A program made the position numbers and the translations under genes. Under the pieces are notes generated by a model. It worked only from the letters and a program-made list of their open reading frames with translations. It made no database searches and was not told the origin of the DNA. A stretch of DNA of 64,000 nt from an uncultured virus (IMG/VR IMGVR_UViG_3300019135_000021) (lineage: Duplodnaviria > Heunggongvirae > Uroviricota > Caudoviricetes), in IMG/VR virus record IMGVR_UViG_3300019135_000021; one strand, 5' to 3'. Each line of letters opens with the position of its first letter. Position 1 is the first letter of the stretch. Positions 1-64,000 of the stretch are shown here, piece after piece.

Positions 1-8
1 AATAAGTA

Positions 9-37
9 TTGACTATTTTAAATAGCCGTAGTATACT
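9..37 (+). promoter_or_regulatory. sigmaA promoter with overlapping palindromic operator
   Basis: TTGACT-17bp-TATACT; GACTATTTtAAATAGCC dyad overlaps the -35. Confidence 0.8.
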
Positions 38-74
38 ATAAACATACGAAGGACTAGGAACGGAGGTTTTTAAA

Positions 75-305
75 ATGTCTAAAGTAATAATATATGTTCA
101 TGGTGGAGTGCCCTACATAGAAGAAAATGACACAAATACTAGCGTTATGATAATCGACTGGGACAATGAAGACCAACAAAGTTCATTAGCGGACAGAGAA
201 GAAAACAGTGTAATCGTTGAAGTGTTCGGAGGTGTAGCAGAGTGCACTCATAAAGGAAAGGGAATAGATGTTGAAATAATTGATTTTGACAACCTAACAA
301 ACTAA
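75..305 (+). CDS. hypothetical phage protein
   Basis: ORF with GGAGG RBS; internally repeated V-x-GGV motif. Confidence 0.75.
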   Translation: MSKVIIYVHGGVPYIEENDTNTSVMIIDWDNEDQQSSLADREENSVIVEVFGGVAECTHKGKGIDVEIIDFDNLTN

Positions 306-357
306 TTAAAAGTAATTGTATAAAATCTATATTTTAAACAGATTAGGAGCGATTATA

Positions 358-600
358 ATGGCGTATAAATGGGAAAAAGAATGTTTACAAAAATATGGAA
401 AGGAAGAAACTTTTCATTTAATCGAAGAACAGCGGGCTTATGAAAGAAAACATAAAGATAATCCTTGTAATAATTGTGGAAATGGGAACCAAGGTGCCAT
501 TTTAGAATATTCCAAAGGCAAATTGAAAGGTAAGCCCTTTTTAATGCGTTATGGATTATGGTCTAATAAGCGTTGTGAATATTGTGGTAGACACCAGTAA
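358..600 (+). CDS. hypothetical Cys-rich (Zn-binding?) protein
   Basis: AGGAG RBS before ATG 358; two CxxC pairs. Confidence 0.7.
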   Translation: MAYKWEKECLQKYGKEETFHLIEEQRAYERKHKDNPCNNCGNGNQGAILEYSKGKLKGKPFLMRYGLWSNKRCEYCGRHQ

Positions 601-661
601 TTGATGTCTTGAATGCTTAAGAGAGATCAAAAATGAATTAAAAATAAATTAAAAATATATG

Positions 662-690
662 TTGACTAATTAAAATAGTCATAGTATAAT
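662..690 (+). promoter_or_regulatory. sigmaA promoter with palindromic operator
   Basis: TTGACT-17bp-TATAAT; TGACTAATTaAAATAGTCA dyad. Confidence 0.8.
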
Positions 691-763
691 AAAAACATAA
701 GAAAAAGCAATTAATAAAAACCTAAACACTAATTAAAAGTAAAGCATAAAAGAGGAGAAGAAA

Positions 764-1114
764 ATGAGAAATAAAAAGTTAATGGAAAAAGTAAATGATT
801 TAGGTACTCAAAATTTAAGCACAAGAGAGCATAGTACAAGAGTAATGATACAAATAGCAATAATCATGAAAGCGTTTGGAGTTAAAAGAGATGAAATCAA
901 CAAGCCAGTAAGAGATTATGAGAGAGAGATTATTCTATCCGATGATGAAATAAGAAAAGAATTCTATAGTGAATTAAAATTCCTAAACAGAGTTAAAGAA
1001 AAAAATGATATCGATAAAATAAAAGAGTTTAAAAATGGAGTTCACTATTTTATTGACGCTGTAAGATTTTTTAATGCTAGCTTAGCAGATGAGTTTGAAA
1101 CATATGTTAATTGA
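764..1114 (+). CDS. hypothetical phage protein
   Basis: ORF with GAGGAG RBS. Confidence 0.75.
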   Translation: MRNKKLMEKVNDLGTQNLSTREHSTRVMIQIAIIMKAFGVKRDEINKPVRDYEREIILSDDEIRKEFYSELKFLNRVKEKNDIDKIKEFKNGVHYFIDAVRFFNASLADEFETYVN

Positions 1115-1134
1115 AAAAGAATGGAGCGGTTAAA

Positions 1135-1686
1135 ATGACAAAACAGTATATCATTAAAGATCTTCAAACGGGAGACTTTTCACACCATACTACGCTAAAC
1201 GATATTTTTGAGGACTTGGTTCAAGATTATCTTTCTAATGATTGGACTGATGAAGAAGCCGGGGAGAACGAAACAAAATTTAAACAGTACACAGAAGATG
1301 AAAAAATAGATTTTGTCCAAGACGAGTATGAATATAAATTAATTGCATATCCTACTCCGCAACAGATAGCAGAGTGGGAGGAGTTCACCGGGAGGAAATG
1401 GGAAGAAGCCAAAGAACCTAACAGGGTGTTTGTCGTCTATACTCTGCATATTCGGGACAGAGGGAGAGGAGGGCACACTTGGGGCATTAAAGGTTTGTTC
1501 TATGATCGACACGAAGCAAACAAAAAAGCTATCGCAATAAGGAACGAACATATAGAAGAATGGTACACTTCTAAAAACGACAATTCTTATGAAGTATACG
1601 AGTTTATGAAAGGCTTAAATACTAGCAGTGTAGAGAGTGATAACAGTTCTTTTGAAATCAGTGTAACAGAAGAATATTGCGAGTAA
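1135..1686 (+). CDS. hypothetical acidic phage protein
   Basis: GGAG RBS before ATG 1135. Confidence 0.75.
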   Translation: MTKQYIIKDLQTGDFSHHTTLNDIFEDLVQDYLSNDWTDEEAGENETKFKQYTEDEKIDFVQDEYEYKLIAYPTPQQIAEWEEFTGRKWEEAKEPNRVFVVYTLHIRDRGRGGHTWGIKGLFYDRHEANKKAIAIRNEHIEEWYTSKNDNSYEVYEFMKGLNTSSVESDNSSFEISVTEEYCE

Positions 1687-1718
1687 AGATATTTTACATA
1701 GATGGGAAGGAGTTAACA

Positions 1719-1931
1719 ATGACACACAATGAAAAATTACTAAACGCATTAATGCAGTTCAAAAATTCAGCATATGAAATTCGGGATCTTTGGGAGCAAG
1801 CTGACAGCATAACAGATAGTGATCTTTGTGATGATTATCCATTTGATAATGATTTTTGTGAAGTTGTTGAAAAGATAGGTGACTGGGTAATGACACAAAA
1901 TAGCTTATTAAACCAAGATAAAACAAATTAA
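1719..1931 (+). CDS. hypothetical phage protein
   Basis: AAGGAG RBS before ATG 1719. Confidence 0.7.
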   Translation: MTHNEKLLNALMQFKNSAYEIRDLWEQADSITDSDLCDDYPFDNDFCEVVEKIGDWVMTQNSLLNQDKTN

Positions 1932-2102
1932 AATGATTTATTGTGTAAAAGGGGATGTAACAGACATCGGTATAACAGTCGTGGCGGCGACGTTAAATAG
2001 GCATTAAGCCGCCAGCGTTCCCCACATTGGGGAGGTTGCAACAGGAATAACTCTATATTTCATCGCAATAAAATGCAAATTAAAAAGAAAAGGGATGATA
2101 AT

Positions 2103-2297
2103 ATGAATGAAATGGATTTAATTCATGCGTTTAAATCAATGCTAATGGTAGCTAGAGAATACGAGGTAAAAATTGATGAGAAGTACGAAGAATTAGAAAA
2201 TATCCTATTAGAAGAGTATGACTTAGAAGTGGTTCATACAGTGGATCATGACATGATGGATAGTATGGAAAAGGTGTATCAACTATTAAATAAATAA
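2103..2297 (+). CDS. hypothetical phage protein
   Basis: ORF; stop codon embedded in TAAAA-N6-TTTTA motif. Confidence 0.65.
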   Translation: MNEMDLIHAFKSMLMVAREYEVKIDEKYEELENILLEEYDLEVVHTVDHDMMDSMEKVYQLLNK

Positions 2298-2330
2298 AAT
2301 GCATATTTTAAACAGAATGGAGAGATTGAA

Positions 2331-2591
2331 ATGAGTTATGGTGGTTACTTCGGAAAATTGGATAAAAAATCAATAGTCTATGTTTTGGATAATGAGATAG
2401 CTAACTTAAAAGATGAGGTTATTGGAAAAGAACGTGATTTAGAGTCTCTATGGTTTAAGTATAGAAAATTACATCAAGTCCTCTACGGACAAGGAGATAC
2501 TTTACTATCTAATACAAATAAAGTTCGGTTCGAAAGTAGGCTTAACACTGTTCTGAAAAAGTTGGAGAAACTAGAAGGCGAGAAGAAATGA
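2331..2591 (+). CDS. hypothetical phage protein
   Basis: ORF with GGAG RBS. Confidence 0.7.
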   Translation: MSYGGYFGKLDKKSIVYVLDNEIANLKDEVIGKERDLESLWFKYRKLHQVLYGQGDTLLSNTNKVRFESRLNTVLKKLEKLEGEKK

Positions 2592-2673
2592 ATTCAAAAG
2601 GAAGCCAGAATGACCTTTAAGCAGATATTAATTTAAATAAAACAACAATTTAAAACAGAATGGAGAGAGCAAA

Positions 2674-2973
2674 ATGAAAACAAATAAATGTGCACTGGAT
2701 TATCTCAAATTAAAAGAAGAGTTAGAAAAAGAGAATATGGTCATTGAAACTGTTAGAAGCAGAAGGAATCGGACTCAAAAACTAACGTACATCTATTTGA
2801 AATCAATGTACATAAAGTATTTTATATTTGTTGATGGTGAAGGTTACTATTCAGAGGGAGAGGAAACTTGCGTAAACGTATATTGTGGGGACGGGGATAC
2901 TAAATACGGAGCGTGGTTTAGAAACTTTAGAGAGTTGGTGGACGAGCTCAAGAAAATAAATAAACTTGGTTGA
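2674..2973 (+). CDS. hypothetical phage protein
   Basis: ORF with GGAG RBS. Confidence 0.7.
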   Translation: MKTNKCALDYLKLKEELEKENMVIETVRSRRNRTQKLTYIYLKSMYIKYFIFVDGEGYYSEGEETCVNVYCGDGDTKYGAWFRNFRELVDELKKINKLG

Positions 2974-3070
2974 AATAAACCAGCAGTTTTATTTTAATTG
3001 CTAAGCAAAAATAGGATTTGTCTTAATAATTCCGAATAAGTTACGATAAGAAAGATAAATAAGGGGGGGA

Positions 3071-3739
3071 ATGGAATTGAAAGTGCTTCATGAGCTATTA
3101 CTTCAAAAAGGAGTTCCAGAATCGCATATAAAAGAAATGAAGAGAATCCTTAACTTTAGGGAAGATACATTTTTATTTTATTATGAGCAAGAAGAAACAA
3201 TCTGTAGTAATATACCTCTTTCGAAAATAAAAAGTCTAGGCTTCAGAGGTTCAAGCGGTTTATCTTGGTTTGACCATGTTTGCGGTAAAGGAGTTAATAT
3301 AGATGAACGGCGTTGCCAAGAAGCTTTTGAACACTTAGTAAAAAAACCCCTTGAAGATTTTCAAAAATTCTATAAACAATTCCCAGTAAAGTTAATATAC
3401 TTTGAAGATGATGATTTTTATGCAGTTAACGGGGATGGAACGCACCGTACACTGTGGGCAAAAATAACTGGAGCTCCAGCAATATCAGCCGAAATTACAA
3501 TTGCTCGAAAAAATTATTTAGCATATGAGGCATTTAATAAAGACTTTGGAGCAACTTTTAAATTTAAAACGCTTCTCCAGAATACAATAAATATTGCACC
3601 GGAGAAAGTTGAATCAATACTCTTATTAGTTATTAGGAAAATAACTGAAAGCGAGAAAATAGGCAAGTACGTGCCTGAATTTATGCGAATGGGGTTAGAT
3701 TTGTATTGTATAGAAAAAGCACTGGTTTATTCCAAATAA
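3071..3739 (+). CDS. ParB/Srx-like domain protein (putative)
   Basis: YAVNGDGTHRT resembles the ParB/Srx DG-x-HR motif. Confidence 0.5.
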   Translation: MELKVLHELLLQKGVPESHIKEMKRILNFREDTFLFYYEQEETICSNIPLSKIKSLGFRGSSGLSWFDHVCGKGVNIDERRCQEAFEHLVKKPLEDFQKFYKQFPVKLIYFEDDDFYAVNGDGTHRTLWAKITGAPAISAEITIARKNYLAYEAFNKDFGATFKFKTLLQNTINIAPEKVESILLLVIRKITESEKIGKYVPEFMRMGLDLYCIEKALVYSK

Positions 3740-3742
3740 AAC

Positions 3743-3979
3743 ATGAATTTTAAACAAATTAAAAGGGATGCAGTAAAATTGCTTGATCAAATACATGATT
3801 GTTTTGTAAGTGTATATAGAAGAGTTCCAAATAAAATGGAATTAAAAATTATTGCAAAGACTTTGCCCGCGGAAATTAAATTCCTTGCTGATCAATGGGG
3901 CTGGAATGATACAGAAGTAGGGGACAAGGTGCTCTATTGGATAGCACAAATGAAAGCAGAAAAGGAGAACCAAATATGA
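3743..3979 (+). CDS. hypothetical phage protein
   Basis: ORF; start uncertain. Confidence 0.6.
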   Translation: MNFKQIKRDAVKLLDQIHDCFVSVYRRVPNKMELKIIAKTLPAEIKFLADQWGWNDTEVGDKVLYWIAQMKAEKENQI

Positions 3980-4131
3980 AGACAGAAAAAGAATATGCTG
4001 TAATGACGCATAGGATATGTCCAAAGTGTAAAAAGAAAATGCTAAAAGTGTTAGGAGCGGAATATCCTAAAACTGTGAAGTGTCCCAATGGCTGTATAAC
4101 AACAAAAGAACTTGCTGTCTTTTGTGCATAA
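3976..4131 (+). CDS. small Zn-ribbon-like protein
   Basis: AAGGAG RBS; CPKC...CPNGC. Confidence 0.6.
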   Translation: MKTEKEYAVMTHRICPKCKKKMLKVLGAEYPKTVKCPNGCITTKELAVFCA

Positions 4132-4163
4132 AAAACGAACTTAACTTAAAGGAGCGGCTTTAA

Positions 4164-4376
4164 ATGAACTTACATAACAACCTATTCCACGAAACGAGAG
4201 AACAGGTCATTTCATACTTACTCACCCCAGAATCCTGTGACATGGTCAAAGAATGGGGGATGCAGGAGCAAGTGCTTGATGAACTTACGGAGGGATATTT
4301 TGAGTTTAAAAAGGAACATCACGGCAACATTAACGAATATATCTCTTGGCGTATAGAGCTGCCTTACTATCATTGA
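4164..4376 (+). CDS. hypothetical phage protein
   Basis: AAGGAG RBS. Confidence 0.7.
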   Translation: MNLHNNLFHETREQVISYLLTPESCDMVKEWGMQEQVLDELTEGYFEFKKEHHGNINEYISWRIELPYYH

Positions 4377-4487
4377 AATACTAATTAAAACAACAATCAT
4401 CACTATAGACTAATGCTGATTTTGAATAAAAACATTATTTTATGAAAAGTTTACTTCTGAAGAGAAGGGGCATTGCTTTGAAAAGTG

Positions 4488-4660
4488 TATAACAGCTCTT
4501 ATCTTTTATTGCGTGCAAATTTTGATACGCAAAGGAATTTTTTAAGATACCACATAGCTCACTTAAAAAATTAAAACAGTATAACAGCAGCGGTAAAAAG
4601 TTGCGGGCAATTTTTACAAAAACGATATAACAGCCAACTTGAAAAAACGCGGGAATTTTC
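4488..4660. repeat. three copies of bipartite motif TATAACAGC-N14-GCG(G/T)G(C)AATTTT
   Basis: Copies start at 4488, 4580 and 4626; the GCG box lies 23 nt after the start in each. Confidence 0.7.
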
Positions 4661-4679
4661 TGAAATAGGTAAATTTTGA

Positions 4680-4708
4680 TTGACGTTTTTAAATAGTCAA
4701 AGTAAAGT
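4680..4708 (+). promoter_or_regulatory. sigmaA promoter/operator of the XRE gene
   Basis: TTGACG-17bp-TAAAGT; TTGACgttTtTAAATAGTCAA dyad. Confidence 0.65.
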
Positions 4709-4727
4709 TGTATATGAGGTGAGAAAA

Positions 4728-4934
4728 ATGATTAGATCAAATTTAAAGGCTATTGCTGATGAGGCAGGTATTTCAATTTCTCGATTAAGTGCCGAAATAA
4801 ATCATGGGAAAGAAACCGTTAGGAAAATGTACAATGATGACATGGAGCGGTTCCCAAGAGAATTGCTTGATAAGCTCTGCAAGCATTTCAACTGTGAACC
4901 AGGAGACTTGATAAAATTCGAAAAAGATGAATAA
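4728..4934 (+). CDS. XRE/Cro-C1 HTH transcriptional regulator
   Basis: [10 protein letters not shown]...[16 protein letters not shown] signature; GAGGTG RBS. Confidence 0.85.
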
Positions 4935-4949
4935 ATTTCTAATTAATTA

Positions 4950-4978
4950 TTGACTATTTAAAATAGCCGCTATATAAT
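4950..4978 (+). promoter_or_regulatory. sigmaA promoter with palindromic operator
   Basis: TTGACT-17bp-TATAAT; GACTATTTaAAATAGCC. Confidence 0.8.
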
Positions 4979-5016
4979 TAAATCAGAGTTAAACAAATTA
5001 AATGTAATGAGGGGTA

Positions 5017-5229
5017 ATGGTAATGACAAATCAATTTAATAAATCATTTACAGAGGCATTGGAAGAACTGGTAAGTGGCAAAGCAGGCTTTGCTCAGGGA
5101 GAATTCTTTGATAAGGGACTTTATCTTGAATTTGATAAAACAGGAGTGTTACAAGAAGTAGACGCAAAAGGGACTTTTCAAAAAAATAAATGCGATTATT
5201 TCCACAGGGATGCTCAAACAAAAATATAA
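5017..5229 (+). CDS. hypothetical protein, possibly frameshifted in the A-run near 5180
   Basis: ORF with RBS; an alternative frame continues to about 5267. Confidence 0.5.
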   Translation: MVMTNQFNKSFTEALEELVSGKAGFAQGEFFDKGLYLEFDKTGVLQEVDAKGTFQKNKCDYFHRDAQTKI

Positions 5230-5285
5230 AACATTTAAAATTGCAAATAAGCAAGAAATCGGACTAACAGAAAAGAGTTGATCGA

Positions 5286-5519
5286 ATGATGAAGCCATAT
5301 AGCACTTTGGAGGATGCTTTACAGGACTATAAAAATCGACTGCAGCGAAGAAAAATAATGCTTGAGAAGCTCTATAATAAGCGAAGAGACATAGAATTGA
5401 CAGTAAAAGAGGAATACAAAGTTTTGATGCTGGAAGCTGAAAAGAGACTTATAGAAGAATTTCTTCATGATCTTGAAGAAATAAAGAAAGAAAAGGAGAA
5501 ATGCCAATGCGGTCACTAA
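5286..5519 (+). CDS. hypothetical coiled-coil protein
   Basis: ORF. Confidence 0.65.
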   Translation: MMKPYSTLEDALQDYKNRLQRRKIMLEKLYNKRRDIELTVKEEYKVLMLEAEKRLIEEFLHDLEEIKKEKEKCQCGH

Positions 5520-5902
5520 TAATGGATCTTAAAGAAGAGATCGTTGAATTAGAAGAGGCTTTACGAAAAGCGGAAACTAATACTGTTAGAGGTGTATTAC
5601 AAGAAGCAATTTGGGACAGAAATTCAAAAATTGAAAAACTAAGACCAAATGGATTTGTTTTAGCTGATATAAGCCTTAAAGATGGAACGCTTTTGAACAG
5701 ATGCCTCGTATTCTCCACAAATGATGGGATAGGAACTGATGCGGTCTCTGATACTGAGGAGGCAGAAAGCATTTTAAAGAATGACGAAGAAGTGTATTTA
5801 CAGCAAGAATATAATGACGGCAATTTTGCTGGAGATGTTGAAACAAATACGATTGAAAGTTATAAGCTGTACTATGAAAATTGTCTATCAGAGGATAGTT
5901 AA
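5501..5902 (+). CDS. hypothetical phage protein
   Basis: AAGGAG RBS. Confidence 0.75.
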   Translation: MPMRSLIMDLKEEIVELEEALRKAETNTVRGVLQEAIWDRNSKIEKLRPNGFVLADISLKDGTLLNRCLVFSTNDGIGTDAVSDTEEAESILKNDEEVYLQQEYNDGNFAGDVETNTIESYKLYYENCLSEDS

Positions 5903-5960
5903 TTCTAATGAATCTGAATGAAATCATACTTTAAAATAAATTAAAAAACAAGGAAAAGGA

Positions 5961-6188
5961 TTGAGGGAAATGAATAACTTAGAACAACATTTGAAAGAGC
6001 AAACAGATGCCTTTCTAATCGATTGCTTTAATGAAATTGAGGAATGGGGAAAATCTAGAGTCTTGGGGCAGGGGAAGGTCAGAAATCTGTATGAGTCGTT
6101 TAATTTGAATATTACTCAACTTCACATGATTAGTCAGGTTATTTACAAGGAAATGGCATCACGGTTTGTTGAAAGCAAAGTGGATTGA
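5961..6188 (+). CDS. hypothetical phage protein
   Basis: ORF. Confidence 0.65.
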   Translation: MREMNNLEQHLKEQTDAFLIDCFNEIEEWGKSRVLGQGKVRNLYESFNLNITQLHMISQVIYKEMASRFVESKVD

Positions 6189-6242
6189 AGATAGGCGAAC
6201 ATAAAAAGAGAAAGGAGGGTATGACAATGCCAGTATGGAGAC

Positions 6243-6494
6243 ATGAGATTACCGATTAAACAATGCTTAACAAATGAAGAGTCGGGTCACGCTGTGCTTC
6301 AATTTGTAACAAACACACTTCCTAAATTGAAATTCATTTTAAGAAGAGAAGAAAGACGAATTGAAAAAGGAAGCGTCCATGCCCTTGATTGGCTTATTGA
6401 AAATGGTGGAGATCCTGCAGAATTTGATTTTGATAACTGGGTTGACGCTTTAAACGAATACCTTAATTGCCTGTATGTATTGGTGACACGGTAA
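6243..6494 (+). CDS. hypothetical phage protein
   Basis: ORF. Confidence 0.6.
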   Translation: MRLPIKQCLTNEESGHAVLQFVTNTLPKLKFILRREERRIEKGSVHALDWLIENGGDPAEFDFDNWVDALNEYLNCLYVLVTR

Positions 6495-6559
6495 CACTTT
6501 CTAGAGACTCAAGAGTTAACGATGAGAAATCTTTGTGGATTTCCTAATTTTAATAAAGG

Positions 6560-6871
6560 ATGATAAATCAAATGGATAACAGCTCAACTTCAGTCAGATC
6601 TTTAATTTTTAGCACGCATATCGAAAGATTGAAAGAGTTGCTGTTTAAACTGCATGATGGATCAATTACAAAAGAAGAGCTCCGGGAATTATCCAAGATC
6701 CATTTAGAGTGTATGGGAATGACCGCGCATGTGGTTGGGGAAGCAAACGAATTTCTTTTAAAGTCTGATTTGCTTCCTGAAGACGATGCTAAAGAAATAA
6801 ATGAGCTGCTACATAAGATCAAGGAAAGCAAAAAGGAAAAGAAAGATTTTTCTGATCAAGAATTAGAATAA
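6560..6871 (+). CDS. hypothetical phage protein
   Basis: ORF. Confidence 0.7.
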   Translation: MINQMDNSSTSVRSLIFSTHIERLKELLFKLHDGSITKEELRELSKIHLECMGMTAHVVGEANEFLLKSDLLPEDDAKEINELLHKIKESKKEKKDFSDQELE

Positions 6872-6903
6872 AACCAGTCTTTTAACGGAAAAGGAGCAAG
6901 AAA

Positions 6904-7746
6904 ATGTCCAAAATAAAGCATGAGAATATTGCTACTTCCTCTGCAATACGAATTGCTAGCATAGTTAATGAATACTTGTACGATGATGATATCTTTTCGC
7001 TGGAAGATGCCATTGACATTTACGATATAAACGTTGTGCAACGTATGTTTAAGCCGAATAAAAAAACATTATTACACTATTTTATTGAAATGTTTTGTGA
7101 CCCATATGAGGATATCGATTCATTACACAAAAACTTAGATGAAGAGGAAGCATTGAAAATTATTTTGCCAATCTTAAAAGAGTATAAACAAATCGATAAT
7201 ATAGAGGGATTTATTTTTGATGATTTTGTAATTAGTGAAAGAATCAATAACGACTATGATCAATTCATTAAAAATATGCAAGAGTTTATTACCCGTAATA
7301 ATAAGTTAATTATAGATCACTTAGTTCATTCGACATTTCAGATATTGTTTTTGGACAGGAGCTTCCTTCATGACTTTCACAAAAAAGTCTCCGAGATTGT
7401 TAAAAAAAATATAGTATACCTTGCTTCTACATACCCGGAACATTTCACAGTGAAACAAAGGATTAAACGAACCGAATATTGGAATACTTGGTTGGAACAT
7501 GCGATTTTCTACAGAGATAAAGGTCATTGTGTTATATGTAGAACTGATTTAACAAAGACACTCAGTGTAACCGGAACTGTACACATAGATCACATAATTC
7601 CTCTAGAGTTATTCGGCAGTAATGATTCTTCTAATCTTCAATTGTTATGTGAATCGTGCAATACATCTAAAGGTGCAAGAACGACTGAGACGAATAATAT
7701 GAATGTACCTTTTTGGAATTATGATTATAAGGATAAAACTGAATAA
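6904..7746 (+). CDS. HNH endonuclease domain protein (C-terminal HNH)
   Basis: RDKGHCVIC...HIDHIIP...GSN...NLQLLCESCN. Confidence 0.85.
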   Translation: MSKIKHENIATSSAIRIASIVNEYLYDDDIFSLEDAIDIYDINVVQRMFKPNKKTLLHYFIEMFCDPYEDIDSLHKNLDEEEALKIILPILKEYKQIDNIEGFIFDDFVISERINNDYDQFIKNMQEFITRNNKLIIDHLVHSTFQILFLDRSFLHDFHKKVSEIVKKNIVYLASTYPEHFTVKQRIKRTEYWNTWLEHAIFYRDKGHCVICRTDLTKTLSVTGTVHIDHIIPLELFGSNDSSNLQLLCESCNTSKGARTTETNNMNVPFWNYDYKDKTE

Positions 7747-7763
7747 AATAACAATTTTAAAGG

Positions 7764-8030
7764 GTGTTAACTATGAGAGTTAATCGAAATCCGTTAAGGA
7801 AAGTAATAGGAACAATACAAGTTAAATTTTCATCTGACGCCCTATATTCAATACCTATGGAAGTCTATGAATGTGGACATTATGCTCCCACAAAACAAGA
7901 CAAAATTGGCGAATACGAAGTAGTAAGAAGAAGATGTGCGAAATGTGGAAGTGGGAAGCCTCCTCAACTAACAAATTTAGAAATAGAACAGATTAAGAAC
8001 GGTGAACGATTGTTTAAGATAGAAGAATAG
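7764..8030 (+). CDS. hypothetical Zn-finger-like protein
   Basis: ECGH...CAKC. Confidence 0.6.
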   Translation: MLTMRVNRNPLRKVIGTIQVKFSSDALYSIPMEVYECGHYAPTKQDKIGEYEVVRRRCAKCGSGKPPQLTNLEIEQIKNGERLFKIEE

Positions 8031-8051
8031 ACCGAAAAAAGGGCGCTGTGT

Positions 8052-8237
8052 ATGCTACGAATAATTTTGAATGATGACCAGACGCTTTTAAACGATCCTT
8101 CAATAGGGTGGAATCTCAGCTCAATACACGCTATCAATGAAACTTTAAATGATACAGGAAGATATGATTTGTATACAAAGGAAAACGGGTGGCAGTGTCT
8201 TTCTGCTAATGATATTAAGACACTGCAAAAAGTTTAA
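8052..8237 (+). CDS. hypothetical protein
   Basis: ORF. Confidence 0.55.
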   Translation: MLRIILNDDQTLLNDPSIGWNLSSIHAINETLNDTGRYDLYTKENGWQCLSANDIKTLQKV

Positions 8238-8276
8238 ATAAAACAACTCTTTTAACGAAAGAGAGAGGAAAGGTTT

Positions 8277-9374
8277 ATGACAGGAGTTTTAAAAGAAAAA
8301 ATTAAGAGTTTAATTGAACTTGGCTATGAAGGGGAGTATTGGGATTTAAAAGAAAAATGGCATGATGACAATGGAAAATTGGTACATGATATTTTATGTT
8401 TTGCTAATACTTTTCATGACCATGATTGTTATATTATAGTTGGAGTTTCTGATTTAGGTGAAATTAAAGGTTTGGAAGAACATGAAAAGAAAAAACAAGC
8501 AAATCTAATAGATATGCTTAGAAATATTAGCTTTGCTGGTGACAGACCGAAAGTGTTTTTAAAATCATTATTAATAGATGGAAAATTCATTGATGTATTA
8601 ATCATTCCAAATTCAATAAATGTTCCTTATTTTTTGAGGAAACCGTACAGAAAAGTTAAGGAAGGATACATCTATACAAGAACTGGAGATAGTAATACTC
8701 CAATTAATCAAAATTCTTCAATATCAACCATTGAATCGTTATGGAAAAAGCGATTTGGCTTTAACAAAACAGGACTAGAAAGGTTCAGTCATCTTTTGAA
8801 AGATAAAGATAATTGGAACTCCAATGATTATGGATACTATCATACTCTTAGTCCAGAGTATGCAATGAAATATAAGTTCTCTGATTCATTAAGAGAGACT
8901 ATATCAGAGTTCTATTCTTATGTAATGTATAGTGAGCACACGTCAGTTGAGCAAATTGAGCTTGAAGTAAATGGCACAGTTCTTAAGGAAATAGAGTTAA
9001 TAACATTAGATAGCGGGAGGTATACCACACCTTCGCCAGAGTGGGGTTATATCAAATTCAACTTCAATGATGTATTTGATTTTAAGTATTTTATAGTCGA
9101 TGACCTTAGATATAATTTACATTCTTTCTTTATTGATGAAGAAAGCGAAGATGGAATGATCGCTTACAAAAATTTCATGGAAGTTACTTTAACGTTTAAA
9201 AACAGTATTGAGAAAGAAGATTTTGTAAATTTCGTTTATCACAAAGAGGCTGATTTCAAGAATAAGCTAGAACATGAATCTAAGCAATATTTTAAAACGG
9301 ATAACGAAATATTCCAAAGAAGGATTGTAACAGCTCGCATATTAAAACAAATGCTTGAAGAATTTCGAGGTTAA
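8277..9374 (+). CDS. Schlafen/AlbA_2-domain protein
   Basis: N-terminal EGEYWDLKE...DILCFAN...YIIVGVSD...IYTRTGDS motifs. Confidence 0.8.
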   Translation: MTGVLKEKIKSLIELGYEGEYWDLKEKWHDDNGKLVHDILCFANTFHDHDCYIIVGVSDLGEIKGLEEHEKKKQANLIDMLRNISFAGDRPKVFLKSLLIDGKFIDVLIIPNSINVPYFLRKPYRKVKEGYIYTRTGDSNTPINQNSSISTIESLWKKRFGFNKTGLERFSHLLKDKDNWNSNDYGYYHTLSPEYAMKYKFSDSLRETISEFYSYVMYSEHTSVEQIELEVNGTVLKEIELITLDSGRYTTPSPEWGYIKFNFNDVFDFKYFIVDDLRYNLHSFFIDEESEDGMIAYKNFMEVTLTFKNSIEKEDFVNFVYHKEADFKNKLEHESKQYFKTDNEIFQRRIVTARILKQMLEEFRG

Positions 9375-9411
9375 AAAACTACGATTTTTTAAGAAAGTGT
9401 TGGTGAATACA

Positions 9412-9636
9412 ATGGTAAAAATGATTACGGTCTGGTACAAATACGATGATAAGCGCAGCGAAGCGAAACTAAATCATATTGAAGATGGATGGATAAATGA
9501 AGACTATCCAAAACCCAAAGATCCATCATATTCAAATCAAGAAGCTTGGAAAAAAAGTAATTGGGAAAGGAAGCATGCCTATTTAGATGAACAATATCAT
9601 GTGTTAAATGTTCCACCAGCGAATTGGGTTAAATAA
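9412..9636 (+). CDS. hypothetical phage protein
   Basis: ORF, GGTG RBS. Confidence 0.65.
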   Translation: MVKMITVWYKYDDKRSEAKLNHIEDGWINEDYPKPKDPSYSNQEAWKKSNWERKHAYLDEQYHVLNVPPANWVK

Positions 9637-9684
9637 TGAATAGTTTTAAACTCCAATTTGGAGTTTTAGGAGGGGAGTATACAA

Positions 9685-9906
9685 ATGATCAAGGTTTACA
9701 CAATAGGTCATGAGATACCAAAAAAAATTAAGTCCTGCATTTCTGAATGGAATTACTGGAATTGGATTGTTACTGCAAATACACCGAAGAAAAACAAGGA
9801 TGCTAAAGAGATCATTAACAAAATTGAGCCTGATGCTGATAAAGTTGCAGTATTTAAGAACGGCGATGTTGATGTTTATGTTAGCTACATGTTTCCCGTT
9901 AAGTAG
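9685..9906 (+). CDS. hypothetical phage protein
   Basis: strong GGAGGGGAG RBS. Confidence 0.7.
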   Translation: MIKVYTIGHEIPKKIKSCISEWNYWNWIVTANTPKKNKDAKEIINKIEPDADKVAVFKNGDVDVYVSYMFPVK

Positions 9907-9956
9907 CTTTAAATAAAAGAAGCATTTTAACATAACAGGCAGCGGAAGAAGAGCGG

Positions 9957-10151
9957 TTAAATACTCTTCTTCATCCCGCAGCGGCGACATTCCCGCAAGA
10001 ATATGCCGTCCTTAACTGAGCTTTTAAACAAGGTATTGTCACAATTGTCACATCGGCCATGATGAGCATCTGGATATTCTTTGTAGTCGTAGACAATAGA
10101 AGTATCATAACCCTTTGTTTCAAACTCTCTCTCCATGAAAATCACCTTCAA
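9957..10151 (-). CDS. small Zn-ribbon protein
   Basis: CDNC...CRRC; likely start ATG near 10136. Confidence 0.65.
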   Translation of the reverse strand: MKVIFMEREFETKGYDTSIVYDYKEYPDAHHGRCDNCDNTLFKSSVKDGIFLRECRRCGMKKSI

Positions 10152-10229
10152 AAAATAAAGTCAGCTTTATAAGAATAGCAAATTTCGAAATCCAAATACA
10201 GATCAATATCAAAGAAATGAGGAGACAAA

Positions 10230-10682
10230 ATGAAACTGCCCAAAGTCAAAATTGAAATCGAATGGAATGAGCTTAACAGTGATAAAAGGATTGAAGATAT
10301 TGAAGGTTTGATGGAAGTAAACAAATTAAACAACAATGATTTCAGCTACTTTTTTGAATTGCATGAAGATGAAAATGCTGTAGTGTTTGTGAATGTTTCA
10401 GGGTATGACCTTGAGGAAGAAGATATTGAAAGTGGCATCGGAAGAGTTTTTCAAACTGAAACAGCAATTATTATCAAAAAAGCGGACAATGTAAAGCTAA
10501 TCAATGAACTACGCTTTCGCGGCGACTATAATGGAGATATGCTTGATGAATTAAACAACTTATTAAAGGATAAACCTGTTTGGACATTAGATGATTTTGA
10601 AAAAGCTGGCGTAAAATTAAATGTTAACGGATATGATCCTTTCGGATATTCTTGGTACGATTACATCGATGATAAAAAATAA
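10230..10682 (+). CDS. hypothetical acidic protein
   Basis: GAGGAG RBS. Confidence 0.75.
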   Translation: MKLPKVKIEIEWNELNSDKRIEDIEGLMEVNKLNNNDFSYFFELHEDENAVVFVNVSGYDLEEEDIESGIGRVFQTETAIIIKKADNVKLINELRFRGDYNGDMLDELNNLLKDKPVWTLDDFEKAGVKLNVNGYDPFGYSWYDYIDDKK

Positions 10683-10803
10683 AGCATTATCATTTTAATC
10701 ATAATTAAAAGTATGAATAAAATATTGATAAGACATAACAGCCGCCGATAATGATTGCGGCCATTTTAATCAGATTAAAACGAATTAAAAGTAAAAATAG
10801 GGA

Positions 10804-10911
10804 ATGGTTGAGCTGACTATAGAAAATTGGAAAGACAGTTTAATTTTTATTGGTGTAATGAGTTTGGGATTGGCTGCGTTTATATTATCTCTTGCTTATT
10901 TTGGACAATAA
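10804..10911 (+). CDS. 35-aa hydrophobic peptide
   Basis: MVELTIENWKDSLIFIGVMSLGLAAFILSLAYFGQ; below the ORF-track cutoff. Confidence 0.4.
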   Translation: MVELTIENWKDSLIFIGVMSLGLAAFILSLAYFGQ

Positions 10912-10996
10912 TTCTTTCCTTTGTTGTATAATGGAACCAAAACAGACGTTTCATATGTCTTACGTTAGTCCTTACTCACCCTTTGTTAAGACAACT

Positions 10997-11010
10997 CGAA
11001 CATAGGTTCA
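10997..11010. promoter_or_regulatory. LexA (SOS/Cheo) box
   Basis: CGAACATAGGTTCA compared with the Bacillus consensus CGAAC-RNRY-GTTC. Confidence 0.65.
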
Positions 11011-11042
11011 TACTTTGGTTGTGACGAAAGGGGAGTCTAATT

Positions 11043-11198
11043 ATGAAAATGGATGAGAAGAGGAGAGAGCTTCAAAAAAAATATAGGGAGGAAATAAAAA
11101 AGAAGAAAAATCACAAAACCTATACTATCGAAACAATAATTGTAATAGCAATTGTTCTGTTGTTTATTGCTTTGAATTTAATAATTGATGAATTTTAG
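11043..11198 (+). CDS. 51-aa basic protein with C-terminal TM helix
   Basis: GGGGAG RBS; MKMDEKRRELQKK...TIIVIAIVLLFIALNLIIDEF. Confidence 0.6.
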   Translation: MKMDEKRRELQKKYREEIKKKKNHKTYTIETIIVIAIVLLFIALNLIIDEF

Positions 11199-11415
11199 CT
11201 TAAATAATCATTTTTATGTTTATGTAGGGTGGGGTTAATTTTGGTATAGAAGTGGTTTATCATTCAGGGTAAGCGGAGAAGATAATGGTTCACTTGGCTA
11301 CATACTTTAATGTCTGGTATAGCCTAACAAATGAGTCATTTTTAGAAAGGGGAAAAATGGCTTAACTTATACTTGAATACAATGAAAATGATTAAATCTA
11401 GAGGAGGGTTCATTT

Positions 11416-11699
11416 ATGATTTATGGATATGCCCGAAAGAGTTCTGAGATACAGAAACCTATGCTGCTTAAAATATTGAAGAACTTAATCAAGCAGGCGC
11501 AGAAAAAGTTTATTGCGAAATTGCTTCTGAAAGCAGAGAGGAAAAGCAAGCCCTCAATGAACTTATAGCCGGCTTAAAAAGTGGTGATGAGGTTTATTTA
11601 CTGGGTTTCAATCATCACTCTAGAAATGAAAGTGAAGTGAAATCAATTTTGGAAGAGATTAAAGCAAGGGGCGCGGAAACCAAAGTATTGACTAAATAA
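11416..11699 (+). pseudogene. frameshifted, truncated serine resolvase (catalytic domain only)
   Basis: MIYGYARKSS start; after a frameshift ...AGAEKVYCE...LKSGDEVYLL...SRN...GAETKVL; GGAGG RBS. Confidence 0.7.
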
Positions 11700-11828
11700 A
11701 GACTGATGAAGATGATATGGTCGAGGATTTTCAAATAAAAACATCGTTTAATTATACGAATTTTTGAATAGAAGAAGGCGTAGGTGTTACAAAAACTTCT
11801 GTCAATATAAAAATGATTTTAGAAAAGA

Positions 11829-12686
11829 GTGAAAATGATGATTTACCGAGATATAATCTATTTTAATGCAGATAAGATTCAATCAATCCTTGCCCAATTA
11901 AATAAGGGAGTTGTTGAATCACTTGTTGAAACAAAAGAACGAAATCATGAAGTTGAAGGAATAGCCAAAACAAGTAAAGTGCTCGAATTTTTGGGATTTC
12001 CCTTTTCAACAGAAGGAAATTATAGATACAATAATGCAAAAGGATTGCAAGAAGAAAAAATTCTTCATGATTTCGCTTTAACTGAACTACTTAAAATTCT
12101 TCCTTGTAAAGATGCCTCAAAGTTAGATAGGAGTCAGTTGGGAAGAAATGATAGAGTGTTTGTAAAAGTAAAAGGGAAATTATCAATCTATGATTATAGA
12201 GATTTAAAGGATACATTGGAGAAGGTCGGAGCAGTTGCAAAGTTAATAAATAGTGAGGAACAAAGTAAGAGCGATCTAAATGATTTTGCTGAGTTTATTG
12301 GCAGTGTTTACTCAGATTTAATGACAATAGAAATAAGAAATCAAAAAGAAATAAATTTCATAGGCGCTGTTAATTCAGATTTCCTGAGAGAAACAATGCG
12401 AAATATGGTTTATAAATATGGATCTAAGCCAATAGGTGATTGGGAAATGATTTGTCAAATTACAAGACTTCCAAAAAACAGGGCGGGAAATTTAGAAGAT
12501 ATGTTTAGGGACTTTGGCAAAGATATTAATACTGAGAACTTAGGTAAAGAAAAGTCTTTAGAGAGATTTTTAAATGAAATACTAAAAGAGTTTTCCAAAA
12601 TAAATGACATGTTTGCATCAGTGTCATATCCGAATATCGCAGTTGAACCAATTGCTGTATATCAAGAAATTAATATAAAAAAGTAA
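11829..12686 (+). CDS. DUF6414-like hypothetical protein
   Basis: N-terminal RDIIYFNADKIQSILAQL and C-terminal VEPIAVYQE; family assigned from recall. Confidence 0.55.
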   Translation: MKMMIYRDIIYFNADKIQSILAQLNKGVVESLVETKERNHEVEGIAKTSKVLEFLGFPFSTEGNYRYNNAKGLQEEKILHDFALTELLKILPCKDASKLDRSQLGRNDRVFVKVKGKLSIYDYRDLKDTLEKVGAVAKLINSEEQSKSDLNDFAEFIGSVYSDLMTIEIRNQKEINFIGAVNSDFLRETMRNMVYKYGSKPIGDWEMICQITRLPKNRAGNLEDMFRDFGKDINTENLGKEKSLERFLNEILKEFSKINDMFASVSYPNIAVEPIAVYQEINIKK

Positions 12687-12712
12687 GCAAATGTTAAAAG
12701 GAGATTGAACAA

Positions 12713-14119
12713 ATGCAGGATGTTAGTGTATTTATTTCTTATAGCTGGACAAACGATGAATTAGTGGATTGGGTACGAGAAGAGCTGGCAACAAGGTTAA
12801 GTAATGACGGAATTGAAGTCATTCTTGACCAGTGGGATTTAAAAGAAGGTCAAGATGTATATCTTTTTATGGAATCGATGGTCAATAACTCTGAAATAAA
12901 TAAAGTTTTGGTTATCTGTGATAAGGGGTATAAGTTAAAAGCAGATTCTCGTCAAGGTGGAGTAGGAACTGAAACTCAAATTATTACACCCGAAATATAT
13001 AAAGATGCAAAGCAAGAAAAGTTCATACCAGTGATCTTCGAAAGAGATGAGCAAGGAAATGATTTTATACCAACTTTTATGAGTGGAAGAAAATACATAG
13101 ATCTATCAGGGGATTTATTCTATGAAAACTACGAACAATTACTGAGAATAATTTATGAAAGACCATTACATAGAAAACCTAAAAAAGGTAACCCACCAGC
13201 ACACCTTTTTGAAGATGAACAAATCAACCACTACAAATTTAGTTTTATTTTAAAACAACTTCTAATTGATGTGTCCAAAGGAAAGAGTGAAAATGCTGTA
13301 AGTAAGGCAAAACAATTCAAGAATGAATTTATAGGCACATTAAGAGAGTTCTCTATTGTAGATATTAAACACGGCCAATTGTATCAAGAGGTTAACAATA
13401 AAATAGATGATATGCTTATATTGAAAAATGACTATGTTGAATTTATTCAACTCTTATCACAATATAATTTATTAAATGTTGAGTTTTTAATAGAATTTTT
13501 CGAAGAATTTCATAATACAGTTATGGAAATAAAAGCGGAAATTAGTAGCTATTATGACGCTCAATTTGATCATTTTAATTTTCTCATTAGAGAAATCTTC
13601 CTTTACACAATTGCATCTCTAATAAAAACAGCAAATTATGAAATATTAGGGGAATTACTGCACTCTCGTTTTTTTGTATTTAAAGATTTTGTTGCAGATG
13701 GAATAGAAGGAACTAATTTTGAGGTTTTTAATCATTATATTCCTTCTCAAACAGATAGAAATAATAATGGGCTTCTAAAACTGAATGAGAGATTGAGCAA
13801 AGGTTTTTCTAAAACAGAGATTGCCAATGCAGATGTTTTACTTTACTATATTTCTGCTTTAATGAAAGAAAATAGTCGTTTATGGTTCCCTTTTTCTTAT
13901 ATTTATTTAAAAGGAAAAGTTACTTTACTTCAAAAAATGGAATCCACAAGACATTTTGAAAAAGTGAAAAAGATTTTTGATGTAAGTAGCAAAGAAGAAT
14001 TTCTTCATAAAGTAAAGAATTTTAATAATCCAATGAAGGAGGGCTATGGCGGTTTTAATGGCTCGATACCAGATATAACAGATAATATCAAGCTAGAGGA
14101 TATTTGTAAATATAGATAA
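12713..14119 (+). CDS. SEFIR/TIR-domain protein, putative antiphage effector
   Basis: VFISYSW...LDQWDLKEGQD...KVLVICDKGYKLKAD...GGVGTE...KFIPV. Confidence 0.85.
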   Translation: MQDVSVFISYSWTNDELVDWVREELATRLSNDGIEVILDQWDLKEGQDVYLFMESMVNNSEINKVLVICDKGYKLKADSRQGGVGTETQIITPEIYKDAKQEKFIPVIFERDEQGNDFIPTFMSGRKYIDLSGDLFYENYEQLLRIIYERPLHRKPKKGNPPAHLFEDEQINHYKFSFILKQLLIDVSKGKSENAVSKAKQFKNEFIGTLREFSIVDIKHGQLYQEVNNKIDDMLILKNDYVEFIQLLSQYNLLNVEFLIEFFEEFHNTVMEIKAEISSYYDAQFDHFNFLIREIFLYTIASLIKTANYEILGELLHSRFFVFKDFVADGIEGTNFEVFNHYIPSQTDRNNNGLLKLNERLSKGFSKTEIANADVLLYYISALMKENSRLWFPFSYIYLKGKVTLLQKMESTRHFEKVKKIFDVSSKEEFLHKVKNFNNPMKEGYGGFNGSIPDITDNIKLEDICKYR

Positions 14120-14244
14120 AATAATTGTTTCATTGAAGGAATGAAAATGAAGCTAAATCAATCCTAGAAGAGATTGAAGCAAAAGGTGCAGAAACAAAGG
14201 TTTTTTGTGAACAGAACTGTGGACTTAAATCGGAGTGAAAGCTA

Positions 14245-14796
14245 TTGACAGACACTATATTAGCAGGAATAATCGGTGCAACAGTTGCAGGAATTGTTCC
14301 GTTCATTATTTATTTACTAACAGAGACTAAGAAAAAGCAAGAGAGAAGATTAGAAGCTTTATACGATATTCACAAGGAGCTTGAATCATTTGTATTTAAA
14401 AGTGATGATCTTAAGTTTGAATTAGAGCGAGCTTCTACTTTTGAAAATTTAATTGAAAAAATTAAAGAGATCAATGAATTCTTTACAACTCATTTTTTTG
14501 ACAAAAAAAGAAAAATGACTCATTCAGCATTATTTATAGATTCCGAGGTATATAATCAAACTTTAGATTTTTTTGAAGAAACTTTTAAAGAACTCAAACA
14601 AATGCAAACGGAATTTGCTTATAAAAAAACTTCCTCAGAACAACCTTCTGAGAAAATTGAACAATATAATAAATTGTATCTATTTGGATTAAGCGCAATT
14701 GGGGACAATGGGGAAAAACTTAATGACTTAATTAAAAATAAAACAAATTATTATTATCAGAAACATTATCCAGCATGGAAGTTTTGGTTAAAATAA
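14245..14796 (+). CDS. membrane-anchored hypothetical protein
   Basis: N-terminal TM helix followed by a helical domain. Confidence 0.7.
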   Translation: MTDTILAGIIGATVAGIVPFIIYLLTETKKKQERRLEALYDIHKELESFVFKSDDLKFELERASTFENLIEKIKEINEFFTTHFFDKKRKMTHSALFIDSEVYNQTLDFFEETFKELKQMQTEFAYKKTSSEQPSEKIEQYNKLYLFGLSAIGDNGEKLNDLIKNKTNYYYQKHYPAWKFWLK

Positions 14797-14823
14797 ATAT
14801 TTCTAATCATTTGGAGGTGTTTC

Positions 14824-15039
14824 ATGAGAGACGATGAGCGAATTAACAGAATTGCAGGGGTGATTACTCAAATATGGGAGCAGCAGCACGACAAAAGCTT
14901 TTTGCAACTCATTGAGACTTTGAAAAGTGACTACATTATGCGGCAGACTGGATATGTAGAGAAAGAAGTCTTTATTAGGGATGATGAGTTTGAGATGTTC
15001 CTAAAAGAGCATCTTAATAACGTAATAGGAGAGAGGTAG
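14824..15039 (+). CDS. hypothetical phage protein
   Basis: GGAGGTG RBS; MRDxxRI motif. Confidence 0.7.
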   Translation: MRDDERINRIAGVITQIWEQQHDKSFLQLIETLKSDYIMRQTGYVEKEVFIRDDEFEMFLKEHLNNVIGER

Positions 15040-15226
15040 ACTTAACAATAAAATTGTTCCTTTTATACATGAAAGGAAATACATTGATAAAAATGATTAT
15101 ATTGTAACAAAAGGTGTTTACATACATTATACTATAGGTTAATATAATCTTGTGTTTTAGTGAGAAGGGGGGGAATGAGGTTATTTATTTGAATTTTTAA
15201 ATATTGTTTGTGAGAAGGAAGCCTGA

Positions 15227-16159
15227 ATGAAAAGATCGAAGATTGTGTTTCTATTTGTTTCTTGCTTATTTGTGATTTTTGCAGTTGGCTTATATTTGAT
15301 GTGTATTGGTGATATTTCTAAAGATAGGAGTGCTACATCTAGTACAAATAAGAAAGAAGACCTGATGTGGAGGTATGAAATTATTGGCCAAGAAGCGCGC
15401 AATAATGATACAGAGCCTGTCAAAATAGCTATTCTTGATAGTGGCATTAATAAGTCACATAAAGAGTTTAATAATATAACCTTTTATGAATACAATGCTA
15501 TTGCCCCTAGTAAATCCGTTAAAGATGAGTATGGTCACGGTACAGCAATTGCTGGAATAATAGCTGCAGGCGGTGAAGAGATAAAAGGGATTTCACAGAA
15601 TGCTACTTTATATGATGTTAAAGTACTAGATAGTAGTGGCAAAGGCAAAGTTAAGGATGTTGTTAGGGGAATCAATTGGTGTATTGAACAAAAAATAGAC
15701 ATTATTAATATAAGCTTTGGATTTGAAAAAGACTACGATGACTTGCGTAATGCTATTAACAATGCTTTACATAACAACATAATTATTACTGCTGCCTCTG
15801 GAAATACTTTAGGCCTTACTGTTGAATACCCAGCGAAATATAGAGGAGTCTTATCTATTTCCTCTTTTGATGAAAAATTGAAAATTGATCCGGTATCAGC
15901 AAAAGGCAAAATTGATTTTTCAGCTCCAGGAGTAAATATAAAATCAATAAATAAAGACGGAAGTTATATAAAGGTAGGAGGCACATCCTTTGCAACTGCG
16001 TTTGCAACTGGTGCTATTGGCTGTTTAATTTCAAAAAAGAAAATATCTAAAGAAAATTTTCATCAAACACTCAAGAAGTATGCGGTTGATTTAGGTAGTT
16101 CCGGGTATGACAAAGAGTTTGGTCATGGAATGATTATTTGTAACAAAGGAGAGAAGTAG
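15227..16159 (+). CDS. S8 (subtilisin) serine peptidase, membrane-anchored/secreted
   Basis: Catalytic triad motifs IAILDSG, HGTAIAG, GTSFA; N-terminal hydrophobic segment. Confidence 0.95.
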   Translation: MKRSKIVFLFVSCLFVIFAVGLYLMCIGDISKDRSATSSTNKKEDLMWRYEIIGQEARNNDTEPVKIAILDSGINKSHKEFNNITFYEYNAIAPSKSVKDEYGHGTAIAGIIAAGGEEIKGISQNATLYDVKVLDSSGKGKVKDVVRGINWCIEQKIDIINISFGFEKDYDDLRNAINNALHNNIIITAASGNTLGLTVEYPAKYRGVLSISSFDEKLKIDPVSAKGKIDFSAPGVNIKSINKDGSYIKVGGTSFATAFATGAIGCLISKKKISKENFHQTLKKYAVDLGSSGYDKEFGHGMIICNKGEK

Positions 16160-16160
16160 T

Positions 16161-17021
16161 GTGAAAAAGACTTTAATAAGAATTCTTATATTTACGTTAG
16201 TTTTATCTGGGGTTTTACCTGGGTTTGCAAGCGCAGAAACAATTGAAAATAAAATTGAGAACGATACCAAAACTGTAGGTATTGAAGAAAATACAAATAA
16301 AGCGTATGAAGTAAATGTTGAAAAAGAGTTTGGGGTTGCTCTTGAAAAAGATATTGAGATGGCTGTTGAAGAAAATTCAGATGAAGTGAATGTTACTACT
16401 AAGCTTGAAGCTGAGAATGCTAATATTCAAACTGATATGAATATTAATCAGGAAACCGGTGAAATCACAGTTACTGGTATTAGAGAATTAGAAAACGGTG
16501 AAAAAGAAATTAACCATTACAATGTATTGATTGAAGAGATTGAGGGGACTGATTTTAAAGCTACGTTTGTGGATCAAAAAACGGGCGAACATTATAAAAT
16601 TAGCACCTTAGAAGCTCAAGCTTCCATCGTCCCTGCAATAATAGTTGGAGTTGTTGCTAAGTTTGGTATAAAGTGGGCTATTAAAAAATACGGGAAAAAA
16701 CTTATTATAAAAACATTTAAAAAAACAGCAATTAAGCAGGCTATAAAAAAAGTTTCAAAGTTTTCTGTTAGCAATAAACATCTCAGTAATGCCGGAGGTA
16801 GATACAGAAAATTTAATACTACAAGTAAAAGCACAGTGAATAAATGGATAAAGGAGGCTTTACAATCCAAGAATCTTTCCTTTACTATAAATGATAATAA
16901 AAAATTATCATTTGTCATCACTGCAAATTTAAAAAAGAAAATCGGAACAAAAGGTGAGACAAAAATAAAAATAGTAATAGGATGGGATGGTAAGATATGG
17001 ACGGCGTATCCAATCAAGTAG
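16161..17021 (+). CDS. secreted polymorphic-toxin-like protein
   Basis: Signal peptide ending ASA; acidic pro-region; cationic amphipathic segment; C-terminal H...KIWTAYP nuclease-like end. Confidence 0.65.
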   Translation: MKKTLIRILIFTLVLSGVLPGFASAETIENKIENDTKTVGIEENTNKAYEVNVEKEFGVALEKDIEMAVEENSDEVNVTTKLEAENANIQTDMNINQETGEITVTGIRELENGEKEINHYNVLIEEIEGTDFKATFVDQKTGEHYKISTLEAQASIVPAIIVGVVAKFGIKWAIKKYGKKLIIKTFKKTAIKQAIKKVSKFSVSNKHLSNAGGRYRKFNTTSKSTVNKWIKEALQSKNLSFTINDNKKLSFVITANLKKKIGTKGETKIKIVIGWDGKIWTAYPIK

Positions 17022-17467
17022 AATTTATTTATAAGTTCACATCCGAAGAAGCAGATATCCCAAAAAAAATGAAAAAAGACCCTTCAGCAGCGATGAGAGT
17101 TGAGGGGGAATTTAAAATAAAAATAAATGGAATTGTGTATTTCGAAGAAAATATTGCCCTACTAGAGTTTTACGCTTCTTTGAATGAGTGGATTAAAAAG
17201 ATCAAGAAAAAAAACAAAGTTGTAGAGTATAGATATTACACCATGGAGTATGAGGAGGACGAGCCCATTATTTCATTGATACCATTTGACAATAAGGCTC
17301 GACTAACGACTATTTGGGAAACTCAACAATTATATAATGTATTTGGCCTTAATTACATTATTGAACAAATGGAAATGCTTCATGAAAGACTTGGACGAGA
17401 CATTGAGCACCATTATAAAATTTCATTGAAAAACTTTATTGGAAAGATCCCATTAAGAAAATATTGA
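16997..17467 (+). CDS. putative cognate immunity protein
   Basis: Small cytoplasmic ORF overlapping the toxin stop codon. Confidence 0.55.
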   Translation: MDGVSNQVEFIYKFTSEEADIPKKMKKDPSAAMRVEGEFKIKINGIVYFEENIALLEFYASLNEWIKKIKKKNKVVEYRYYTMEYEEDEPIISLIPFDNKARLTTIWETQQLYNVFGLNYIIEQMEMLHERLGRDIEHHYKISLKNFIGKIPLRKY

Positions 17468-17514
17468 TTGAAGAAAAGAAGCCTTTGTTTTTTAGGGCTT
17501 CTTTTCTTCAATCA
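17465..17514. terminator. intrinsic terminator, possibly bidirectional
   Basis: TGATTGAAGAAAAGAAGCC...GGCTTCTTTTCTTCAATCA long inverted repeat. Confidence 0.85.
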
Positions 17515-17587
17515 TCAGTTATAGTGAAAAGAACTATGTAACGCTTATAAAATACGAATTTTATTAAAACTAATTAAAAGAAATATA

Positions 17588-17616
17588 TTGACCGTTTGGA
17601 TTTAGAATGCTATTAT
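17588..17616 (+). promoter_or_regulatory. aimR promoter
   Basis: TTGACC-17bp-TATTAT with extended TG. Confidence 0.65.
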
Positions 17617-17639
17617 AAACATATATTCTAAGGGGAAAC

Positions 17640-18809
17640 GTGGTGAAAGAATTGGAGTTGAAAAATTTTTTAAAGAATAAATGTGAAGAAGAACGCGGAC
17701 TCGAAAAGGAGCTTGCACGAATAGCAGGATACTCTAACTCGTCAGGCTTTCATCATTTCATTTACAATGAAAAGAAAGAAATGGATAATATTCAAGGTAT
17801 CATTGACGTGATTCAGAAGATTTCCCCGGAATATGAGTTTGATTTAATGAGTGAATACATATTTACATTAGACATAAATAAATCTGCAGCAAGGCAAGGC
17901 TTAGAATATCTTAGTGTAAATCAGCTATATGACACTCTAGATAAACATATTAAGAAAATGGTGTCTGCAAAGAATTCAGTTAGTAAAGAATGGGGAAAAG
18001 TCTATGCAGCCCAAAGAGAGCTAGACAAAGGCAACATTGGTATTGAAGAGTGCATTAGGCTGTTGGCTGAAATCCAACCCAAATCATCTGAAATGAAGGT
18101 TTACTCTAGGATTATCCCCATGTATGCCATACTACCTTTAAAGCAATTTGGTAGATTAAAAGATATGAGTGATAGTGTCTTGATTGACACAATCAGTAAT
18201 CAAAATTATGTTTATCATTCGTTTAAGAGTCGCTATATGCTATTACTGGCAAACTGCTTCTTTGGAAACAATGAGATTGAGAAAGCACAAGAATACGCAA
18301 GACATGGGATAGAGAATTCAAATGTGAAGAGGATCATTTTTTTCTCATACCTCACGTATGGAAGTTCTTTAATGTTAGATGATTACGAGAAATCAAAAAG
18401 CAGTTTTTTGAAAGGTTTAGAAGTTGGCAAAGGAAACAAAATTTATGAGCAACATGCGATTAGAAATCTTTGTTTCCTAGAAAATCTATGGGGGAAAGAG
18501 AATCAATATTTGAATATACAATCTAATGAAATAATAGATAGGCAAGAAGTTGTTCATTATCTTATAAGAAAAGGTTCTAAGCAACAGGCCAAAAAAATGC
18601 TTGACCAGTTAGATCTCATGGAGCACGATGATAACGATCTGGGATTACATTATTATTTAAAGGGACTTTTGGAAAGCTCTCGCGAATATTTTTTAGAATC
18701 AGTCAAATATTTTAAATTAAGTGGTGATAAGTTTTCCTGCACCCTTCCAATAATTGAACTCGAAAAGTTAGGTGTTGAAAAACAAATTTTAGAGATAATA
18801 TCAATTTGA
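17640..18809 (+). CDS. aimR: arbitrium receptor AimR (HTH + TPR, RRNPP family)
   Basis: 389 aa; N-terminal LARIAGYSNSSG HTH; TPR-like helices; C-terminal YFKLSGDKF...ELEKLG; followed by a signal-peptide ORF. Confidence 0.92.
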   Translation: MVKELELKNFLKNKCEEERGLEKELARIAGYSNSSGFHHFIYNEKKEMDNIQGIIDVIQKISPEYEFDLMSEYIFTLDINKSAARQGLEYLSVNQLYDTLDKHIKKMVSAKNSVSKEWGKVYAAQRELDKGNIGIEECIRLLAEIQPKSSEMKVYSRIIPMYAILPLKQFGRLKDMSDSVLIDTISNQNYVYHSFKSRYMLLLANCFFGNNEIEKAQEYARHGIENSNVKRIIFFSYLTYGSSLMLDDYEKSKSSFLKGLEVGKGNKIYEQHAIRNLCFLENLWGKENQYLNIQSNEIIDRQEVVHYLIRKGSKQQAKKMLDQLDLMEHDDNDLGLHYYLKGLLESSREYFLESVKYFKLSGDKFSCTLPIIELEKLGVEKQILEIISI

Positions 18810-18840
18810 TTCTAGACTGCATTGAAAGGAGGTGAAGAAT

Positions 18841-18954
18841 ATGAAAAAGTTGTTCGTTGGAATTGTTGTATCCGTTTCTCTTTTAGCTGTCGGTATTGCT
18901 GCAGCTCAAGTTAACAGTGGATTCTCTGTTGCAGGTTTTACTGTAGGGGCGTAA
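18841..18954 (+). CDS. aimP: arbitrium pro-peptide AimP, predicted mature GFTVGA
   Basis: AAGGAGGTG RBS; MKKLFVGIVVSVSLLAVGIAAAQVNSGFSVAGFTVGA*; missing from the ORF track. Confidence 0.92.
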   Translation: MKKLFVGIVVSVSLLAVGIAAAQVNSGFSVAGFTVGA

Positions 18955-18991
18955 TACATAACAATTAAAAGTTTAGTTTCACTACATAATT

Positions 18992-19024
18992 AGACGTTTG
19001 ACTCTTTTGAGTTAAGCGTCTTTT
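18992..19024 (+). terminator. aimP terminator
   Basis: AGACGTTTGACTC-TTTT-GAGTTAAGCGTCT followed by a T-run. Confidence 0.75.
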
Positions 19025-19150
19025 CCATTTTAAAGAGTTTTTTATCAAAATTGCAATTATTCTTTTCAGTAAATTTTCATAGTTCAGTTAACACATTCAA
19101 AAAAATAATAAAGAATGTGTTATTTGTCGTGGAAAAATAAACTAAAAGGG

Positions 19151-19179
19151 TTTACAAAGCACATGACATCAATTAAAAT
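19151..19179 (+). promoter_or_regulatory. promoter of the repressor (sro) operon
   Basis: TTTACA-17bp-TAAAAT. Confidence 0.55.
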
Positions 19180-19224
19180 GAGAATATAACATTATTAATT
19201 AGTTTAGTAGAAAGGAGTTAACCT

Positions 19225-19428
19225 ATGATTCCGTGCGGCAAACAAAGCGAAAGTAATGTTGAGTATTTCAAGTTGGCTTATGAAAGTAAAATGAAGAAGT
19301 ATGGGGAAGAGTGGATTTTCGCCATTGAAAATAAACAAAAACAAGTTATGCGTGAAAAGAAAGAGAAAATTAGAAGAGAGCTTACAAAAGGATATATGGC
19401 GCTACTAAGTGCACAATTAGGAGAATAA
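19225..19428 (+). CDS. small protein, first gene of the repressor operon
   Basis: AAGGAG RBS; position between aimP and yopP. Confidence 0.7.
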   Translation: MIPCGKQSESNVEYFKLAYESKMKKYGEEWIFAIENKQKQVMREKKEKIRRELTKGYMALLSAQLGE

Positions 19429-19431
19429 ATA

Positions 19432-19761
19432 ATGAAAATTCTTGAAAACAAATTAAAAATAGAAGATGATTATATAATTGACGCGATTGACACATTTCAA
19501 AAAGGTAAGTTACATATTAGAGAACAAATCATTCATTCAAATAGCGCTGTTGATCTTTATTATGCTAAATTGCAAATAGATGAATTTTTTAAACAGATCA
19601 ATGATTCAATAAAATTAATTAAAATTACCTGCAGTGATCTGTTTGAGAAGAAAGAAATGAATATGGCTGCCTTAGAGATACTAATTAATATTAGAGAAGA
19701 AGCAAAAAACGAATTTAGCATATTTATTTCTGATAACAATAAACGAATTAAAAGTGTATAA
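19432..19761 (+). CDS. small helical protein of the repressor operon
   Basis: AGGAG RBS; synteny. Confidence 0.7.
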   Translation: MKILENKLKIEDDYIIDAIDTFQKGKLHIREQIIHSNSAVDLYYAKLQIDEFFKQINDSIKLIKITCSDLFEKKEMNMAALEILINIREEAKNEFSIFISDNNKRIKSV

Positions 19762-19799
19762 ATACATAATTCATAATATAAACCAAGGAGGGAAAACAG

Positions 19800-20894
19800 T
19801 TGGGGGCTGTAGTTCAATCGATAAGAAAATACAGGGTGTTCGATGATATTTTAGCTTTTCTAAAGGAAAAAGACACAGATAGCTCAGCTGGAAACATTAA
19901 GGGGTATAACAAAAACAAGAAGAAAAAATCGAAATACGGATTGCACTCTAATACAGCAGTTAACTATTTAAGCGACATTAAGCAGTTTTTTTGGTTTTAC
20001 TGTAAGACTGAAATTGAATTTTTAAAAGAAGAACATCTGTCTTTTAAAAGGTCAGATGTTTTGGCATTTAAACATTATCTTGAGCATAACAAAGGTGCAG
20101 CTAACACAACTATCAATCGAAAGATCGCAGCACTTAAATCATTACATGGTGAACTGAAAAGGCTTTATCCTGACTATGTTGAAGATGATCCTTTTTATAA
20201 CGTTAAAAGGAGCAAAGAAATAAGAAGGACAAGAGCCAATACTTCACAGATCCAAGCAGAAATGATTTGTGACAACATGTTCATTTATGAAAAACAGAAA
20301 CCACTTCTGAAAAAATTATTTGGGTACTTCCTTTTGAGAAGTTCTTTTAGAATATCCGCGGCTCTTGACGTTAGATGGTGTGATATTGAAGTATCTAATG
20401 AGAACCCAGATTGGTTTAGAGTCACTGTCATTGATAAAGGGGCAAAGCTGTGCACTACAGGAATTCACAGAGTGTTTTATGACCAGTTGCTTGAATTAAG
20501 AAGTGATAACACAAAAGACACAGATAGGGTATTCGAGGGACTTACTGAAGATGCATTTAGAGCTTCTCTCAAACGCTCATTAAAAAGTCTGGGCATTCCA
20601 GAAGAAAGCGGGATATCTCCTCACTCATTTAAAGGAGTAGGGATAACGGAAGTATTCGAAGCCACAGGAAATGATTATAGAGCAGCCATGAAACAAGGTA
20701 ATCATAGTAACTTTGATACAACCTTGAGATACTTGAACAGCGAAACAGACATCTCCCAAACGGCGGGGATAATAATGGATGAAGAATTAGACATATCTAT
20801 TCTACAGCAAGTTACTAAAGAAGAGTTCTTAGATTTTTTTGAACAATGTGATAAACAAACATTAAGAAAGGCTTTACAGTTTTTCAATCGTTAA
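19800..20894 (+). CDS. yopP: tyrosine recombinase/integrase-family protein (YopP-like)
   Basis: SAM-like N-domain (TINRKIAALKSL); catalytic R (SSFRISA), K (IDKG), HSFK, GNH, TTLRY. Confidence 0.85.
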   Translation: MGAVVQSIRKYRVFDDILAFLKEKDTDSSAGNIKGYNKNKKKKSKYGLHSNTAVNYLSDIKQFFWFYCKTEIEFLKEEHLSFKRSDVLAFKHYLEHNKGAANTTINRKIAALKSLHGELKRLYPDYVEDDPFYNVKRSKEIRRTRANTSQIQAEMICDNMFIYEKQKPLLKKLFGYFLLRSSFRISAALDVRWCDIEVSNENPDWFRVTVIDKGAKLCTTGIHRVFYDQLLELRSDNTKDTDRVFEGLTEDAFRASLKRSLKSLGIPEESGISPHSFKGVGITEVFEATGNDYRAAMKQGNHSNFDTTLRYLNSETDISQTAGIIMDEELDISILQQVTKEEFLDFFEQCDKQTLRKALQFFNR

Positions 20895-20961
20895 TTCCTA
20901 TAACCTTGATTAAAGTGAGGTGATCTGCTACATTTAACATAGTATTAGGTGAGGTGATATC

Positions 20962-22338
20962 ATGGAATCTCCTGTGATTTTTGATATGGAAGCAGATAAA
21001 AAGTTGATGGAAGAATTAATTGAGACTAAATTAAAAATACAACATGATAATAAATTAATGACAGCATATAGACAAGCTATGATGAAGGACAAATTTCCTC
21101 CAGGGAAAGCGCAAGAACTTTTCAATAAGCTTAGCAGTCCACATGCAAGATTAACGACTGGAGAAAAATATTTTCTCGCGAAAAACCTACACAGGATCAC
21201 TAAAGAGGAAAGAATTTCTCCTGAAAACTATTTCCCTCCGAACAGAATAAAGGATATAGAACTTAACTGGGAAGGCTACAAAACGGATGAAGTATCGTTC
21301 CCGTACACATTTACAGATGTTACAAAGATTGCTTCAGACAATTATTTCTTTAAGGTGAAAGCGAGCGAATTATTTAAGCTTTATGAATCACAATTGCTTC
21401 GCTACAATCCAAAGGCTCAACGAACTGACAGGACAATTCATTTAAAAGAAGTAGATGATGAAATACCCGTTCCTGAGTTGGTTGAGTCTTCAGTCGAAGC
21501 TATAGCGCAATTAACAGAAAAGAACGACTTGATAAAGTCAGTATTGACATTTAACGCACTATTAGGGAGCTCAGAAGAAGGAATCGAGCTTTTATTCGAT
21601 GAGGAAGAAAGAAAAATAACTGTTACTAAAGGCACTCGTTTGGACGTAATTGATGGTTGGCACAGACTGACTGGTATAAGTAGAGCTTTCAGAAGAAATC
21701 CAAATATCAAAGATTTTTATTTGAAAGTTGATTTGTATAACTACACAATGAAAAAAGCAAGAAAACACTTCGGACAACAAAATACCATTAACCCGGTGGC
21801 CAAATCAAAGATCGCGGAAATGAGTGAGAACGATTATCTTTCTGTTGTCATTAACTTTATTAAAGACAACAGTGACATCGGAGAATTAATTAAAGTGAAT
21901 GAGGACAGCATACGCAAGGGAGAGCCTTATATCACCACTTTCGAAAGATGTCTCAAAGGACTAAAAAGGGCTTTGAATACATTTGACTATACAGTTGAAA
22001 ATTTAGCCGAAGCAAGAAAGCTTGGCATGTATTTGACGGACGTATTTAATACGGTTTTTAATTCGTATATAGATGATTTTACAAACCATTCCTTTGGGGA
22101 AAGTAAAAGTGCTATAACAACTTCTCCAGTCATTTTAGGAGTTTTAGCATTGGGGATTAAAATGAAGTTAGAATCAAAATCTGCAGATGATGTGGAGGAT
22201 GTGCTATCTAACTTAGATTTTTCCTTGGATAACAAACTGTGGCGAGAGCTTAAATTAGTAAGCGAGGATACAAAACTAAATAATAATGCAATTAAAGATA
22301 CATTCGAATTTTTTAGTCGGTTGACAACAGAGGTGTAA
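20962..22338 (+). CDS. yopQ: YopQ-like DndB/ParB-fold (DGQHR-type) protein
   Basis: 458 aa; VIDGWHRL motif; synteny. Confidence 0.75.
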   Translation: MESPVIFDMEADKKLMEELIETKLKIQHDNKLMTAYRQAMMKDKFPPGKAQELFNKLSSPHARLTTGEKYFLAKNLHRITKEERISPENYFPPNRIKDIELNWEGYKTDEVSFPYTFTDVTKIASDNYFFKVKASELFKLYESQLLRYNPKAQRTDRTIHLKEVDDEIPVPELVESSVEAIAQLTEKNDLIKSVLTFNALLGSSEEGIELLFDEEERKITVTKGTRLDVIDGWHRLTGISRAFRRNPNIKDFYLKVDLYNYTMKKARKHFGQQNTINPVAKSKIAEMSENDYLSVVINFIKDNSDIGELIKVNEDSIRKGEPYITTFERCLKGLKRALNTFDYTVENLAEARKLGMYLTDVFNTVFNSYIDDFTNHSFGESKSAITTSPVILGVLALGIKMKLESKSADDVEDVLSNLDFSLDNKLWRELKLVSEDTKLNNNAIKDTFEFFSRLTTEV

Positions 22339-22341
22339 ATA

Positions 22342-23343
22342 ATGGAACTGTATAATGATACGGTAAAGAAAAAGTTTATAGAACAAGTCAAAAAGGAAGA
22401 GCAGCCCCAGTTATTATCAATATTCCGAAAAGGTGCAGAACTTGAAGAATATTTGAAAAAAGATATTTACGATTTTAATTCTAAAGAGATTCTTGAGTTC
22501 TTAACTCTGTTGAATAGATCCACGCTTTCTTCTATAATGAGTTGCTGGTCTCACATCACAAGGTATATTGATTGGGCAATTTATCAAAATATCACTAGAG
22601 GTACTACAAATTTGTCTAGAGACTTAACTATTGATGATGTTAAGAACTGCGTTGATGAAGGGAAGAAGCTCTATATTACTTTAAATGAGCTCAAAGAAAT
22701 TTTAAATACCTTAGTGAATCCCAGAGACAGAGCTATGTTAATTCTCCTATTTGAAGGGGTTCAAGGTTTCAAATGCAGTGAAATATTAAATCTTGAAAAA
22801 TCAGATATTGAAAAAGCCTTACAGAATGACAACATTTTAACCGTAACTGATGATAAGCATGGGCAGAGAGATATCAAAGTGAGTGATGAATGTCTTAAAA
22901 TTTGTCTTGAAGCTGCAAATGAACCAGTGTATCAAAAGAAAAATGGATATTCTGAAGCATTTAATAAAGAAACAATATTAGCTGATAATAATTTTGTTAT
23001 TAGAAACCGAAGAACCAATTCAGATAAAGATCAAGAAAGATCTTCGTTTTTTGTCATAATTAACACGATGAGATATATTTTCTCACCAGAGTTTTTTGAT
23101 TATCCATATGTTAACCCAACGAGAATAAATAGGTCTGGTGTTTTATATGAAGGATTTAAAGTGTATAAAGAAAAAGGGAAATTAGAAACAGAAGATTATA
23201 TTAATATAATTCAAAAGAGAAGCGAAAGATATGAAGACATTCATAAAAAGGTTTACAAGGTTAAAGAATATATGAATGAAGAAGAGATTAAAAAATATTA
23301 TGCGAAAGAGCTTGGGATTGAGGGTACTATTAGAATGCGTTAA
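22342..23343 (+). CDS. yopR: master repressor MrpR/YopR (degenerate tyrosine-recombinase fold)
   Basis: 333 aa; RDRAMLILLFEGV...SEILNL; no canonical R-H-R-Y set; synteny. Confidence 0.8.
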   Translation: MELYNDTVKKKFIEQVKKEEQPQLLSIFRKGAELEEYLKKDIYDFNSKEILEFLTLLNRSTLSSIMSCWSHITRYIDWAIYQNITRGTTNLSRDLTIDDVKNCVDEGKKLYITLNELKEILNTLVNPRDRAMLILLFEGVQGFKCSEILNLEKSDIEKALQNDNILTVTDDKHGQRDIKVSDECLKICLEAANEPVYQKKNGYSEAFNKETILADNNFVIRNRRTNSDKDQERSSFFVIINTMRYIFSPEFFDYPYVNPTRINRSGVLYEGFKVYKEKGKLETEDYINIIQKRSERYEDIHKKVYKVKEYMNEEEIKKYYAKELGIEGTIRMR

Positions 23344-23347
23344 AGCA

Positions 23348-23372
23348 GCGTCCGGAATCGGGCGCTTTTTTT
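23348..23372 (+). terminator. intrinsic terminator of the repressor operon
   Basis: GCGTCCG-GAAT-CGGGCGC-T7. Confidence 0.85.
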
Positions 23373-23660
23373 ACTGAAATAAAAATCTTCATTTTTAATA
23401 AAATAAACACAAAAAATATCGGAAAAATCGGATTATACGTGTTTGTTCGACATGATAAGACAAAAGTAGCTATTCTCATGATAAATAATATGTAGTAATA
23501 TAGGCATATGTTAACAGAAGTCAATTGAAACGAATAAGTCTAAAGTCCTTTTTGTAAGTGAGCTATTATTGAACAACCTCTGACTAGGGATATCTAGAGC
23601 ATAAAAATATCTCTGGATATGCTTAGAAAAAAGAGGTATAATAAACTCACGAACAAAAAC

Positions 23661-23674
23661 AGAACACACGTTCT
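23661..23674. promoter_or_regulatory. LexA (SOS) box
   Basis: AGAACACACGTTCT just downstream of a TATAAT near 23637. Confidence 0.65.
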
Positions 23675-23704
23675 TATTTAAATTCATTATAGGATATAGG
23701 GGAA

Positions 23705-23965
23705 ATGAGAATGAAAAAACAAAAGTATTTAAACAATTGTTCTTTGCAAATTGATACAGTCATTGAAAACGCAGCAAGTTCAACTGAGTATTCAAAAAAT
23801 AAAGCGGAGTTTATTCTTGAAAAACTTATGGAGGCATATAAGGTTGTTTTTGTGAAAGTCGACGGAGAAACTGAGGAGTTTGAGATCTGTAACTTGGAAT
23901 ATGAAATTGAGAATACTGAAGAAGATGAATGTGGCCAACCACTGGCCTTAGCTATGGCTAAATAA
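23705..23965 (+). CDS. hypothetical phage protein, possibly SOS-regulated
   Basis: ORF downstream of the LexA box. Confidence 0.65.
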   Translation: MRMKKQKYLNNCSLQIDTVIENAASSTEYSKNKAEFILEKLMEAYKVVFVKVDGETEEFEICNLEYEIENTEEDECGQPLALAMAK

Positions 23966-23977
23966 AAGGGAAAAAGT

Positions 23978-24172
23978 ATGGATATCTCAATAAATGTTGC
24001 TCTAGAGAGCGTAGACATCAAATTAAAAAGCAAAAGTCTTTCATCAAATCAGTTCTCGGCCGTTATGATTCTAAGTGATACAAGTAACAACAATTTAAAA
24101 TTAATTATGCCAATTGAGGATATTGTGAAATTGAGGGATGAAATCAATGAGTTTCTATTCAAAGTGAGATGA
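23978..24172 (+). CDS. hypothetical phage protein
   Basis: ORF. Confidence 0.6.
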   Translation: MDISINVALESVDIKLKSKSLSSNQFSAVMILSDTSNNNLKLIMPIEDIVKLRDEINEFLFKVR

Positions 24173-24239
24173 TGCCACCGGGGTCTCAGTCAATAGGGTT
24201 AAAAAGTAATCAAATTTTATTACTTTTTGAAAATCCCTA

Positions 24240-24268
24240 TTGACTAAACTTTTCCTGCGTTATACAAT
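24240..24268 (+). promoter_or_regulatory. sigmaA promoter
   Basis: TTGACT-17bp-TACAAT, followed by an ATACAAATTAAAAG motif. Confidence 0.75.
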
Positions 24269-24288
24269 TTAAATACAAATTAAAAGGA

Positions 24289-24474
24289 GTGATTGAATTA
24301 GAACTTATTTTTAAAAAAATGGGTAAGATACTTGATTCACACACTAGAGCCTCAAAAAATTTGAAACAGAGTGATTACAGAAGGGTCATTGGTGATTTGC
24401 ACTTTGTTATTGAGAATGCACAAGAGATTGTATACATATTAAATGAATTGATTAGAGAAAAGGAAGAGGGGTAA
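24289..24474 (+). CDS. hypothetical phage protein
   Basis: ORF. Confidence 0.6.
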   Translation: MIELELIFKKMGKILDSHTRASKNLKQSDYRRVIGDLHFVIENAQEIVYILNELIREKEEG

Positions 24475-24755
24475 CATGATCGCTGCATATCCAACAAGAA
24501 TTGAAATTAAAGACTACAGTAAAGTAGGTTTAGTAAAGAGAATAAGAGAAAAGGAGGCAGCTGGATGGGAATGTATTCAACCTATCTCAAAAAGATGTAA
24601 AGAGGAGTTATTACCAACTGTGTCGATAGTGGGCTAAAGTACAAACGAGCGTATGTTAGGCGTTTTGAGCATTATGTTGTTATGAAAAAGACCAAATAAG
24701 CAAATTAAAAGTAAATAAAAGAATATTTTTATACAAATTAAAAGGGGGAATACAT

Positions 24756-25934
24756 ATAACTTCAATTACATTGTCAACAATGCAGCAACAAGCCGTGGAA
24801 AGTATTGAAGATTGGTTTAAAGGGGAGGGTAAAGCACCCTACTTCTTAGCAGGGTATGCTGGGACAGGGAAAACCACACTTGTTAATTACGTAATTGATA
24901 AGTTGAAGATCAAGCTTTCTGAAGTAGCATTTGCATGTTATACGGGAAAAGCGGCACTGGTAGTAACACAGAAAGCTCAAGGAAAGTATAAAGCAAGCAC
25001 GATACACAGTTTGATTTACGACACTTACGTGGATAAAAAAACTGGAGATCTAACTGTAAAGAAAAAATCAAAAGATATGCTGTCACACCTTAAATTAATT
25101 GTAGTTGATGAGGCCTCAATGGTAGATGGGCAGATTATGAGTGATCTGAGGTCTTTTGGAGTAAAGATTCTTTTTATTGGAGATACAGGGCAATTGCCGC
25201 CAGTCTCACAAAATAAAAATGAGGAATTTCTTCAGATGTTCAATAACCCTGATTTCACATTGACAGAAATTCACCGACAAGCTGCAGAGAATCCAATCAT
25301 ATACCTGTCAATGCTTGCGCGAACTAAACAAAAAATTGAACCTGGCGCGTATGGGAAAAACGGCGAAGCGGTAGTGATTACTCATTCGACCTGGGAAACA
25401 ATGAAAGAGCATTTTTACGAGAAAGCAGATCAGATTATTTGTGGTTATAACAGGACAAGAAAGCATTTGAATTCTGAGATAAGAAAGTTCTTAGGATATG
25501 AAAGTGACTTCCCAGTTGAAGGCGATAAAATGATCTGCTTAAAGAATGACTGGAATAAAAATCTTGATGGCATAAGTTTGGTTAATGGTATGACTGGATA
25601 CGTAAGCAAAGTTCATCAAGTAGATGCTGTTAGAGGGAAGCTTAAATACGATTCGACCGTTATTGATTTTCAACCAGATTTTACTGATGATTTTTTCGAT
25701 AAAATTATTATTCCAAATGATTCGTTAACAGATGACGGATTTAAGCTGCAGCCACATGAGCATAAAATTTACAACTCTTTTGATTATGGATACGTGATCA
25801 CTTGCCACAAATCACAAGGATCGCAGTGGGAAAAGGTTGTAGTCATTGATGAAGTCCTAGACAGAGATATGCACCACAGATGGCTCTATACAGCAATAAC
25901 ACGAAGTTCAGAAAAGTTAGTGTTAGTGGTGTAA
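24756..25934 (+). CDS. RecD/Dda-like SF1 ATP-dependent DNA helicase
   Basis: GYAGTGKT, VDEASM, GDTGQLPPV, HKSQGS, YTAITR; SD spacing favours ATA at 24756 (track start TTG 24771). Confidence 0.92.
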   Translation: MTSITLSTMQQQAVESIEDWFKGEGKAPYFLAGYAGTGKTTLVNYVIDKLKIKLSEVAFACYTGKAALVVTQKAQGKYKASTIHSLIYDTYVDKKTGDLTVKKKSKDMLSHLKLIVVDEASMVDGQIMSDLRSFGVKILFIGDTGQLPPVSQNKNEEFLQMFNNPDFTLTEIHRQAAENPIIYLSMLARTKQKIEPGAYGKNGEAVVITHSTWETMKEHFYEKADQIICGYNRTRKHLNSEIRKFLGYESDFPVEGDKMICLKNDWNKNLDGISLVNGMTGYVSKVHQVDAVRGKLKYDSTVIDFQPDFTDDFFDKIIIPNDSLTDDGFKLQPHEHKIYNSFDYGYVITCHKSQGSQWEKVVVIDEVLDRDMHHRWLYTAITRSSEKLVLVV

Positions 25935-25980
25935 AGCTTAATTTGAATAAAAGTAAAACTTTAAACAAATTAAATGGAGG

Positions 25981-26274
25981 ATGAAGATGATTGTCAAAAA
26001 ACAAACCAAAAAGATGGTTATAGAAGTGTTTCATAATTCCTTGGATGAGATGTGGGAAACAATCAAGCAACTGGAACAAGAAGGGTGGTCTGGAAACACA
26101 AGAGTGAGTGTTGTAGGGATGCCTCTCTTTGAATTTAAATTACGTAATGAAGAGGAGGTAAAGAAGTTTAAAGAATTATATCAGACAACAAAAGTGCAAG
26201 AGCCTGAAGAAGATTCACTCTTTGATGACTGTCCGTATGTACTCTATACAATTCATGAACGTGAAATTGAATAA
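25981..26274 (+). CDS. hypothetical phage protein
   Basis: ORF with GGAGG. Confidence 0.7.
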   Translation: MKMIVKKQTKKMVIEVFHNSLDEMWETIKQLEQEGWSGNTRVSVVGMPLFEFKLRNEEEVKKFKELYQTTKVQEPEEDSLFDDCPYVLYTIHEREIE

Positions 26275-26311
26275 AATTGAAGTTTTAAACAAATTAAAAG
26301 GAGTAATATCT

Positions 26312-26482
26312 ATGAGAGAATACTTGTGCATGCAAGATTGGGGAATTGACAGTGGCATTTATTTTGAAAAAGGGAAGAAATACGAGGGCATACCTAGTAA
26401 AGACGGAAGATCAGTTAAAATGTTTGGGGAAGTAGGTATGGTGATAACTTTTCATGAGGGAAGTAAGTACTTTAAAATTTAA
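26312..26482 (+). CDS. hypothetical phage protein
   Basis: AAGGAG RBS before ATG 26312. Confidence 0.65.
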   Translation: MREYLCMQDWGIDSGIYFEKGKKYEGIPSKDGRSVKMFGEVGMVITFHEGSKYFKI

Positions 26483-26529
26483 ATTTTTAATAAAAAGATT
26501 GTTTTAAAGAGAATTGGAGATAGTGAGAT

Positions 26530-26772
26530 ATGAAGTTGAGAATAATGAAATGTTCAGATGTTTCTTACTGGTACAAGGATAAAATCGGTATGTACTTTGA
26601 TGTATTAAATAGAGGGGAAGTAGCACACAGCGTTGATCATGAATTAAATACCGCATTATCAAAAGCTGCTGTTTTAAAAGAGGATGCCATCATTTTTGAA
26701 GATAAAAACATCAATAAAGTGCAACAGTTATTTGAGAAATTAGAATTTCAACTTAAAAAGATTTGCCTATAA
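26530..26772 (+). CDS. hypothetical phage protein
   Basis: ORF. Confidence 0.65.
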   Translation: MKLRIMKCSDVSYWYKDKIGMYFDVLNRGEVAHSVDHELNTALSKAAVLKEDAIIFEDKNINKVQQLFEKLEFQLKKICL

Positions 26773-26781
26773 GAGAAAGAG

Positions 26782-27459
26782 GTGAGTGATATGGTCGATT
26801 TCAAAAAACTAAGCGATCCTGAGTGGATTAAGCAGTGGGAAAAAGAAAAAAGAGAACGTGAGCGGCTTTATGAAGAAAATGAGGCGTTGAGGCAAAAAAC
26901 TGCATGTTTTACTGGTCACAGACCGGACAAGCTTGGAGGGTATGATATGAAAAACCCCACAATGCTGAAATTGAAGGACAAGCTGCTTGAAGTCATTGAA
27001 GACCTGATTACACGAGAAAATAAAAGTCGATTCATTTCAGGAGGAGCGCTCGGAACGGACATAGCTGCATTCTGGTGTGTACATATGCTGAAGAAGAAAC
27101 ATCCTTTTATTGAAAACATTGTCGCGATTCCATTCAGGAATCAAGATAAGGTTTGGTCAGATGAACAGAAGTATTGGTATCAGAGAATGCTTGAGTCGGC
27201 TGATGAAATCGTGAACGTTGAGGAAGTCGATAAGTATAAAACTGATGACGATAATCCAGGTGAATTTTCACTTGCTAAGATGCAGAAACGTAATGAATAT
27301 ATGGTTGACCACAGTCAATCAATAGTGGCCGTCTATGATGGGGGTAAAGGCGGTACAGCGAACTGCTTAAATTATGCAAGGAGATGCTATTTAGGACATC
27401 AAATATGGAGGTTGTATCCTAAATATGACTTTGAGTTAGACATTTCATACGCATATTAA
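26782..27459 (+). CDS. yoqJ: SLOG/YspA (DUF1273) family protein, YoqJ-like
   Basis: CFTGHRP, FISGGALGTD, RNEYMVD, VYDG..GGTANC. Confidence 0.8.
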   Translation: MSDMVDFKKLSDPEWIKQWEKEKRERERLYEENEALRQKTACFTGHRPDKLGGYDMKNPTMLKLKDKLLEVIEDLITRENKSRFISGGALGTDIAAFWCVHMLKKKHPFIENIVAIPFRNQDKVWSDEQKYWYQRMLESADEIVNVEEVDKYKTDDDNPGEFSLAKMQKRNEYMVDHSQSIVAVYDGGKGGTANCLNYARRCYLGHQIWRLYPKYDFELDISYAY

Positions 27460-27635
27460 TTCTAGATACAAGGATTATTTTAACCAAAGAGGGGATGAAA
27501 GTATCGGTTACATCAAATACATATTGGAAACAGCATGGTTTAACTTAGTATGGTTTAAATGGCATTTGGGAGCAGATATAAAAGTGTTTGAGAATTGCAG
27601 CTGGAAAGACTATATAGATTCCAAAAGGAGGGGCA

Positions 27636-27836
27636 TTGATGAATTACAATCTTAATGATAAGACTCTTAAAGAGATTTTTGATTTTTATTTTGAGTCCCA
27701 TGGTCAGAAAGTGGAAGAAGTACAGTTTCTTGAAAACCGTGTCCTTGTAAGAACTAAATCAAAAGTCAATAAGCGTATTGATATTCCTGAATTCATACAT
27801 AAAAGACCACACAAATCAAAATATGCTATTGGATAA
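27636..27836 (+). CDS. hypothetical phage protein
   Basis: AGGAGG RBS. Confidence 0.65.
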   Translation: MMNYNLNDKTLKEIFDFYFESHGQKVEEVQFLENRVLVRTKSKVNKRIDIPEFIHKRPHKSKYAIG

Positions 27837-27882
27837 AACATAAATCAATTAAAAGAACAATTTCGAAAAGGTTTATAAGGAG

Positions 27883-28227
27883 ATGAGGAAACTGGATAAA
27901 ACATCAGAATTATTAAATATATTGAGCATGTATCCAGAAAGAGAACTTATTTTTATGTATCCAAATGAAGGATCTGACCACCCTTACACGCTTGGTTATC
28001 CATCTAGAATTTTAATTGATTCTTATATTACATTGAATGATCGAGTATGGCTATTTAATGAAGAGAAAGACGAATTGTTTGAGGAGATTGCTGATAGTGT
28101 CGCGGAGGATTTATATACGGAATTTCCACTAACTAATGATCAATCAGCTTTTGTAGATAAGCAAGCTAAGAAAAAAATAGAGAATCTAGCGTGGAAAAAA
28201 GCAATAGTGGTTTATATAAAATATTGA
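27883..28227 (+). CDS. hypothetical phage protein
   Basis: ORF. Confidence 0.7.
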   Translation: MRKLDKTSELLNILSMYPERELIFMYPNEGSDHPYTLGYPSRILIDSYITLNDRVWLFNEEKDELFEEIADSVAEDLYTEFPLTNDQSAFVDKQAKKKIENLAWKKAIVVYIKY

Positions 28228-28516
28228 GGTAGTGACTGAGAAAGGATGAGGAAATGAGCGGCATTAACACTAAATTTTCATACAAACAGCTGTACACATT
28301 AAAACGCGCTTTATTGGAGTATGTGCAACGTAAAGGTATAACAGATGATGACTTGAAAAGCGAACAAGATTTGTTACTAAAATTAACTGCCTAATTGAAG
28401 AAATGAAGGAACGTAACAATATTTAGATCTTTGTGATGGACTGAAAGAAAGTGCGGGCGTAAATCGGAAAGTGAAGCTGCTATAGCTGTTAAACGATAAA
28501 GCGAAATAAGGAAAGG

Positions 28517-28717
28517 GTGAAAAGAATGGATTTAGTTGTCTTTAAAAGAGATGTTTTTTTTGAGAATGATCACAGTAATCCCATTTTTAAAAAGGGGAAG
28601 GAATATGAAATATTAAGCGAGGATAAAGAGTTCATATATGTCATTTCTAAGCCGAAAACAAACGAATGTTCACAAGTTCCAAAAGAAGAAGAGGGATTTA
28701 TTTTTGAATACAAGTAA
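28517..28717 (+). CDS. hypothetical phage protein
   Basis: ORF. Confidence 0.6.
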   Translation: MKRMDLVVFKRDVFFENDHSNPIFKKGKEYEILSEDKEFIYVISKPKTNECSQVPKEEEGFIFEYK

Positions 28718-28935
28718 TGCAGCCTCGCCATAACAACGAAACAGACAAGAAGAAAAGAGCATTAAAATTAAATGTGATATGTGTAACCGTTTAGGGGATA
28801 AAGATAAAATGAAAATAGAAATGTCAGGGTTTAGCTGCTTATATTTTCTTAAAAAATGCCATAAAAGCTTAATCATAACAGCATATTGATTAATTCACAC
28901 TTACACAAATCAGCGGCCTACCGGGAAGGTAGGAA

Positions 28936-29148
28936 ATGGACAAAATAAGCGAAATCAAAGAATGTTTTAATGAAGATGAAATCGAGCGCGATGATATGGA
29001 ATGGCTTATCGAACAGGTTGAAAAGGCTGCACAATACAAGATCGCATTGAAAAACATAAGTGATATCTTAGAAGGGCAAAACGTTACTGAATTGATTGAA
29101 AAAATAGCATATGAACTTGCACACTCTGGGATTTATGATAAGGAATAG
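28936..29148 (+). CDS. hypothetical phage protein
   Basis: ORF, WLIEQVE motif. Confidence 0.65.
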   Translation: MDKISEIKECFNEDEIERDDMEWLIEQVEKAAQYKIALKNISDILEGQNVTELIEKIAYELAHSGIYDKE

Positions 29149-29161
29149 AGAGGACGTATAA

Positions 29162-29713
29162 ATGACGAAAACTAACGAAAAAATCCACGTATTGGCTGAC
29201 GAATCACTTGGCGGAATCAAACGCGAATATGTAGAGGTCAATAGGAAGGCGAAACTGGGTGAGAAGATCGTAATTGTCGATGCTGACCCAGGTTATGGAG
29301 ATCATTATTCAAATGGGGATTTTTTTACCGTCGAGCTCTACACGGGTTATGGTAGTGGTGTAGCAACAAAATGCGGTCATCATGTTGGTAATAACGAATA
29401 CTGTACACTCGAAGCGACCAACTTCGTCTACATTGACGGGGAGCGCTACGAAATGGTCGAACGCAAGGCGGAAGTATGCGAGAAGGTTATTCATCTGAAT
29501 AACGATAAATCGGGAGGAAGGGTAAGGGAGGTTACTAATGTGGGCGTTGGCACGATCGATGTAATCGAATACGAACATCCAGACGGAGACATCACGTGCG
29601 GATTTTCACATGGATGCTATCGTGTCCTTGTTCCATTGTCTAAAGAAAAAGAATATCAAGAATTCGAAGATAAGAAAAGGGGATACAAAGAAGTAAAAAA
29701 CTTTTATACATAA
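29162..29713 (+). CDS. hypothetical phage protein with repeated (E)RKAxxGEK units
   Basis: ORF; visibly higher GC; possible frameshift joining it to 29748..29951. Confidence 0.65.
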   Translation: MTKTNEKIHVLADESLGGIKREYVEVNRKAKLGEKIVIVDADPGYGDHYSNGDFFTVELYTGYGSGVATKCGHHVGNNEYCTLEATNFVYIDGERYEMVERKAEVCEKVIHLNNDKSGGRVREVTNVGVGTIDVIEYEHPDGDITCGFSHGCYRVLVPLSKEKEYQEFEDKKRGYKEVKNFYT

Positions 29714-29982
29714 TGAATTAGGTATAACGAAAGATGCCATTCAAGAAATGATTCGTATTGCAGTATCAAATGAAGTTAAAAAAGCAACAGAGTCAGGGGA
29801 ATTTCAGTCATTTATAAATTCAAAAATTTTTGGAGATGGAGGAAGGTTGCTCTACGGCTTTAAAGAAAGAGTGTCTCAAACAGTATCTAATGAAGTAGGC
29901 AAACGAATTGCCAATAACCTCAACATAAGTGTGGAGCTGAAAAGTCGATAAAATAGTTATTTTATTATGAAGGAGGAATTGT

Positions 29983-30231
29983 GTGTTTATCATTCAAAAC
30001 ATCGAGACGGAATTCTATTTGAAACATAATGGGAGCGAGTCATTAGAACACCCCTATATCGAAGTGGCCTGTCCGGGAGATGCAGAAGCTTTCAGTTCAT
30101 TGAAACACGCAAAATATGCAGTTACATGGTATTGCGATATGTTTAAAAAATGGAGAATTATCGATGTATACGAAGGTAAATCGTATGTGAAGAATAAAAT
30201 TTTTGAATTTGTTTTAGAAGAAGCTATGTAA
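29983..30231 (+). CDS. hypothetical phage protein
   Basis: AAGGAGG RBS. Confidence 0.7.
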   Translation: MFIIQNIETEFYLKHNGSESLEHPYIEVACPGDAEAFSSLKHAKYAVTWYCDMFKKWRIIDVYEGKSYVKNKIFEFVLEEAM

Positions 30232-30240
30232 CGGAGAGTA

Positions 30241-31053
30241 TTAATCTCTCCAGGAATTAAATGAGGGGATACGAAGTTTGCCATTTTTAGTCTTAAAACG
30301 GTGCTTCACATTACATAATAAAGGCTTAATGAATACATAATCGTCATTTTCATATTCTATTTGTTTGATAGAGTGGAAGTATTTGCGTTCATCGAATGGC
30401 ATAAATTCCATGAACCCGGCAGATAAACCGTCAGGGTAACTGAGAAGAAACTTGATATCTTCCTTAGTGTATCCAGTAATGAGCACGTCAGTGTACTGAT
30501 AATTTATAACCTTGATCCAGTTTTCCGATCTCTTGTTGATCTCGTAAGGGGAGTTTGCTTTCTTAAGCACGATTCCTTCAAGGTTCTTTTCTTTAGCCAT
30601 TTCAAAATAGGCTTTTCCTTTGCCTTGTACTCCTTCAATCACAAAGATATTTGGATGGTTAAGATTTAGTGATCTAAGGAATTCCTTGCGTTTAAAAAGT
30701 GGATTTGAAGCTATTGATATTTCATTTAATCTTATGACATCGAACACGCAATAAACAATTTGATGAGAAGATTTGCTTGATTGAAAACGTTCCATAACAG
30801 ATTCAAAATCGGGCAACCCATCAGAATTGGTAACGATAATTTCCCCATCTAGGACTGTCCCTTCGGGAATATCAATATCATGCAGCTCAGGGAATTTATT
30901 GGTGACTTCATTATTATGGCGCGTGTAGAGCTTAATCTTACCATCTTGCTTAGATAGAATGATTCGTATTCCATCAAATTTAAGCTCAGCAATATAGTTT
31001 TCATCATCAAATGGCTCTTTGGCTGAATCAAGCAGCATTGGAGCTATAAACAA
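30241..31053 (-). CDS. ligB: ATP-dependent DNA ligase (SPbeta LigB/YoqV-like)
   Basis: ELKFDGIR, LDGE, VFD, EGIVLK, WIKV motifs; 270 aa. Confidence 0.93.
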   Translation of the reverse strand: MFIAPMLLDSAKEPFDDENYIAELKFDGIRIILSKQDGKIKLYTRHNNEVTNKFPELHDIDIPEGTVLDGEIIVTNSDGLPDFESVMERFQSSKSSHQIVYCVFDVIRLNEISIASNPLFKRKEFLRSLNLNHPNIFVIEGVQGKGKAYFEMAKEKNLEGIVLKKANSPYEINKRSENWIKVINYQYTDVLITGYTKEDIKFLLSYPDGLSAGFMEFMPFDERKYFHSIKQIEYENDDYVFIKPLLCNVKHRFKTKNGKLRIPSFNSWRD

Positions 31054-31146
31054 AAAACCACCTCCATTTAAACATCTTATCTAAGGAGAGATGTTATTTA
31101 AAGAAAAATGCTGATGGTACTTAATGGATTTAAAAGGAGGGATGTA

Positions 31147-31371
31147 ATGCACCAAACATCAGTGCAGCTTAAAGATGTGAAAGTATTGATTAGGGGAATC
31201 TGGACAAAGAAGAAATTCACTGAAATAGAACGTGGCGAGACGTTTATGATCGAGGAAGATGGAGTTTTAAAAAAGTACATAGCAAGAACAAAACCATATT
31301 GGGATAAGGAATTTGAAGCTTTTGTTGTTGATGTGATGGATAAAAACAAATTGAGAAGAGGGATTAGATGA
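31147..31371 (+). CDS. hypothetical phage protein
   Basis: AGGAGG RBS before ATG 31147. Confidence 0.65.
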
Positions 31372-31730
31372 GAAGTAATGTTGAAATTAATGAATTGATT
31401 CAAGACCGATTATTCAACGGTTACAAGAAGAGGAAAATCACTCCAGATGAATGCTTTGAGCTTTTAGGGGATATTGTGGCCGATGAATTGGCTTTTGATA
31501 ATGATGGGAAAGTGGTTAATCTTAAAAACTTTGCGGGAGAAATGAGTTTAGCATTGCAGGTAGTTGAGAAGCTACAAAAAGGTTATGGACTAAATTTTTA
31601 TTTATCAAGAGAACACGATTTTATCGGTCTGGAAGATTGGTGTGCTGCTTTTGACGAGTATGAAGCTTGGGCAGAAAAACCAGAGAAAGCAACATGCTTA
31701 GCGGCATTAAAAGCACTGAAAATTAGATAA
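31368..31730 (+). CDS. BC1872/phage ABA-sandwich-like protein
   Basis: ALQVVEKL...[10 protein letters not shown] motif. Confidence 0.55.
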
Positions 31731-31846
31731 AACAGAAATTTTATACAAATTAAAAGTGAGTAAACAAGGTGGATAGAGGATGCAGCAGTCGGATACAGGG
31801 AAAAACAAATCGAACAATGGTTACAAGATGACGGGAGGTAAGGGGA

Positions 31847-32254
31847 ATGGACATTATCAAGATTCGTTACACATTTAGGCATAAAGGTAGCGGCAACATT
31901 GAAATGAAATGGTATAACATCGGGCAATTGGAAGAAAGGGCGGCCGCCAAACTGTCCCCGGTATTTTTAGATGAATATGAACTAATCAGCCGGGATTTAT
32001 ACACTGGATTGAAGGACGAAAACGGCCGGGAGATTTACGAAAAAGACATCGCTGAGGAATCCTATATAAATCCTATGACCGGTAAAAAAGTGATTGATCG
32101 CTATGTGATCGAATGGGAAAGCGGCATCCTCAAAATGAAACATATCGATAATCAAAAAGGGGCAGATAGATACCTTTGGATGCGATTTAATGAAGTAGAA
32201 GTCATCGGCGACGTGTATCGAAATCCTGAGCTAATGGAGGCGGCGGAAGAATGA
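31847..32254 (+). CDS. YopX family protein
   Basis: YTGLKDENGREIYEKDI...EVIGDVYRNPEL. Confidence 0.85.
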   Translation: MDIIKIRYTFRHKGSGNIEMKWYNIGQLEERAAAKLSPVFLDEYELISRDLYTGLKDENGREIYEKDIAEESYINPMTGKKVIDRYVIEWESGILKMKHIDNQKGADRYLWMRFNEVEVIGDVYRNPELMEAAEE

Positions 32255-32439
32255 AAATGCAAGTGACTTTATCACCTGAAGAAGTGAAACAAATAATTAA
32301 AAACCATTTAGAAAAGAAGTTTGGTAATGTCGGCGAGGTCACACTTGAAGTCGACCGGGAATTGAGAGGGCATTATACAAACGAACATTACGAAACTGTT
32401 TTCAAAGGTGCCAAATGCGAAGTGGAGGCGGCGGAATGA
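32251..32439 (+). CDS. hypothetical phage protein
   Basis: ATGA overlap with the upstream gene; GGAGG RBS. Confidence 0.7.
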   Translation: MKMQVTLSPEEVKQIIKNHLEKKFGNVGEVTLEVDRELRGHYTNEHYETVFKGAKCEVEAAE

Positions 32440-32630
32440 CGTGGATTGACTTAGTGAGAAAGTATTTCCCTGATGCAAATGATAAGCAGTGCGATTTTAT
32501 TTTGTGGGAAAAGACTGCTTTTCCTTTAGTGCTTGCGGAAACTGTTGAAAAGCAGTTGCAGGAGTATCAAATGATGATGTTTGCAGATAGAAGGAGTAAC
32601 CGGATCAATAAGGAGGCGGCGGAAGAATGA
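32436..32630 (+). CDS. hypothetical phage protein
   Basis: ATGA overlap; ILWEKTAFP. Confidence 0.7.
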   Translation: MTWIDLVRKYFPDANDKQCDFILWEKTAFPLVLAETVEKQLQEYQMMMFADRRSNRINKEAAEE

Positions 32631-32869
32631 GCGGATATTCACAAAGACAAATTTGCCCGCATTGCGATCATGCAGAGGAAGAGCACTTTGAAAATTTAGA
32701 TCAGGACAGCGACGGCAGAGTTACATGTCATTGGTGCGGAAAAGATTATTATGCTATGCCCCAATATGAATTTTTAGGATTCGAGGTTGAAAAAATTTGT
32801 GAGGACTGCGGCGAGCAGGAAAGTGAATGTTATTGCGAGGTGGAGGTGAAATTATCACACAACTTTTGA
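32627..32869 (+). CDS. Cys-rich Zn-finger protein
   Basis: Three CxxC pairs. Confidence 0.7.
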   Translation: MSGYSQRQICPHCDHAEEEHFENLDQDSDGRVTCHWCGKDYYAMPQYEFLGFEVEKICEDCGEQESECYCEVEVKLSHNF

Positions 32870-33218
32870 ATAAAAACAATCTTTTATTTGAAAGTAAGTG
32901 GCTATTGTTTAGTTTATTTAAACCAAATACCTGTGAGCAGTGCAAATTCTATTCAGAATACAAGACTGCAGATGTGCTTCAAAAAGACAAGACAGTAACA
33001 AGAGGGAAGATGAGATATTGCAAAAAGAAGAAAGATGAACTCCGAGATATGGAGAAATGCGAGCTTTTTCAATTGAGAGGGGGGAAAAATAACTTTTACT
33101 GATGCAGCCGATCATTATTTTAAAAGAAAAGGAGAAAATTAATCGAATCGTAATTTGCACTTAGCCCTATACGCAAAGAGAAAATTTGAGAATAAAATAC
33201 TAATTAAAATGATAAGGA

Positions 33219-33482
33219 GTGTTTAATGTGTCGGTTGAACAACTATGCGGAGGACAATGTACAGAAGAAACAATTGAATTGGTTAGAAAGAAATTACTGC
33301 AGCAGCAAAGAGGCTTACTTACTAAAAAGGCAAACATTGAAGCTAAGATTAGACGTCTAACAGATTTACTGCAATTAGAAAATGACAAGCTTGAAAAAGT
33401 TAAATGTGAGCTAGGAAAGATTCAGTGTGAGCTAGAGGAACTGGGTTGCTTGGAGAAAGCATGGCATGAAGAGGGCTTTTGA
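33219..33482 (+). CDS. hypothetical coiled-coil protein
   Basis: ORF. Confidence 0.6.
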   Translation: MFNVSVEQLCGGQCTEETIELVRKKLLQQQRGLLTKKANIEAKIRRLTDLLQLENDKLEKVKCELGKIQCELEELGCLEKAWHEEGF

Positions 33483-33507
33483 AGCAATACTTTATAAGCT
33501 GATAAAA

Positions 33508-33540
33508 AAGGATGTCTTAAATATAGGCATCCTTGTTTTT
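33508..33540 (+). terminator. intrinsic terminator
   Basis: AAGGATGTCT...AGGCATCCTT followed by a T-run. Confidence 0.7.
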
Positions 33541-33649
33541 ATTTTCAAAATCTGCGATATTTGGTTGAAAATCAAAAAACAAGAAATAAACTTGTTTTTG
33601 GTAAAGTTGTATGTTAATTTATACTAGTAATGTAAAGGGAGGGGATTTT

Positions 33650-34975
33650 TTGAATAAAAAGGTACTAGTAGGATTGACATCTATGGCACTTGTTTTCTCG
33701 GCTCAAACAGCTTTTGCAAAAGGGGGAGAATTGGAGACAGAGATTATATCAAATGAAAACACAATTACTTTAGATTGGAATGACACTGGCGATAAGTATG
33801 AAGTGTATTCAGATGGGAAGCTACTATGGAAAGGTACGGATTCTAAGTATGTACATAAGAATTTAAAGCCCAGAAGTCCACAGGAATATGATATTGTATC
33901 GTATGAAAATGGAAAAAGAAAAGATATGGTTAGTGTTGATACAACGACCCTACCAGAGCAACGTATATCAACACAAGACGTCTCAGACGAGGATATGCCT
34001 GACCCGTTAAAAGCTGAGGAGCACATTGATAGTACTATTAATGATAATGTATTAACTTTAAACTTAAGAGGAAAAATCCAAGATGATTTTGATGGGAAGA
34101 TTGAAGTTTATAAAGATGATGAATTAATAGACAATAATGCAGGAACGACTTTTGTAGATGATAAAGTTGAATCTGGCAAAACCTATGTCTATAAATTTGT
34201 TGTATTGAAGAAGTTAAGCCCGGCTGAAATCGAAAAGGTAAATGAAGAATTCGAAAAAAGAAATCAAAAGTTAAGTTTTGACCAGTTCAAAGATTATTAT
34301 TATCGTCCTTACGAATATATAAAGGCCATTAAAGTGCCGGAACAAAAAGAGAATCTGAACAGTTTGGCTTGGGAGCCACCAGTAGGGCCGCACCCAAACC
34401 AAATGGGTATTAAATATCGCACATTCATTCCAACTAAGTATGCACCTGCTGCATCCATTTTTAGTGGCTGGATTGGCGGAGATAAATTTGGTGGAGACAA
34501 TAGATCCTTTAGTTTTTCTGGGGGATCACATCGAACTCAAACTGAGGCAGTTGCGAGATTTACCAGCAGTGGATCAAGTACTTATTTCAGAAAAGACGTA
34601 AACTATACTAGATTATACGACAAGGATGGTAATTTCAAAAAGCAACAAAAGCCAACGGATAAAAATATTACTTTCACCCAAGGGAAAAAAGATAAAAGCA
34701 TGAATTACTTTGTTATTAAACATGCTGCTACAGTTGGCTTTAACGACTTTGGCTGGACAACTCCTGCAATAGATTATACGGCCGGAGTAGTTATATATAA
34801 GAGCGGTCGTATTACGGTAAGTGGAACAAGAGACCAAGCACCTAGTCATGAAATGTATGCATATATCCCATATTCTGATGCGATGATTACGCTTTTTAAG
34901 GCAAGTAACAAGGGGTTCGAATATCTATTCCCACCAATGCCTTCAGCTAAAATGAACATTGATATTAAACCATAA
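33650..34975 (+). CDS. secreted protein with FN3-like repeats and a DUF3238-like C-terminus
   Basis: Signal peptide ending AFA after TTG 33650 (GGGAGG RBS); YRTFIP...FGGDNRSF...APSHEMY. Confidence 0.7.
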   Translation: MNKKVLVGLTSMALVFSAQTAFAKGGELETEIISNENTITLDWNDTGDKYEVYSDGKLLWKGTDSKYVHKNLKPRSPQEYDIVSYENGKRKDMVSVDTTTLPEQRISTQDVSDEDMPDPLKAEEHIDSTINDNVLTLNLRGKIQDDFDGKIEVYKDDELIDNNAGTTFVDDKVESGKTYVYKFVVLKKLSPAEIEKVNEEFEKRNQKLSFDQFKDYYYRPYEYIKAIKVPEQKENLNSLAWEPPVGPHPNQMGIKYRTFIPTKYAPAASIFSGWIGGDKFGGDNRSFSFSGGSHRTQTEAVARFTSSGSSTYFRKDVNYTRLYDKDGNFKKQQKPTDKNITFTQGKKDKSMNYFVIKHAATVGFNDFGWTTPAIDYTAGVVIYKSGRITVSGTRDQAPSHEMYAYIPYSDAMITLFKASNKGFEYLFPPMPSAKMNIDIKP

Positions 34976-35000
34976 AAAATTAAAGCGCACTGATATATAT

Positions 35001-35372
35001 TCAGCGCGCTTCTTTTTTTTCCATAAAAGACAGAAAAGAACTCATTATTAATGTGCTTATAGCAGTAATGATAGTCATATAGATTTCATTAGATTGAAAA
35101 TAAACGAAAATGCTGTTGACTAATGCAGTTAAAAAAGAAACCAATGCGGCGAAAAAAATAAAATTAAAATTTAAACGCCGAATTATATAGCTAAGTGTAA
35201 AATATTCGATTAATGCCATTGCTGGAATGTAGGAAAAGATAATTGCTGCATAGATAAAAGTATTATTCCAATCATCAAATGCTCCAATAATATAAAGGTT
35301 GAAGTACAACAAGGTTAACAAAATTACATGGCAAAGCAAAAAGCCAATAATGATTTTTTTAAAAACACCCAT
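35001..35372 (-). CDS. four-TM membrane protein
   Basis: Hydrophobic ORF converging on a shared hairpin at 34984-35010. Confidence 0.75.
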   Translation of the reverse strand: MGVFKKIIIGFLLCHVILLTLLYFNLYIIGAFDDWNNTFIYAAIIFSYIPAMALIEYFTLSYIIRRLNFNFIFFAALVSFLTALVNSIFVYFQSNEIYMTIITAISTLIMSSFLSFMEKKEAR

Positions 35373-35523
35373 GAAATACCCTTTCTTACTTTTTTTATAA
35401 TTATAAATTAAGCTTCAAGATTTATAAAGATTCAAAAGTCTTATTAGAAAATGCCCCGAAAATAAAGATATTTAGGATTTGATTAAAACTAACCTTTTAT
35501 TAAAAAAATGTTTGAAATAACAA

Positions 35524-35552
35524 TAGACAAAAACAAATTAAAAGTATATAAT
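35524..35552 (+). promoter_or_regulatory. sigmaA promoter of the replication operon, with ACAAATTAAAAG in the spacer
   Basis: TAGACA-17bp-TATAAT. Confidence 0.8.
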
Positions 35553-35583
35553 TAAAACATATTGATGAGAAAGAGGTGATTAT

Positions 35584-35916
35584 ATGAAAATGCTGAAGGT
35601 GTCAGAAGACGCTTTAAATTATTACAGGGAGTGCGTCAAGGGGAACAAAAACATAAGTGAAGATCAGGCAAGAGCAAAGCTCACTCGGAATGTTAACTTA
35701 GTACTAGCTGAGGCTCCAGAGAGGGTATTGAGTAGCGGGCTCTTTTCTAAGGTTTACATGTATCATGATCTTCATATCACTGTTAGAAATGGCAAGGTGA
35801 CTAAAATTGTAAACCATAAGAGACCAAGATTTTCGAAGAAAAGATACATAGAATTATCAAAAGCTTTAGGTATCAAAGACATAAAGTATTACAGAAAGCA
35901 TTCCGCTACAAGGTAG
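35584..35916 (+). CDS. hypothetical phage protein
   Basis: GAGGTG RBS. Confidence 0.75.
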   Translation: MKMLKVSEDALNYYRECVKGNKNISEDQARAKLTRNVNLVLAEAPERVLSSGLFSKVYMYHDLHITVRNGKVTKIVNHKRPRFSKKRYIELSKALGIKDIKYYRKHSATR

Positions 35917-35999
35917 TACATACATATGAGATCTGAATAACCTTGCGTCTATTGATTCAATTATACATCAATTAAAAGAACAAAAAGGAGTGTTGTGAA

Positions 36000-36914
36000 A
36001 TGTCAGAAAATCAAACAGTATTGCGTGAAGCAGAAAACAAAGTAGTTTTAGAGGGATTGCTTCTAGAAGTTCGTCACAACGAATGGAAAAGTGGAGAAGG
36101 GCTAAATATTGAACTAGATATCGAAACAGCTCCAAACGAAGTACATACTGTCACTGGAATGTCAAAGTATAAAAAAGAAGACGGCTCAGAAAATGGGATT
36201 GCTAAGGGTTATAAAACAATAATTAATGACTATAAGTCTGTAGCTACTCATGGCAAAGAAGAAGCTGACAAAGTAAGAATAACACAAGGGAAAATTGGAC
36301 TGAATGAATATTATGTCCAAGACAATTTAAAGTCATACCCGCAATTATCCACTAACTTTGTTAACCGCTTAAAATCAGATGAAGAATACAATCCGAGAGC
36401 AAAGTTTGAAGTTGAATTATTTGTAAAAGGGGTTAAAGAAGAAAAGGTGAAAGGGGAGGAAACGGGAAGAGTTCTATTGGAAGGATACATTCCTTTATAT
36501 GGAGGAAAAATTATCCCCTTTACATTTGCGGTAACAAAAGAGGGCTCTGATTACGTAGAAAAGAATTACGAAAAGGGGAACACCGTTAAAGTATTCGGGG
36601 ATATCATTAATTTTAAAGAAGTGAAAGTGACCGTTCAAGAATCAGCATTTGGAATAGACAAAGAAAACATTACATATAACACAAAGCGTGAATTCTTAAT
36701 TACAGGTGGCTTTGAACCATATGACGAAGACGATAAAGCAGCTTTTGACGAAGCAGCAGTTAAAGCAGCATTGACTGAGAGAGAGCTTAAACTAGAGGAA
36801 ATGAAGAATGACACTCAGAAAAGCAATAAAAATGAGAAGAAAACTGGATTCGGAGGGAAAGCAGTCACAGGTTCTTCTCAATCGATCTTTGAAGATGGTG
36901 GTTTGCCATTTTAA
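36000..36914 (+). CDS. yorF: YorF-like putative ssDNA-binding protein
   Basis: 304 aa; SSB-like acidic C-terminal tail EDGGLPF; synteny. Confidence 0.7.
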
Positions 36915-36967
36915 TAATTAATGGATATTAAGAAAGCAATATAAAAATAATTAAAAGGAGAATATAA

Positions 36968-37939
36968 ATGACAATAGACATTTTTAACCCTCAGATTTCT
37001 GTAGTAGCAAAAGGACTTGAAGGAAAAGTTATTACGATATATGGATCTAACAACTTAGGAAAAACAAAACAAAGTACCAGAATGAAAAAGCCACTCTATC
37101 TTCCATTTGAAAAAGGATTGAATGCAATTGCTGGAGTCCCTTTCATGCCGATTAATAGCTGGGGAGATTTCAAAAAAGTGAACAAGCAGCTCACAAAAAA
37201 TCCCGAAAAGGCTAAAGAAGCTTATCAAACCATAATTGTTGATGAAGTTGATGCTTTCTCAAAATATGCTACGAGATATGTATGTGACCAATATGATGTT
37301 GATCGAATTAAGGATGGAAACGATGGATTTGGCTTATGGAAAGAGTATGAAACCGAAATCTGGGAGGAAATTAACAAACTCTTAAATGTAGGATTTACTG
37401 TTGTCTTTATTGCTCACGCAATCGAAGATAAGGATGGAAAAATCATTCCTAAAGGGGATAAGCGAGTGCTCGCACCAGTAATCGATAATAGCGATATAGT
37501 CTTATTCCTTAGCTCAAATGGTGTGGATGAAGATAATAGGGTAATTAAATCTAGCGCTTGGTTAGCTGAAACAAAGAAATTTTTTGCTCGTAGCCGTTTT
37601 GATTATATTGATACATACATTGAGGAGTTTACTGCTGAGAACCTTGAAAAGGCTGTTATCGAAGCAATTAAACGACAAGAAGAAGCAGAAGGAATTCAGG
37701 CCGTTACATATGAAGAACAGAAGCAAAAGAACTCATCAGAGAAATTGGACTATGACCAATTAATGGAGCAGATAATCGAAATCGGCACAAAGCTAAGTGA
37801 AGAAGGCAGACTTGAGGAAGTAAATGAGGTAACCGAAAAGCATCTCGGTCAAGGGGCGAGGGTAACAGAATGTACGAAAAAACAGACAGATGTAATGTCA
37901 GTTATTTTAGACGATCTTAAAGACCTTCTTGAAAATTAA
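36968..37939 (+). CDS. yorG: YorG-like AAA_24/Sak4-type ATPase
   Basis: YGSNNLGKT Walker A; TIIVDE. Confidence 0.8.
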   Translation: MTIDIFNPQISVVAKGLEGKVITIYGSNNLGKTKQSTRMKKPLYLPFEKGLNAIAGVPFMPINSWGDFKKVNKQLTKNPEKAKEAYQTIIVDEVDAFSKYATRYVCDQYDVDRIKDGNDGFGLWKEYETEIWEEINKLLNVGFTVVFIAHAIEDKDGKIIPKGDKRVLAPVIDNSDIVLFLSSNGVDEDNRVIKSSAWLAETKKFFARSRFDYIDTYIEEFTAENLEKAVIEAIKRQEEAEGIQAVTYEEQKQKNSSEKLDYDQLMEQIIEIGTKLSEEGRLEEVNEVTEKHLGQGARVTECTKKQTDVMSVILDDLKDLLEN

Positions 37940-37985
37940 GGCGCGAGGGAGTCTATCTCCCTCATTATTTTAAAGAGGTGGGTAT

Positions 37986-38456
37986 ATGGCACGTCGAGTT
38001 AAATGTCCATACTGCGAAACTTATTTAGACAAAGATGATGCAATCCCTTATAAAAAAAGATATTATCACCAGCATTGTTTTGATACTTGGAAGATGGAAG
38101 CAGAACATCGAAAAGAGTTAATTAAATACATATGTGAACTATATAAGATTGATGCACCAACTGGAATGATGTTAAAGCAGATTAAAGAATTCCAGGAAGA
38201 ATACAAATACAAATTAAAAGGTATAGAATTAGCTTTAAGGTACTTTCATGAAACGCTGGGGAATCCTGTCCGTGAAGGAGATGGATTGGGAATAGTCCCA
38301 TTCATTTATGAAGAAGCAAAAGCGGATTATCTTCAGAAAAAGGCGATTAAAGAATCAGTTGAAAAAGCAAAAAAACATAAACCAAAAGAAAGAATTGTTG
38401 TGATAAAAAAACAAAATAGAAAAAATATAAAGATTGTTGATATATCTACTTTGTAG
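37986..38456 (+). CDS. yorH: YorH-like Zn-finger protein
   Basis: CPYC...HQHC; synteny. Confidence 0.7.
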   Translation: MARRVKCPYCETYLDKDDAIPYKKRYYHQHCFDTWKMEAEHRKELIKYICELYKIDAPTGMMLKQIKEFQEEYKYKLKGIELALRYFHETLGNPVREGDGLGIVPFIYEEAKADYLQKKAIKESVEKAKKHKPKERIVVIKKQNRKNIKIVDISTL

Positions 38457-38470
38457 AAGGGGGAGTTCAA

Positions 38471-39985
38471 TTGCTACAAGATAAGAAAGCAATTATTCAA
38501 GTGTTAGGCAGTATATTAAAGGAGCCCTCTCTTTTATCAGACAGCAACAAATATCAAATTACAGCAAACGATTTCCCTGAACGCTTTCATTCAATTCTTT
38601 TTTTTGCGATGTATAACTTATTTCACCAGGGAACAGAAGTTATTAATGAAATTGAAATTGATGGCTATCTTAGAGATTTCGATATACAATACAAAATTTT
38701 CAATGAAAACAACGGACATGATTATGTCGAGCAAATTCAAAAGTTAGCTGTAGTCGAAAACTTTGATTATTATTACACAAGGCTGAAAAAATTTAGCCTT
38801 TTGAGAGAGATGGTCGGCTTAGGCTTTAATATTGATGAAATATACGATGAGTCCATAATTGATCCCAAAGAACAAGAAGCCATGAAAGAGAGATTCGACA
38901 AAACATCTATCGAAGATATTCTTTCCTTTTATGAAATGAAAATTGTTGATATTAAAGAGAAGTTTAGCACAAACCCTGAAAGCATTGGAATTCAAGGCGG
39001 AGAGGGAGTAGAGGAGCTACTCAAACGACTTGAAGATTCACCGGACATTGGAGTTCCTATGAACAGTGAGATGTTAACATCTATTTTTCGCGGTTCTAGG
39101 AAAAAGAAATTTTATTTGAGGTCAAGCATGACTGGTGGAGGAAAAACCCGTAATATGGTGGCTGATGCTTGCAGGCTTAGCGCAACTGAATTATATGATT
39201 TAAAGCAGAACAAATGGGTTAAAAACGATTTTCAAGAAAAGTCGGTAGTTATTTCTACTGAAATGATTTCTGAAGAACTGCAAAGTTTAGCTTTGGCATA
39301 TATCAGTGGAGTTGAAGAAAAAAAAATACTTAGAAACACCACTACAGAAGATGAAAAAACGCGTGTAAAAAAAGCTGCCAAGGTGTTGAAGGAGTCGCCT
39401 ATTTGGTTTGAGCATTTACCAGATTTCAATATTAAAGAGATAGAGAGAACAATTGAAAAAAACGTAATCAGAAATGAAGTCGAATACGTTTATTTTGATT
39501 ATATTCATTCCTCAGTAACGATTTTTGCTGAAATGAGTAAGAAAAGCGGGGTTAATTTAAGAGAAGATCAAATATTATTACTTATGTCGGATAAGCTTAA
39601 GGGACTTTGCAACAAGTACGACATCTATATGATGAGCGCAACACAGTTAAATGGTGATTGGAAAGATGCATGGCTAAGAGGGCTTCAAATTGATGCTACA
39701 TATTTAAGAGGGAGTAAAGCGATTGCCGATAAAACTGATGCTGCAATGATTGTTTTGCCATTAAGTAAAAAAGAAAAAGATGCTATTGGCGCCATCTTAG
39801 AATCTGGCTTCTATCCGGAGCCTAACTTCGTTACTCATGTGTTTAAAAACAGAGGGAATGAACACGATAAAGTCAAAGTCTTTTCACATATTAATATGGG
39901 TACCATGAGAATAAAAGATTGCTTTGTCACAGATGTGGACAATAAATTAATCCAAATCGAGAAATTAATTATAAAAGCAGGGTAG
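38471..39985 (+). CDS. yorI: DnaB-like replicative helicase
   Basis: SMTGGGKTR, FDYI, SATQLN, KNR. Confidence 0.88.
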   Translation: MLQDKKAIIQVLGSILKEPSLLSDSNKYQITANDFPERFHSILFFAMYNLFHQGTEVINEIEIDGYLRDFDIQYKIFNENNGHDYVEQIQKLAVVENFDYYYTRLKKFSLLREMVGLGFNIDEIYDESIIDPKEQEAMKERFDKTSIEDILSFYEMKIVDIKEKFSTNPESIGIQGGEGVEELLKRLEDSPDIGVPMNSEMLTSIFRGSRKKKFYLRSSMTGGGKTRNMVADACRLSATELYDLKQNKWVKNDFQEKSVVISTEMISEELQSLALAYISGVEEKKILRNTTTEDEKTRVKKAAKVLKESPIWFEHLPDFNIKEIERTIEKNVIRNEVEYVYFDYIHSSVTIFAEMSKKSGVNLREDQILLLMSDKLKGLCNKYDIYMMSATQLNGDWKDAWLRGLQIDATYLRGSKAIADKTDAAMIVLPLSKKEKDAIGAILESGFYPEPNFVTHVFKNRGNEHDKVKVFSHINMGTMRIKDCFVTDVDNKLIQIEKLIIKAG

Positions 39986-40001
39986 TGGGGTGTAAAGCCC
40001 T

Positions 40002-41135
40002 TTGAGATATGACAAAGATAAATTAAAAGAAAGTTTATCAATTAAAGACATACATAAGATTTTGCAAGAACTTGGCAGTGAGACATATAAAATAGATAAC
40101 AGCGGAAATCCAATCTACAGAACAGTCTGCCACAATAAAACAAAGGGGAGTTTTAAGCTTTATTACTACCATGAAAAACAGCTGTTTCACTGTTATACAG
40201 AATGTGGGGACACTTTTGATATTTATGAGCTGGTAATCAGGGCTAAAAAGCAGCAAGGGATTTCTTTCACATTTATACAAGCGATTGAATTTGTGGTTAA
40301 TGTGTCAGGCAAAACTTTTGGACTGGGCTTTACTTCTTCAACTAAAAATGAACATATTGTTGACGATTGGGATTGGATTTCCAAGTTCAAAAAACGAAAG
40401 AAAATTGAAACAAGGCTGCCAGCATACAGTGAAAATGTCTTGGATGTTTTTATGAAATATCCCCATGAGGCCTGGCTTAATGAAGGGATTAGCCATGAAA
40501 CTATTACAGATTTCGAAATCGGGTACTATTTTCGAAATCGGGAGGAAGGAATTGTTATTCCTCATAGAGATATCGCTGGAAGGCTAATCGGCATAAGAAG
40601 ACGCTCAATGATTCAAGAAGACATAGACAATGGACGAAAATATATGCCGTTAACCGTTGGGAATATGATGTACAATCATCAAACAGTAATGAACCTGTAT
40701 GGACTACATAAAACACAAAAAGCAATTAAACGCTTGAAAAAAGCAATGATTTTTGAATCGGAAAAATCAGTTTTAAAATGTCAGGATTTCTATGGGGATT
40801 TGAATTTTACCTGCGCTGTTTGTTCAAACAATATTTCAAACTTCCATAGAGACATTCTTCTTTCGTTAGATGTAGACGAAGTGTTTATTGCCTTAGATAA
40901 ATTTAGGGGGATTAAGGAAGGAGAAAGCAACGATAAGTACAAAGAAAAGCTAAAAAACTATGAAGAAAAAATTTTGAAATTAGCAGCAAAATTTACGCCA
41001 TTTATGCGTGTATATGTTCTCTGGGATACAAAAGGGTTACTTGATTATAAAGACAGCCCAGCCGACAAAGGGAAGGAAGTTCTTGAGGAGTTGATGAGTA
41101 ATAAAATTGAAATTGGAACAAGAGAAGGTGAATAG
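40002..41135 (+). CDS. yorJ: DNA primase (Zn finger + TOPRIM)
   Basis: CH...HCYTEC; IFESEKS; FIALD. Confidence 0.85.
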   Translation: MRYDKDKLKESLSIKDIHKILQELGSETYKIDNSGNPIYRTVCHNKTKGSFKLYYYHEKQLFHCYTECGDTFDIYELVIRAKKQQGISFTFIQAIEFVVNVSGKTFGLGFTSSTKNEHIVDDWDWISKFKKRKKIETRLPAYSENVLDVFMKYPHEAWLNEGISHETITDFEIGYYFRNREEGIVIPHRDIAGRLIGIRRRSMIQEDIDNGRKYMPLTVGNMMYNHQTVMNLYGLHKTQKAIKRLKKAMIFESEKSVLKCQDFYGDLNFTCAVCSNNISNFHRDILLSLDVDEVFIALDKFRGIKEGESNDKYKEKLKNYEEKILKLAAKFTPFMRVYVLWDTKGLLDYKDSPADKGKEVLEELMSNKIEIGTREGE

Positions 41136-41138
41136 TTT

Positions 41139-42860
41139 TTGAAATATAAATTAATTGGCAATAATGATTTTTGTTTTTCTCCTTTAAAAACCATACTTAA
41201 GAACAGAGGAATTGAAGATATTGAAGGTTTTTTAAGTTTATCTGAGGACGCAGTAAATCATTATTCTAACCTAATTAATATTGATGAAGCAGCAGAATGT
41301 TTAATAAAGCATCTCAGAAAAAAGGCTAGAATTTTTATTCAGGTAGACAGTGACGTTGATGGAGTTACTTCAAGCTCTATTATTATTAACTATATAAAGA
41401 GAGTGTTCCCTGAGGCCAATATTGAATGGAGAATGCATGAAGGAAAGCAACACGGGATAATTTTAGAAACTATACCTGAAGGCGTGGATCTTGTCTTAAT
41501 ACCCGATGCAGGCTCTAATCAATTTGAAGAACATCTCGTCCTTAGGCAAAAAGGGATCGATGTAATAGTAATTGATCACCACGAGTGTGATAAGGAGTCC
41601 AAAAATGCAATTGTGGTAAATAATCAGCTCTCACCGAAGTATAAAAATAAAGCTTTGACTGGTGCGGGTATGGCATATAAGCTCTGCCAAGCTTTAGATG
41701 AAAAACTCGGAAAAAATGAAGCAAAACGATTTATAGATCTTGTGTCTGTCGGGAACATTGCGGATTCGGCAGATTCAAGGGAGCCAGAGACGCGATACTA
41801 CATGAATCAAGGTCTCAAAAAGGTAAGAAATCCTTTGATTAAAGAGCTTTTCATAAAACAAGCGTACTCAACCAAAGGGAAAAAGAACATACAGAACACA
41901 CAGTTCTATATCAACCCACTAATTAATGCAGCAATTCGTATAGGCTCCCAAGATGAGAAAGATCAGATGATGAGATCGCTGCTCGAATCTAATGAAGAGA
42001 TATATTACAAAAAACGTGGAAAAGATGAGGGTGAACTGGTATCGATTCATTGGGATACAGCTAGAGTATTGGGGAATATTAAACAGCGCCAAAAGAAAAT
42101 GGTTGACAGTGCGGTATTGGAAATCGAGAAGCGGATTGAAGAAAAAGGACTGTTAAAAAATAAGATTTTAATAGTTTATATTGAAGGAATTTTAAACAAG
42201 AACTTAACAGGGCTTGTTGCGAATCAGTTAGCAGCTGAATACAAAAGACCAGTTTTATTGGCTAGGGAACTTGAAGATAGAACTCTAGGAGGATCAGGAA
42301 GGGGATACGACAAAGGGGCAGTTAAAAATTTCAAGCAGCTCTTAGAGGAAACAGGTAAATTCGAGTTTGTCGAAGGACATGCTGAAGCATTTGGATTCAG
42401 CATAACACCAGAAAATTTAATTCAGGTCAATGATATTCTTAATCACAAATTGAAAGATATTGTGATTAATCAAAATGAGTATGAGGTTGATTTTGAGATT
42501 GCTGCGGACAACCTCACTGAACGATTTATTAAGCTAATCAATAGTTACCAAGACTATTGGGGATACAAAGTAGAGGAACCGTTGCTCGCTATTACTGATA
42601 TTGAAATAAACAAAGAAGATATCAGTCATATTGGGAAAAAAACAAAGAATACTGTAAAGTTCAAGGTTGGCGGAATTGAATACATGAAATTTAAAAGTGA
42701 TGAGGAATTCTATGAATCTCTCATCAATAGAGGAGATCGATTGGTACTTACTGTAATCGGAAGAGCTAAAGTAAATGAATATAAGGGTAAAGAAACACCT
42801 CAGATCGAAATCGAAGAGATGGAGGTGGTGAAAGCAAAGAAAAAAGTGCTTGTTTTTTAA
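41139..42860 (+). CDS. yorK: RecJ-like DHH ssDNA exonuclease
   Basis: DSDVDG, IDHH, GSGR, GHAEAFG. Confidence 0.9.
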   Translation: MKYKLIGNNDFCFSPLKTILKNRGIEDIEGFLSLSEDAVNHYSNLINIDEAAECLIKHLRKKARIFIQVDSDVDGVTSSSIIINYIKRVFPEANIEWRMHEGKQHGIILETIPEGVDLVLIPDAGSNQFEEHLVLRQKGIDVIVIDHHECDKESKNAIVVNNQLSPKYKNKALTGAGMAYKLCQALDEKLGKNEAKRFIDLVSVGNIADSADSREPETRYYMNQGLKKVRNPLIKELFIKQAYSTKGKKNIQNTQFYINPLINAAIRIGSQDEKDQMMRSLLESNEEIYYKKRGKDEGELVSIHWDTARVLGNIKQRQKKMVDSAVLEIEKRIEEKGLLKNKILIVYIEGILNKNLTGLVANQLAAEYKRPVLLARELEDRTLGGSGRGYDKGAVKNFKQLLEETGKFEFVEGHAEAFGFSITPENLIQVNDILNHKLKDIVINQNEYEVDFEIAADNLTERFIKLINSYQDYWGYKVEEPLLAITDIEINKEDISHIGKKTKNTVKFKVGGIEYMKFKSDEEFYESLINRGDRLVLTVIGRAKVNEYKGKETPQIEIEEMEVVKAKKKVLVF

Positions 42861-42875
42861 ATGGGAGGGAATGCT

Positions 42876-45408
42876 GTGATTGGATGTCATTGTCATACGT
42901 GTAAAAGCAACATCAGGCTGCTGGATTCTACCAATTCAGTAAAAGGGTTGCTTGAAACAGCGTTAGAAATGAATTATAAAGGACTAGCTATAACAGATCA
43001 TGAAGTTCTGTCAGCGCATCTGGAAGCAATTCAGACTGTCCGAAGCATGAAAAAAGAGGGGGAAATGCCTCAAGATTTTAAGCTTATCCTTGGCAATGAA
43101 GCATATCTGGTTGATTCTTTAGAAGAAGTAAGAGACAACTACCAGCCTGGTAAAACAAAATTTCCTCACTTCTTAATGCTGGCTGTTGATGAAAAAGGAC
43201 ATGAACAGCTAAGGATTTTATCATCTAAAGCATGGGAAAATTCTTTCTACACTGGAACTATGGAAAGAGTACCTACAGTGAAAAAAGACGTGGAAGATCT
43301 TCTCAAGAAAGATCCTGGTCACATTATTGCAACCACGGCATGTCTAGGGTCGGAAGTGAATATTTACTTACAGAAGATCATGGAAGTTGAAAAGAACGAT
43401 GGAGATCCTGAACTAATTAAAGAATACAAATTAAAAATACATCAGTTTATTACTTGGTGTATTGATGTATTTGGGAAAGATAAATTTTTTATTGAGTTGC
43501 AACCTGCTTTGAGTGAGGAGCAGATTTATTGTAATAAAAAGTTGGTTCAGATAGCGGATGGCTATGGCTTAAAAAGAATAGTAACCACTGATGCTCACTA
43601 TTTAAGACCCGAAGACAGAGCAATACACCAAGCATTCTTGAATGCCAAAGACGGGGAAAGAGAAGTTGACTCATTTTATGAAGCTTGTTTTGTGCAAAAT
43701 GTAGATGAGATCCATGAAAGAATGAATTATATCGATAAAGAGATTGTTGAAGAAGCAATTCAAAACACTCTTTTAATTGGTGAAATGATTGAAGATTATA
43801 CGATTGAGCATGAGCCCATTATTCCTAAAATGGAACTGCCAAACTTCAAATTGAGGCATTTGTTTAAACCAGCCTACGATAAGTATGAATACATAAGAAA
43901 AATGTCGGAGTCAAAGGATGACCAAGACAGGTATTTATTAAAGCTTATTGAAGACGGGTTTGAAAATAAACTTCTAAAAAATGATCTAACAAGAGATGAA
44001 TTTCATAAAATTCTATCCAGAATTAATGTTGAATTGGGTGAGTTATGGGAGATCAGTCAAAAGCTAAATCAATCGATGGCATCTTACTATGTAACTGTAA
44101 GGGAAATCATTAATATTATTTGGGATGATGAATGTGGAGGAGACAGTTTAGTTGGAGCCGCAAGAGGAAGTGCAGCAGGATTCTTAATCAATTACTTGCT
44201 TGATAATACACAGATTAATCCAATGCAATACGACTTGCCGCATTGGAGACATATTCATAAATCGAGGCCGGATCTTCCGGATATTGACATAGACACTGAA
44301 GGATCAAAAAGAGAAAAGATACTCAAAGCACTTCGCGAAAGATTTGGAGAAAAACGTGTTCTGCAGATAGCTACATTTGGGACAGAAGGATCTAAATCGG
44401 CACTTCAAACTGCGTGTAGGGGATTGGGAATAGATAATGACATATCACAATTTCTAAGTGAAATGATTCCATTTGAAAGGGGATCAAACTGGCCTCTCAA
44501 ACACTGTTTTTATGGAGACGCGGAAACAGGTAGAAAGCCAATTAAAGAATTTATTAGGGAAGTTGAGCGCTATCCCAATCTTAAAGAAACTGCTTTAAAA
44601 ATCGAAGGACTAACCAATAAACGCTCATCACATGCTGCTGGGGTAATTATTTTTAATGATAAGTATACAAAGTCTAATGCAATGATGAAGACTCCTAATG
44701 GGGCATATATTACCCAATTCAATATGGGTGACAGTGAAGCAATGGGATCTGTAAAATTTGATCTTCTTACGATTGAAGCATTAGATAAGATCCGTGTAAC
44801 TCTTGATCAATTGATCGAAAACGAAGAAATTCAATGGCAGGGCTCTTTAAAAGAGACGTATAACAAATACATTCATCCTGATGTGCTTGAGTATGAAGAC
44901 GCAAGGTTATGGGAAATGGCCGGGAATGGAGAAATAATGGATTTGTTTCAGTTTTCAACGGAGGTCGGCCATCAAGCAGTAATAAAAGTTCAACCTAAAA
45001 ATTTGCTTGAAGCTGCTGTTACAAATTCTTTAATGAGACTCATGTCAGATGGCGAAGAGCAACCCGTAGACACTTATGTGAAATATAAAAACAATTTGTC
45101 ACTGTGGTACGAGGAAATGCGTAAATACGGCCTAAGTGATGATGCAATAAAGGTAGTTGAGAAGCATTTAAAAGACATCTATGGGGTTGCTGACACGCAA
45201 GAAGTTGTCATGCAAATGGTAATGGATAAAGAAATAGCAGGGTTCGATATTAAGGAATCAAACTATTTAAGAAAATCCATAGCTAAGAAAAAAGAGGACG
45301 TATTAAAAGAGGTTCAGAAATTATTCTTCAAAAAGGGGAAGGAAATTGGAGCGTCAGATAACCTTTTGAATTATGTATGGAATGTTCAATTTAAAAGACA
45401 GTTTGGGT
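42876..45408 (+). CDS. yorL: DNA polymerase III alpha (DnaE), exon 1
   Basis: PHP motifs HCH/TDH; ARGSAAG, PDIDID; ends ...KRQFG+T. Confidence 0.93.
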
Positions 45409-46420
45409 TAAATGATAGCCCGTATGTGGTGAACCTGTAAAAGCAGGGTGTGTCCTCTTCTAAGGATGCTAACGGTGGAACTCTAAGGGAGAAATCCTAT
45501 GACAATACCGTGCCAAGCCTAGGTTACTAGGAAGGTGTAACGACTATCCCATTTGGGAGTAGTTAGTAGGTGAAATCCCTACTTACGAAGCGCCACACAT
45601 CTACGCTTAAGGAGGTGATAAAGATGGAAGAATGGAAAAGAATTTATATAAATGGGACAGAAACAGTTTATGAAATATCAAACACTGGCAGATGCAGAAA
45701 CATAACAAAAAAATCATGGAAAACAAAGGGGGTTTTAAGGCCGAGAGTAAACAATAAAAGTGGATATGTTCAATACTGTATTGTTCATCAAAGTAAGAAA
45801 TATTATATGTATGCACATAGATTAGTTGCAACGTACTTCCTCGAAGAAAATAAGAATTTACAAGTTAATCATAAAGATGGTGACAAACAAAATAATCACA
45901 AAAATAACTTAGAATGGGTAACAGGGAAAGAGAATATGCGTCATTGTTTTGACACTGGCTTATCTAATATTCCAAAGCCGATAGTTCAATATACACTAAC
46001 AGGACAAAAAATTGCTGAATATAAGTCAGAAAGCGAAGCAGCACGAGCACTTAACATTGATGTAAGAACAATTTGTAATGGACTGATTAACAAAGAAGGA
46101 AGTCAGGCTTGTGGTTATCAATGGAGATATACAAATGACAAACGAAAAGTCAGCAATATCTCGAAGAGCGTAAAGTTTTACTCCAGAGGGGTAATACAAT
46201 TAACAATAGAAGGAGACTTTGTAAACTATTTTAGTAGTATTACTGATGCTTATAAAGTATTGAATAAAACAGACAATGGTGCAATTTCTCAGGTGTGTAA
46301 AGGAAATAGAAATTCGTTTGCGGGTTATAAATGGGTTTATGAGCAAGACTACAAAAAAAGCGTAGATGAAGATATAGTCTATTCCCCTATTTAAATATCG
46401 GGAAACCGAGGGTGTAAAAG
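45409..46420 (+). ncRNA. group I intron in dnaE/yorL
   Basis: 5' exon ends in U and intron ends in G; splicing restores QFG-YSFSLLHTLAY; ACGACTA (near 45540) and AAGATATAGTCT (near 46369) P7-type elements. Confidence 0.9.
45624..46394 (+). CDS. intron-encoded NUMOD4-HNH-NUMOD1 homing endonuclease
   Basis: EEWK..YEISNTG, AHRLVA, VNHKDGDKQNN..NLEWVT; AAGGAGGTG RBS. Confidence 0.9.
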   Translation: MEEWKRIYINGTETVYEISNTGRCRNITKKSWKTKGVLRPRVNNKSGYVQYCIVHQSKKYYMYAHRLVATYFLEENKNLQVNHKDGDKQNNHKNNLEWVTGKENMRHCFDTGLSNIPKPIVQYTLTGQKIAEYKSESEAARALNIDVRTICNGLINKEGSQACGYQWRYTNDKRKVSNISKSVKFYSRGVIQLTIEGDFVNYFSSITDAYKVLNKTDNGAISQVCKGNRNSFAGYKWVYEQDYKKSVDEDIVYSPI

Positions 46421-47817
46421 ATTCTTTTAGTTTACTTCATACTTTGGCATATTCAATCATTGCTCTACAGGAATTGAACTTAAACTATCGATATAACCCT
46501 TTATACTGGAATACAGCCTGTCTAACTGTGAACAGCGGAGGAGTCGAAAATGAAGAAGAATCTGATGACCTAGACAAAAAGAAGAAGACACAAAAAACAG
46601 ATTACGGTAAAGTTGCTTCAGCAATAGGGAATATACGACGCCGGGGAATTAAAGTTGATTTACCTGATATCAACAAGGCCGGATTTGGCTTTAAAGCTGA
46701 TATTGAAAATAACTCAATTATTTTTGGCATGAAGGGGATGAACGGTATCGGCGACGAGGTTGTTCATCAAATTATCAGCAATAGACCTTATACTGATTTT
46801 GAGGACTTTCTAGAGAGAATGTACTATAGCGGTATCATAAAGAAAGGACAGGTCATTCAATTAATAAAGGGAGGCTGCCTTGATTCATTTGGAGAGAGAA
46901 AAGATTTAATGAAATCGTTTATTTCTTTAATCTCCGAACCTAAAAGTAAGCTAACCATGTCCAATTTGAAGATGCTTATTGAAAATGATTTAGTTCCAGG
47001 GGATTTTGCATTAGAAATACGGTTCTTTCGTTTCAAAGATTATATTAGCAAGAGAGTTTTTAAAAAGGTCGATTCACCAAAAGACAAATTATTGCTGCTT
47101 GATGATATAGCATCTACTTTCTATAATGAACACTTTGATGAAAGTGGCATAGTTGATGTACATAACGGTAATCTTGTGATATCTGAAAAGGCATTTAAAA
47201 AGGAATACGACAGAAAAATGCTGAAATTGAAAAATTGGATTGGAACCCAAGAGCCTTTAAAAAAGCTAAATGATTGTCTATTTAGACAAGAATGGGAAAA
47301 GTACGCAAACGGCTCATATGGAAAATGGGAGATGGACTCACTTAGTTATTATTATCACGATCATGAGTTAAGCAATGTGAATTTTTCAAAGTACAGCATC
47401 GTTGATTTTCATAAACTGCCCGATGAACCAGTAAAAGGTCGACCATACAAGTGGAGAGGAAAAGAGCTTTATGAATATGAAACTCATAGAATTATAGGTA
47501 CAGCTCTTGATCGAGATAAAAACAAACACACAATTACATTGTTAACACCAACAGGAGTTGTTACAGTCAAACAGTGGGCTGGGAGCTTCAGTCATTACAA
47601 TAAACAAATTTCACGAAACATAAACGGAAAGAAAGAAGTTGTTGAAAAGTCCTGGTATACAAGAGGCACACTGTTAATGTTTACTGGCTTTAGAAGAGGA
47701 AACAATTTTATCCCTAAGACATATAAGAATAGTGTCTATCAGCATACGGTGTGTAAAATCGAAGGTGTAGACGCGGAAGGAAATTTAATCTTAACCTCAG
47801 AAAGAAAGCAATTATAA
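46421..47817 (+). CDS. yorL: DNA polymerase III alpha (DnaE), exon 2
   Basis: YSFSLLH..AYS, LPDINK, GMNGIG HhH. Confidence 0.92.
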
Positions 47818-47824
47818 TACGGAT

Positions 47825-48544
47825 GTGATGGAAATTTTCAAAAAACTGATAGACTCAAACAAATTAAAAGTATATAATAAATACAAAGAGTTGCAGATCT
47901 ATTCTGTAATCTTTCTATTGGGGGTGGGATCAACATTAGGCTATAAGATGATAGAGGAACACATCCAGCAGCAAAAGAAAGTTTCAATAAAAGAGCCATT
48001 TTATAAAAAGCCAGACTTCATTCGTGAAGTGAAGTTTGAAAGGCAGGTGCTGCCTCATTTAGAGACTCGCCAAGAGATTATTGAAAAGGCACAAGATAAG
48101 TATTTACATATTAAAGTAGAAGAAGTTAAAAAAAATAAACCAAAAAGCAAATTAAAAGAAAATACAAAGAGGAAAGTTTCTTTCAAACCCAAGCAAAAGA
48201 CTCAAAAGAGGCCTCACGAACAAAATCAAGCCATTAAAATGGAGGCCACGGCTTATGTTCCATTTTGCGATACTGGCTGTATAGGGACAACTAAAACAGG
48301 CTATGACGTGTCAAATACAATTTACTATAAAGGGAAAAGAGTGATTGCAGTTGATCCATCTGTAATTCCTCTGCACTCTTTAGTGAAGGTATCTTATAAT
48401 AACGATTCGTTTGAGGCTTATGCTATAGATACAGGAGGTGATATTAAAGGGAATCGAATCGATCTTCTGGTTCAATCAGAATCAATCGCAAGAGACTTTG
48501 GTCGAAGAAATGTTGATGTGAGTATCATTACAAAAGGGAGCTGA
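47825..48544 (+). CDS. yorM: YorM-like 3D-domain (cell-wall-related) protein
   Basis: EATAY...IAVDPSVIPL...AIDTGGDIKGNRIDL; true start probably downstream of the promoter at 47850-47878. Confidence 0.8.
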   Translation: MMEIFKKLIDSNKLKVYNKYKELQIYSVIFLLGVGSTLGYKMIEEHIQQQKKVSIKEPFYKKPDFIREVKFERQVLPHLETRQEIIEKAQDKYLHIKVEEVKKNKPKSKLKENTKRKVSFKPKQKTQKRPHEQNQAIKMEATAYVPFCDTGCIGTTKTGYDVSNTIYYKGKRVIAVDPSVIPLHSLVKVSYNNDSFEAYAIDTGGDIKGNRIDLLVQSESIARDFGRRNVDVSIITKGS

Positions 48545-48548
48545 TTGA

Positions 48549-48764
48549 TTGCCAAAGTATTGGACTTACAATTTGAACGATGAAGTAGAGATTAATAGTA
48601 ACGCAAAGTATGGGATGCCTTCATTTGTAGGACTTAAGGGCGTTATTATTGATAAAGTAAACAGCTGGCAATATGATTATGATGTGCTTCATTACAACGG
48701 TGAGATTGGGAGATACAAAGAATCAGAATTGAATTTAATACATAAAGTGAGTGATACATATTGA
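48549..48764 (+). CDS. small SH3-like phage protein
   Basis: ORF with GGGAG RBS. Confidence 0.65.
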   Translation: MPKYWTYNLNDEVEINSNAKYGMPSFVGLKGVIIDKVNSWQYDYDVLHYNGEIGRYKESELNLIHKVSDTY

Positions 48765-49087
48765 GATTGAATCAAAAGGCTTTTGTAGATGAAATGGGGA
48801 CAGGCATTGTTTCTTACATAGATTATGAGAATAAAATAGTGGGTATTGAGTTTGATGGTATCGGTTATGAAGAATATGATTTTGAAGATAAAGATCTTAT
48901 CTTATTGCAGTAATTAAAAGGAGTTGATTGGGGTGTATAAAGTCGACGAGAAGGTTATTGTTAATCTCTCTGGTGAAAAAGCAACTGTAAAAACAGTGGA
49001 TGAACGATATCATCAAGTAGAAGTTCAATATGAAGATGGATCTTATGAAGTGTTGGGATGGCACAAAGTCAGAGGGAAGGTGGATGA

Positions 49088-49675
49088 ATGCTGATAATTT
49101 TAGAGGGAGCTAGGGGGACTGGAAAGTCTTCAGTCGCGTATAGGCTAAGGCAGCGGTTAAAGCACAGTACATTGATTAACCCAACAGGCTTTCACGAAGA
49201 TGGTGATGAGGGACTTGCTAAGATATCAAATTATTACGAAGGAATATTCGACCTCTTATACAAATGGAAGGCGAGAGTGAGCGATTATACAACAATATTG
49301 GATCGTTTCTTCCCAACGGAGATGGTGTTTTCATCCCTATATAAGGAATATGATTTTCATCAAAAATTTAAGAGCCTTTGCCAACTGCTGCCCACACTGG
49401 ATGATGATATTTATATTTTCTTTTTTACGGTATCTAATAAGGAAGTTTTAAAAGAAAGACTAAACAGAGATAAGATTCAGTTTGGACAAGTGGAAGAAAG
49501 TGTAGAGGAGTCATTAAAGCAACAAGATGCTTATTATAAATACATAAACAAATTAAAAGAATATATTGATTGGTTTAAAAATGGAAGTATGAAGATCATC
49601 GAGATTGACACGGCTTATTTGTCTCAGGATGACGTTATTAACTTTGTAATTAGGCGCATAAAAAGGAGTGAATAA
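49088..49675 (+). CDS. P-loop nucleotide (dNMP) kinase
   Basis: ILEGARGTGKSS; LDRFFPTEMVF. Confidence 0.8.
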   Translation: MLIILEGARGTGKSSVAYRLRQRLKHSTLINPTGFHEDGDEGLAKISNYYEGIFDLLYKWKARVSDYTTILDRFFPTEMVFSSLYKEYDFHQKFKSLCQLLPTLDDDIYIFFFTVSNKEVLKERLNRDKIQFGQVEESVEESLKQQDAYYKYINKLKEYIDWFKNGSMKIIEIDTAYLSQDDVINFVIRRIKRSE

Positions 49676-49695
49676 TCACTCCTTCTACCAAGAAT

Positions 49696-50040
49696 TTATC
49701 GAGGTTCTACAGTAATCTTATAAATCACATAGTTATCATTGATATCATAAGCATAAACCAATGCTGTACCGAGTGAAGAATGGGAAGACACAACACCACC
49801 AGGACTTATGCTGATAAGATGGCTGCCAGAAACTATTTCCCATCTTGTATAGCCATTTAACAACAAAACATTAGAATTCCTTAGCATATGAAAATCCACT
49901 GTTGCAATGGCATCGGCAGGTTTTACAACTTGTTTAATTTGTGCTGGTTCATGGGCAGATGCTTGATTTGCTAACGCTGGAAGAGCCAATGAAGAAATAG
50001 ATAATGCTGAAACAATCAATCCTTTGTAAAACTTTTTCAT
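49696..50040 (-). CDS. secreted protein with Ig-like C-terminal part
   Basis: Signal peptide ending ASA; converging terminator AAGGAGTGA-ATAA-TCACTCCTT at about 49662-49684. Confidence 0.75.
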   Translation of the reverse strand: MKKFYKGLIVSALSISSLALPALANQASAHEPAQIKQVVKPADAIATVDFHMLRNSNVLLLNGYTRWEIVSGSHLISISPGGVVSSHSSLGTALVYAYDINDNYVIYKITVEPR

Positions 50041-50544
50041 AAGATTTACCCCCTAGGTTTTGATTGTGTTACAAGTCTAGTATAGCATGTAAAAATTTAG
50101 TAATGTGTGAAGTGTTTGTGAAACTGAATAAAATATCAAATTTAAACAGAGAAAGGTAAGTGAATTTGGGGGAGAATTATTTTAGAGTATTGTGGAACGG
50201 GACAAGGGTTAATCTTAAATTCCCGACTAAAAAGAAAGCAATTGCATACATAAACAAACGAAGAGCGTTCAATTGTGAGATTCAAGAGCGCACATATGAT
50301 CACAAGCTGGTGAATAGTTGGATTATCCATACATACTGATCGGAGGGAAGAAACATTAGCCATCCTTATAAATTCATAGTTGATCACTTAGATTTGATTG
50401 AAGATCGGCTTGATAAGCTGTATACATATTTGGAGAATACATTTACACATGAAGAAAGAAGAGCATGGAAACGAGTAGAGGAAGATTTGATTTTTTCTCT
50501 TATGAAAATCAAAGAAATTAAAAATGAAATTTGGTGAATTCTTA

Positions 50545-50573
50545 TTTACATAAACAAATTAAAAGGATATAAT
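50545..50573 (+). promoter_or_regulatory. sigmaA promoter with ACAAATTAAAAG in the spacer
   Basis: TTTACA-17bp-TATAAT. Confidence 0.75.
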
Positions 50574-50599
50574 TAAAACGTGATTTTAGAGGTTGAATA

Positions 50600-50821
50600 A
50601 TGAACTACATATGTGATATCTGCAAAGGATACACCGCACAACCGTTATGTGTAAGGGTATCTGAAGAGAAAGTTAAAACAGAAGAAGACAGAATTGAAAT
50701 CAACTGTTGTAAGAAGTGTGGTGATGAAATATTTTACAAGGTTAAAAACGAATGCCGAGGGATGAATATTAAGAAAACATTAAATCATATAGGTCGTAAT
50801 TATCCCCATAAAACTAATTAA
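50600..50821 (+). CDS. Zn-finger-like protein
   Basis: CDIC...CCKKC. Confidence 0.65.
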   Translation: MNYICDICKGYTAQPLCVRVSEEKVKTEEDRIEINCCKKCGDEIFYKVKNECRGMNIKKTLNHIGRNYPHKTN

Positions 50822-50917
50822 AAAGATAATTTGTAATAGAGCGTGGGGATATTCCTCTTGTAATTTCCTAGGCAAGCGCACGTTGTGACAAAATAGATAT
50901 AGGAGAAGATAAAAGCA

Positions 50918-51088
50918 ATGCAGTTAGCTATCAATATTCTTGAAATCATTGGTTGTATTCTGATTGGGATTATCTCTTTGGATGAAGAGAGAAGAAGGTT
51001 TCACTCTAATGTACATACGATTATAGCATTATTGGCTGGATTATCATTTATAACAGCAGCATTGTTATTGATTATCGGTTTGATTTAA
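50918..51088 (+). CDS. 56-aa two-TM membrane protein
   Basis: AGGAG RBS; MQLAINILEIIGCILIG...LLLIIGLI. Confidence 0.55.
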   Translation: MQLAINILEIIGCILIGIISLDEERRRFHSNVHTIIALLAGLSFITAALLLIIGLI

Positions 51089-51187
51089 TAAAGGGAGGTG
51101 TATCAATATTCTTTATCAAGGACTTGCTTTTTTGCTTAGCAGTACTGGACTTGTTCATTAAAGCAATCAAAATCATAGCAGAAGCGG

Positions 51188-51577
51188 ATGTTTGATTTTA
51201 AGGAGGTGAGATTTTTGAATTTATTCAGTAGAGGTAAAACAAGCACATTCATTAGCGGTAACGGTAAGGTCAATATTAATGGGGTTACATATGAAGGAAA
51301 TAGCATTACGATAACCAATAACGAAGTTCTTATTGATGGGAAGGCTGTAGAGAGCTCTGTATCTGGAGTGGTTAAGGTTAAAATCGAAGGCAGCCCAGTT
51401 AAAGTTTACTCTGATGCTTCTGTTGAAGTGAGAGGTGACGTCTTAGGTGATGTTGATTCAGGAGGAAGTGTAAATTGTGGCAATGTTAAAGGGAATGTAG
51501 ATGCTGGGGGAAGTGTCCGTTGTGGAACTGTAGGCGGAAGTGTAGACGCGGGTGGCAGTGTAAGCATGAGAAGATAA
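51188..51577 (+). CDS. Gly/Val-rich beta-helix-like repeat protein
   Basis: Tandem V-x-G-x-V-D-A-G-G-S-V repeats; likely start TTG near 51215. Confidence 0.75.
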   Translation: MFDFKEVRFLNLFSRGKTSTFISGNGKVNINGVTYEGNSITITNNEVLIDGKAVESSVSGVVKVKIEGSPVKVYSDASVEVRGDVLGDVDSGGSVNCGNVKGNVDAGGSVRCGTVGGSVDAGGSVSMRR

Positions 51578-51586
51578 TAAAAGGAG

Positions 51587-52030
51587 ATGTTTTTATTTAT
51601 GAAGAGAGTAGAATTACCAAATGAGGTAGGCAAAGCTTTGAAGGAATTGGTTGAGACAATTGGGGAAGAGGAACTTTACAAATTTGAGAACTTGCTTTGT
51701 CACTATAAACACAGTAATAAATATGAAAAGAAGACACAAAAACAAATTGCAACTATTGTTGATTTCGTCCGAGATTCAGAAAAAAATCGTGTTGAATATT
51801 ACGCTGCTTTGACAAGTGGTTTTAGTATTAAAACCGAACCTAAAAAAGAGAAGAGGAGTGACAAGGAAACAGAAGAGAACTGCAAAAATGAAGGGTTAGC
51901 AATCTACATAAAAGGAAAAATGGTTTGGGGGATTCCTTCTGAAAATTTAAATAGCAATTTAGAGGCTCTAATTGACGGCCGTTTATTAATTAACTGGTCA
52001 AGTTTTAAAGAGCGCACATTTTTTAAATAA
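51587..52030 (+). CDS. hypothetical phage protein
   Basis: ORF. Confidence 0.7.
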   Translation: MFLFMKRVELPNEVGKALKELVETIGEEELYKFENLLCHYKHSNKYEKKTQKQIATIVDFVRDSEKNRVEYYAALTSGFSIKTEPKKEKRSDKETEENCKNEGLAIYIKGKMVWGIPSENLNSNLEALIDGRLLINWSSFKERTFFK

Positions 52031-52071
52031 AAGTTTTTTATTTAAAAAAATAATAAAGGGGTTTTAAAAAA

Positions 52072-52392
52072 ATGAAAATCAAAAATGTAGAACTGTACAG
52101 AGTCATTGAAAATAAATATTTACCTAATGACAGAATCGGAATCATGGAATTCGAAAATTGTGAGATGTATGAGGAAAATCAGCATATTTTCTTAGAAACA
52201 AATGAAGAAGCTATTGATTATCACACTCTCTATAATTATTTAGATAAGAAACTATTCTTAAATGTAAGCAGGAATGAAGTGGAAAGGCCTTCGGTTATTC
52301 CAGTTAAATTTAAAAGAGATGTTCATTTAGCAAAAAAAGTAACCAGATTGGAATTTGAAGTTCAAGAACCGTGTAATATAACTATTTCTTAA
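52072..52392 (+). CDS. hypothetical phage protein
   Basis: ORF. Confidence 0.65.
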   Translation: MKIKNVELYRVIENKYLPNDRIGIMEFENCEMYEENQHIFLETNEEAIDYHTLYNYLDKKLFLNVSRNEVERPSVIPVKFKRDVHLAKKVTRLEFEVQEPCNITIS

Positions 52393-52439
52393 ACTAAACT
52401 AATTAAAAGGATGATTTAAAAGGGAGAGGAGGAAAGCCT

Positions 52440-52631
52440 GTGGCTTATGATGAGATTGATGGCAAGTTAATTAACCCAAAAGTAAGTGATGTAATTAAAG
52501 CATTACAAGATCAACTTGATTTTTACGGCGACACACCAGTTAACTTCAGGATTGATGGTGAAGAAGCAAGGGATGAGATTCAATTAGATCCATATAAAAA
52601 TGTTCTTGTGTTGCATTTAGAGGAAGTTTAA
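52440..52631 (+). CDS. hypothetical phage protein
   Basis: GGAGG RBS. Confidence 0.65.
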   Translation: MAYDEIDGKLINPKVSDVIKALQDQLDFYGDTPVNFRIDGEEARDEIQLDPYKNVLVLHLEEV

Positions 52632-52645
52632 GGAGGAAAGCTACA

Positions 52646-52858
52646 ATAGACACATATAATGTAATCGGTTGTCGGTTTAAACACTATAAAGGTGGTCTAT
52701 ATAAGGTTATTGGAGAGGTCATTCATACTGAGACAGAAGAGAAGCTTGTTACATATGAAGACATGGATGGCATTCTGTGGGCAAGGCCTAAGGACATGTT
52801 CTTTGGAAAAGTTGTTGTTGATGGAAAAGAGATAAATAGGTTCACAAAAATAAATTAG
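52646..52858 (+). CDS. DUF1653-like protein with apparent ATA start
   Basis: FKHYKGGLYKVIGEVIHTETEEKLVTY...WARPKDMF...RF; AGGAGG RBS; no in-frame ATG/GTG/TTG near the start. Confidence 0.75.
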   Translation: MDTYNVIGCRFKHYKGGLYKVIGEVIHTETEEKLVTYEDMDGILWARPKDMFFGKVVVDGKEINRFTKIN

Positions 52859-52874
52859 GAGATGATGCAATAAG

Positions 52875-53141
52875 ATGAAATTCTTTGAGGTGTGTGACCC
52901 ATACTACGCATTAATTAAAGCAAATACAAAAGAAAGAGCATTGAAGCTTTACACAGAAGCAGTTGCAGATGATGATGGACACTTAAGTGATGCGATTAAA
53001 GAAGTGGGCATGCTATATGCTGCAGTTAAACACAGTCGTACAGTAACAGAAGATCAAGAGCTATCTCCAATATCGGATGTTCTCGAAGAGCTTCAAAGTG
53101 ATGAGGAAAGAGTTTTGATCATGGACGGAAGTTTACTTTAA
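52875..53141 (+). CDS. hypothetical phage protein
   Basis: ORF. Confidence 0.7.
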   Translation: MKFFEVCDPYYALIKANTKERALKLYTEAVADDDGHLSDAIKEVGMLYAAVKHSRTVTEDQELSPISDVLEELQSDEERVLIMDGSLL

Positions 53142-53163
53142 AAGATGAAAATAAATTCAAAGG

Positions 53164-53517
53164 ATGATGATAATGGATAAAAAATATGGACTTTATTGTA
53201 TGGGATCACTTGTTAACACTTATGACGATGCTATCGAGGCTCATAATGACGCTGTGTTTGCTCAAGAAGAAAGTGGAGTACCACATGAAGTGAAAGAAAT
53301 TAAAGAAACAACGAATTTAAACCATTTCAAATTTAAACTCTCTGAAAAAATACAATCAAGATCTGACGCCGACTTCAGTAGAGTTGTATTCGAGGCAAAA
53401 AGAAGGGGTAACGCTGACTTGTATGATGTGACTAACAACATGTATGACGAAGCTTTTATTTATACAAAGTCTAACGTTGACGAGTATATCAAGAATGGTG
53501 ATTGGATTTTAATCTAA
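53164..53517 (+). CDS. hypothetical phage protein
   Basis: ORF. Confidence 0.7.
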   Translation: MMIMDKKYGLYCMGSLVNTYDDAIEAHNDAVFAQEESGVPHEVKEIKETTNLNHFKFKLSEKIQSRSDADFSRVVFEAKRRGNADLYDVTNNMYDEAFIYTKSNVDEYIKNGDWILI

Positions 53518-53540
53518 ATAAATTAAAAGGATGATATATA

Positions 53541-53795
53541 ATGGAAAAATGGGTGGTTGTAGTTAAACCTGATGGAGAAACAGCTAACGGAGAAGTATAC
53601 AACAATTTTGTTACAGGAGAAGATGTCACATTTACTGATTTAGAAGCTGCAGAAAAATTTGCTGCGAAGATTGAAGGGGAAGGGAGAAGAATGCAAGCAA
53701 CAGTTGAGCCATTGGATAATCATGTGAACACCAAAAGAGTGTTTGATGACAGCTTTGTAGCTACATTAGAAGCAAATAGAGCATCCCAAAATTAA
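53541..53795 (+). CDS. hypothetical phage protein
   Basis: ORF. Confidence 0.7.
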   Translation: MEKWVVVVKPDGETANGEVYNNFVTGEDVTFTDLEAAEKFAAKIEGEGRRMQATVEPLDNHVNTKRVFDDSFVATLEANRASQN

Positions 53796-53847
53796 ATAAA
53801 ATCATAATTTTATATACTAATTAAAAGTAATCTAAGGAGGAAGAGTT

Positions 53848-54195
53848 ATGGGTGCTGCTAAAAAACTGTATGTGAAAAAAGATCAACTTGTGAGCATTGA
53901 AGAAGCTAAAAGTAATATGACAATACATACACCGGAAGGCTATTCTGTCCCTGTTGCAGTGGGAGAGCTTGTGGCCACCAATCCAAAAGGAGAGCAATAC
54001 GTAGTACCTAAAAGCTACAGGAACAAATATGTCGAAGTCAAACAATTTAAGGATGCTTCATTATACGAGTCAATGGCAAAAGGATATCAAGAAATGGCTG
54101 CAATTAATTTAGAAGAGGCAAGCACCGGGTTTTCTGCGGAAAATCAAGCAGAAGAAATCACAGAGAAATTTGTTTCAGGAAGTATAAACGAATAA
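53848..54195 (+). CDS. hypothetical phage protein
   Basis: AAGGAGG RBS. Confidence 0.75.
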   Translation: MGAAKKLYVKKDQLVSIEEAKSNMTIHTPEGYSVPVAVGELVATNPKGEQYVVPKSYRNKYVEVKQFKDASLYESMAKGYQEMAAINLEEASTGFSAENQAEEITEKFVSGSINE

Positions 54196-54596
54196 TGCTT
54201 GTTACATATGAAAGCATGACAGGTAATGTTAGAAGATTTGTAAGAAAGCTTGAGCAAAAAATGCAAATTAAAACTATGGAAATCACTGAGGATTTAAAGG
54301 TTGATGAGCCATTCATACATATTACATACACAATTAAATTCGGGCAAATTCCTGAAAAAACTCAGAAGTTTATACATAATAATAAAGATTTTTTGTACGG
54401 GGTTTGTTCAAGCGGGAATCGAAATTGGGGTAGCTATTATGCTGCGGCGGCAGATAAACTCTCACAACACTATCAAGTACCAGTACTTCTTAAGTTTGAA
54501 TTAAGTGGATCAGATTCAGACTTGGACAAGTTAATACAGGAGGTTAAGTTTATTGACAGTAATCAATCAGGTGCCAAAGTGGGTTCAACTGAATAA
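54195..54596 (+). CDS. nrdI: class Ib RNR flavodoxin NrdI
   Basis: YESMTGNV, SSGNRNWG, KFELSG. Confidence 0.93.
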   Translation: MLVTYESMTGNVRRFVRKLEQKMQIKTMEITEDLKVDEPFIHITYTIKFGQIPEKTQKFIHNNKDFLYGVCSSGNRNWGSYYAAAADKLSQHYQVPVLLKFELSGSDSDLDKLIQEVKFIDSNQSGAKVGSTE

Positions 54597-55278
54597 CGAA
54601 ATTATGATTCAAAAAGACGGGAAGTTTCAATTCGAGAAGGACAGGGAAGCTGTACACAGTTATTTTGTTGACTATGTTAATCAAAACACTGTCTTCTTTC
54701 ACGATCTCAAAGAAAAACTGGACTATCTTTTAGAGAATGATTATTACGAAGAAGAGTTTTTAAGCAAATATACCTTTGCACAGATTAAAGAAGTGTTCAA
54801 ATTGGCGTATAGCTTCAAATTCAGATTCCCTTCATTCATGAGTGCATTCAAGTTTTACAATGACTATGCCTTGAAGACAAACGATAAAACGAAAATTCTT
54901 GAACGATATGAAGATCGAGTGAGTATTGTTGCTTTGTTTTTCGCCAATGGAGATGCTGAAAAAGCAAAAGAATTCACTTCACTTATGATGAAACAGGAAT
55001 ATCAACCATCAACACCTACTTTTCTTAATGCAGGACGAAAAAGAAGAGGTGAAATGGTTAGCTGCTTCTTACTCGAAGTTAATGATTCATTGAATGACAT
55101 TTCTAGAGCAGTTGATATTTCAATGCAGTTATCTAAACTTGGTGGTGGTGTTGCACTTAATCTGAGCAAGATTCGAGCAAAAGGTGAGCCAATTAAAAAA
55201 GTTGAGAATGCTACAAAAGGCGTTGTAGGTGTAATGAAACTGCTCGATAACGCTTTTCGGTATGCAGACCAGATGGGT
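54553..55278 (+). CDS. nrdE: ribonucleotide reductase class Ib alpha, exon 1
   Basis: WVQLNNEI, PSTPTFLNAG, VSCFLL; ends ADQMG. Confidence 0.95.
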
Positions 55279-56218
55279 TAATTTGGCCCCTTTCGTCAGC
55301 AATGGCGATCGAAAACCTCTTTAATTCATGGGAACTCCCCAAAATACGGGTTTGGGTCAAATTCATACCAAAATAAAGGGGGACGATCATGAGCGAAGCA
55401 AGACGGCCACACAACAAATTAGATATCGATGAGGAATTTATTCGCAAAAATTATTACATAATGAGCGCAAGAGAAATTGGTGAGGTTTTGGGTGTATCGC
55501 GGGAAGCAATTAATCATCGAGTAATTAAAATGGGATTACGAAAGACACAAATACCTTTCATGAAAAGAGAGGGAGAAATATTAGTCCCAATACAAGAGCT
55601 TCCCAACTACGGGGTCACAAATCACAGCCGAGTAGTCAATCTAAAACGCATGACCTTAGTTAAAACGAAAATTGATCGTGAGGGCTACGTTAAAGTGACT
55701 CTTAACAAAAACGGTAAAGCTGTTGACAGACGTGTTCACCGTTTAGTAGCTCTTCATTTCATACCTAACCCGAATAATTTACCGCAAGTTAATCATATTG
55801 ACGGAGATAAGTCAAATCCAAGTATTAATAATCTTGAATGGGTGACAGAAAAAGGAAATGCTCAACACGCCTTAAAACATGGCTTGATTCGTGTTGGTGA
55901 AAAGAGCCCAAATGCTACAATTACTGAAAAACAGGCCCTATCAATTTTAAAAGATTTTCAAAACGGTATGACTATTTCTGAGGTAAGAAAAGCTCACCCA
56001 TATGCGAGTAAATCAATTGTCGATAAAATTTGTCAAGGTGGAAACACCTTGATAAAACGTCTTGAACGTGCAACGACTAGCCGGAAGGCGTAGGCTACAA
56101 GCGATTGGTAGCCGAAACAGGAGGCATCCCAATGGGATGAAGATATAGTCTAATCTTCGTGGTAACATGGAGCGGCCGAAAGGCGGGGCGTGTGTAGCGA
56201 ACACGTCCGAATAGTCTG
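55279..56218 (+). ncRNA. group I intron in nrdE
   Basis: Exon ends GGT and intron ends G; splicing restores ADQMG-QRQGSGAAYL; GCAACGACTA and AAGATATAGTCT elements. Confidence 0.92.
55389..56093 (+). CDS. intron-encoded HNH homing endonuclease
   Basis: RVHRLVA..F, VNHIDGDKSNP...NLEWVT. Confidence 0.9.
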   Translation: MSEARRPHNKLDIDEEFIRKNYYIMSAREIGEVLGVSREAINHRVIKMGLRKTQIPFMKREGEILVPIQELPNYGVTNHSRVVNLKRMTLVKTKIDREGYVKVTLNKNGKAVDRRVHRLVALHFIPNPNNLPQVNHIDGDKSNPSINNLEWVTEKGNAQHALKHGLIRVGEKSPNATITEKQALSILKDFQNGMTISEVRKAHPYASKSIVDKICQGGNTLIKRLERATTSRKA

Positions 56219-58753
56219 CAAAGACAAGGATCAGGAGCTGCTTATCTTAACGTATTTCACCCTGACATCAATGATTTCCTTGATACGAAAAAAATCTCAG
56301 TAGATGAGGATGTTAGGGCAAAAACCTTATCAATTGGCGTAGTTATTCCAGATAAATTTATTGAACTTGCTAGGGAAGACAAGGACTTCTACATGTTTTA
56401 TCCCTATTCAGTTTATAAAGAATACGGACAACATTTAGACGAAATGGACATTGCAAAAATGTATGACAAACTGGTCGAAAACCCAAATGTCAGAAAGAAA
56501 AAAGCGAATGCTCGTAAACTATTAGAAAAGCTTGCATTGTTACGATCAGAGTCAGGGTATCCTTACCTGATGTTTGCCGACAATGTAAATCGATTCCACG
56601 CGAACAGTCATGTTTCGAAGGTTAAATTTTCTAACTTGTGTGTGACGGGAGATACTCTTCTTTTAACCGAAAATGGGTACGAAAAAGCCTCAGATCTTTA
56701 TAAAAGTCAAAAAGATTTAAGGGTCGTTATTGACAATCGGACAAAACGGTTTGACAAGGATTGCAAAGGGACTTCAATTGTGAATGCGATACCTATGCAG
56801 CTAACTAAAAAGGACGCAGGTGTTTTTAAAGTTAAAACTAAGCAAGGATTTGAAATCAGAGCAACAGAGTGGCACAAGTTTTATGTTAAACGAAATAACG
56901 AAATACAGAAACTTCAGCTTAACCAACTTGTTCCGGGGGACAAACTACTGATTCAGTCAGGTGAAGGGGCATATGGGAATATTCATGAACCTGATCTCGC
57001 ATATATCATGGGGATTATAGCTGGGGATGGAACCATAACAGATAAGACAGCGAAGATTTATTTATATGACAATAAAAAGGTGTTGGAACAAAAGGTTAAA
57101 GAGAGTGTTCATCTTGTAATTAATAGACATAAAATTAATCGTGTTTATAAGCACAACACTTCTTTTACTCCAAAATTTAATGTTGCTGATCCAGAGAAAC
57201 AAGATTTATTATTTATGTCTAGTACAGTGCTCTTTGACATTTTAAATAAATATGGAATGACAAAAGATACAAAAACAAGAGTTCCAGAGTTCTTATATCA
57301 AGCTGACAAGGAAACACAAGCAGCTTATTTGTCTGGATTGTTTCAAACGGATGGTTGTGTAAATGCCAATTATAAAGCGAAGGCACTAACAATTGAATTA
57401 ACATCAGTTGATTTTGAGAGTTTGCAAGATGTGCAAAAGTTACTCATTAATATGGGAGTATATACAACCATTTATACCAATAACAAACGCTCACAGGAGC
57501 TTCTCCCTGATGGCCGGGGCGGTTCCAAATTATACAAAGTTAAACCAACTCACAAGCTTAGTATTCAGGACAGAGCGTCGAGAGAATTGTTCATGAGCAT
57601 TGTTAATTTGAAAGAATATGATAAGTACAAATTCAACATGTTGACTGAAAAATTGCAAGCAAAATCACGAAAGCCAAAACATGATTTCACAGCCGAAATT
57701 ATCAGCATTGAAAAAGATGGGGTAGAGGATGTCTATGACACAACACAAGAAGATTATCATTCTCTAATTTTTAATGGAATTGTAACTGGTAACTGTTCAG
57801 AAGTCCTTCAGGCTTCCCAAGTATCGTCTTACACCGATTACGGAGAAGAGGACGATATTGGCTTGGACATTTCATGTAATCTAGGCTCGATCAATATCTT
57901 CAACGTCATGAAGAACGATTCAATTAAGAATACAGTTAAATTAGCTATTGATGCATTGACTCATGTATCGAATAAAACCAATATTACAAATGCTCCAGCA
58001 GTTGCTAAGGCAAATAAGCTTATGAGGTCAGTTGGGCTTGGAGCAATGAATCTGCACGGTTTCTTAGCTCAAAATGGTATTGCCTACGAAAGTGAGGAAG
58101 CGAGGGACTTCGCGAACACTTTCTTTATGATGATGAACTTTTATTCTCTTGAGCGTTCAATGGAAATCGCCAAAGAAGCCGGGGAAACATATTACCAGTT
58201 TGAAGGCTCTACATACAAATCAGGTGAATATTTCAAGAAATACGAAGAACAAAGCTTTAGTCCAAAGTATGAAAAAGTAAAAAAACTGTTTGGAGATCAG
58301 CATATTCCAACAATTGAAGATTGGAAGAAGCTTAAACAAGCTGTGATGAAGTATGGCTTATATCATTCTTATAGACAAGCAATAGCTCCCACAGGAAGCA
58401 TCTCGTATGTTCAATCCTCAACAGCTGGTGTCATGCCTATTATGGAGCGCATAGAGGAACGGACATACGGAAATTCCAAGACGTATTATCCGATGCCGGG
58501 GCTTAGCGCGAAGAACTGGTTCTTCTACAAGGAAGCGTACGACATGGATATGTTCAAAGTCGTCGATATGATCGCGACAATTCAGCAGCACGTCGATCAA
58601 GGCATTTCATTTACGTTGTTCTTAAAGGATACGATGACGACGCGCGATCTTAACCGAATTGACCTTTACGCGCATCACAAAGGAATCAAGACGCTGTACT
58701 ACGCGCGAACAAAAGATACCGGGCAGGAAGGCTGCTTGTCGTGCGTGGTTTAA
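56219..58753 (+). CDS. nrdE: ribonucleotide reductase alpha, exon 2 (contains an intein)
   Basis: FSNL|C...N|CSE, APTGSIS, C-terminal CLSCVV. Confidence 0.95.
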   Translation, partial: QRQGSGAAYLNVFHPDINDFLDTKKISVDEDVRAKTLSIGVVIPDKFIELAREDKDFYMFYPYSVYKEYGQHLDEMDIAKMYDKLVENPNVRKKKANARKLLEKLALLRSESGYPYLMFADNVNRFHANSHVSKVKFSNLCVTGDTLLLTENGYEKASDLYKSQKDLRVVIDNRTKRFDKDCKGTSIVNAIPMQLTKKDAGVFKVKTKQGFEIRATEWHKFYVKRNNEIQKLQLNQLVPGDKLLIQSGEGAYGNIHEPDLAYIMGIIAGDGTITDKTAKIYLYDNKKVLEQKVKESVHLVINRHKINRVYKHNTSFTPKFNVADPEKQDLLFMSSTVLFDILNKYGMTKDTKTRVPEFLYQADKETQAAYLSGLFQTDGCVNANYKAKALTIELTSVDFESLQDVQKLLINMGVYTTIYTNNKRSQELLPDGRGGSKLYKVKPTHKLSIQDRASRELFMSIVNLKEYDKYKFNMLTEKLQAKSRKPKHDFTAEIISIEKDGVEDVYDTTQEDYHSLIFNGIVTGNCSEVLQASQVSSYTDYGEEDDIGLDISCNLGSINIFNVMKNDSIKNTVKLAIDALTHVSNKTNITNAPAVAKANKLMRSVGLGAMNLHGFLAQNGIAYESEEARDFANTFFMMMNFYSLERSMEIAKEAGETYYQFEGSTYKSGEYFKKYEEQSFSPKYEKVKKLFGDQHIPTIEDWKKLKQAVMKYGLYHSYRQAIAPTGSISYVQSSTAGVMPIMERIEERTYGNSKTYYPMPGLSAKNWFFYKEAYDMDMFKVVDMIATIQQHVDQGISFTLFLKDTMTTRDLNRIDLYAHHKGIKTLYYARTKDTGQEGCLSCVV
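56639..57793 (+). mobile_element. 385-aa LAGLIDADG intein in NrdE
   Basis: Begins CVTGDT, ends IVTGN followed by catalytic Cys; motifs MGIIAGDG and LSGLFQTDG. Confidence 0.93.
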
Positions 58754-58774
58754 ACAAAGAAGGGAGAGGCGGTT

Positions 58775-58996
58775 ATGCTTACTTCGTTAGCAATCTGGTA
58801 TTTAAGAAGACGAAAAAGGTCTGTTCTTATTGGTTTTGAGGCGGATGGCGGTCAAGTGAAATCACAAAGTAATAGAACGTTTGTATATGACAGTACTTTT
58901 CGGAACGTGATTTTTAAAGAAGCAGACGGCGAGGTTTTGATTTTACCTAAAGGAAAGTTCTCAATAAGAAGGAGGTCGAATGATGCGGAAGGTTAA
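58775..58996 (+). CDS. hypothetical protein
   Basis: GGAGAGG RBS. Confidence 0.6.
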   Translation: MLTSLAIWYLRRRKRSVLIGFEADGGQVKSQSNRTFVYDSTFRNVIFKEADGEVLILPKGKFSIRRRSNDAEG

Positions 58997-59156
58997 AATC
59001 GAGGGCTACGTGATTTACAACGAGGACGAATTAATTCACGGAACGTGTGTGACGCATGGAATCGATCATTGGTTATTCAACGAAGACTTTCCTCGCGAAT
59101 GGTCTTTCAGCGCCGTATCAGATGAGGAAGTAGATTATGACGAGGAGGACGAATAG
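58980..59156 (+). CDS. small acidic hypothetical protein
   Basis: AGGAGG RBS; 58 aa. Confidence 0.55.
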   Translation: MMRKVKIEGYVIYNEDELIHGTCVTHGIDHWLFNEDFPREWSFSAVSDEEVDYDEEDE

Positions 59157-59297
59157 ATGTCGCAACCATTGACGGATGAAGAAATCGCGGAATTACGGCG
59201 ATATGAGCGATGGTGCTACGATACTATGAATCACGCTACAATCACGCCTAGAATATTAACGGCATTGCTAGACGGTTACAAGAAGGAGGACGAATAA
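59157..59297 (+). CDS. small hypothetical protein
   Basis: GAGGAGG RBS; 46 aa. Confidence 0.55.
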   Translation: MSQPLTDEEIAELRRYERWCYDTMNHATITPRILTALLDGYKKEDE

Positions 59298-59302
59298 TTA
59301 TA

Positions 59303-60286
59303 TTGATTAAGATTCTTGAGTTATTTGGGGGAATTGGGGCACCGAGGAAAGCATTAGTTAACCTCGGTGTGGATCATAAAGCAATTGATTATGTAGAAAT
59401 TGACGAAAAGGCAGTAAGGGCATATAACGCACTATATGACCATCGCTATAAGCCACAAAGCGTAGTGGGGTACGATTTGCGACCAGATGTTTTAGTGCAT
59501 GGATCGCCTTGTCAAGATTTTAGTAGAGCTGGTCAAAGATTGGGAGGAAATGATGAAGATAAAACAAGATCTTCGCTCATGTGGGAAACGTTAAGGATTA
59601 TTGAAAATATGGGGAATTGGAAACCAAAGTATGTTATTGGGGAAAATGTTAAAGGCGTACTTGATAAGGATATGATTCACAACTTTAACAAATATCTTTC
59701 GAAAATGAGCGATCTTGGATATACGAATTCATTTGAAGTTCTTAATGCTATGGATTTTGGTGTCCCTCAGCGAAGAGAACGAGTATTTACAATTTCTATA
59801 TTGGGGAATAAGGCTTTTAACTTCAGTAAGCTAAATCGAAAAACAGCACAACACATCAAAGAGTTCTTAGAAGTTAATGTTACAGCTCCTCAGTATATGA
59901 TTAATATTCCAAGTATGTTAAATCGTATAGAAGAGTTCAATCCAAACGCAGATGAGAAATATCGTTATTTAGATGTAATTGAGGACAGTTGCTGGACAAT
60001 CAGCACTCGACAAGATAGATGTCCGAATGCGGGAATTATTCGGATAGGTGAATTAAAATATCGCTATTTAACTGAACGTGAGTGTTGGAGGCTGATGGGC
60101 TTTGATGATTCTGACTTTGAAGAGGTCTTAAAAGAGTATCCTACAAAACCAAATAAGCGCAATGCAACTTTATATAAACTAGCAGGCAATAGTATTGTTG
60201 TACAAGTTTTAGAGTCTATTTTTGAAGAGTTATTAAAAGAGGAACTTAAAACAGAAGTTGCTAATCAGTCATTAGAAACTATTTGA
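59303..60286 (+). CDS. DNA (cytosine-5)-methyltransferase, orphan
   Basis: ELFGGIG, GSPCQDFS, ENV, QRRER, AGNS. Confidence 0.93.
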   Translation: MIKILELFGGIGAPRKALVNLGVDHKAIDYVEIDEKAVRAYNALYDHRYKPQSVVGYDLRPDVLVHGSPCQDFSRAGQRLGGNDEDKTRSSLMWETLRIIENMGNWKPKYVIGENVKGVLDKDMIHNFNKYLSKMSDLGYTNSFEVLNAMDFGVPQRRERVFTISILGNKAFNFSKLNRKTAQHIKEFLEVNVTAPQYMINIPSMLNRIEEFNPNADEKYRYLDVIEDSCWTISTRQDRCPNAGIIRIGELKYRYLTERECWRLMGFDDSDFEEVLKEYPTKPNKRNATLYKLAGNSIVVQVLESIFEELLKEELKTEVANQSLETI

Positions 60287-60321
60287 AGAATAAAATTGAT
60301 CTGAAAAAGTGAGGCAAACAT

Positions 60322-61317
60322 ATGGCAGAAAACAATGCACCATATACAGCGGCCAACTGGTCGCAGCACGAAGACGGATTCACGCAGATGTTTTACGAAC
60401 AGAACGTTAAGCAGTTTTGGCTTCCGGAAGAGATTTCGCTAAACGGCGACCTTCTAACGTGGAAATATCTCGGAGCCAACGAACAAGATACATATATGAA
60501 AGTGTTGGCCGGTTTAACCTTACTGGACACAGAACAAGGGAATACTGGTATGCCAACAATTGCTGAGCATGTGGAAGGGCATCAGCGCAAAGCGGTGCTG
60601 AACTTCATGGCGATGATGGAAAACGCGGTCCACGCCAAGTCCTATTCAAACATTTTCATGACGCTTGCCCCGACAGAGAAGATAACGGAACTGTTCGAAT
60701 GGGTGAAGACGAATCGCTACTTGCAGCGGAAAGCCGCAATCATTGGCGGACTGTATAACGCGATTGAGGCAGGCGATGACATTTCGTTATACAAGGCGAT
60801 GGTCGCATCCGTTTATTTAGAAAGCTTCCTGTTCTACAGCGGATTTTATTATCCGTTATATTTCTACGGTCAAGGAAAGCTGATGCAGTGCGGAGAAATT
60901 ATCAACCTCATAATTCGGGACGAAGCGATTCACGGTGTTTATGTCGGTTTGCTTGCCCAGGAAATTTACAACAAGAAAGACGAAGGCACGCAGCATCGAC
61001 TTGAAATGTTTGCGTTAAGCCTTATCGAAGAACTCTATCGCAACGAGATCGCCTACACTGAAGAACTGTATGATCAAGTCGGCCTCACACATGACGTTAA
61101 AAAATTCATCCGGTATAACGGAAACAAAGCGTTGTCCAATCTCGGATTCGATCCGTACTTTGAAGAAGAAGAAGAGATCAATCCGATCGTGTTGAACGGG
61201 TTGAATACGAAAACGAAGTCACACGACTTCTTCTCAATGAAAGGGAACGGCTACAAAAAAGCAACAGTTGAACCGTTAAAAGACGACGATTTTTACTTTG
61301 AGGAGGCACCACAATAA
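60322..61317 (+). CDS. nrdF: ribonucleotide reductase class Ib beta (no intron)
   Basis: [28 protein letters not shown]. Confidence 0.96.
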
Positions 61318-61568
61318 TGAAATTAATCAAATTAGAACAGCCTTCATGCACCCCTTGTCAATTAGTGTCTAATTATCTAAAAGAAAAAGGGATTGAATTT
61401 GAGGCGATTGATGTTACTGTACGGCCAGAAGTAGCAGCAGAGTATGGAGTGATGGGAGTCCCCGTCACTATTCTACTCGATGGAGAAGGTAAAGAAGTAA
61501 AACGCAGCAGCGGTTTTAAGCCAAATGAATTAGATGAATTAATTTTTAAAATCGAAAACTGTAAATAA
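61317..61568 (+). CDS. thioredoxin/NrdH-like redoxin
   Basis: CTPC motif. Confidence 0.88.
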   Translation: MKLIKLEQPSCTPCQLVSNYLKEKGIEFEAIDVTVRPEVAAEYGVMGVPVTILLDGEGKEVKRSSGFKPNELDELIFKIENCK

Positions 61569-61605
61569 AATGGTAATTTTAATGAGAATTAAAAGGAGAG
61601 ATTGA

Positions 61606-61992
61606 ATGTATTTCATTGAAAAACAAGAAGAATTAATCGGAAAAGAAATTGCTTATGTCTGGGCAAATCAGTTTTGTGAGCAAACAACTATCATTACAAA
61701 AGATAAAGGTGTATTTATGGTTTGCCAAGAAGTTGGCTGGGACGATGGAGATAAAGAGACAAGAGTATTTTATGCACATGAAGCCAAGGAAATATTATAT
61801 CCTCTTAGAAGAGAATTGCATAAAAAAGGAATCATTGACGAATCTGAGTGGGGAGAATATGAAAAAGAACTAAAAAAGAAACAGGAAGCTGAAAGGGAAA
61901 GATTTTGTAAGAAACAAGAAGAAAGAGAACGTAAAAAGTATGAGGAGTTGAAAGCAAAGTTTGAAAATCAGGCAGAGCCAATTAAGGATTAG
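61606..61992 (+). CDS. hypothetical phage protein
   Basis: AAGGAG RBS. Confidence 0.75.
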   Translation: MYFIEKQEELIGKEIAYVWANQFCEQTTIITKDKGVFMVCQEVGWDDGDKETRVFYAHEAKEILYPLRRELHKKGIIDESEWGEYEKELKKKQEAERERFCKKQEERERKKYEELKAKFENQAEPIKD

Positions 61993-62321
61993 GGGGAATA
62001 AAAAATATCTAAGTGGAAAGTTGATTTTTTTATTGAAGAATTAACCGATCTTGATTTTTTCTATCCAACTACTGTAAGCTCGCATACGAAATTAGATTTG
62101 AATATTGTCTTTGAAAGACTTATGGAATTAACACTTGATTGCAAACTAGCATTGAAATTTGAATGGAGGACAGAGGAAGGCACTAAGATTCTTGATTTGG
62201 ATAGATTCAATAATCTGTTTAAATTAGAGAGGCATGATCAAATACCTCTACATGAATTATATCCTGTGTTTCAAGTTTCTGAAGAATATAAAAGACACTT
62301 AAATAAAAGGAGATCGAAAAA

Positions 62322-62756
62322 ATGACACTACATATCAAAATCAAATATGCAGACGAAACACAAACGCGCATTTCAAAAATCGAACAGGGTGATTGGATTG
62401 ATCTGAGAGCTGCGGAAGATGTATCTATTCCAAAGGATGAGTTTAAACTGATTCCTCTCGGAGTGGCGATGGAATTGCCTGAAGGGTATGAAGCCCATGT
62501 CGTTCCTCGTTCAAGTACATATAAAAATTTCGGTATCATTCAGACCAATTCAATGGGCGTGATTGATGAGGCATACAAAGGGGACGATGATTTCTGGTTT
62601 TTCCCGGCTTATGCGCTGCGAGATACTGAAATTAAAAAGGGAGATCGAATTTGCCAATTCAGAATTATGGAGAAGATGCCTGCAGTTGAATTGGTCGAGG
62701 TCGATCATTTAGGCAACAAAAACCGTGGAGGGCACGGTTCAACTGGCACTAAGTAA
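62322..62756 (+). CDS. dut: trimeric dUTPase
   Basis: [27 protein letters not shown]. Confidence 0.95.
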
Positions 62757-62827
62757 ATAAAGAACCTTGGCTGTCTTCTTGATGTACAGACAGTGTGGAG
62801 TGCAGCCAAGGTTTGTCCAAACTTATC

Positions 62828-63280
62828 TTATTTTTTAATCGTAAAGCTGAGTTCCTGTGAATCGTAATAAAACTGGTAAAGCTCTTCGTGATCCCAGCCG
62901 ACAAAATCCTTTTGTTTTGGATCGTAGGCTTGGATATCAAGAAAGCTTCCTCTATTCTTGTATCCTTTTGTTAAATTATTTACTTCGGTATAGATGATGA
63001 CTTTTTTGAAAGGTGAACTTGAAGATATTGTGTTCTTAATTGCTTCAACAATTTTGTTTATCCCAGTTTTGTTTGGTTGCAGCGTTTCTTTTAACACAGC
63101 AATAATTTCTTCTACACAATTAATTGCCGAAGTGCTGTTGTGATTCAAGGTATCATAAACATGAAGAATTTCTTTGTCAACTTCATATGTGTAATTGAAA
63201 TTGCTTTTGTTTTCAAAGCCTACATCTTTAATTGATCCTTGAATAATTGGGTGTTGAGTTGTTTGCATAAATTTAACCAC
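62828..63280 (-). CDS. hypothetical protein
   Basis: Minus-strand ORF; hairpin AACCTTGGCTG/CAGCCAAGGTT at about 62763-62813. Confidence 0.7.
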   Translation of the reverse strand: MVKFMQTTQHPIIQGSIKDVGFENKSNFNYTYEVDKEILHVYDTLNHNSTSAINCVEEIIAVLKETLQPNKTGINKIVEAIKNTISSSSPFKKVIIYTEVNNLTKGYKNRGSFLDIQAYDPKQKDFVGWDHEELYQFYYDSQELSFTIKK

Positions 63281-63398
63281 CTTTTGCAGAATTTATTGAA
63301 CAATTTAATTTTATCAAATCTTTGAAAATACAGGTATTAATAACCTTTGAGTTTTCAATAAAAGAAGACTTTTATCGTAATTGTTAAGGAGGTGCAAA

Positions 63399-63686
63399 AT
63401 GAAAAAGGTAGATGAAATAAAGCAACACTTAGAAAAAATTAATAAGCTAGAACAAACATTGGTTGTTTTTGAGGAGTCAGACGAATTACACCTTGACGTG
63501 CTCCATAAAATCCAGGGGGAATTTGATGAGATCAGTGATTTAGCTTTGAATGCTTTTCGTGAATTAACTGAAAAAATACGCAATGTTGGTACAAAAACAA
63601 TCAGCAATAAAATTAAAGCTTTACCCAATACAGTTCAGAAAAATGTCAAGGAGAATATGGATGAACTAATAAATGAATTAAAATGA
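63399..63686 (+). CDS. hypothetical coiled-coil protein
   Basis: AAGGAGGTG RBS. Confidence 0.7.
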   Translation: MKKVDEIKQHLEKINKLEQTLVVFEESDELHLDVLHKIQGEFDEISDLALNAFRELTEKIRNVGTKTISNKIKALPNTVQKNVKENMDELINELK

Positions 63687-63696
63687 GGTGAGTAAT

Positions 63697-64000
63697 ATAG
63701 TTAACACTGCGGATACAGTTTTAAAATCAAATTTATATAAAATACTGTCCGAAGGCAAATCAGATAAAGGGCAAAAGATTCGACCTAAGTGGTCTGATGA
63801 TACGCCAGCTTATACATTAAAATGCTTTGGAGTGTTGAATGAATATGATTTACAGAAAGAATTCCCTATTGCTACTCTAAGGCCAACGGCTTTTAAATCA
63901 GGGTTAAAAGAAATTCTCTGGATATACCAAGATAAATCAAACGATGTTCAGTTGCTTGAAGAAAAATATGGAGTTAAATATTGGCGTAGCTGGGCTAATG
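63697..64000 (+). CDS. thyA: thymidylate synthase, 5' partial
   Basis: IRPKWSDDTPAYT...FPIATLRPTAFKSGLKEILWIYQDKSNDV...YWRSW; runs off the window end. Confidence 0.85.
   Translation, partial: MVNTADTVLKSNLYKILSEGKSDKGQKIRPKWSDDTPAYTLKCFGVLNEYDLQKEFPIATLRPTAFKSGLKEILWIYQDKSNDVQLLEEKYGVKYWRSWAN

Follow-up and report, generated by a model that had tools for sequence, protein, structure and literature searches.

Strict 16-base palindromes of the form TAAAA-N6-TTTTA, located between early genes of SPbeta-like Bacillus phages, mark points at which related phages have swapped unrelated genes, and they resemble a built-in joint for gene exchange. They were analyzed in a 64,000-nucleotide stretch (here called the window) of the uncultured virus IMGVR_UViG_3300019135_000021, in its whole genome and in related phages. 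Our overall reading, to which we give a probability of about 0.55, is that a dimeric phage protein binds these dyads as duplex DNA and that they serve as "addressed" joints at which genes are exchanged.

Enrichment and architecture of the dyad

The window contains 20 perfect copies of TAAAA-N6-TTTTA, compared to a mean of 1.19 in shuffled versions, of which none of 100 reached 20 (largest count, 4). This confirmed the predicted enrichment over shuffled controls, and all 19 perfect copies that had been listed earlier were present, together with a 20th at position 47988 that had been overlooked. When the spacing was varied from 0 to 20 in the window, 20 copies were found at spacing 6 and 0 to 3 at any other value. 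Since the enrichment is confined to spacing 6, base composition does not explain it. The whole genome (128,908 bp) carries 24 perfect copies, i.e., the 20 in the window plus four in the remaining 64.9 kb, and seven named SPbeta-like phages carry 30 to 43 each. Across these eight genomes, spacing 6 gave 24 to 43 copies and other spacings 0 to 4; for phi3T (30 copies) and SPBc2 (34 copies), the reversed control yielded two in each. The motif is phage specific, with no enrichment in the one host chromosome checked, that of Bacillus glycinifermentans (74 copies versus 58 in the control), where, among the matches listed, copies cluster on prophage contigs.

The invariant inner dyad lies within a 28-bp consensus, TYTnnA-TAAAA-N6-TTTTA-WnnARA, made up of two 11-bp arms around a 6-bp centre. 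With each centre represented by one site (n = 87), the left arm had T at -6 (65 sites), Y at -5 (72), T at -4 (56), and A at -1 (69), and the right arm had W at +16 (85), A at +19 (59), R at +20 (80), and A at +21 (79). The proposed architecture of a tyrosine recombinase core site is thus borne out by an 11-6-11 consensus. No covariation was detected at any of the 11 position pairs tested, and the mean RNA folding energy of the dyads was -1.8 kcal/mol. An RNA hairpin or attC-like hairpin was rejected because of this missing covariation and weak folding. The element is a duplex DNA site with twofold symmetry and not a folded hairpin.

The copies of SPbeta-like phages, about 20 to 40 per genome, lie in short gaps among early and accessory genes, and many start at the upstream stop codon and end ~13 to 35 nucleotides short of the next start codon. 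Using a deliberately generous longest-open reading frame (ORF) model that leaves 6,162 noncoding bases, 13 of the 20 perfect copies were wholly noncoding, compared to a mean of 0.11 and a maximum of 2 in 500 within-segment shuffles. One further copy lies at an ORF edge and six lie inside an ORF; five of these six hinge on doubtful ORFs or start codons. The only in-ORF copy in a conserved gene (the yorM homolog) is the one at 47988. As had been noted, TAA is the upstream stop codon at 2295, 3737, 6869, 7744, 26272, 29949, 31728, and 61566 and also at the variants 9372 and 14117, and the yorF-yorL junctions (36000 to 47817) are free of any copy. Among the single genes described as bracketed by dyads, the HNH gene (6904 to 7746) and the Schlafen/AlbA_2 gene (8277 to 9374) were confirmed by Pfam, while the "ParB-like" label for 3071 to 3739 found no support (no family at E ≤ 0.001).

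The seven one-mismatch copies reported previously (2638, 2976, 11736, 14117, 25948, 27467, and 50129) are all present, but as a class such copies are weakly enriched (50 matches with up to one mismatch in the window versus 23.65 expected). For six of the seven, the exception being 50129, relatives have a perfect site with the same core, and the same applies to an unlisted copy at 52404. For 14117, the match concerns the core alone, since the TAATTG site of the relatives aligns with 14789 in the window. Sequences corresponding to the two "longer-armed" copies are present at 9372 and 23380, yet they have spacings of 10 and 8, which occur at background level, so that there is no support for such a class.

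TABLE 1 Dyads and candidate proteins in the window (L numbers, IMG/VR relatives)
Feature	Coordinates	Strand	Core	Context	Relatives and homology
Perfect dyad	321..336		TCTATA		Core in 7 named phages, there in another genome region
Perfect dyad	2295..2310		TGCATA	TAA = stop of ORF 2073-2297	Exactly one site per record (10 records searched); also in SPBc2, phi3T, and a B. glycinifermentans prophage; 6 left and 6 right flanking ORF families across 8 genomes
One-mismatch copy	2638..2653		CAACAA		Perfect in Goe12, SPbetaL1, SPbetaL6, G001 contig C30; same order after TGCATA
One-mismatch copy	2976..2991		CAGCAG		Perfect in SPbetaL1, SPbetaL6, G001 contig C30
Perfect dyad	3737..3752		CATGAA	TAA = stop of ORF 3071-3739	
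Perfect dyad	4427..4442		ACATTA		Core at matching place in L104
Perfect dyad	6869..6884		CCAGTC	HNH gene left border; TAA = stop of ORF 6560-6871	Core common to L104 and G001 contig C30
Perfect dyad	7744..7759		TAACAA	HNH gene right border; TAA = stop of ORF 6904-7746	
Perfect dyad	8239..8254		CAACTC	Upstream of Schlafen/AlbA_2 gene	Homology with L106 stops at 8252; same core in L101
Perfect dyad	9914..9929		GAAGCA		Homology begins at 9913, stops at 9904 and 9929; core common to L101-L106 and G001
One-mismatch copy	11736..11751		ACATCG		Perfect in L096, L102, L104; homology stops at 11753
One-mismatch copy	14117..14132		TAATTG	TAA = stop of TIR-domain gene	Perfect in Goe12, 6 IMG/VR relatives (L095, L096, L103-L106), G001
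Decayed copy, two arm mismatches	14789..14804		TAAATA		Aligned to relatives' perfect TAATTG site; homology begins there in 6 loci
Perfect dyad	17548..17563		TACGAA	Upstream of aimR homolog	Homology begins at 17547 or 17557 in 5 loci; SPBc2 dyad likewise upstream of aimR (76171)
YopP-like divergent tyrosine recombinase	19800..20894	+		Candidate dyad-recognizing protein	
YopQ-like protein (DndB/ParB-Srx-like)	20962..22338	+		Same operon as YopP-like	
MrpR (YopR)-like repressor, recombinase fold	22342..23343	+			MrpR_C_cat, E = 5e-53
Perfect dyad	24716..24731		GAATAT	First junction past yopP-yopQ-mrpR block	Six cores in this slot in 13 relatives: GAATAT, GATGGA, GATGAA, GATTAA, GATGCA, GATGTA
One-mismatch copy	25948..25963		GTAAAA		Perfect in SPBc2 (86886) and 4 more named phages; same order before TTGAAG; homology begins at 25960 in 6 loci
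Perfect dyad	26272..26287		TTGAAG	TAA = stop of ORF 25981-26274	Core in SPBc2 (87599), SPbetaL1, 10/12 IMG/VR relatives; named phages' flanks unrelated; homology stops at 26289 in 5 loci
Perfect dyad	26491..26506		AGATTG		Syntenic with AGACTG of SPBc2, phi3T, others; right-hand gene homologous
One-mismatch copy	27467..27482		GGATTA		Perfect in 8/12 relatives; homology begins at 27466 in 9 loci
Perfect dyad	29949..29964		TAGTTA	TAA = stop of ORF 29748-29951	Homology begins at 29948 in 7 loci, stops at 29964 in 7 loci
Perfect dyad	31728..31743		CAGAAA	TAA = stop of ORF 31368-31730	Core in 9/12 relatives; homology begins at 31723
Perfect dyad	32871..32886		ACAATC		Core common to L100 and L102; no breakpoint seen versus relatives, site at edge of loci's coverage
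Perfect dyad	35484..35499		CTAACC	Upstream of yorE homolog	SPBc2: dyad at same place, different core TGATAA (99498)
Perfect dyad	47988..48003		GAGCCA	Within yorM homolog (3D domain)	Same place and frame in SPBc2 (111029) and phi3T (101606); core in G001 contig C2
One-mismatch copy	52404..52419		GGATGA		Perfect and collinear in 6 named phages and G001 contig C2
Perfect dyad	53797..53812		TCATAA	Upstream of yosL homolog	Core in G001 contig C2
Perfect dyad	61566..61581		TGGTAA	TAA = stop of yosR (thioredoxin) homolog	yosR end in SPBc2: GGGTAA site (126703); window has two additional genes after
Perfect dyad	63359..63374		GAAGAC		Core in G001 contig C2

Homology between relatives begins and stops at the dyads

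In the seven named phages, a homology breakpoint was found in 162 of 200 dyad junctions versus 435 of 1,263 others (odds ratio, 8.1; P = 9e-36), a breakpoint being the end of homology and not proof of the place of a crossover. With gap size and direction matched, the counts were 51 of 56 dyad junctions versus 60 of 128. In these phages, homology sets in between -10 and -1 relative to the dyad and stops between +15 and +24, which are the borders of the 28-bp site. Comparison of the window with 12 IMG/VR relatives gave breakpoints in 7 of 8 dyad junctions versus 23 of 56 others (P = 0.02). Here, perfect dyads accounted for 36 of 172 high-scoring segment pair (HSP) ends, compared to 2.7 expected from length; inside junction zones, the numbers were 31 of 121 and 8.6. 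The HNH gene is exactly the nonhomologous piece in comparison with relative L104, with one HSP ending at 6884 and the next starting at 7743. In these comparisons, the palindromes fall where genes have been gained, lost, or replaced, which supports this part of the original prediction.

Gene exchange does not need dyads, as 58 of 78 breakpoint clusters in the window lie away from perfect or one-mismatch copies, many at start codons, and as breakpoints also occur in 23 of the 56 nondyad junctions. In laboratory hybrids of phi3Ts and SPbeta, crossovers near any dyad fall in identical parental blocks of 1.4 to 18 kb and are thus not placeable at a dyad; the short crossover intervals (29 to 87 bp) contain no dyad. 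The preprint reports that, of 16 recombination sites, 15 lie in regions of homology (10.1101/2020.05.06.055103).

The six-base centres are shared between distant phages

A total of 266 sites collapse to 87 centres, 50 of which occur in two or more genomes. None of the 87 is palindromic. Nor is any centre repeated inside one genome, which argues against intragenomic cassette excision or shuffling and favors exchange at matching sites of different genomes. Among 492 same-centre pairs, flanks were homologous on both sides in 129, on the left only in 87, on the right only in 90, and on neither side in 186. This last class comprises 176 distinct pairs with a median shared stretch of 22 bp, and 120 pairs share 24 bp or less. 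Among the 41 centres found in three or more genomes, a strict four-gamete test was passed by two, and another 13 are reassorted both ways.

Identical centres are found again, in conserved order, in distantly related phages whose adjacent genes are unrelated. Eight centres are common to SPBc2 and the genome studied here (simulated mean, 1.24; none of 5,000 simulations reached 8), and six of them are collinear (P = 0.018); with Goe12, nine are shared and seven are collinear (P = 0.001). This sharing persists despite the shared proteins being 30 to 88% identical. For instance, the run at 24716, 25948, 26272, and 26491 parallels in order the SPBc2 series GATGCA, GTAAAA, TTGAAG, AGACTG, with genes between the sites unrelated. 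GTAAAA and TTGAAG match exactly and AGATTG and AGACTG are one base apart, while GAATAT has four differences from GATGCA and is paired by place only. When close relatives have conserved flanks on both sides, their centres differ more (0.043 per base) than the flanks do (0.018 and 0.022). Together with the six centres at slot 24716, this indicates that centres are not strictly fixed.

Candidate proteins

In the whole genome, only the YopP-like protein gave a PF00589-like match. It scored 25.9 bits for Phage_int_SAM_1 and 22.3 bits for Phage_integrase, the latter under the cutoff of 27.1. Searching the family profile against the PDB gave XerH as the best recombinase match (E = 0.015) and Cre at E = 0.14. 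R184, K213, H275, and Y311 are kept in the family alignment, and the second catalytic Arg position holds Lys in six of eight homologs and Arg in two. This conserved protein of XerC type is the candidate enzyme for the dyads. For the neighboring YopQ, PMC8612738 gives a ParB_N_Srx domain.

Alternative identities and proposed mechanism

The original prediction had named the published SPBRE/MrpR operator as an identity that would speak against it; TAAAA-N6-TTTTA is a different element. MrpR was also rejected as the dyad binder in SPbeta, since the ChAP-seq results given in PMC10516654 comprise 10 peaks, every one at SPBRE. The YonO promoter was rejected as the identity of the motif as well.

We propose that a phage-encoded protein binds the arms of the 28-bp site as a dimer and that each site would be a fixed, individually addressed joint, between which co-resident or coinfecting SPbeta-like phages may swap genes while leaving gene order intact. 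The mechanism we hold most likely is strand exchange by a tyrosine recombinase, although, taken alone, it falls somewhat short of an even chance. Such an enzyme, for which the YopP-like protein is the candidate, would cleave at either edge of the 6-bp centre and prefer partners with an identical centre, in the manner of Xer/dif or Cre/lox sites. Its Pfam score below the cutoff and the Lys at the second catalytic Arg position are points against this mechanism.

The dyads might also be sites for a dimeric regulator, or the same bound protein might affect expression of the downstream gene. Their regular location a short way before ribosome-binding sites points to a role in expression, which could coexist with one in exchange. 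Some dyads stand in fully conserved contexts, e.g., ACTGTC and TACTCC with one left and one right flank type each, and one lies inside yorM in three phages, which counts against the reading as joints.

Comparison with known systems

The integron-like cassette system put forward in the original prediction was not supported. The SPbeta-like dyads show no attC-like folding or covariation, and no IntI/attI arrangement was found in the genome. In addition, the sites are spread across the whole early region, cores keep their order in distant phages instead of being shuffled, and no core is present twice in one genome. The 28-bp dyad is like Xer/dif core sites in its 11-6-11 layout. The layout of Bsdif is identical, and the dyad arms resemble difSL (TTTTCTTGAAA) and difH (AGTTATGAAAA) in the form printed in PMC5357621.

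A dyad of fixed spacing at gene junctions

The palindrome TAAAA-N6-TTTTA (here named the dyad, with its six N bases as the center) was confirmed as a feature of gene junctions in the window. It occurs in 20 copies, compared with a mean of 1.19 and a maximum of 4 in 100 dinucleotide shuffles. A scan of spacings from 0 to 20 is the cleaner control, since it keeps the base composition, and yielded 20 copies at N6 and 0 to 3 at all other spacings. The 19 perfect copies listed in the original prediction are all present, but one, at 47988, had been overlooked. The whole genome contains 24 dyads, of which 20 fall within the window, which is the region of early genes on the plus strand. With ORFs called generously, 13 of these 20 are located entirely in the 6,162 non-coding bases (mean of 0.11 in within-segment shuffles); the overlooked copy at 47988 is the only dyad within a conserved gene, a homolog of yorM. 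The 5′ edge of the element is often found on a stop codon, and at eight perfect copies its TAA is, as described before, the stop codon of the preceding gene. The 3′ edge lies about 13 to 35 nt ahead of start codons.

Other parts of the original prediction held less well. As a class, copies with one mismatch show only weak enrichment (50 versus 23.65 expected at ≤1 mismatch), and seven of them bear the same center as a perfect site in relatives. The "longer-armed" copies at 9372 and 23380 exist as sequence, but find no support as a class, with their spacing at background level, and the label "ParB-like" for ORF 3071 to 3739 is not backed by any Pfam match.

The dyad in the yorM homolog (3D domain; 47988 to 48003) is found in the same frame and place in the phages SPBc2 (111029) and phi3T (101606), and its center is identical to that in a prophage of Bacillus glycinifermentans. 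Either it is functional inside the gene or it is preserved by the protein motif I-K-x-x-F-Y.

The same spacing rule applies to seven named SPbeta-like phages, which carry 30 to 43 copies at N6 and 0 to 4 at other spacings. In the 4.8-Mb genome of B. glycinifermentans, 74 copies compare with 58 in the reversed control. Because this host genome is not enriched and the listed matches cluster on prophage contigs, the signal belongs to the phage and not to the host chromosome, and a host-wide motif serving a host factor was ruled out. A search of the available literature found no description of the element. The SPBc2 record has no annotated feature at dyad sites in its 50- to 134-kb part, and its two "palindrome" features were discarded as candidates, having different sequences from the dyad.

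Alignment of the sites revealed a longer palindrome than originally described. The resulting consensus, TYTnnA-TAAAA-N6-TTTTA-WnnARA, forms a dyad of 28 bp with arms of 11 bp and a center of 6 bp, and different dyads have just 10 to 16 fixed bases in common. The left arm is less conserved, as would be expected wherever it overlaps with the final codons of a gene. Inverted arms of ~11 bp around an asymmetric 6-bp center were thus found, which is the layout of a tyrosine recombinase core site.

Base counts in the outer arms of the dyad, with one representative site per center (n = 87)
Position	Base	Count
-6	T	65/87
-5	Y	72/87
-4	T	56/87
-1	A	69/87
+16	W	85/87
+19	A	59/87
+20	R	80/87
+21	A	79/87

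The source phage and its relatives

The window corresponds to bases 57350 to 121349 of a single-contig provirus record of 128,908 bp, which is rated complete by CheckV. The source phage is a distant SPbeta-like phage: proteins shared with SPBc2, including AimR, YopP, YopQ, MrpR, YorE to YorL, Nrd, YosR, and dUTPase, show 30 to 88% identity, in agreement with Pfam, and the first 20 kb of the window gave two short matches only in a megablast search of 50,697 phage records. Its nearest kin are IMG/VR proviruses and a B. glycinifermentans prophage. Besides the window, the analysis covered 8 whole genomes and 13 loci. The integration enzyme of SPbeta is the serine recombinase SprA. A search of the whole provirus record for resolvase-type serine recombinases (PF00239) gave no match at an E value of ≤0.01, and the integrase of the source phage may be of a different type or be encoded beyond the ends of the record.

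Two genes of the window are interrupted. The homolog of DNA polymerase III alpha (42861 to 47817) contains an HNH/NUMOD endonuclease ORF at 45570 to 46394, and the NrdE homolog (54553 to 58753) contains an HNH ORF at 55389 to 56093 and also bears a LAGLIDADG intein. Both recall the intron and intein annotated for bnrdE/bnrdF in the SPBc2 record. At 31790 to 31842, several assembly contigs from two public runs stop, and short, much deeper contigs span the stretch, which suggests a short segment repeated elsewhere in the genome of that host.

Homology between relatives often ends at dyads

Among the seven named phages, homology breakpoints were observed at 162 of 200 dyad junctions, compared with 435 of 1,263 other junctions (pairwise blastn coverage, 46 to 72%). 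The enrichment has an odds ratio of 8.1 and the same direction in all seven phages, and its P value of 9e-36 is too strong, because one junction is counted across several genomes. When only co-directional junctions with gaps of 20 to 60 bp were considered, breakpoints were present at 51 of 56 dyad junctions and at 60 of 128 others. A breakpoint here is where homology ends, not the position of a crossover. At base level, homology starts at -10 to -1 and stops at +15 to +24 (counted from the first T), and the entire 28-bp site, including the center, lies within the shared stretch whichever flank is homologous.

The window itself gave a corresponding picture. In comparison with 12 IMG/VR relatives around mrpR, breakpoints were found at 7 of 8 dyad junctions versus 23 of 56 others (P = 0.02). 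Ends of high-scoring segment pairs (HSPs) coincided with perfect dyads in 36 of 172 cases (2.7 expected by length) and, within junction zones, in 31 of 121 cases (8.6 expected). Breakpoint clusters also occur elsewhere: 58 of the 78 in the window are away from dyads, many of them at start codons.

Single genes with sites on both sides and in varied contexts were identified, as in pdif-type modules. The HNH gene that had been described as bracketed by the dyads at 6869 and 7744 is exactly the piece replaced in one relative (L104), in which homology stops at 6884 and resumes at 7743, and ORF 25981 to 26274, bracketed by 25948 and 26272, occurs as a unit in six loci. Dyads also bound insertions, deletions, and replacements between close relatives, as known for PeSLs. 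Taken together, these comparisons of relatives support the idea that dyads act as cassette boundaries, i.e., as points of gene gain, loss, and replacement.

In laboratory hybrids of phi3Ts and SPbeta, the crossover intervals are blocks identical in both parents that range from 29 bp to 18 kb. The three long blocks (1.4, 4.9, and 18 kb) start or stop at dyads, with crossovers unplaceable within them. According to the preprint on these hybrids, 15 of 16 recombination sites are in homologous regions and one "non-homologous" site is located after yosA (10.1101/2020.05.06.055103).

The cargo of the window includes defense-type and other accessory genes (TIR, Schlafen/AlbA_2, HNH, and methylase). 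Between joints, we found a Schlafen/AlbA_2 gene, a pair of genes for DUF6414 and TIR/SEFIR domain proteins, and a subtilase gene (8277 to 9374, 11829 to 14119, and 15227 to 16159, respectively), which are defense-like genes carried by the phage.

Centers recur in conserved order with different neighbors

The 266 sites of eight genomes represent 87 different centers, 50 of which occur in at least two genomes. No perfect center is present twice within any of the eight genomes, and none of the 87 is palindromic; both are weak evidence, since chance predicts only a few of each. By inspection, phi3T and SPBc2 have 22 centers in common, all of which follow one another in the same order. The source genome shares eight centers with SPBc2 (simulated mean, 1.24; none of 5,000 simulations reached 8), six of which are collinear (P = 0.018), and nine with Goe12, seven of which are collinear (P = 0.001). 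Furthermore, the window run at 24716, 25948, 26272, and 26491 is ordered like the SPBc2 run GATGCA, GTAAAA, TTGAAG, and AGACTG; the genes lying between these sites are unrelated. Two of the centers, GTAAAA and TTGAAG, match exactly, AGATTG differs from AGACTG by one base, and GAATAT, with four differences from GATGCA, corresponds to it in place alone.

Flanks were then compared for 492 same-center pairs between genomes, with homology defined as ≥70% identity over 100 bp. Both flanks were homologous in 129 pairs, only the left in 87, only the right in 90, and neither in 186. The last class comprises 176 distinct sequence pairs with a median shared stretch of 22 bp, and the stretch is ≤24 bp in 120 of them. 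GTTTTA, TATTCC, and GATGCA are examples of addresses at which SPbeta and phi3T have nothing but the dyad in common. Of the 41 centers found in at least three genomes, 2 passed a strict four-gamete test and 13 more were re-assorted both ways. The center TGCATA (2295 in the window) illustrates this pattern: it is present exactly once per SPbeta-like record searched, occurs also in the B. glycinifermentans prophage, and has neighbors from six left and six right ORF families in eight genomes.

The ~22-bp islands with unrelated flanks and the re-assortment argue for exchange between like centers. Against it stand the occurrence of six centers in one slot and the divergence of centers between close relatives, which is faster than that of the flanks. 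The slot in question, 24716 to 24731, harbors GAATAT, GATGGA, GATGAA, GATTAA, GATGCA, or GATGTA in the window, its IMG/VR relatives around mrpR (L095 to L106), and the B. glycinifermentans genome; the left flank is homologous among these relatives, and in some of them also the right flank. In two relatives, L098 and L099, each flank is 1 to 2 bases off the window, whereas the center is off by 2 to 3 of 6 bases. Over 54 close pairs, the difference per base is 0.043 in centers and about 0.02 in flanks, which could result from repair of heteroduplexes after unlike centers had undergone exchange, or simply from weak constraint. Some dyads are found in invariant contexts, and one is located within yorM in three phages.

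Two further observations concern individual sites. ORF 14245 to 14796 has a decayed copy of the TAATTG address on either side (14117 to 14132 and 14789 to 14804), at a place where relatives have a single perfect TAATTG site. This resembles the trace left by an insertion with duplication of the site. Upstream of yorE, the centers of phi3T (89340, TTATCA) and SPBc2 (99498, TGATAA) are reverse complements of each other, and the right flank of the former resembles, over ~14 nt, the reverse complement of the left flank of the latter. This may represent an inversion ending at the dyad or chance similarity in AT-rich sequence.

A putative recombinase and alternative explanations

YopP is listed among the core genes of these phages (PMC10516654). 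It belongs to the conserved yopP-yopQ-mrpR block, and the sole description given is that of an "XerC superfamily integrase domain" (PMC8612738). In the source phage, the YopP-like protein (19800 to 20894) is encoded by the only PF00589-like gene of the genome. Its score for the Pfam family Phage_integrase is 22.3 bits, below the cut-off of 27.1. With residues assigned by eye, R184, K213, H275, and Y311 are invariant in eight YopP homologs, and the position of the second Arg is occupied by K in six and by R in two of them. A search of the PDB with the family profile gave XerH as the best recombinase match (E = 0.015), whereas the single sequence found no match there. The family is narrow, consisting of eight clusters, and every named one is from Bacillus.

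We infer from the comparative data that the dyads are joints at which SPbeta-like phages exchange the genes lying between them. The arms would dock a protein dimer, and the matching of centers would ensure that exchange stays in register. Identical arms and a center that must match would both be accounted for by a tyrosine recombinase, putatively the YopP-like protein. The boldest reading, to which we assign a probability of about 0.3, is a natural form of recombinase-mediated cassette exchange: ~30 heterospecific dif-like sites with identical arms and ordered six-base addresses would be read by YopP, and co-resident phages would swap accessory, defense, and counterdefense genes between matching addresses with their gene order intact. 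A second role of the dyad, e.g., in expression, is plausible.

An unlikely but serious alternative is that the dyad serves as an operator or a roadblock, bound by a dimeric DNA-binding protein of the phage (or host) that governs transcription or translation of the downstream gene. Mosaic boundaries would then fall on the dyad for no other reason than that every intergenic linker contains this conserved piece. Dyads of the 5-N6-5 type, one helical turn apart, are typical of helix-turn-helix (HTH) dimers, and a site about 13 to 35 nt before start codons, often starting on a stop codon, would suit such a function. The copies in never-varying contexts, the one inside yorM in three phages, those adjoining promoters or operators, e.g., of aimR and yorE, and the many start-codon breakpoints without any dyad are likewise consistent with it. 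However, an unread spacer should drift, yet identical centers and their order persist across phages with 30 to 88% protein identity, and ~22-bp islands are preserved although both flanks are unrelated. A 28-bp footprint would also be more in keeping with a dimer of a recombinase than with a small HTH dimer. As for the known repressor MrpR, the ten ChAP-seq peaks reported are all at the 15-bp SPBRE, compared with 34 dyads in SPBc2, and on this account MrpR is not the dyad binder (PMC10516654). If only the regulatory explanation were right, the dyad would still be an undescribed cis-element with 30 to 40 copies in SPbeta. We consider it quite doubtful that exchange occurs at conserved linkers with no dedicated enzyme, the dyad (often with leader and ribosome-binding site) being the sole sequence common to alternative genes and thus the place where homologous or short-homology recombination of host or phage crosses. 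Such a process is in line with laboratory hybrids, which arise in homologous blocks (10.1101/2020.05.06.055103), with PeSLs, which are thought to operate in this way (PMC2839356), with the leader of about 25 nt included in the shared piece at some addresses (TGCATA and TCGGTC), and with the breakpoints at start codons. It leaves unexplained the strictly spaced palindromic arms and the outer TYT/ARA at all addresses, and the sites are unique within genomes. Moreover, the ≤24 bp shared by 120 of the 176 pairs without homologous flanks are short for RecA-type exchange.

The original prediction of an integron-like system, in which single-gene cassettes would be excised as circles and reinserted or shuffled by a center-tolerant recombinase, is very improbable, and we rejected the integron analogy. 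Single accessory genes do lie between sites (e.g., HNH, 6869 to 7744), the decayed copies of one address at 14117 and 14789 flank one ORF in place of the single site of relatives, and the center at 24716 varies while its flanks stay. However, the dyads show neither attC-type hairpin potential nor covariation, and they are spread over 63 kb rather than next to an intI/attI/Pc module. No such module was found, the only PF00589-like gene being the yopP-like gene in the lysogeny operon. The order of addresses is collinear between distant phages instead of shuffled, and no perfect center is duplicated in any of the eight genomes. Least probable of all is an RNA-level element, a hairpin or protein-binding site in polycistronic mRNA for processing, termination, or translational coupling. 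Its placement after the stop codon and ahead of the next ribosome-binding site would fit, but the stems consist of five A-U pairs, the mean RNA folding energy is -1.8 kcal/mol over 32 nt with 2 of 20 sites lacking any fold, and covariation beyond composition was absent at all 11 of 11 position pairs tested; an RNA hairpin or attC-like fold was therefore rejected. In addition, the consensus is symmetric on both sides, which is needless for an oriented RNA signal, and copies also occur in oppositely transcribed regions. Two raw-read RNA runs contained 0 reads of the source phage, and the RNA-labeled contig runs, with contigs of 36 to 128 kb, are uninformative on transcripts. The dyad is a phage-specific duplex site with two-fold symmetry.

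Further regulatory elements were compared with the dyad. The SPBRE of SPbeta was reportedly described by Lazarevic in 1999. In the SPBc2 sequence, 15-mer words of the type ACAAAAAATATGTAT are common to nine of ten MrpR target promoters. The proviso of the original prediction that the motif might turn out to be the published SPBRE/MrpR operator did not apply: the sequences differ, the ACAAAAAATATGTAT-type word is not enriched in the window (10 matches versus 13.03 expected), and this identity was rejected. A ComK box (A4-N5-T4) was dismissed as well, spacing 5 being at background in the spacing scan. Like the dyad, the SPBRE is a repeated intergenic element of the same phages, but it has another sequence and, as reported, about 10 sites, which are located in promoters (PMC10516654). 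By our own reading of SPBc2, about 4 to 5 of the 10 reported MrpR peaks have a dyad within roughly 150 bp, and in a few places (aimR, yorE, and yosX) SPBRE and dyad are at most about 150 bp apart. A YonO promoter was rejected, too; one late promoter is reported, upstream of yonK (PMC5467207).

A second motif, AC[T/A]AATTAAAAG, was observed with 24 matches at ≤1 mismatch (1.53 expected), 23 of them on the plus strand. Its sites include 301, 728, 17569, 24275, 35533, 47859, 50554, 52398, and 53816 in the window; at 35533, 47859, and 50554, it occupies the spacer between a -35-like hexamer and TATAAT, and six copies are directly 3′ of a dyad. The motif is probably the counterpart of the SPBRE operator in the source phage, because it is found upstream of or within the homologs of aimR, yopV, yorE, yorM, and yorZ, i.e., 5 of the 10 MrpR targets reported for SPbeta.

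A long-standing puzzle of phage mosaicism is the precise exchange of unrelated genes at gene borders, for which the usual explanations are random illegitimate joins filtered by selection or recombination at short linkers that are conserved. In the present case, a sharply defined element resembling a protein site marks gene borders in a genetically tractable model family (SPbeta and phi3T). If cassette exchange read by YopP were true, phages would possess a dedicated means of ordered mosaicism, and a conserved core gene would be given a function. Since joints enclose defense-type and accessory cargo, the dyad may explain how such genes spread among Bacillus prophages.

Comparison with known systems

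In heterospecific lox/FRT systems, sites have identical arms and different spacers, and only like spacers recombine, which allows a segment to be swapped without deletion or inversion. The logic proposed for the dyads would be the same, by analogy. Cassette exchange with lox/FRT sites is an engineered use of Cre and Flp, and to our knowledge no natural array of this kind is known; for the dyads, the spacer rule is putative, and one slot shows six centers.

Integron cassettes are, like the genes between dyads, single, mostly promoterless, and in one direction, with imperfect palindromes between them and an associated tyrosine recombinase. Their attC sites, which are long and variable, function as folded single strands, and the cassettes are cut out and rearranged beside intI/attI. 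Neither such folding nor excision and re-ordering was seen for the dyads. The stoperators of mycobacteriophage L5 similarly comprise some 20 to 30 copies of a protein site in short intergenic gaps of a temperate phage genome. Each stoperator is an asymmetric site of 13 bp that follows the direction of transcription and is a target of the phage repressor. The dyad consensus is symmetric and the reported MrpR peaks are not at dyads (PMC10516654), and a stoperator of the L5 type was rejected.

The PeSLs of T4-type phages are, like the dyads, short repeated intergenic elements located among accessory genes, in the plastic part of a large phage genome, and bound insertions, deletions, and replacements between relatives (PMC2839356). 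In contrast to the dyad, a PeSL consists of a strong sigma-70 promoter and a terminator hairpin, and its copies recombine by similarity into mini-circles (PMC2839356). The dyad has no stable hairpin, no center repeated within a genome, and, by inspection, no -35/-10 pair in its 28-bp consensus; PeSL membership was rejected for lack of a stable stem and of such a pair.

In their architecture, the dyads resemble Xer core sites (Bsdif, difSL/XerS, and difH/XerH), which have inverted arms of ~11 bp and a 6-bp center, and the 11-6-11 layout is that of Bsdif (PMC5357621). The inner arms of difSL and difH are A4/T4, as in the dyad, and the right arm TTTTAWNNARA and the difSL arm TTTTCTTGAAA, as printed, agree in 10 of their 11 positions (PMC5357621). 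The likeness to the printed arms of difSL (TTTCCGAAAA and TTTTCTTGAAA) and difH (AGTTATGAAAA) is a resemblance and not a membership test, and the printed central regions are longer, with 11 bp for difSL and 6 to 10 bp for difH (PMC5357621). Xer core sites are single chromosomal sites for dimer resolution (PMC5357621), whereas the dyads number 20 to 40 per phage, differ in their centers, and use an Xer-like protein only putatively.

The pdif modules of Acinetobacter plasmids differ from the dyads in that their sites resemble host dif and are attributed to the host XerC/XerD (PMC6449649). The dyads are phage-borne, have symmetric arms and an own center per site in conserved order, and are not enriched in the host chromosome. 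Both systems place many sites of the dif-like 11-6-11 type in accessory regions, and in both, discrete gene modules with sites on both sides are found in varied contexts (PMC6449649). For pdif, as for the dyads, recombination itself rests largely on comparative evidence (PMC6449649).
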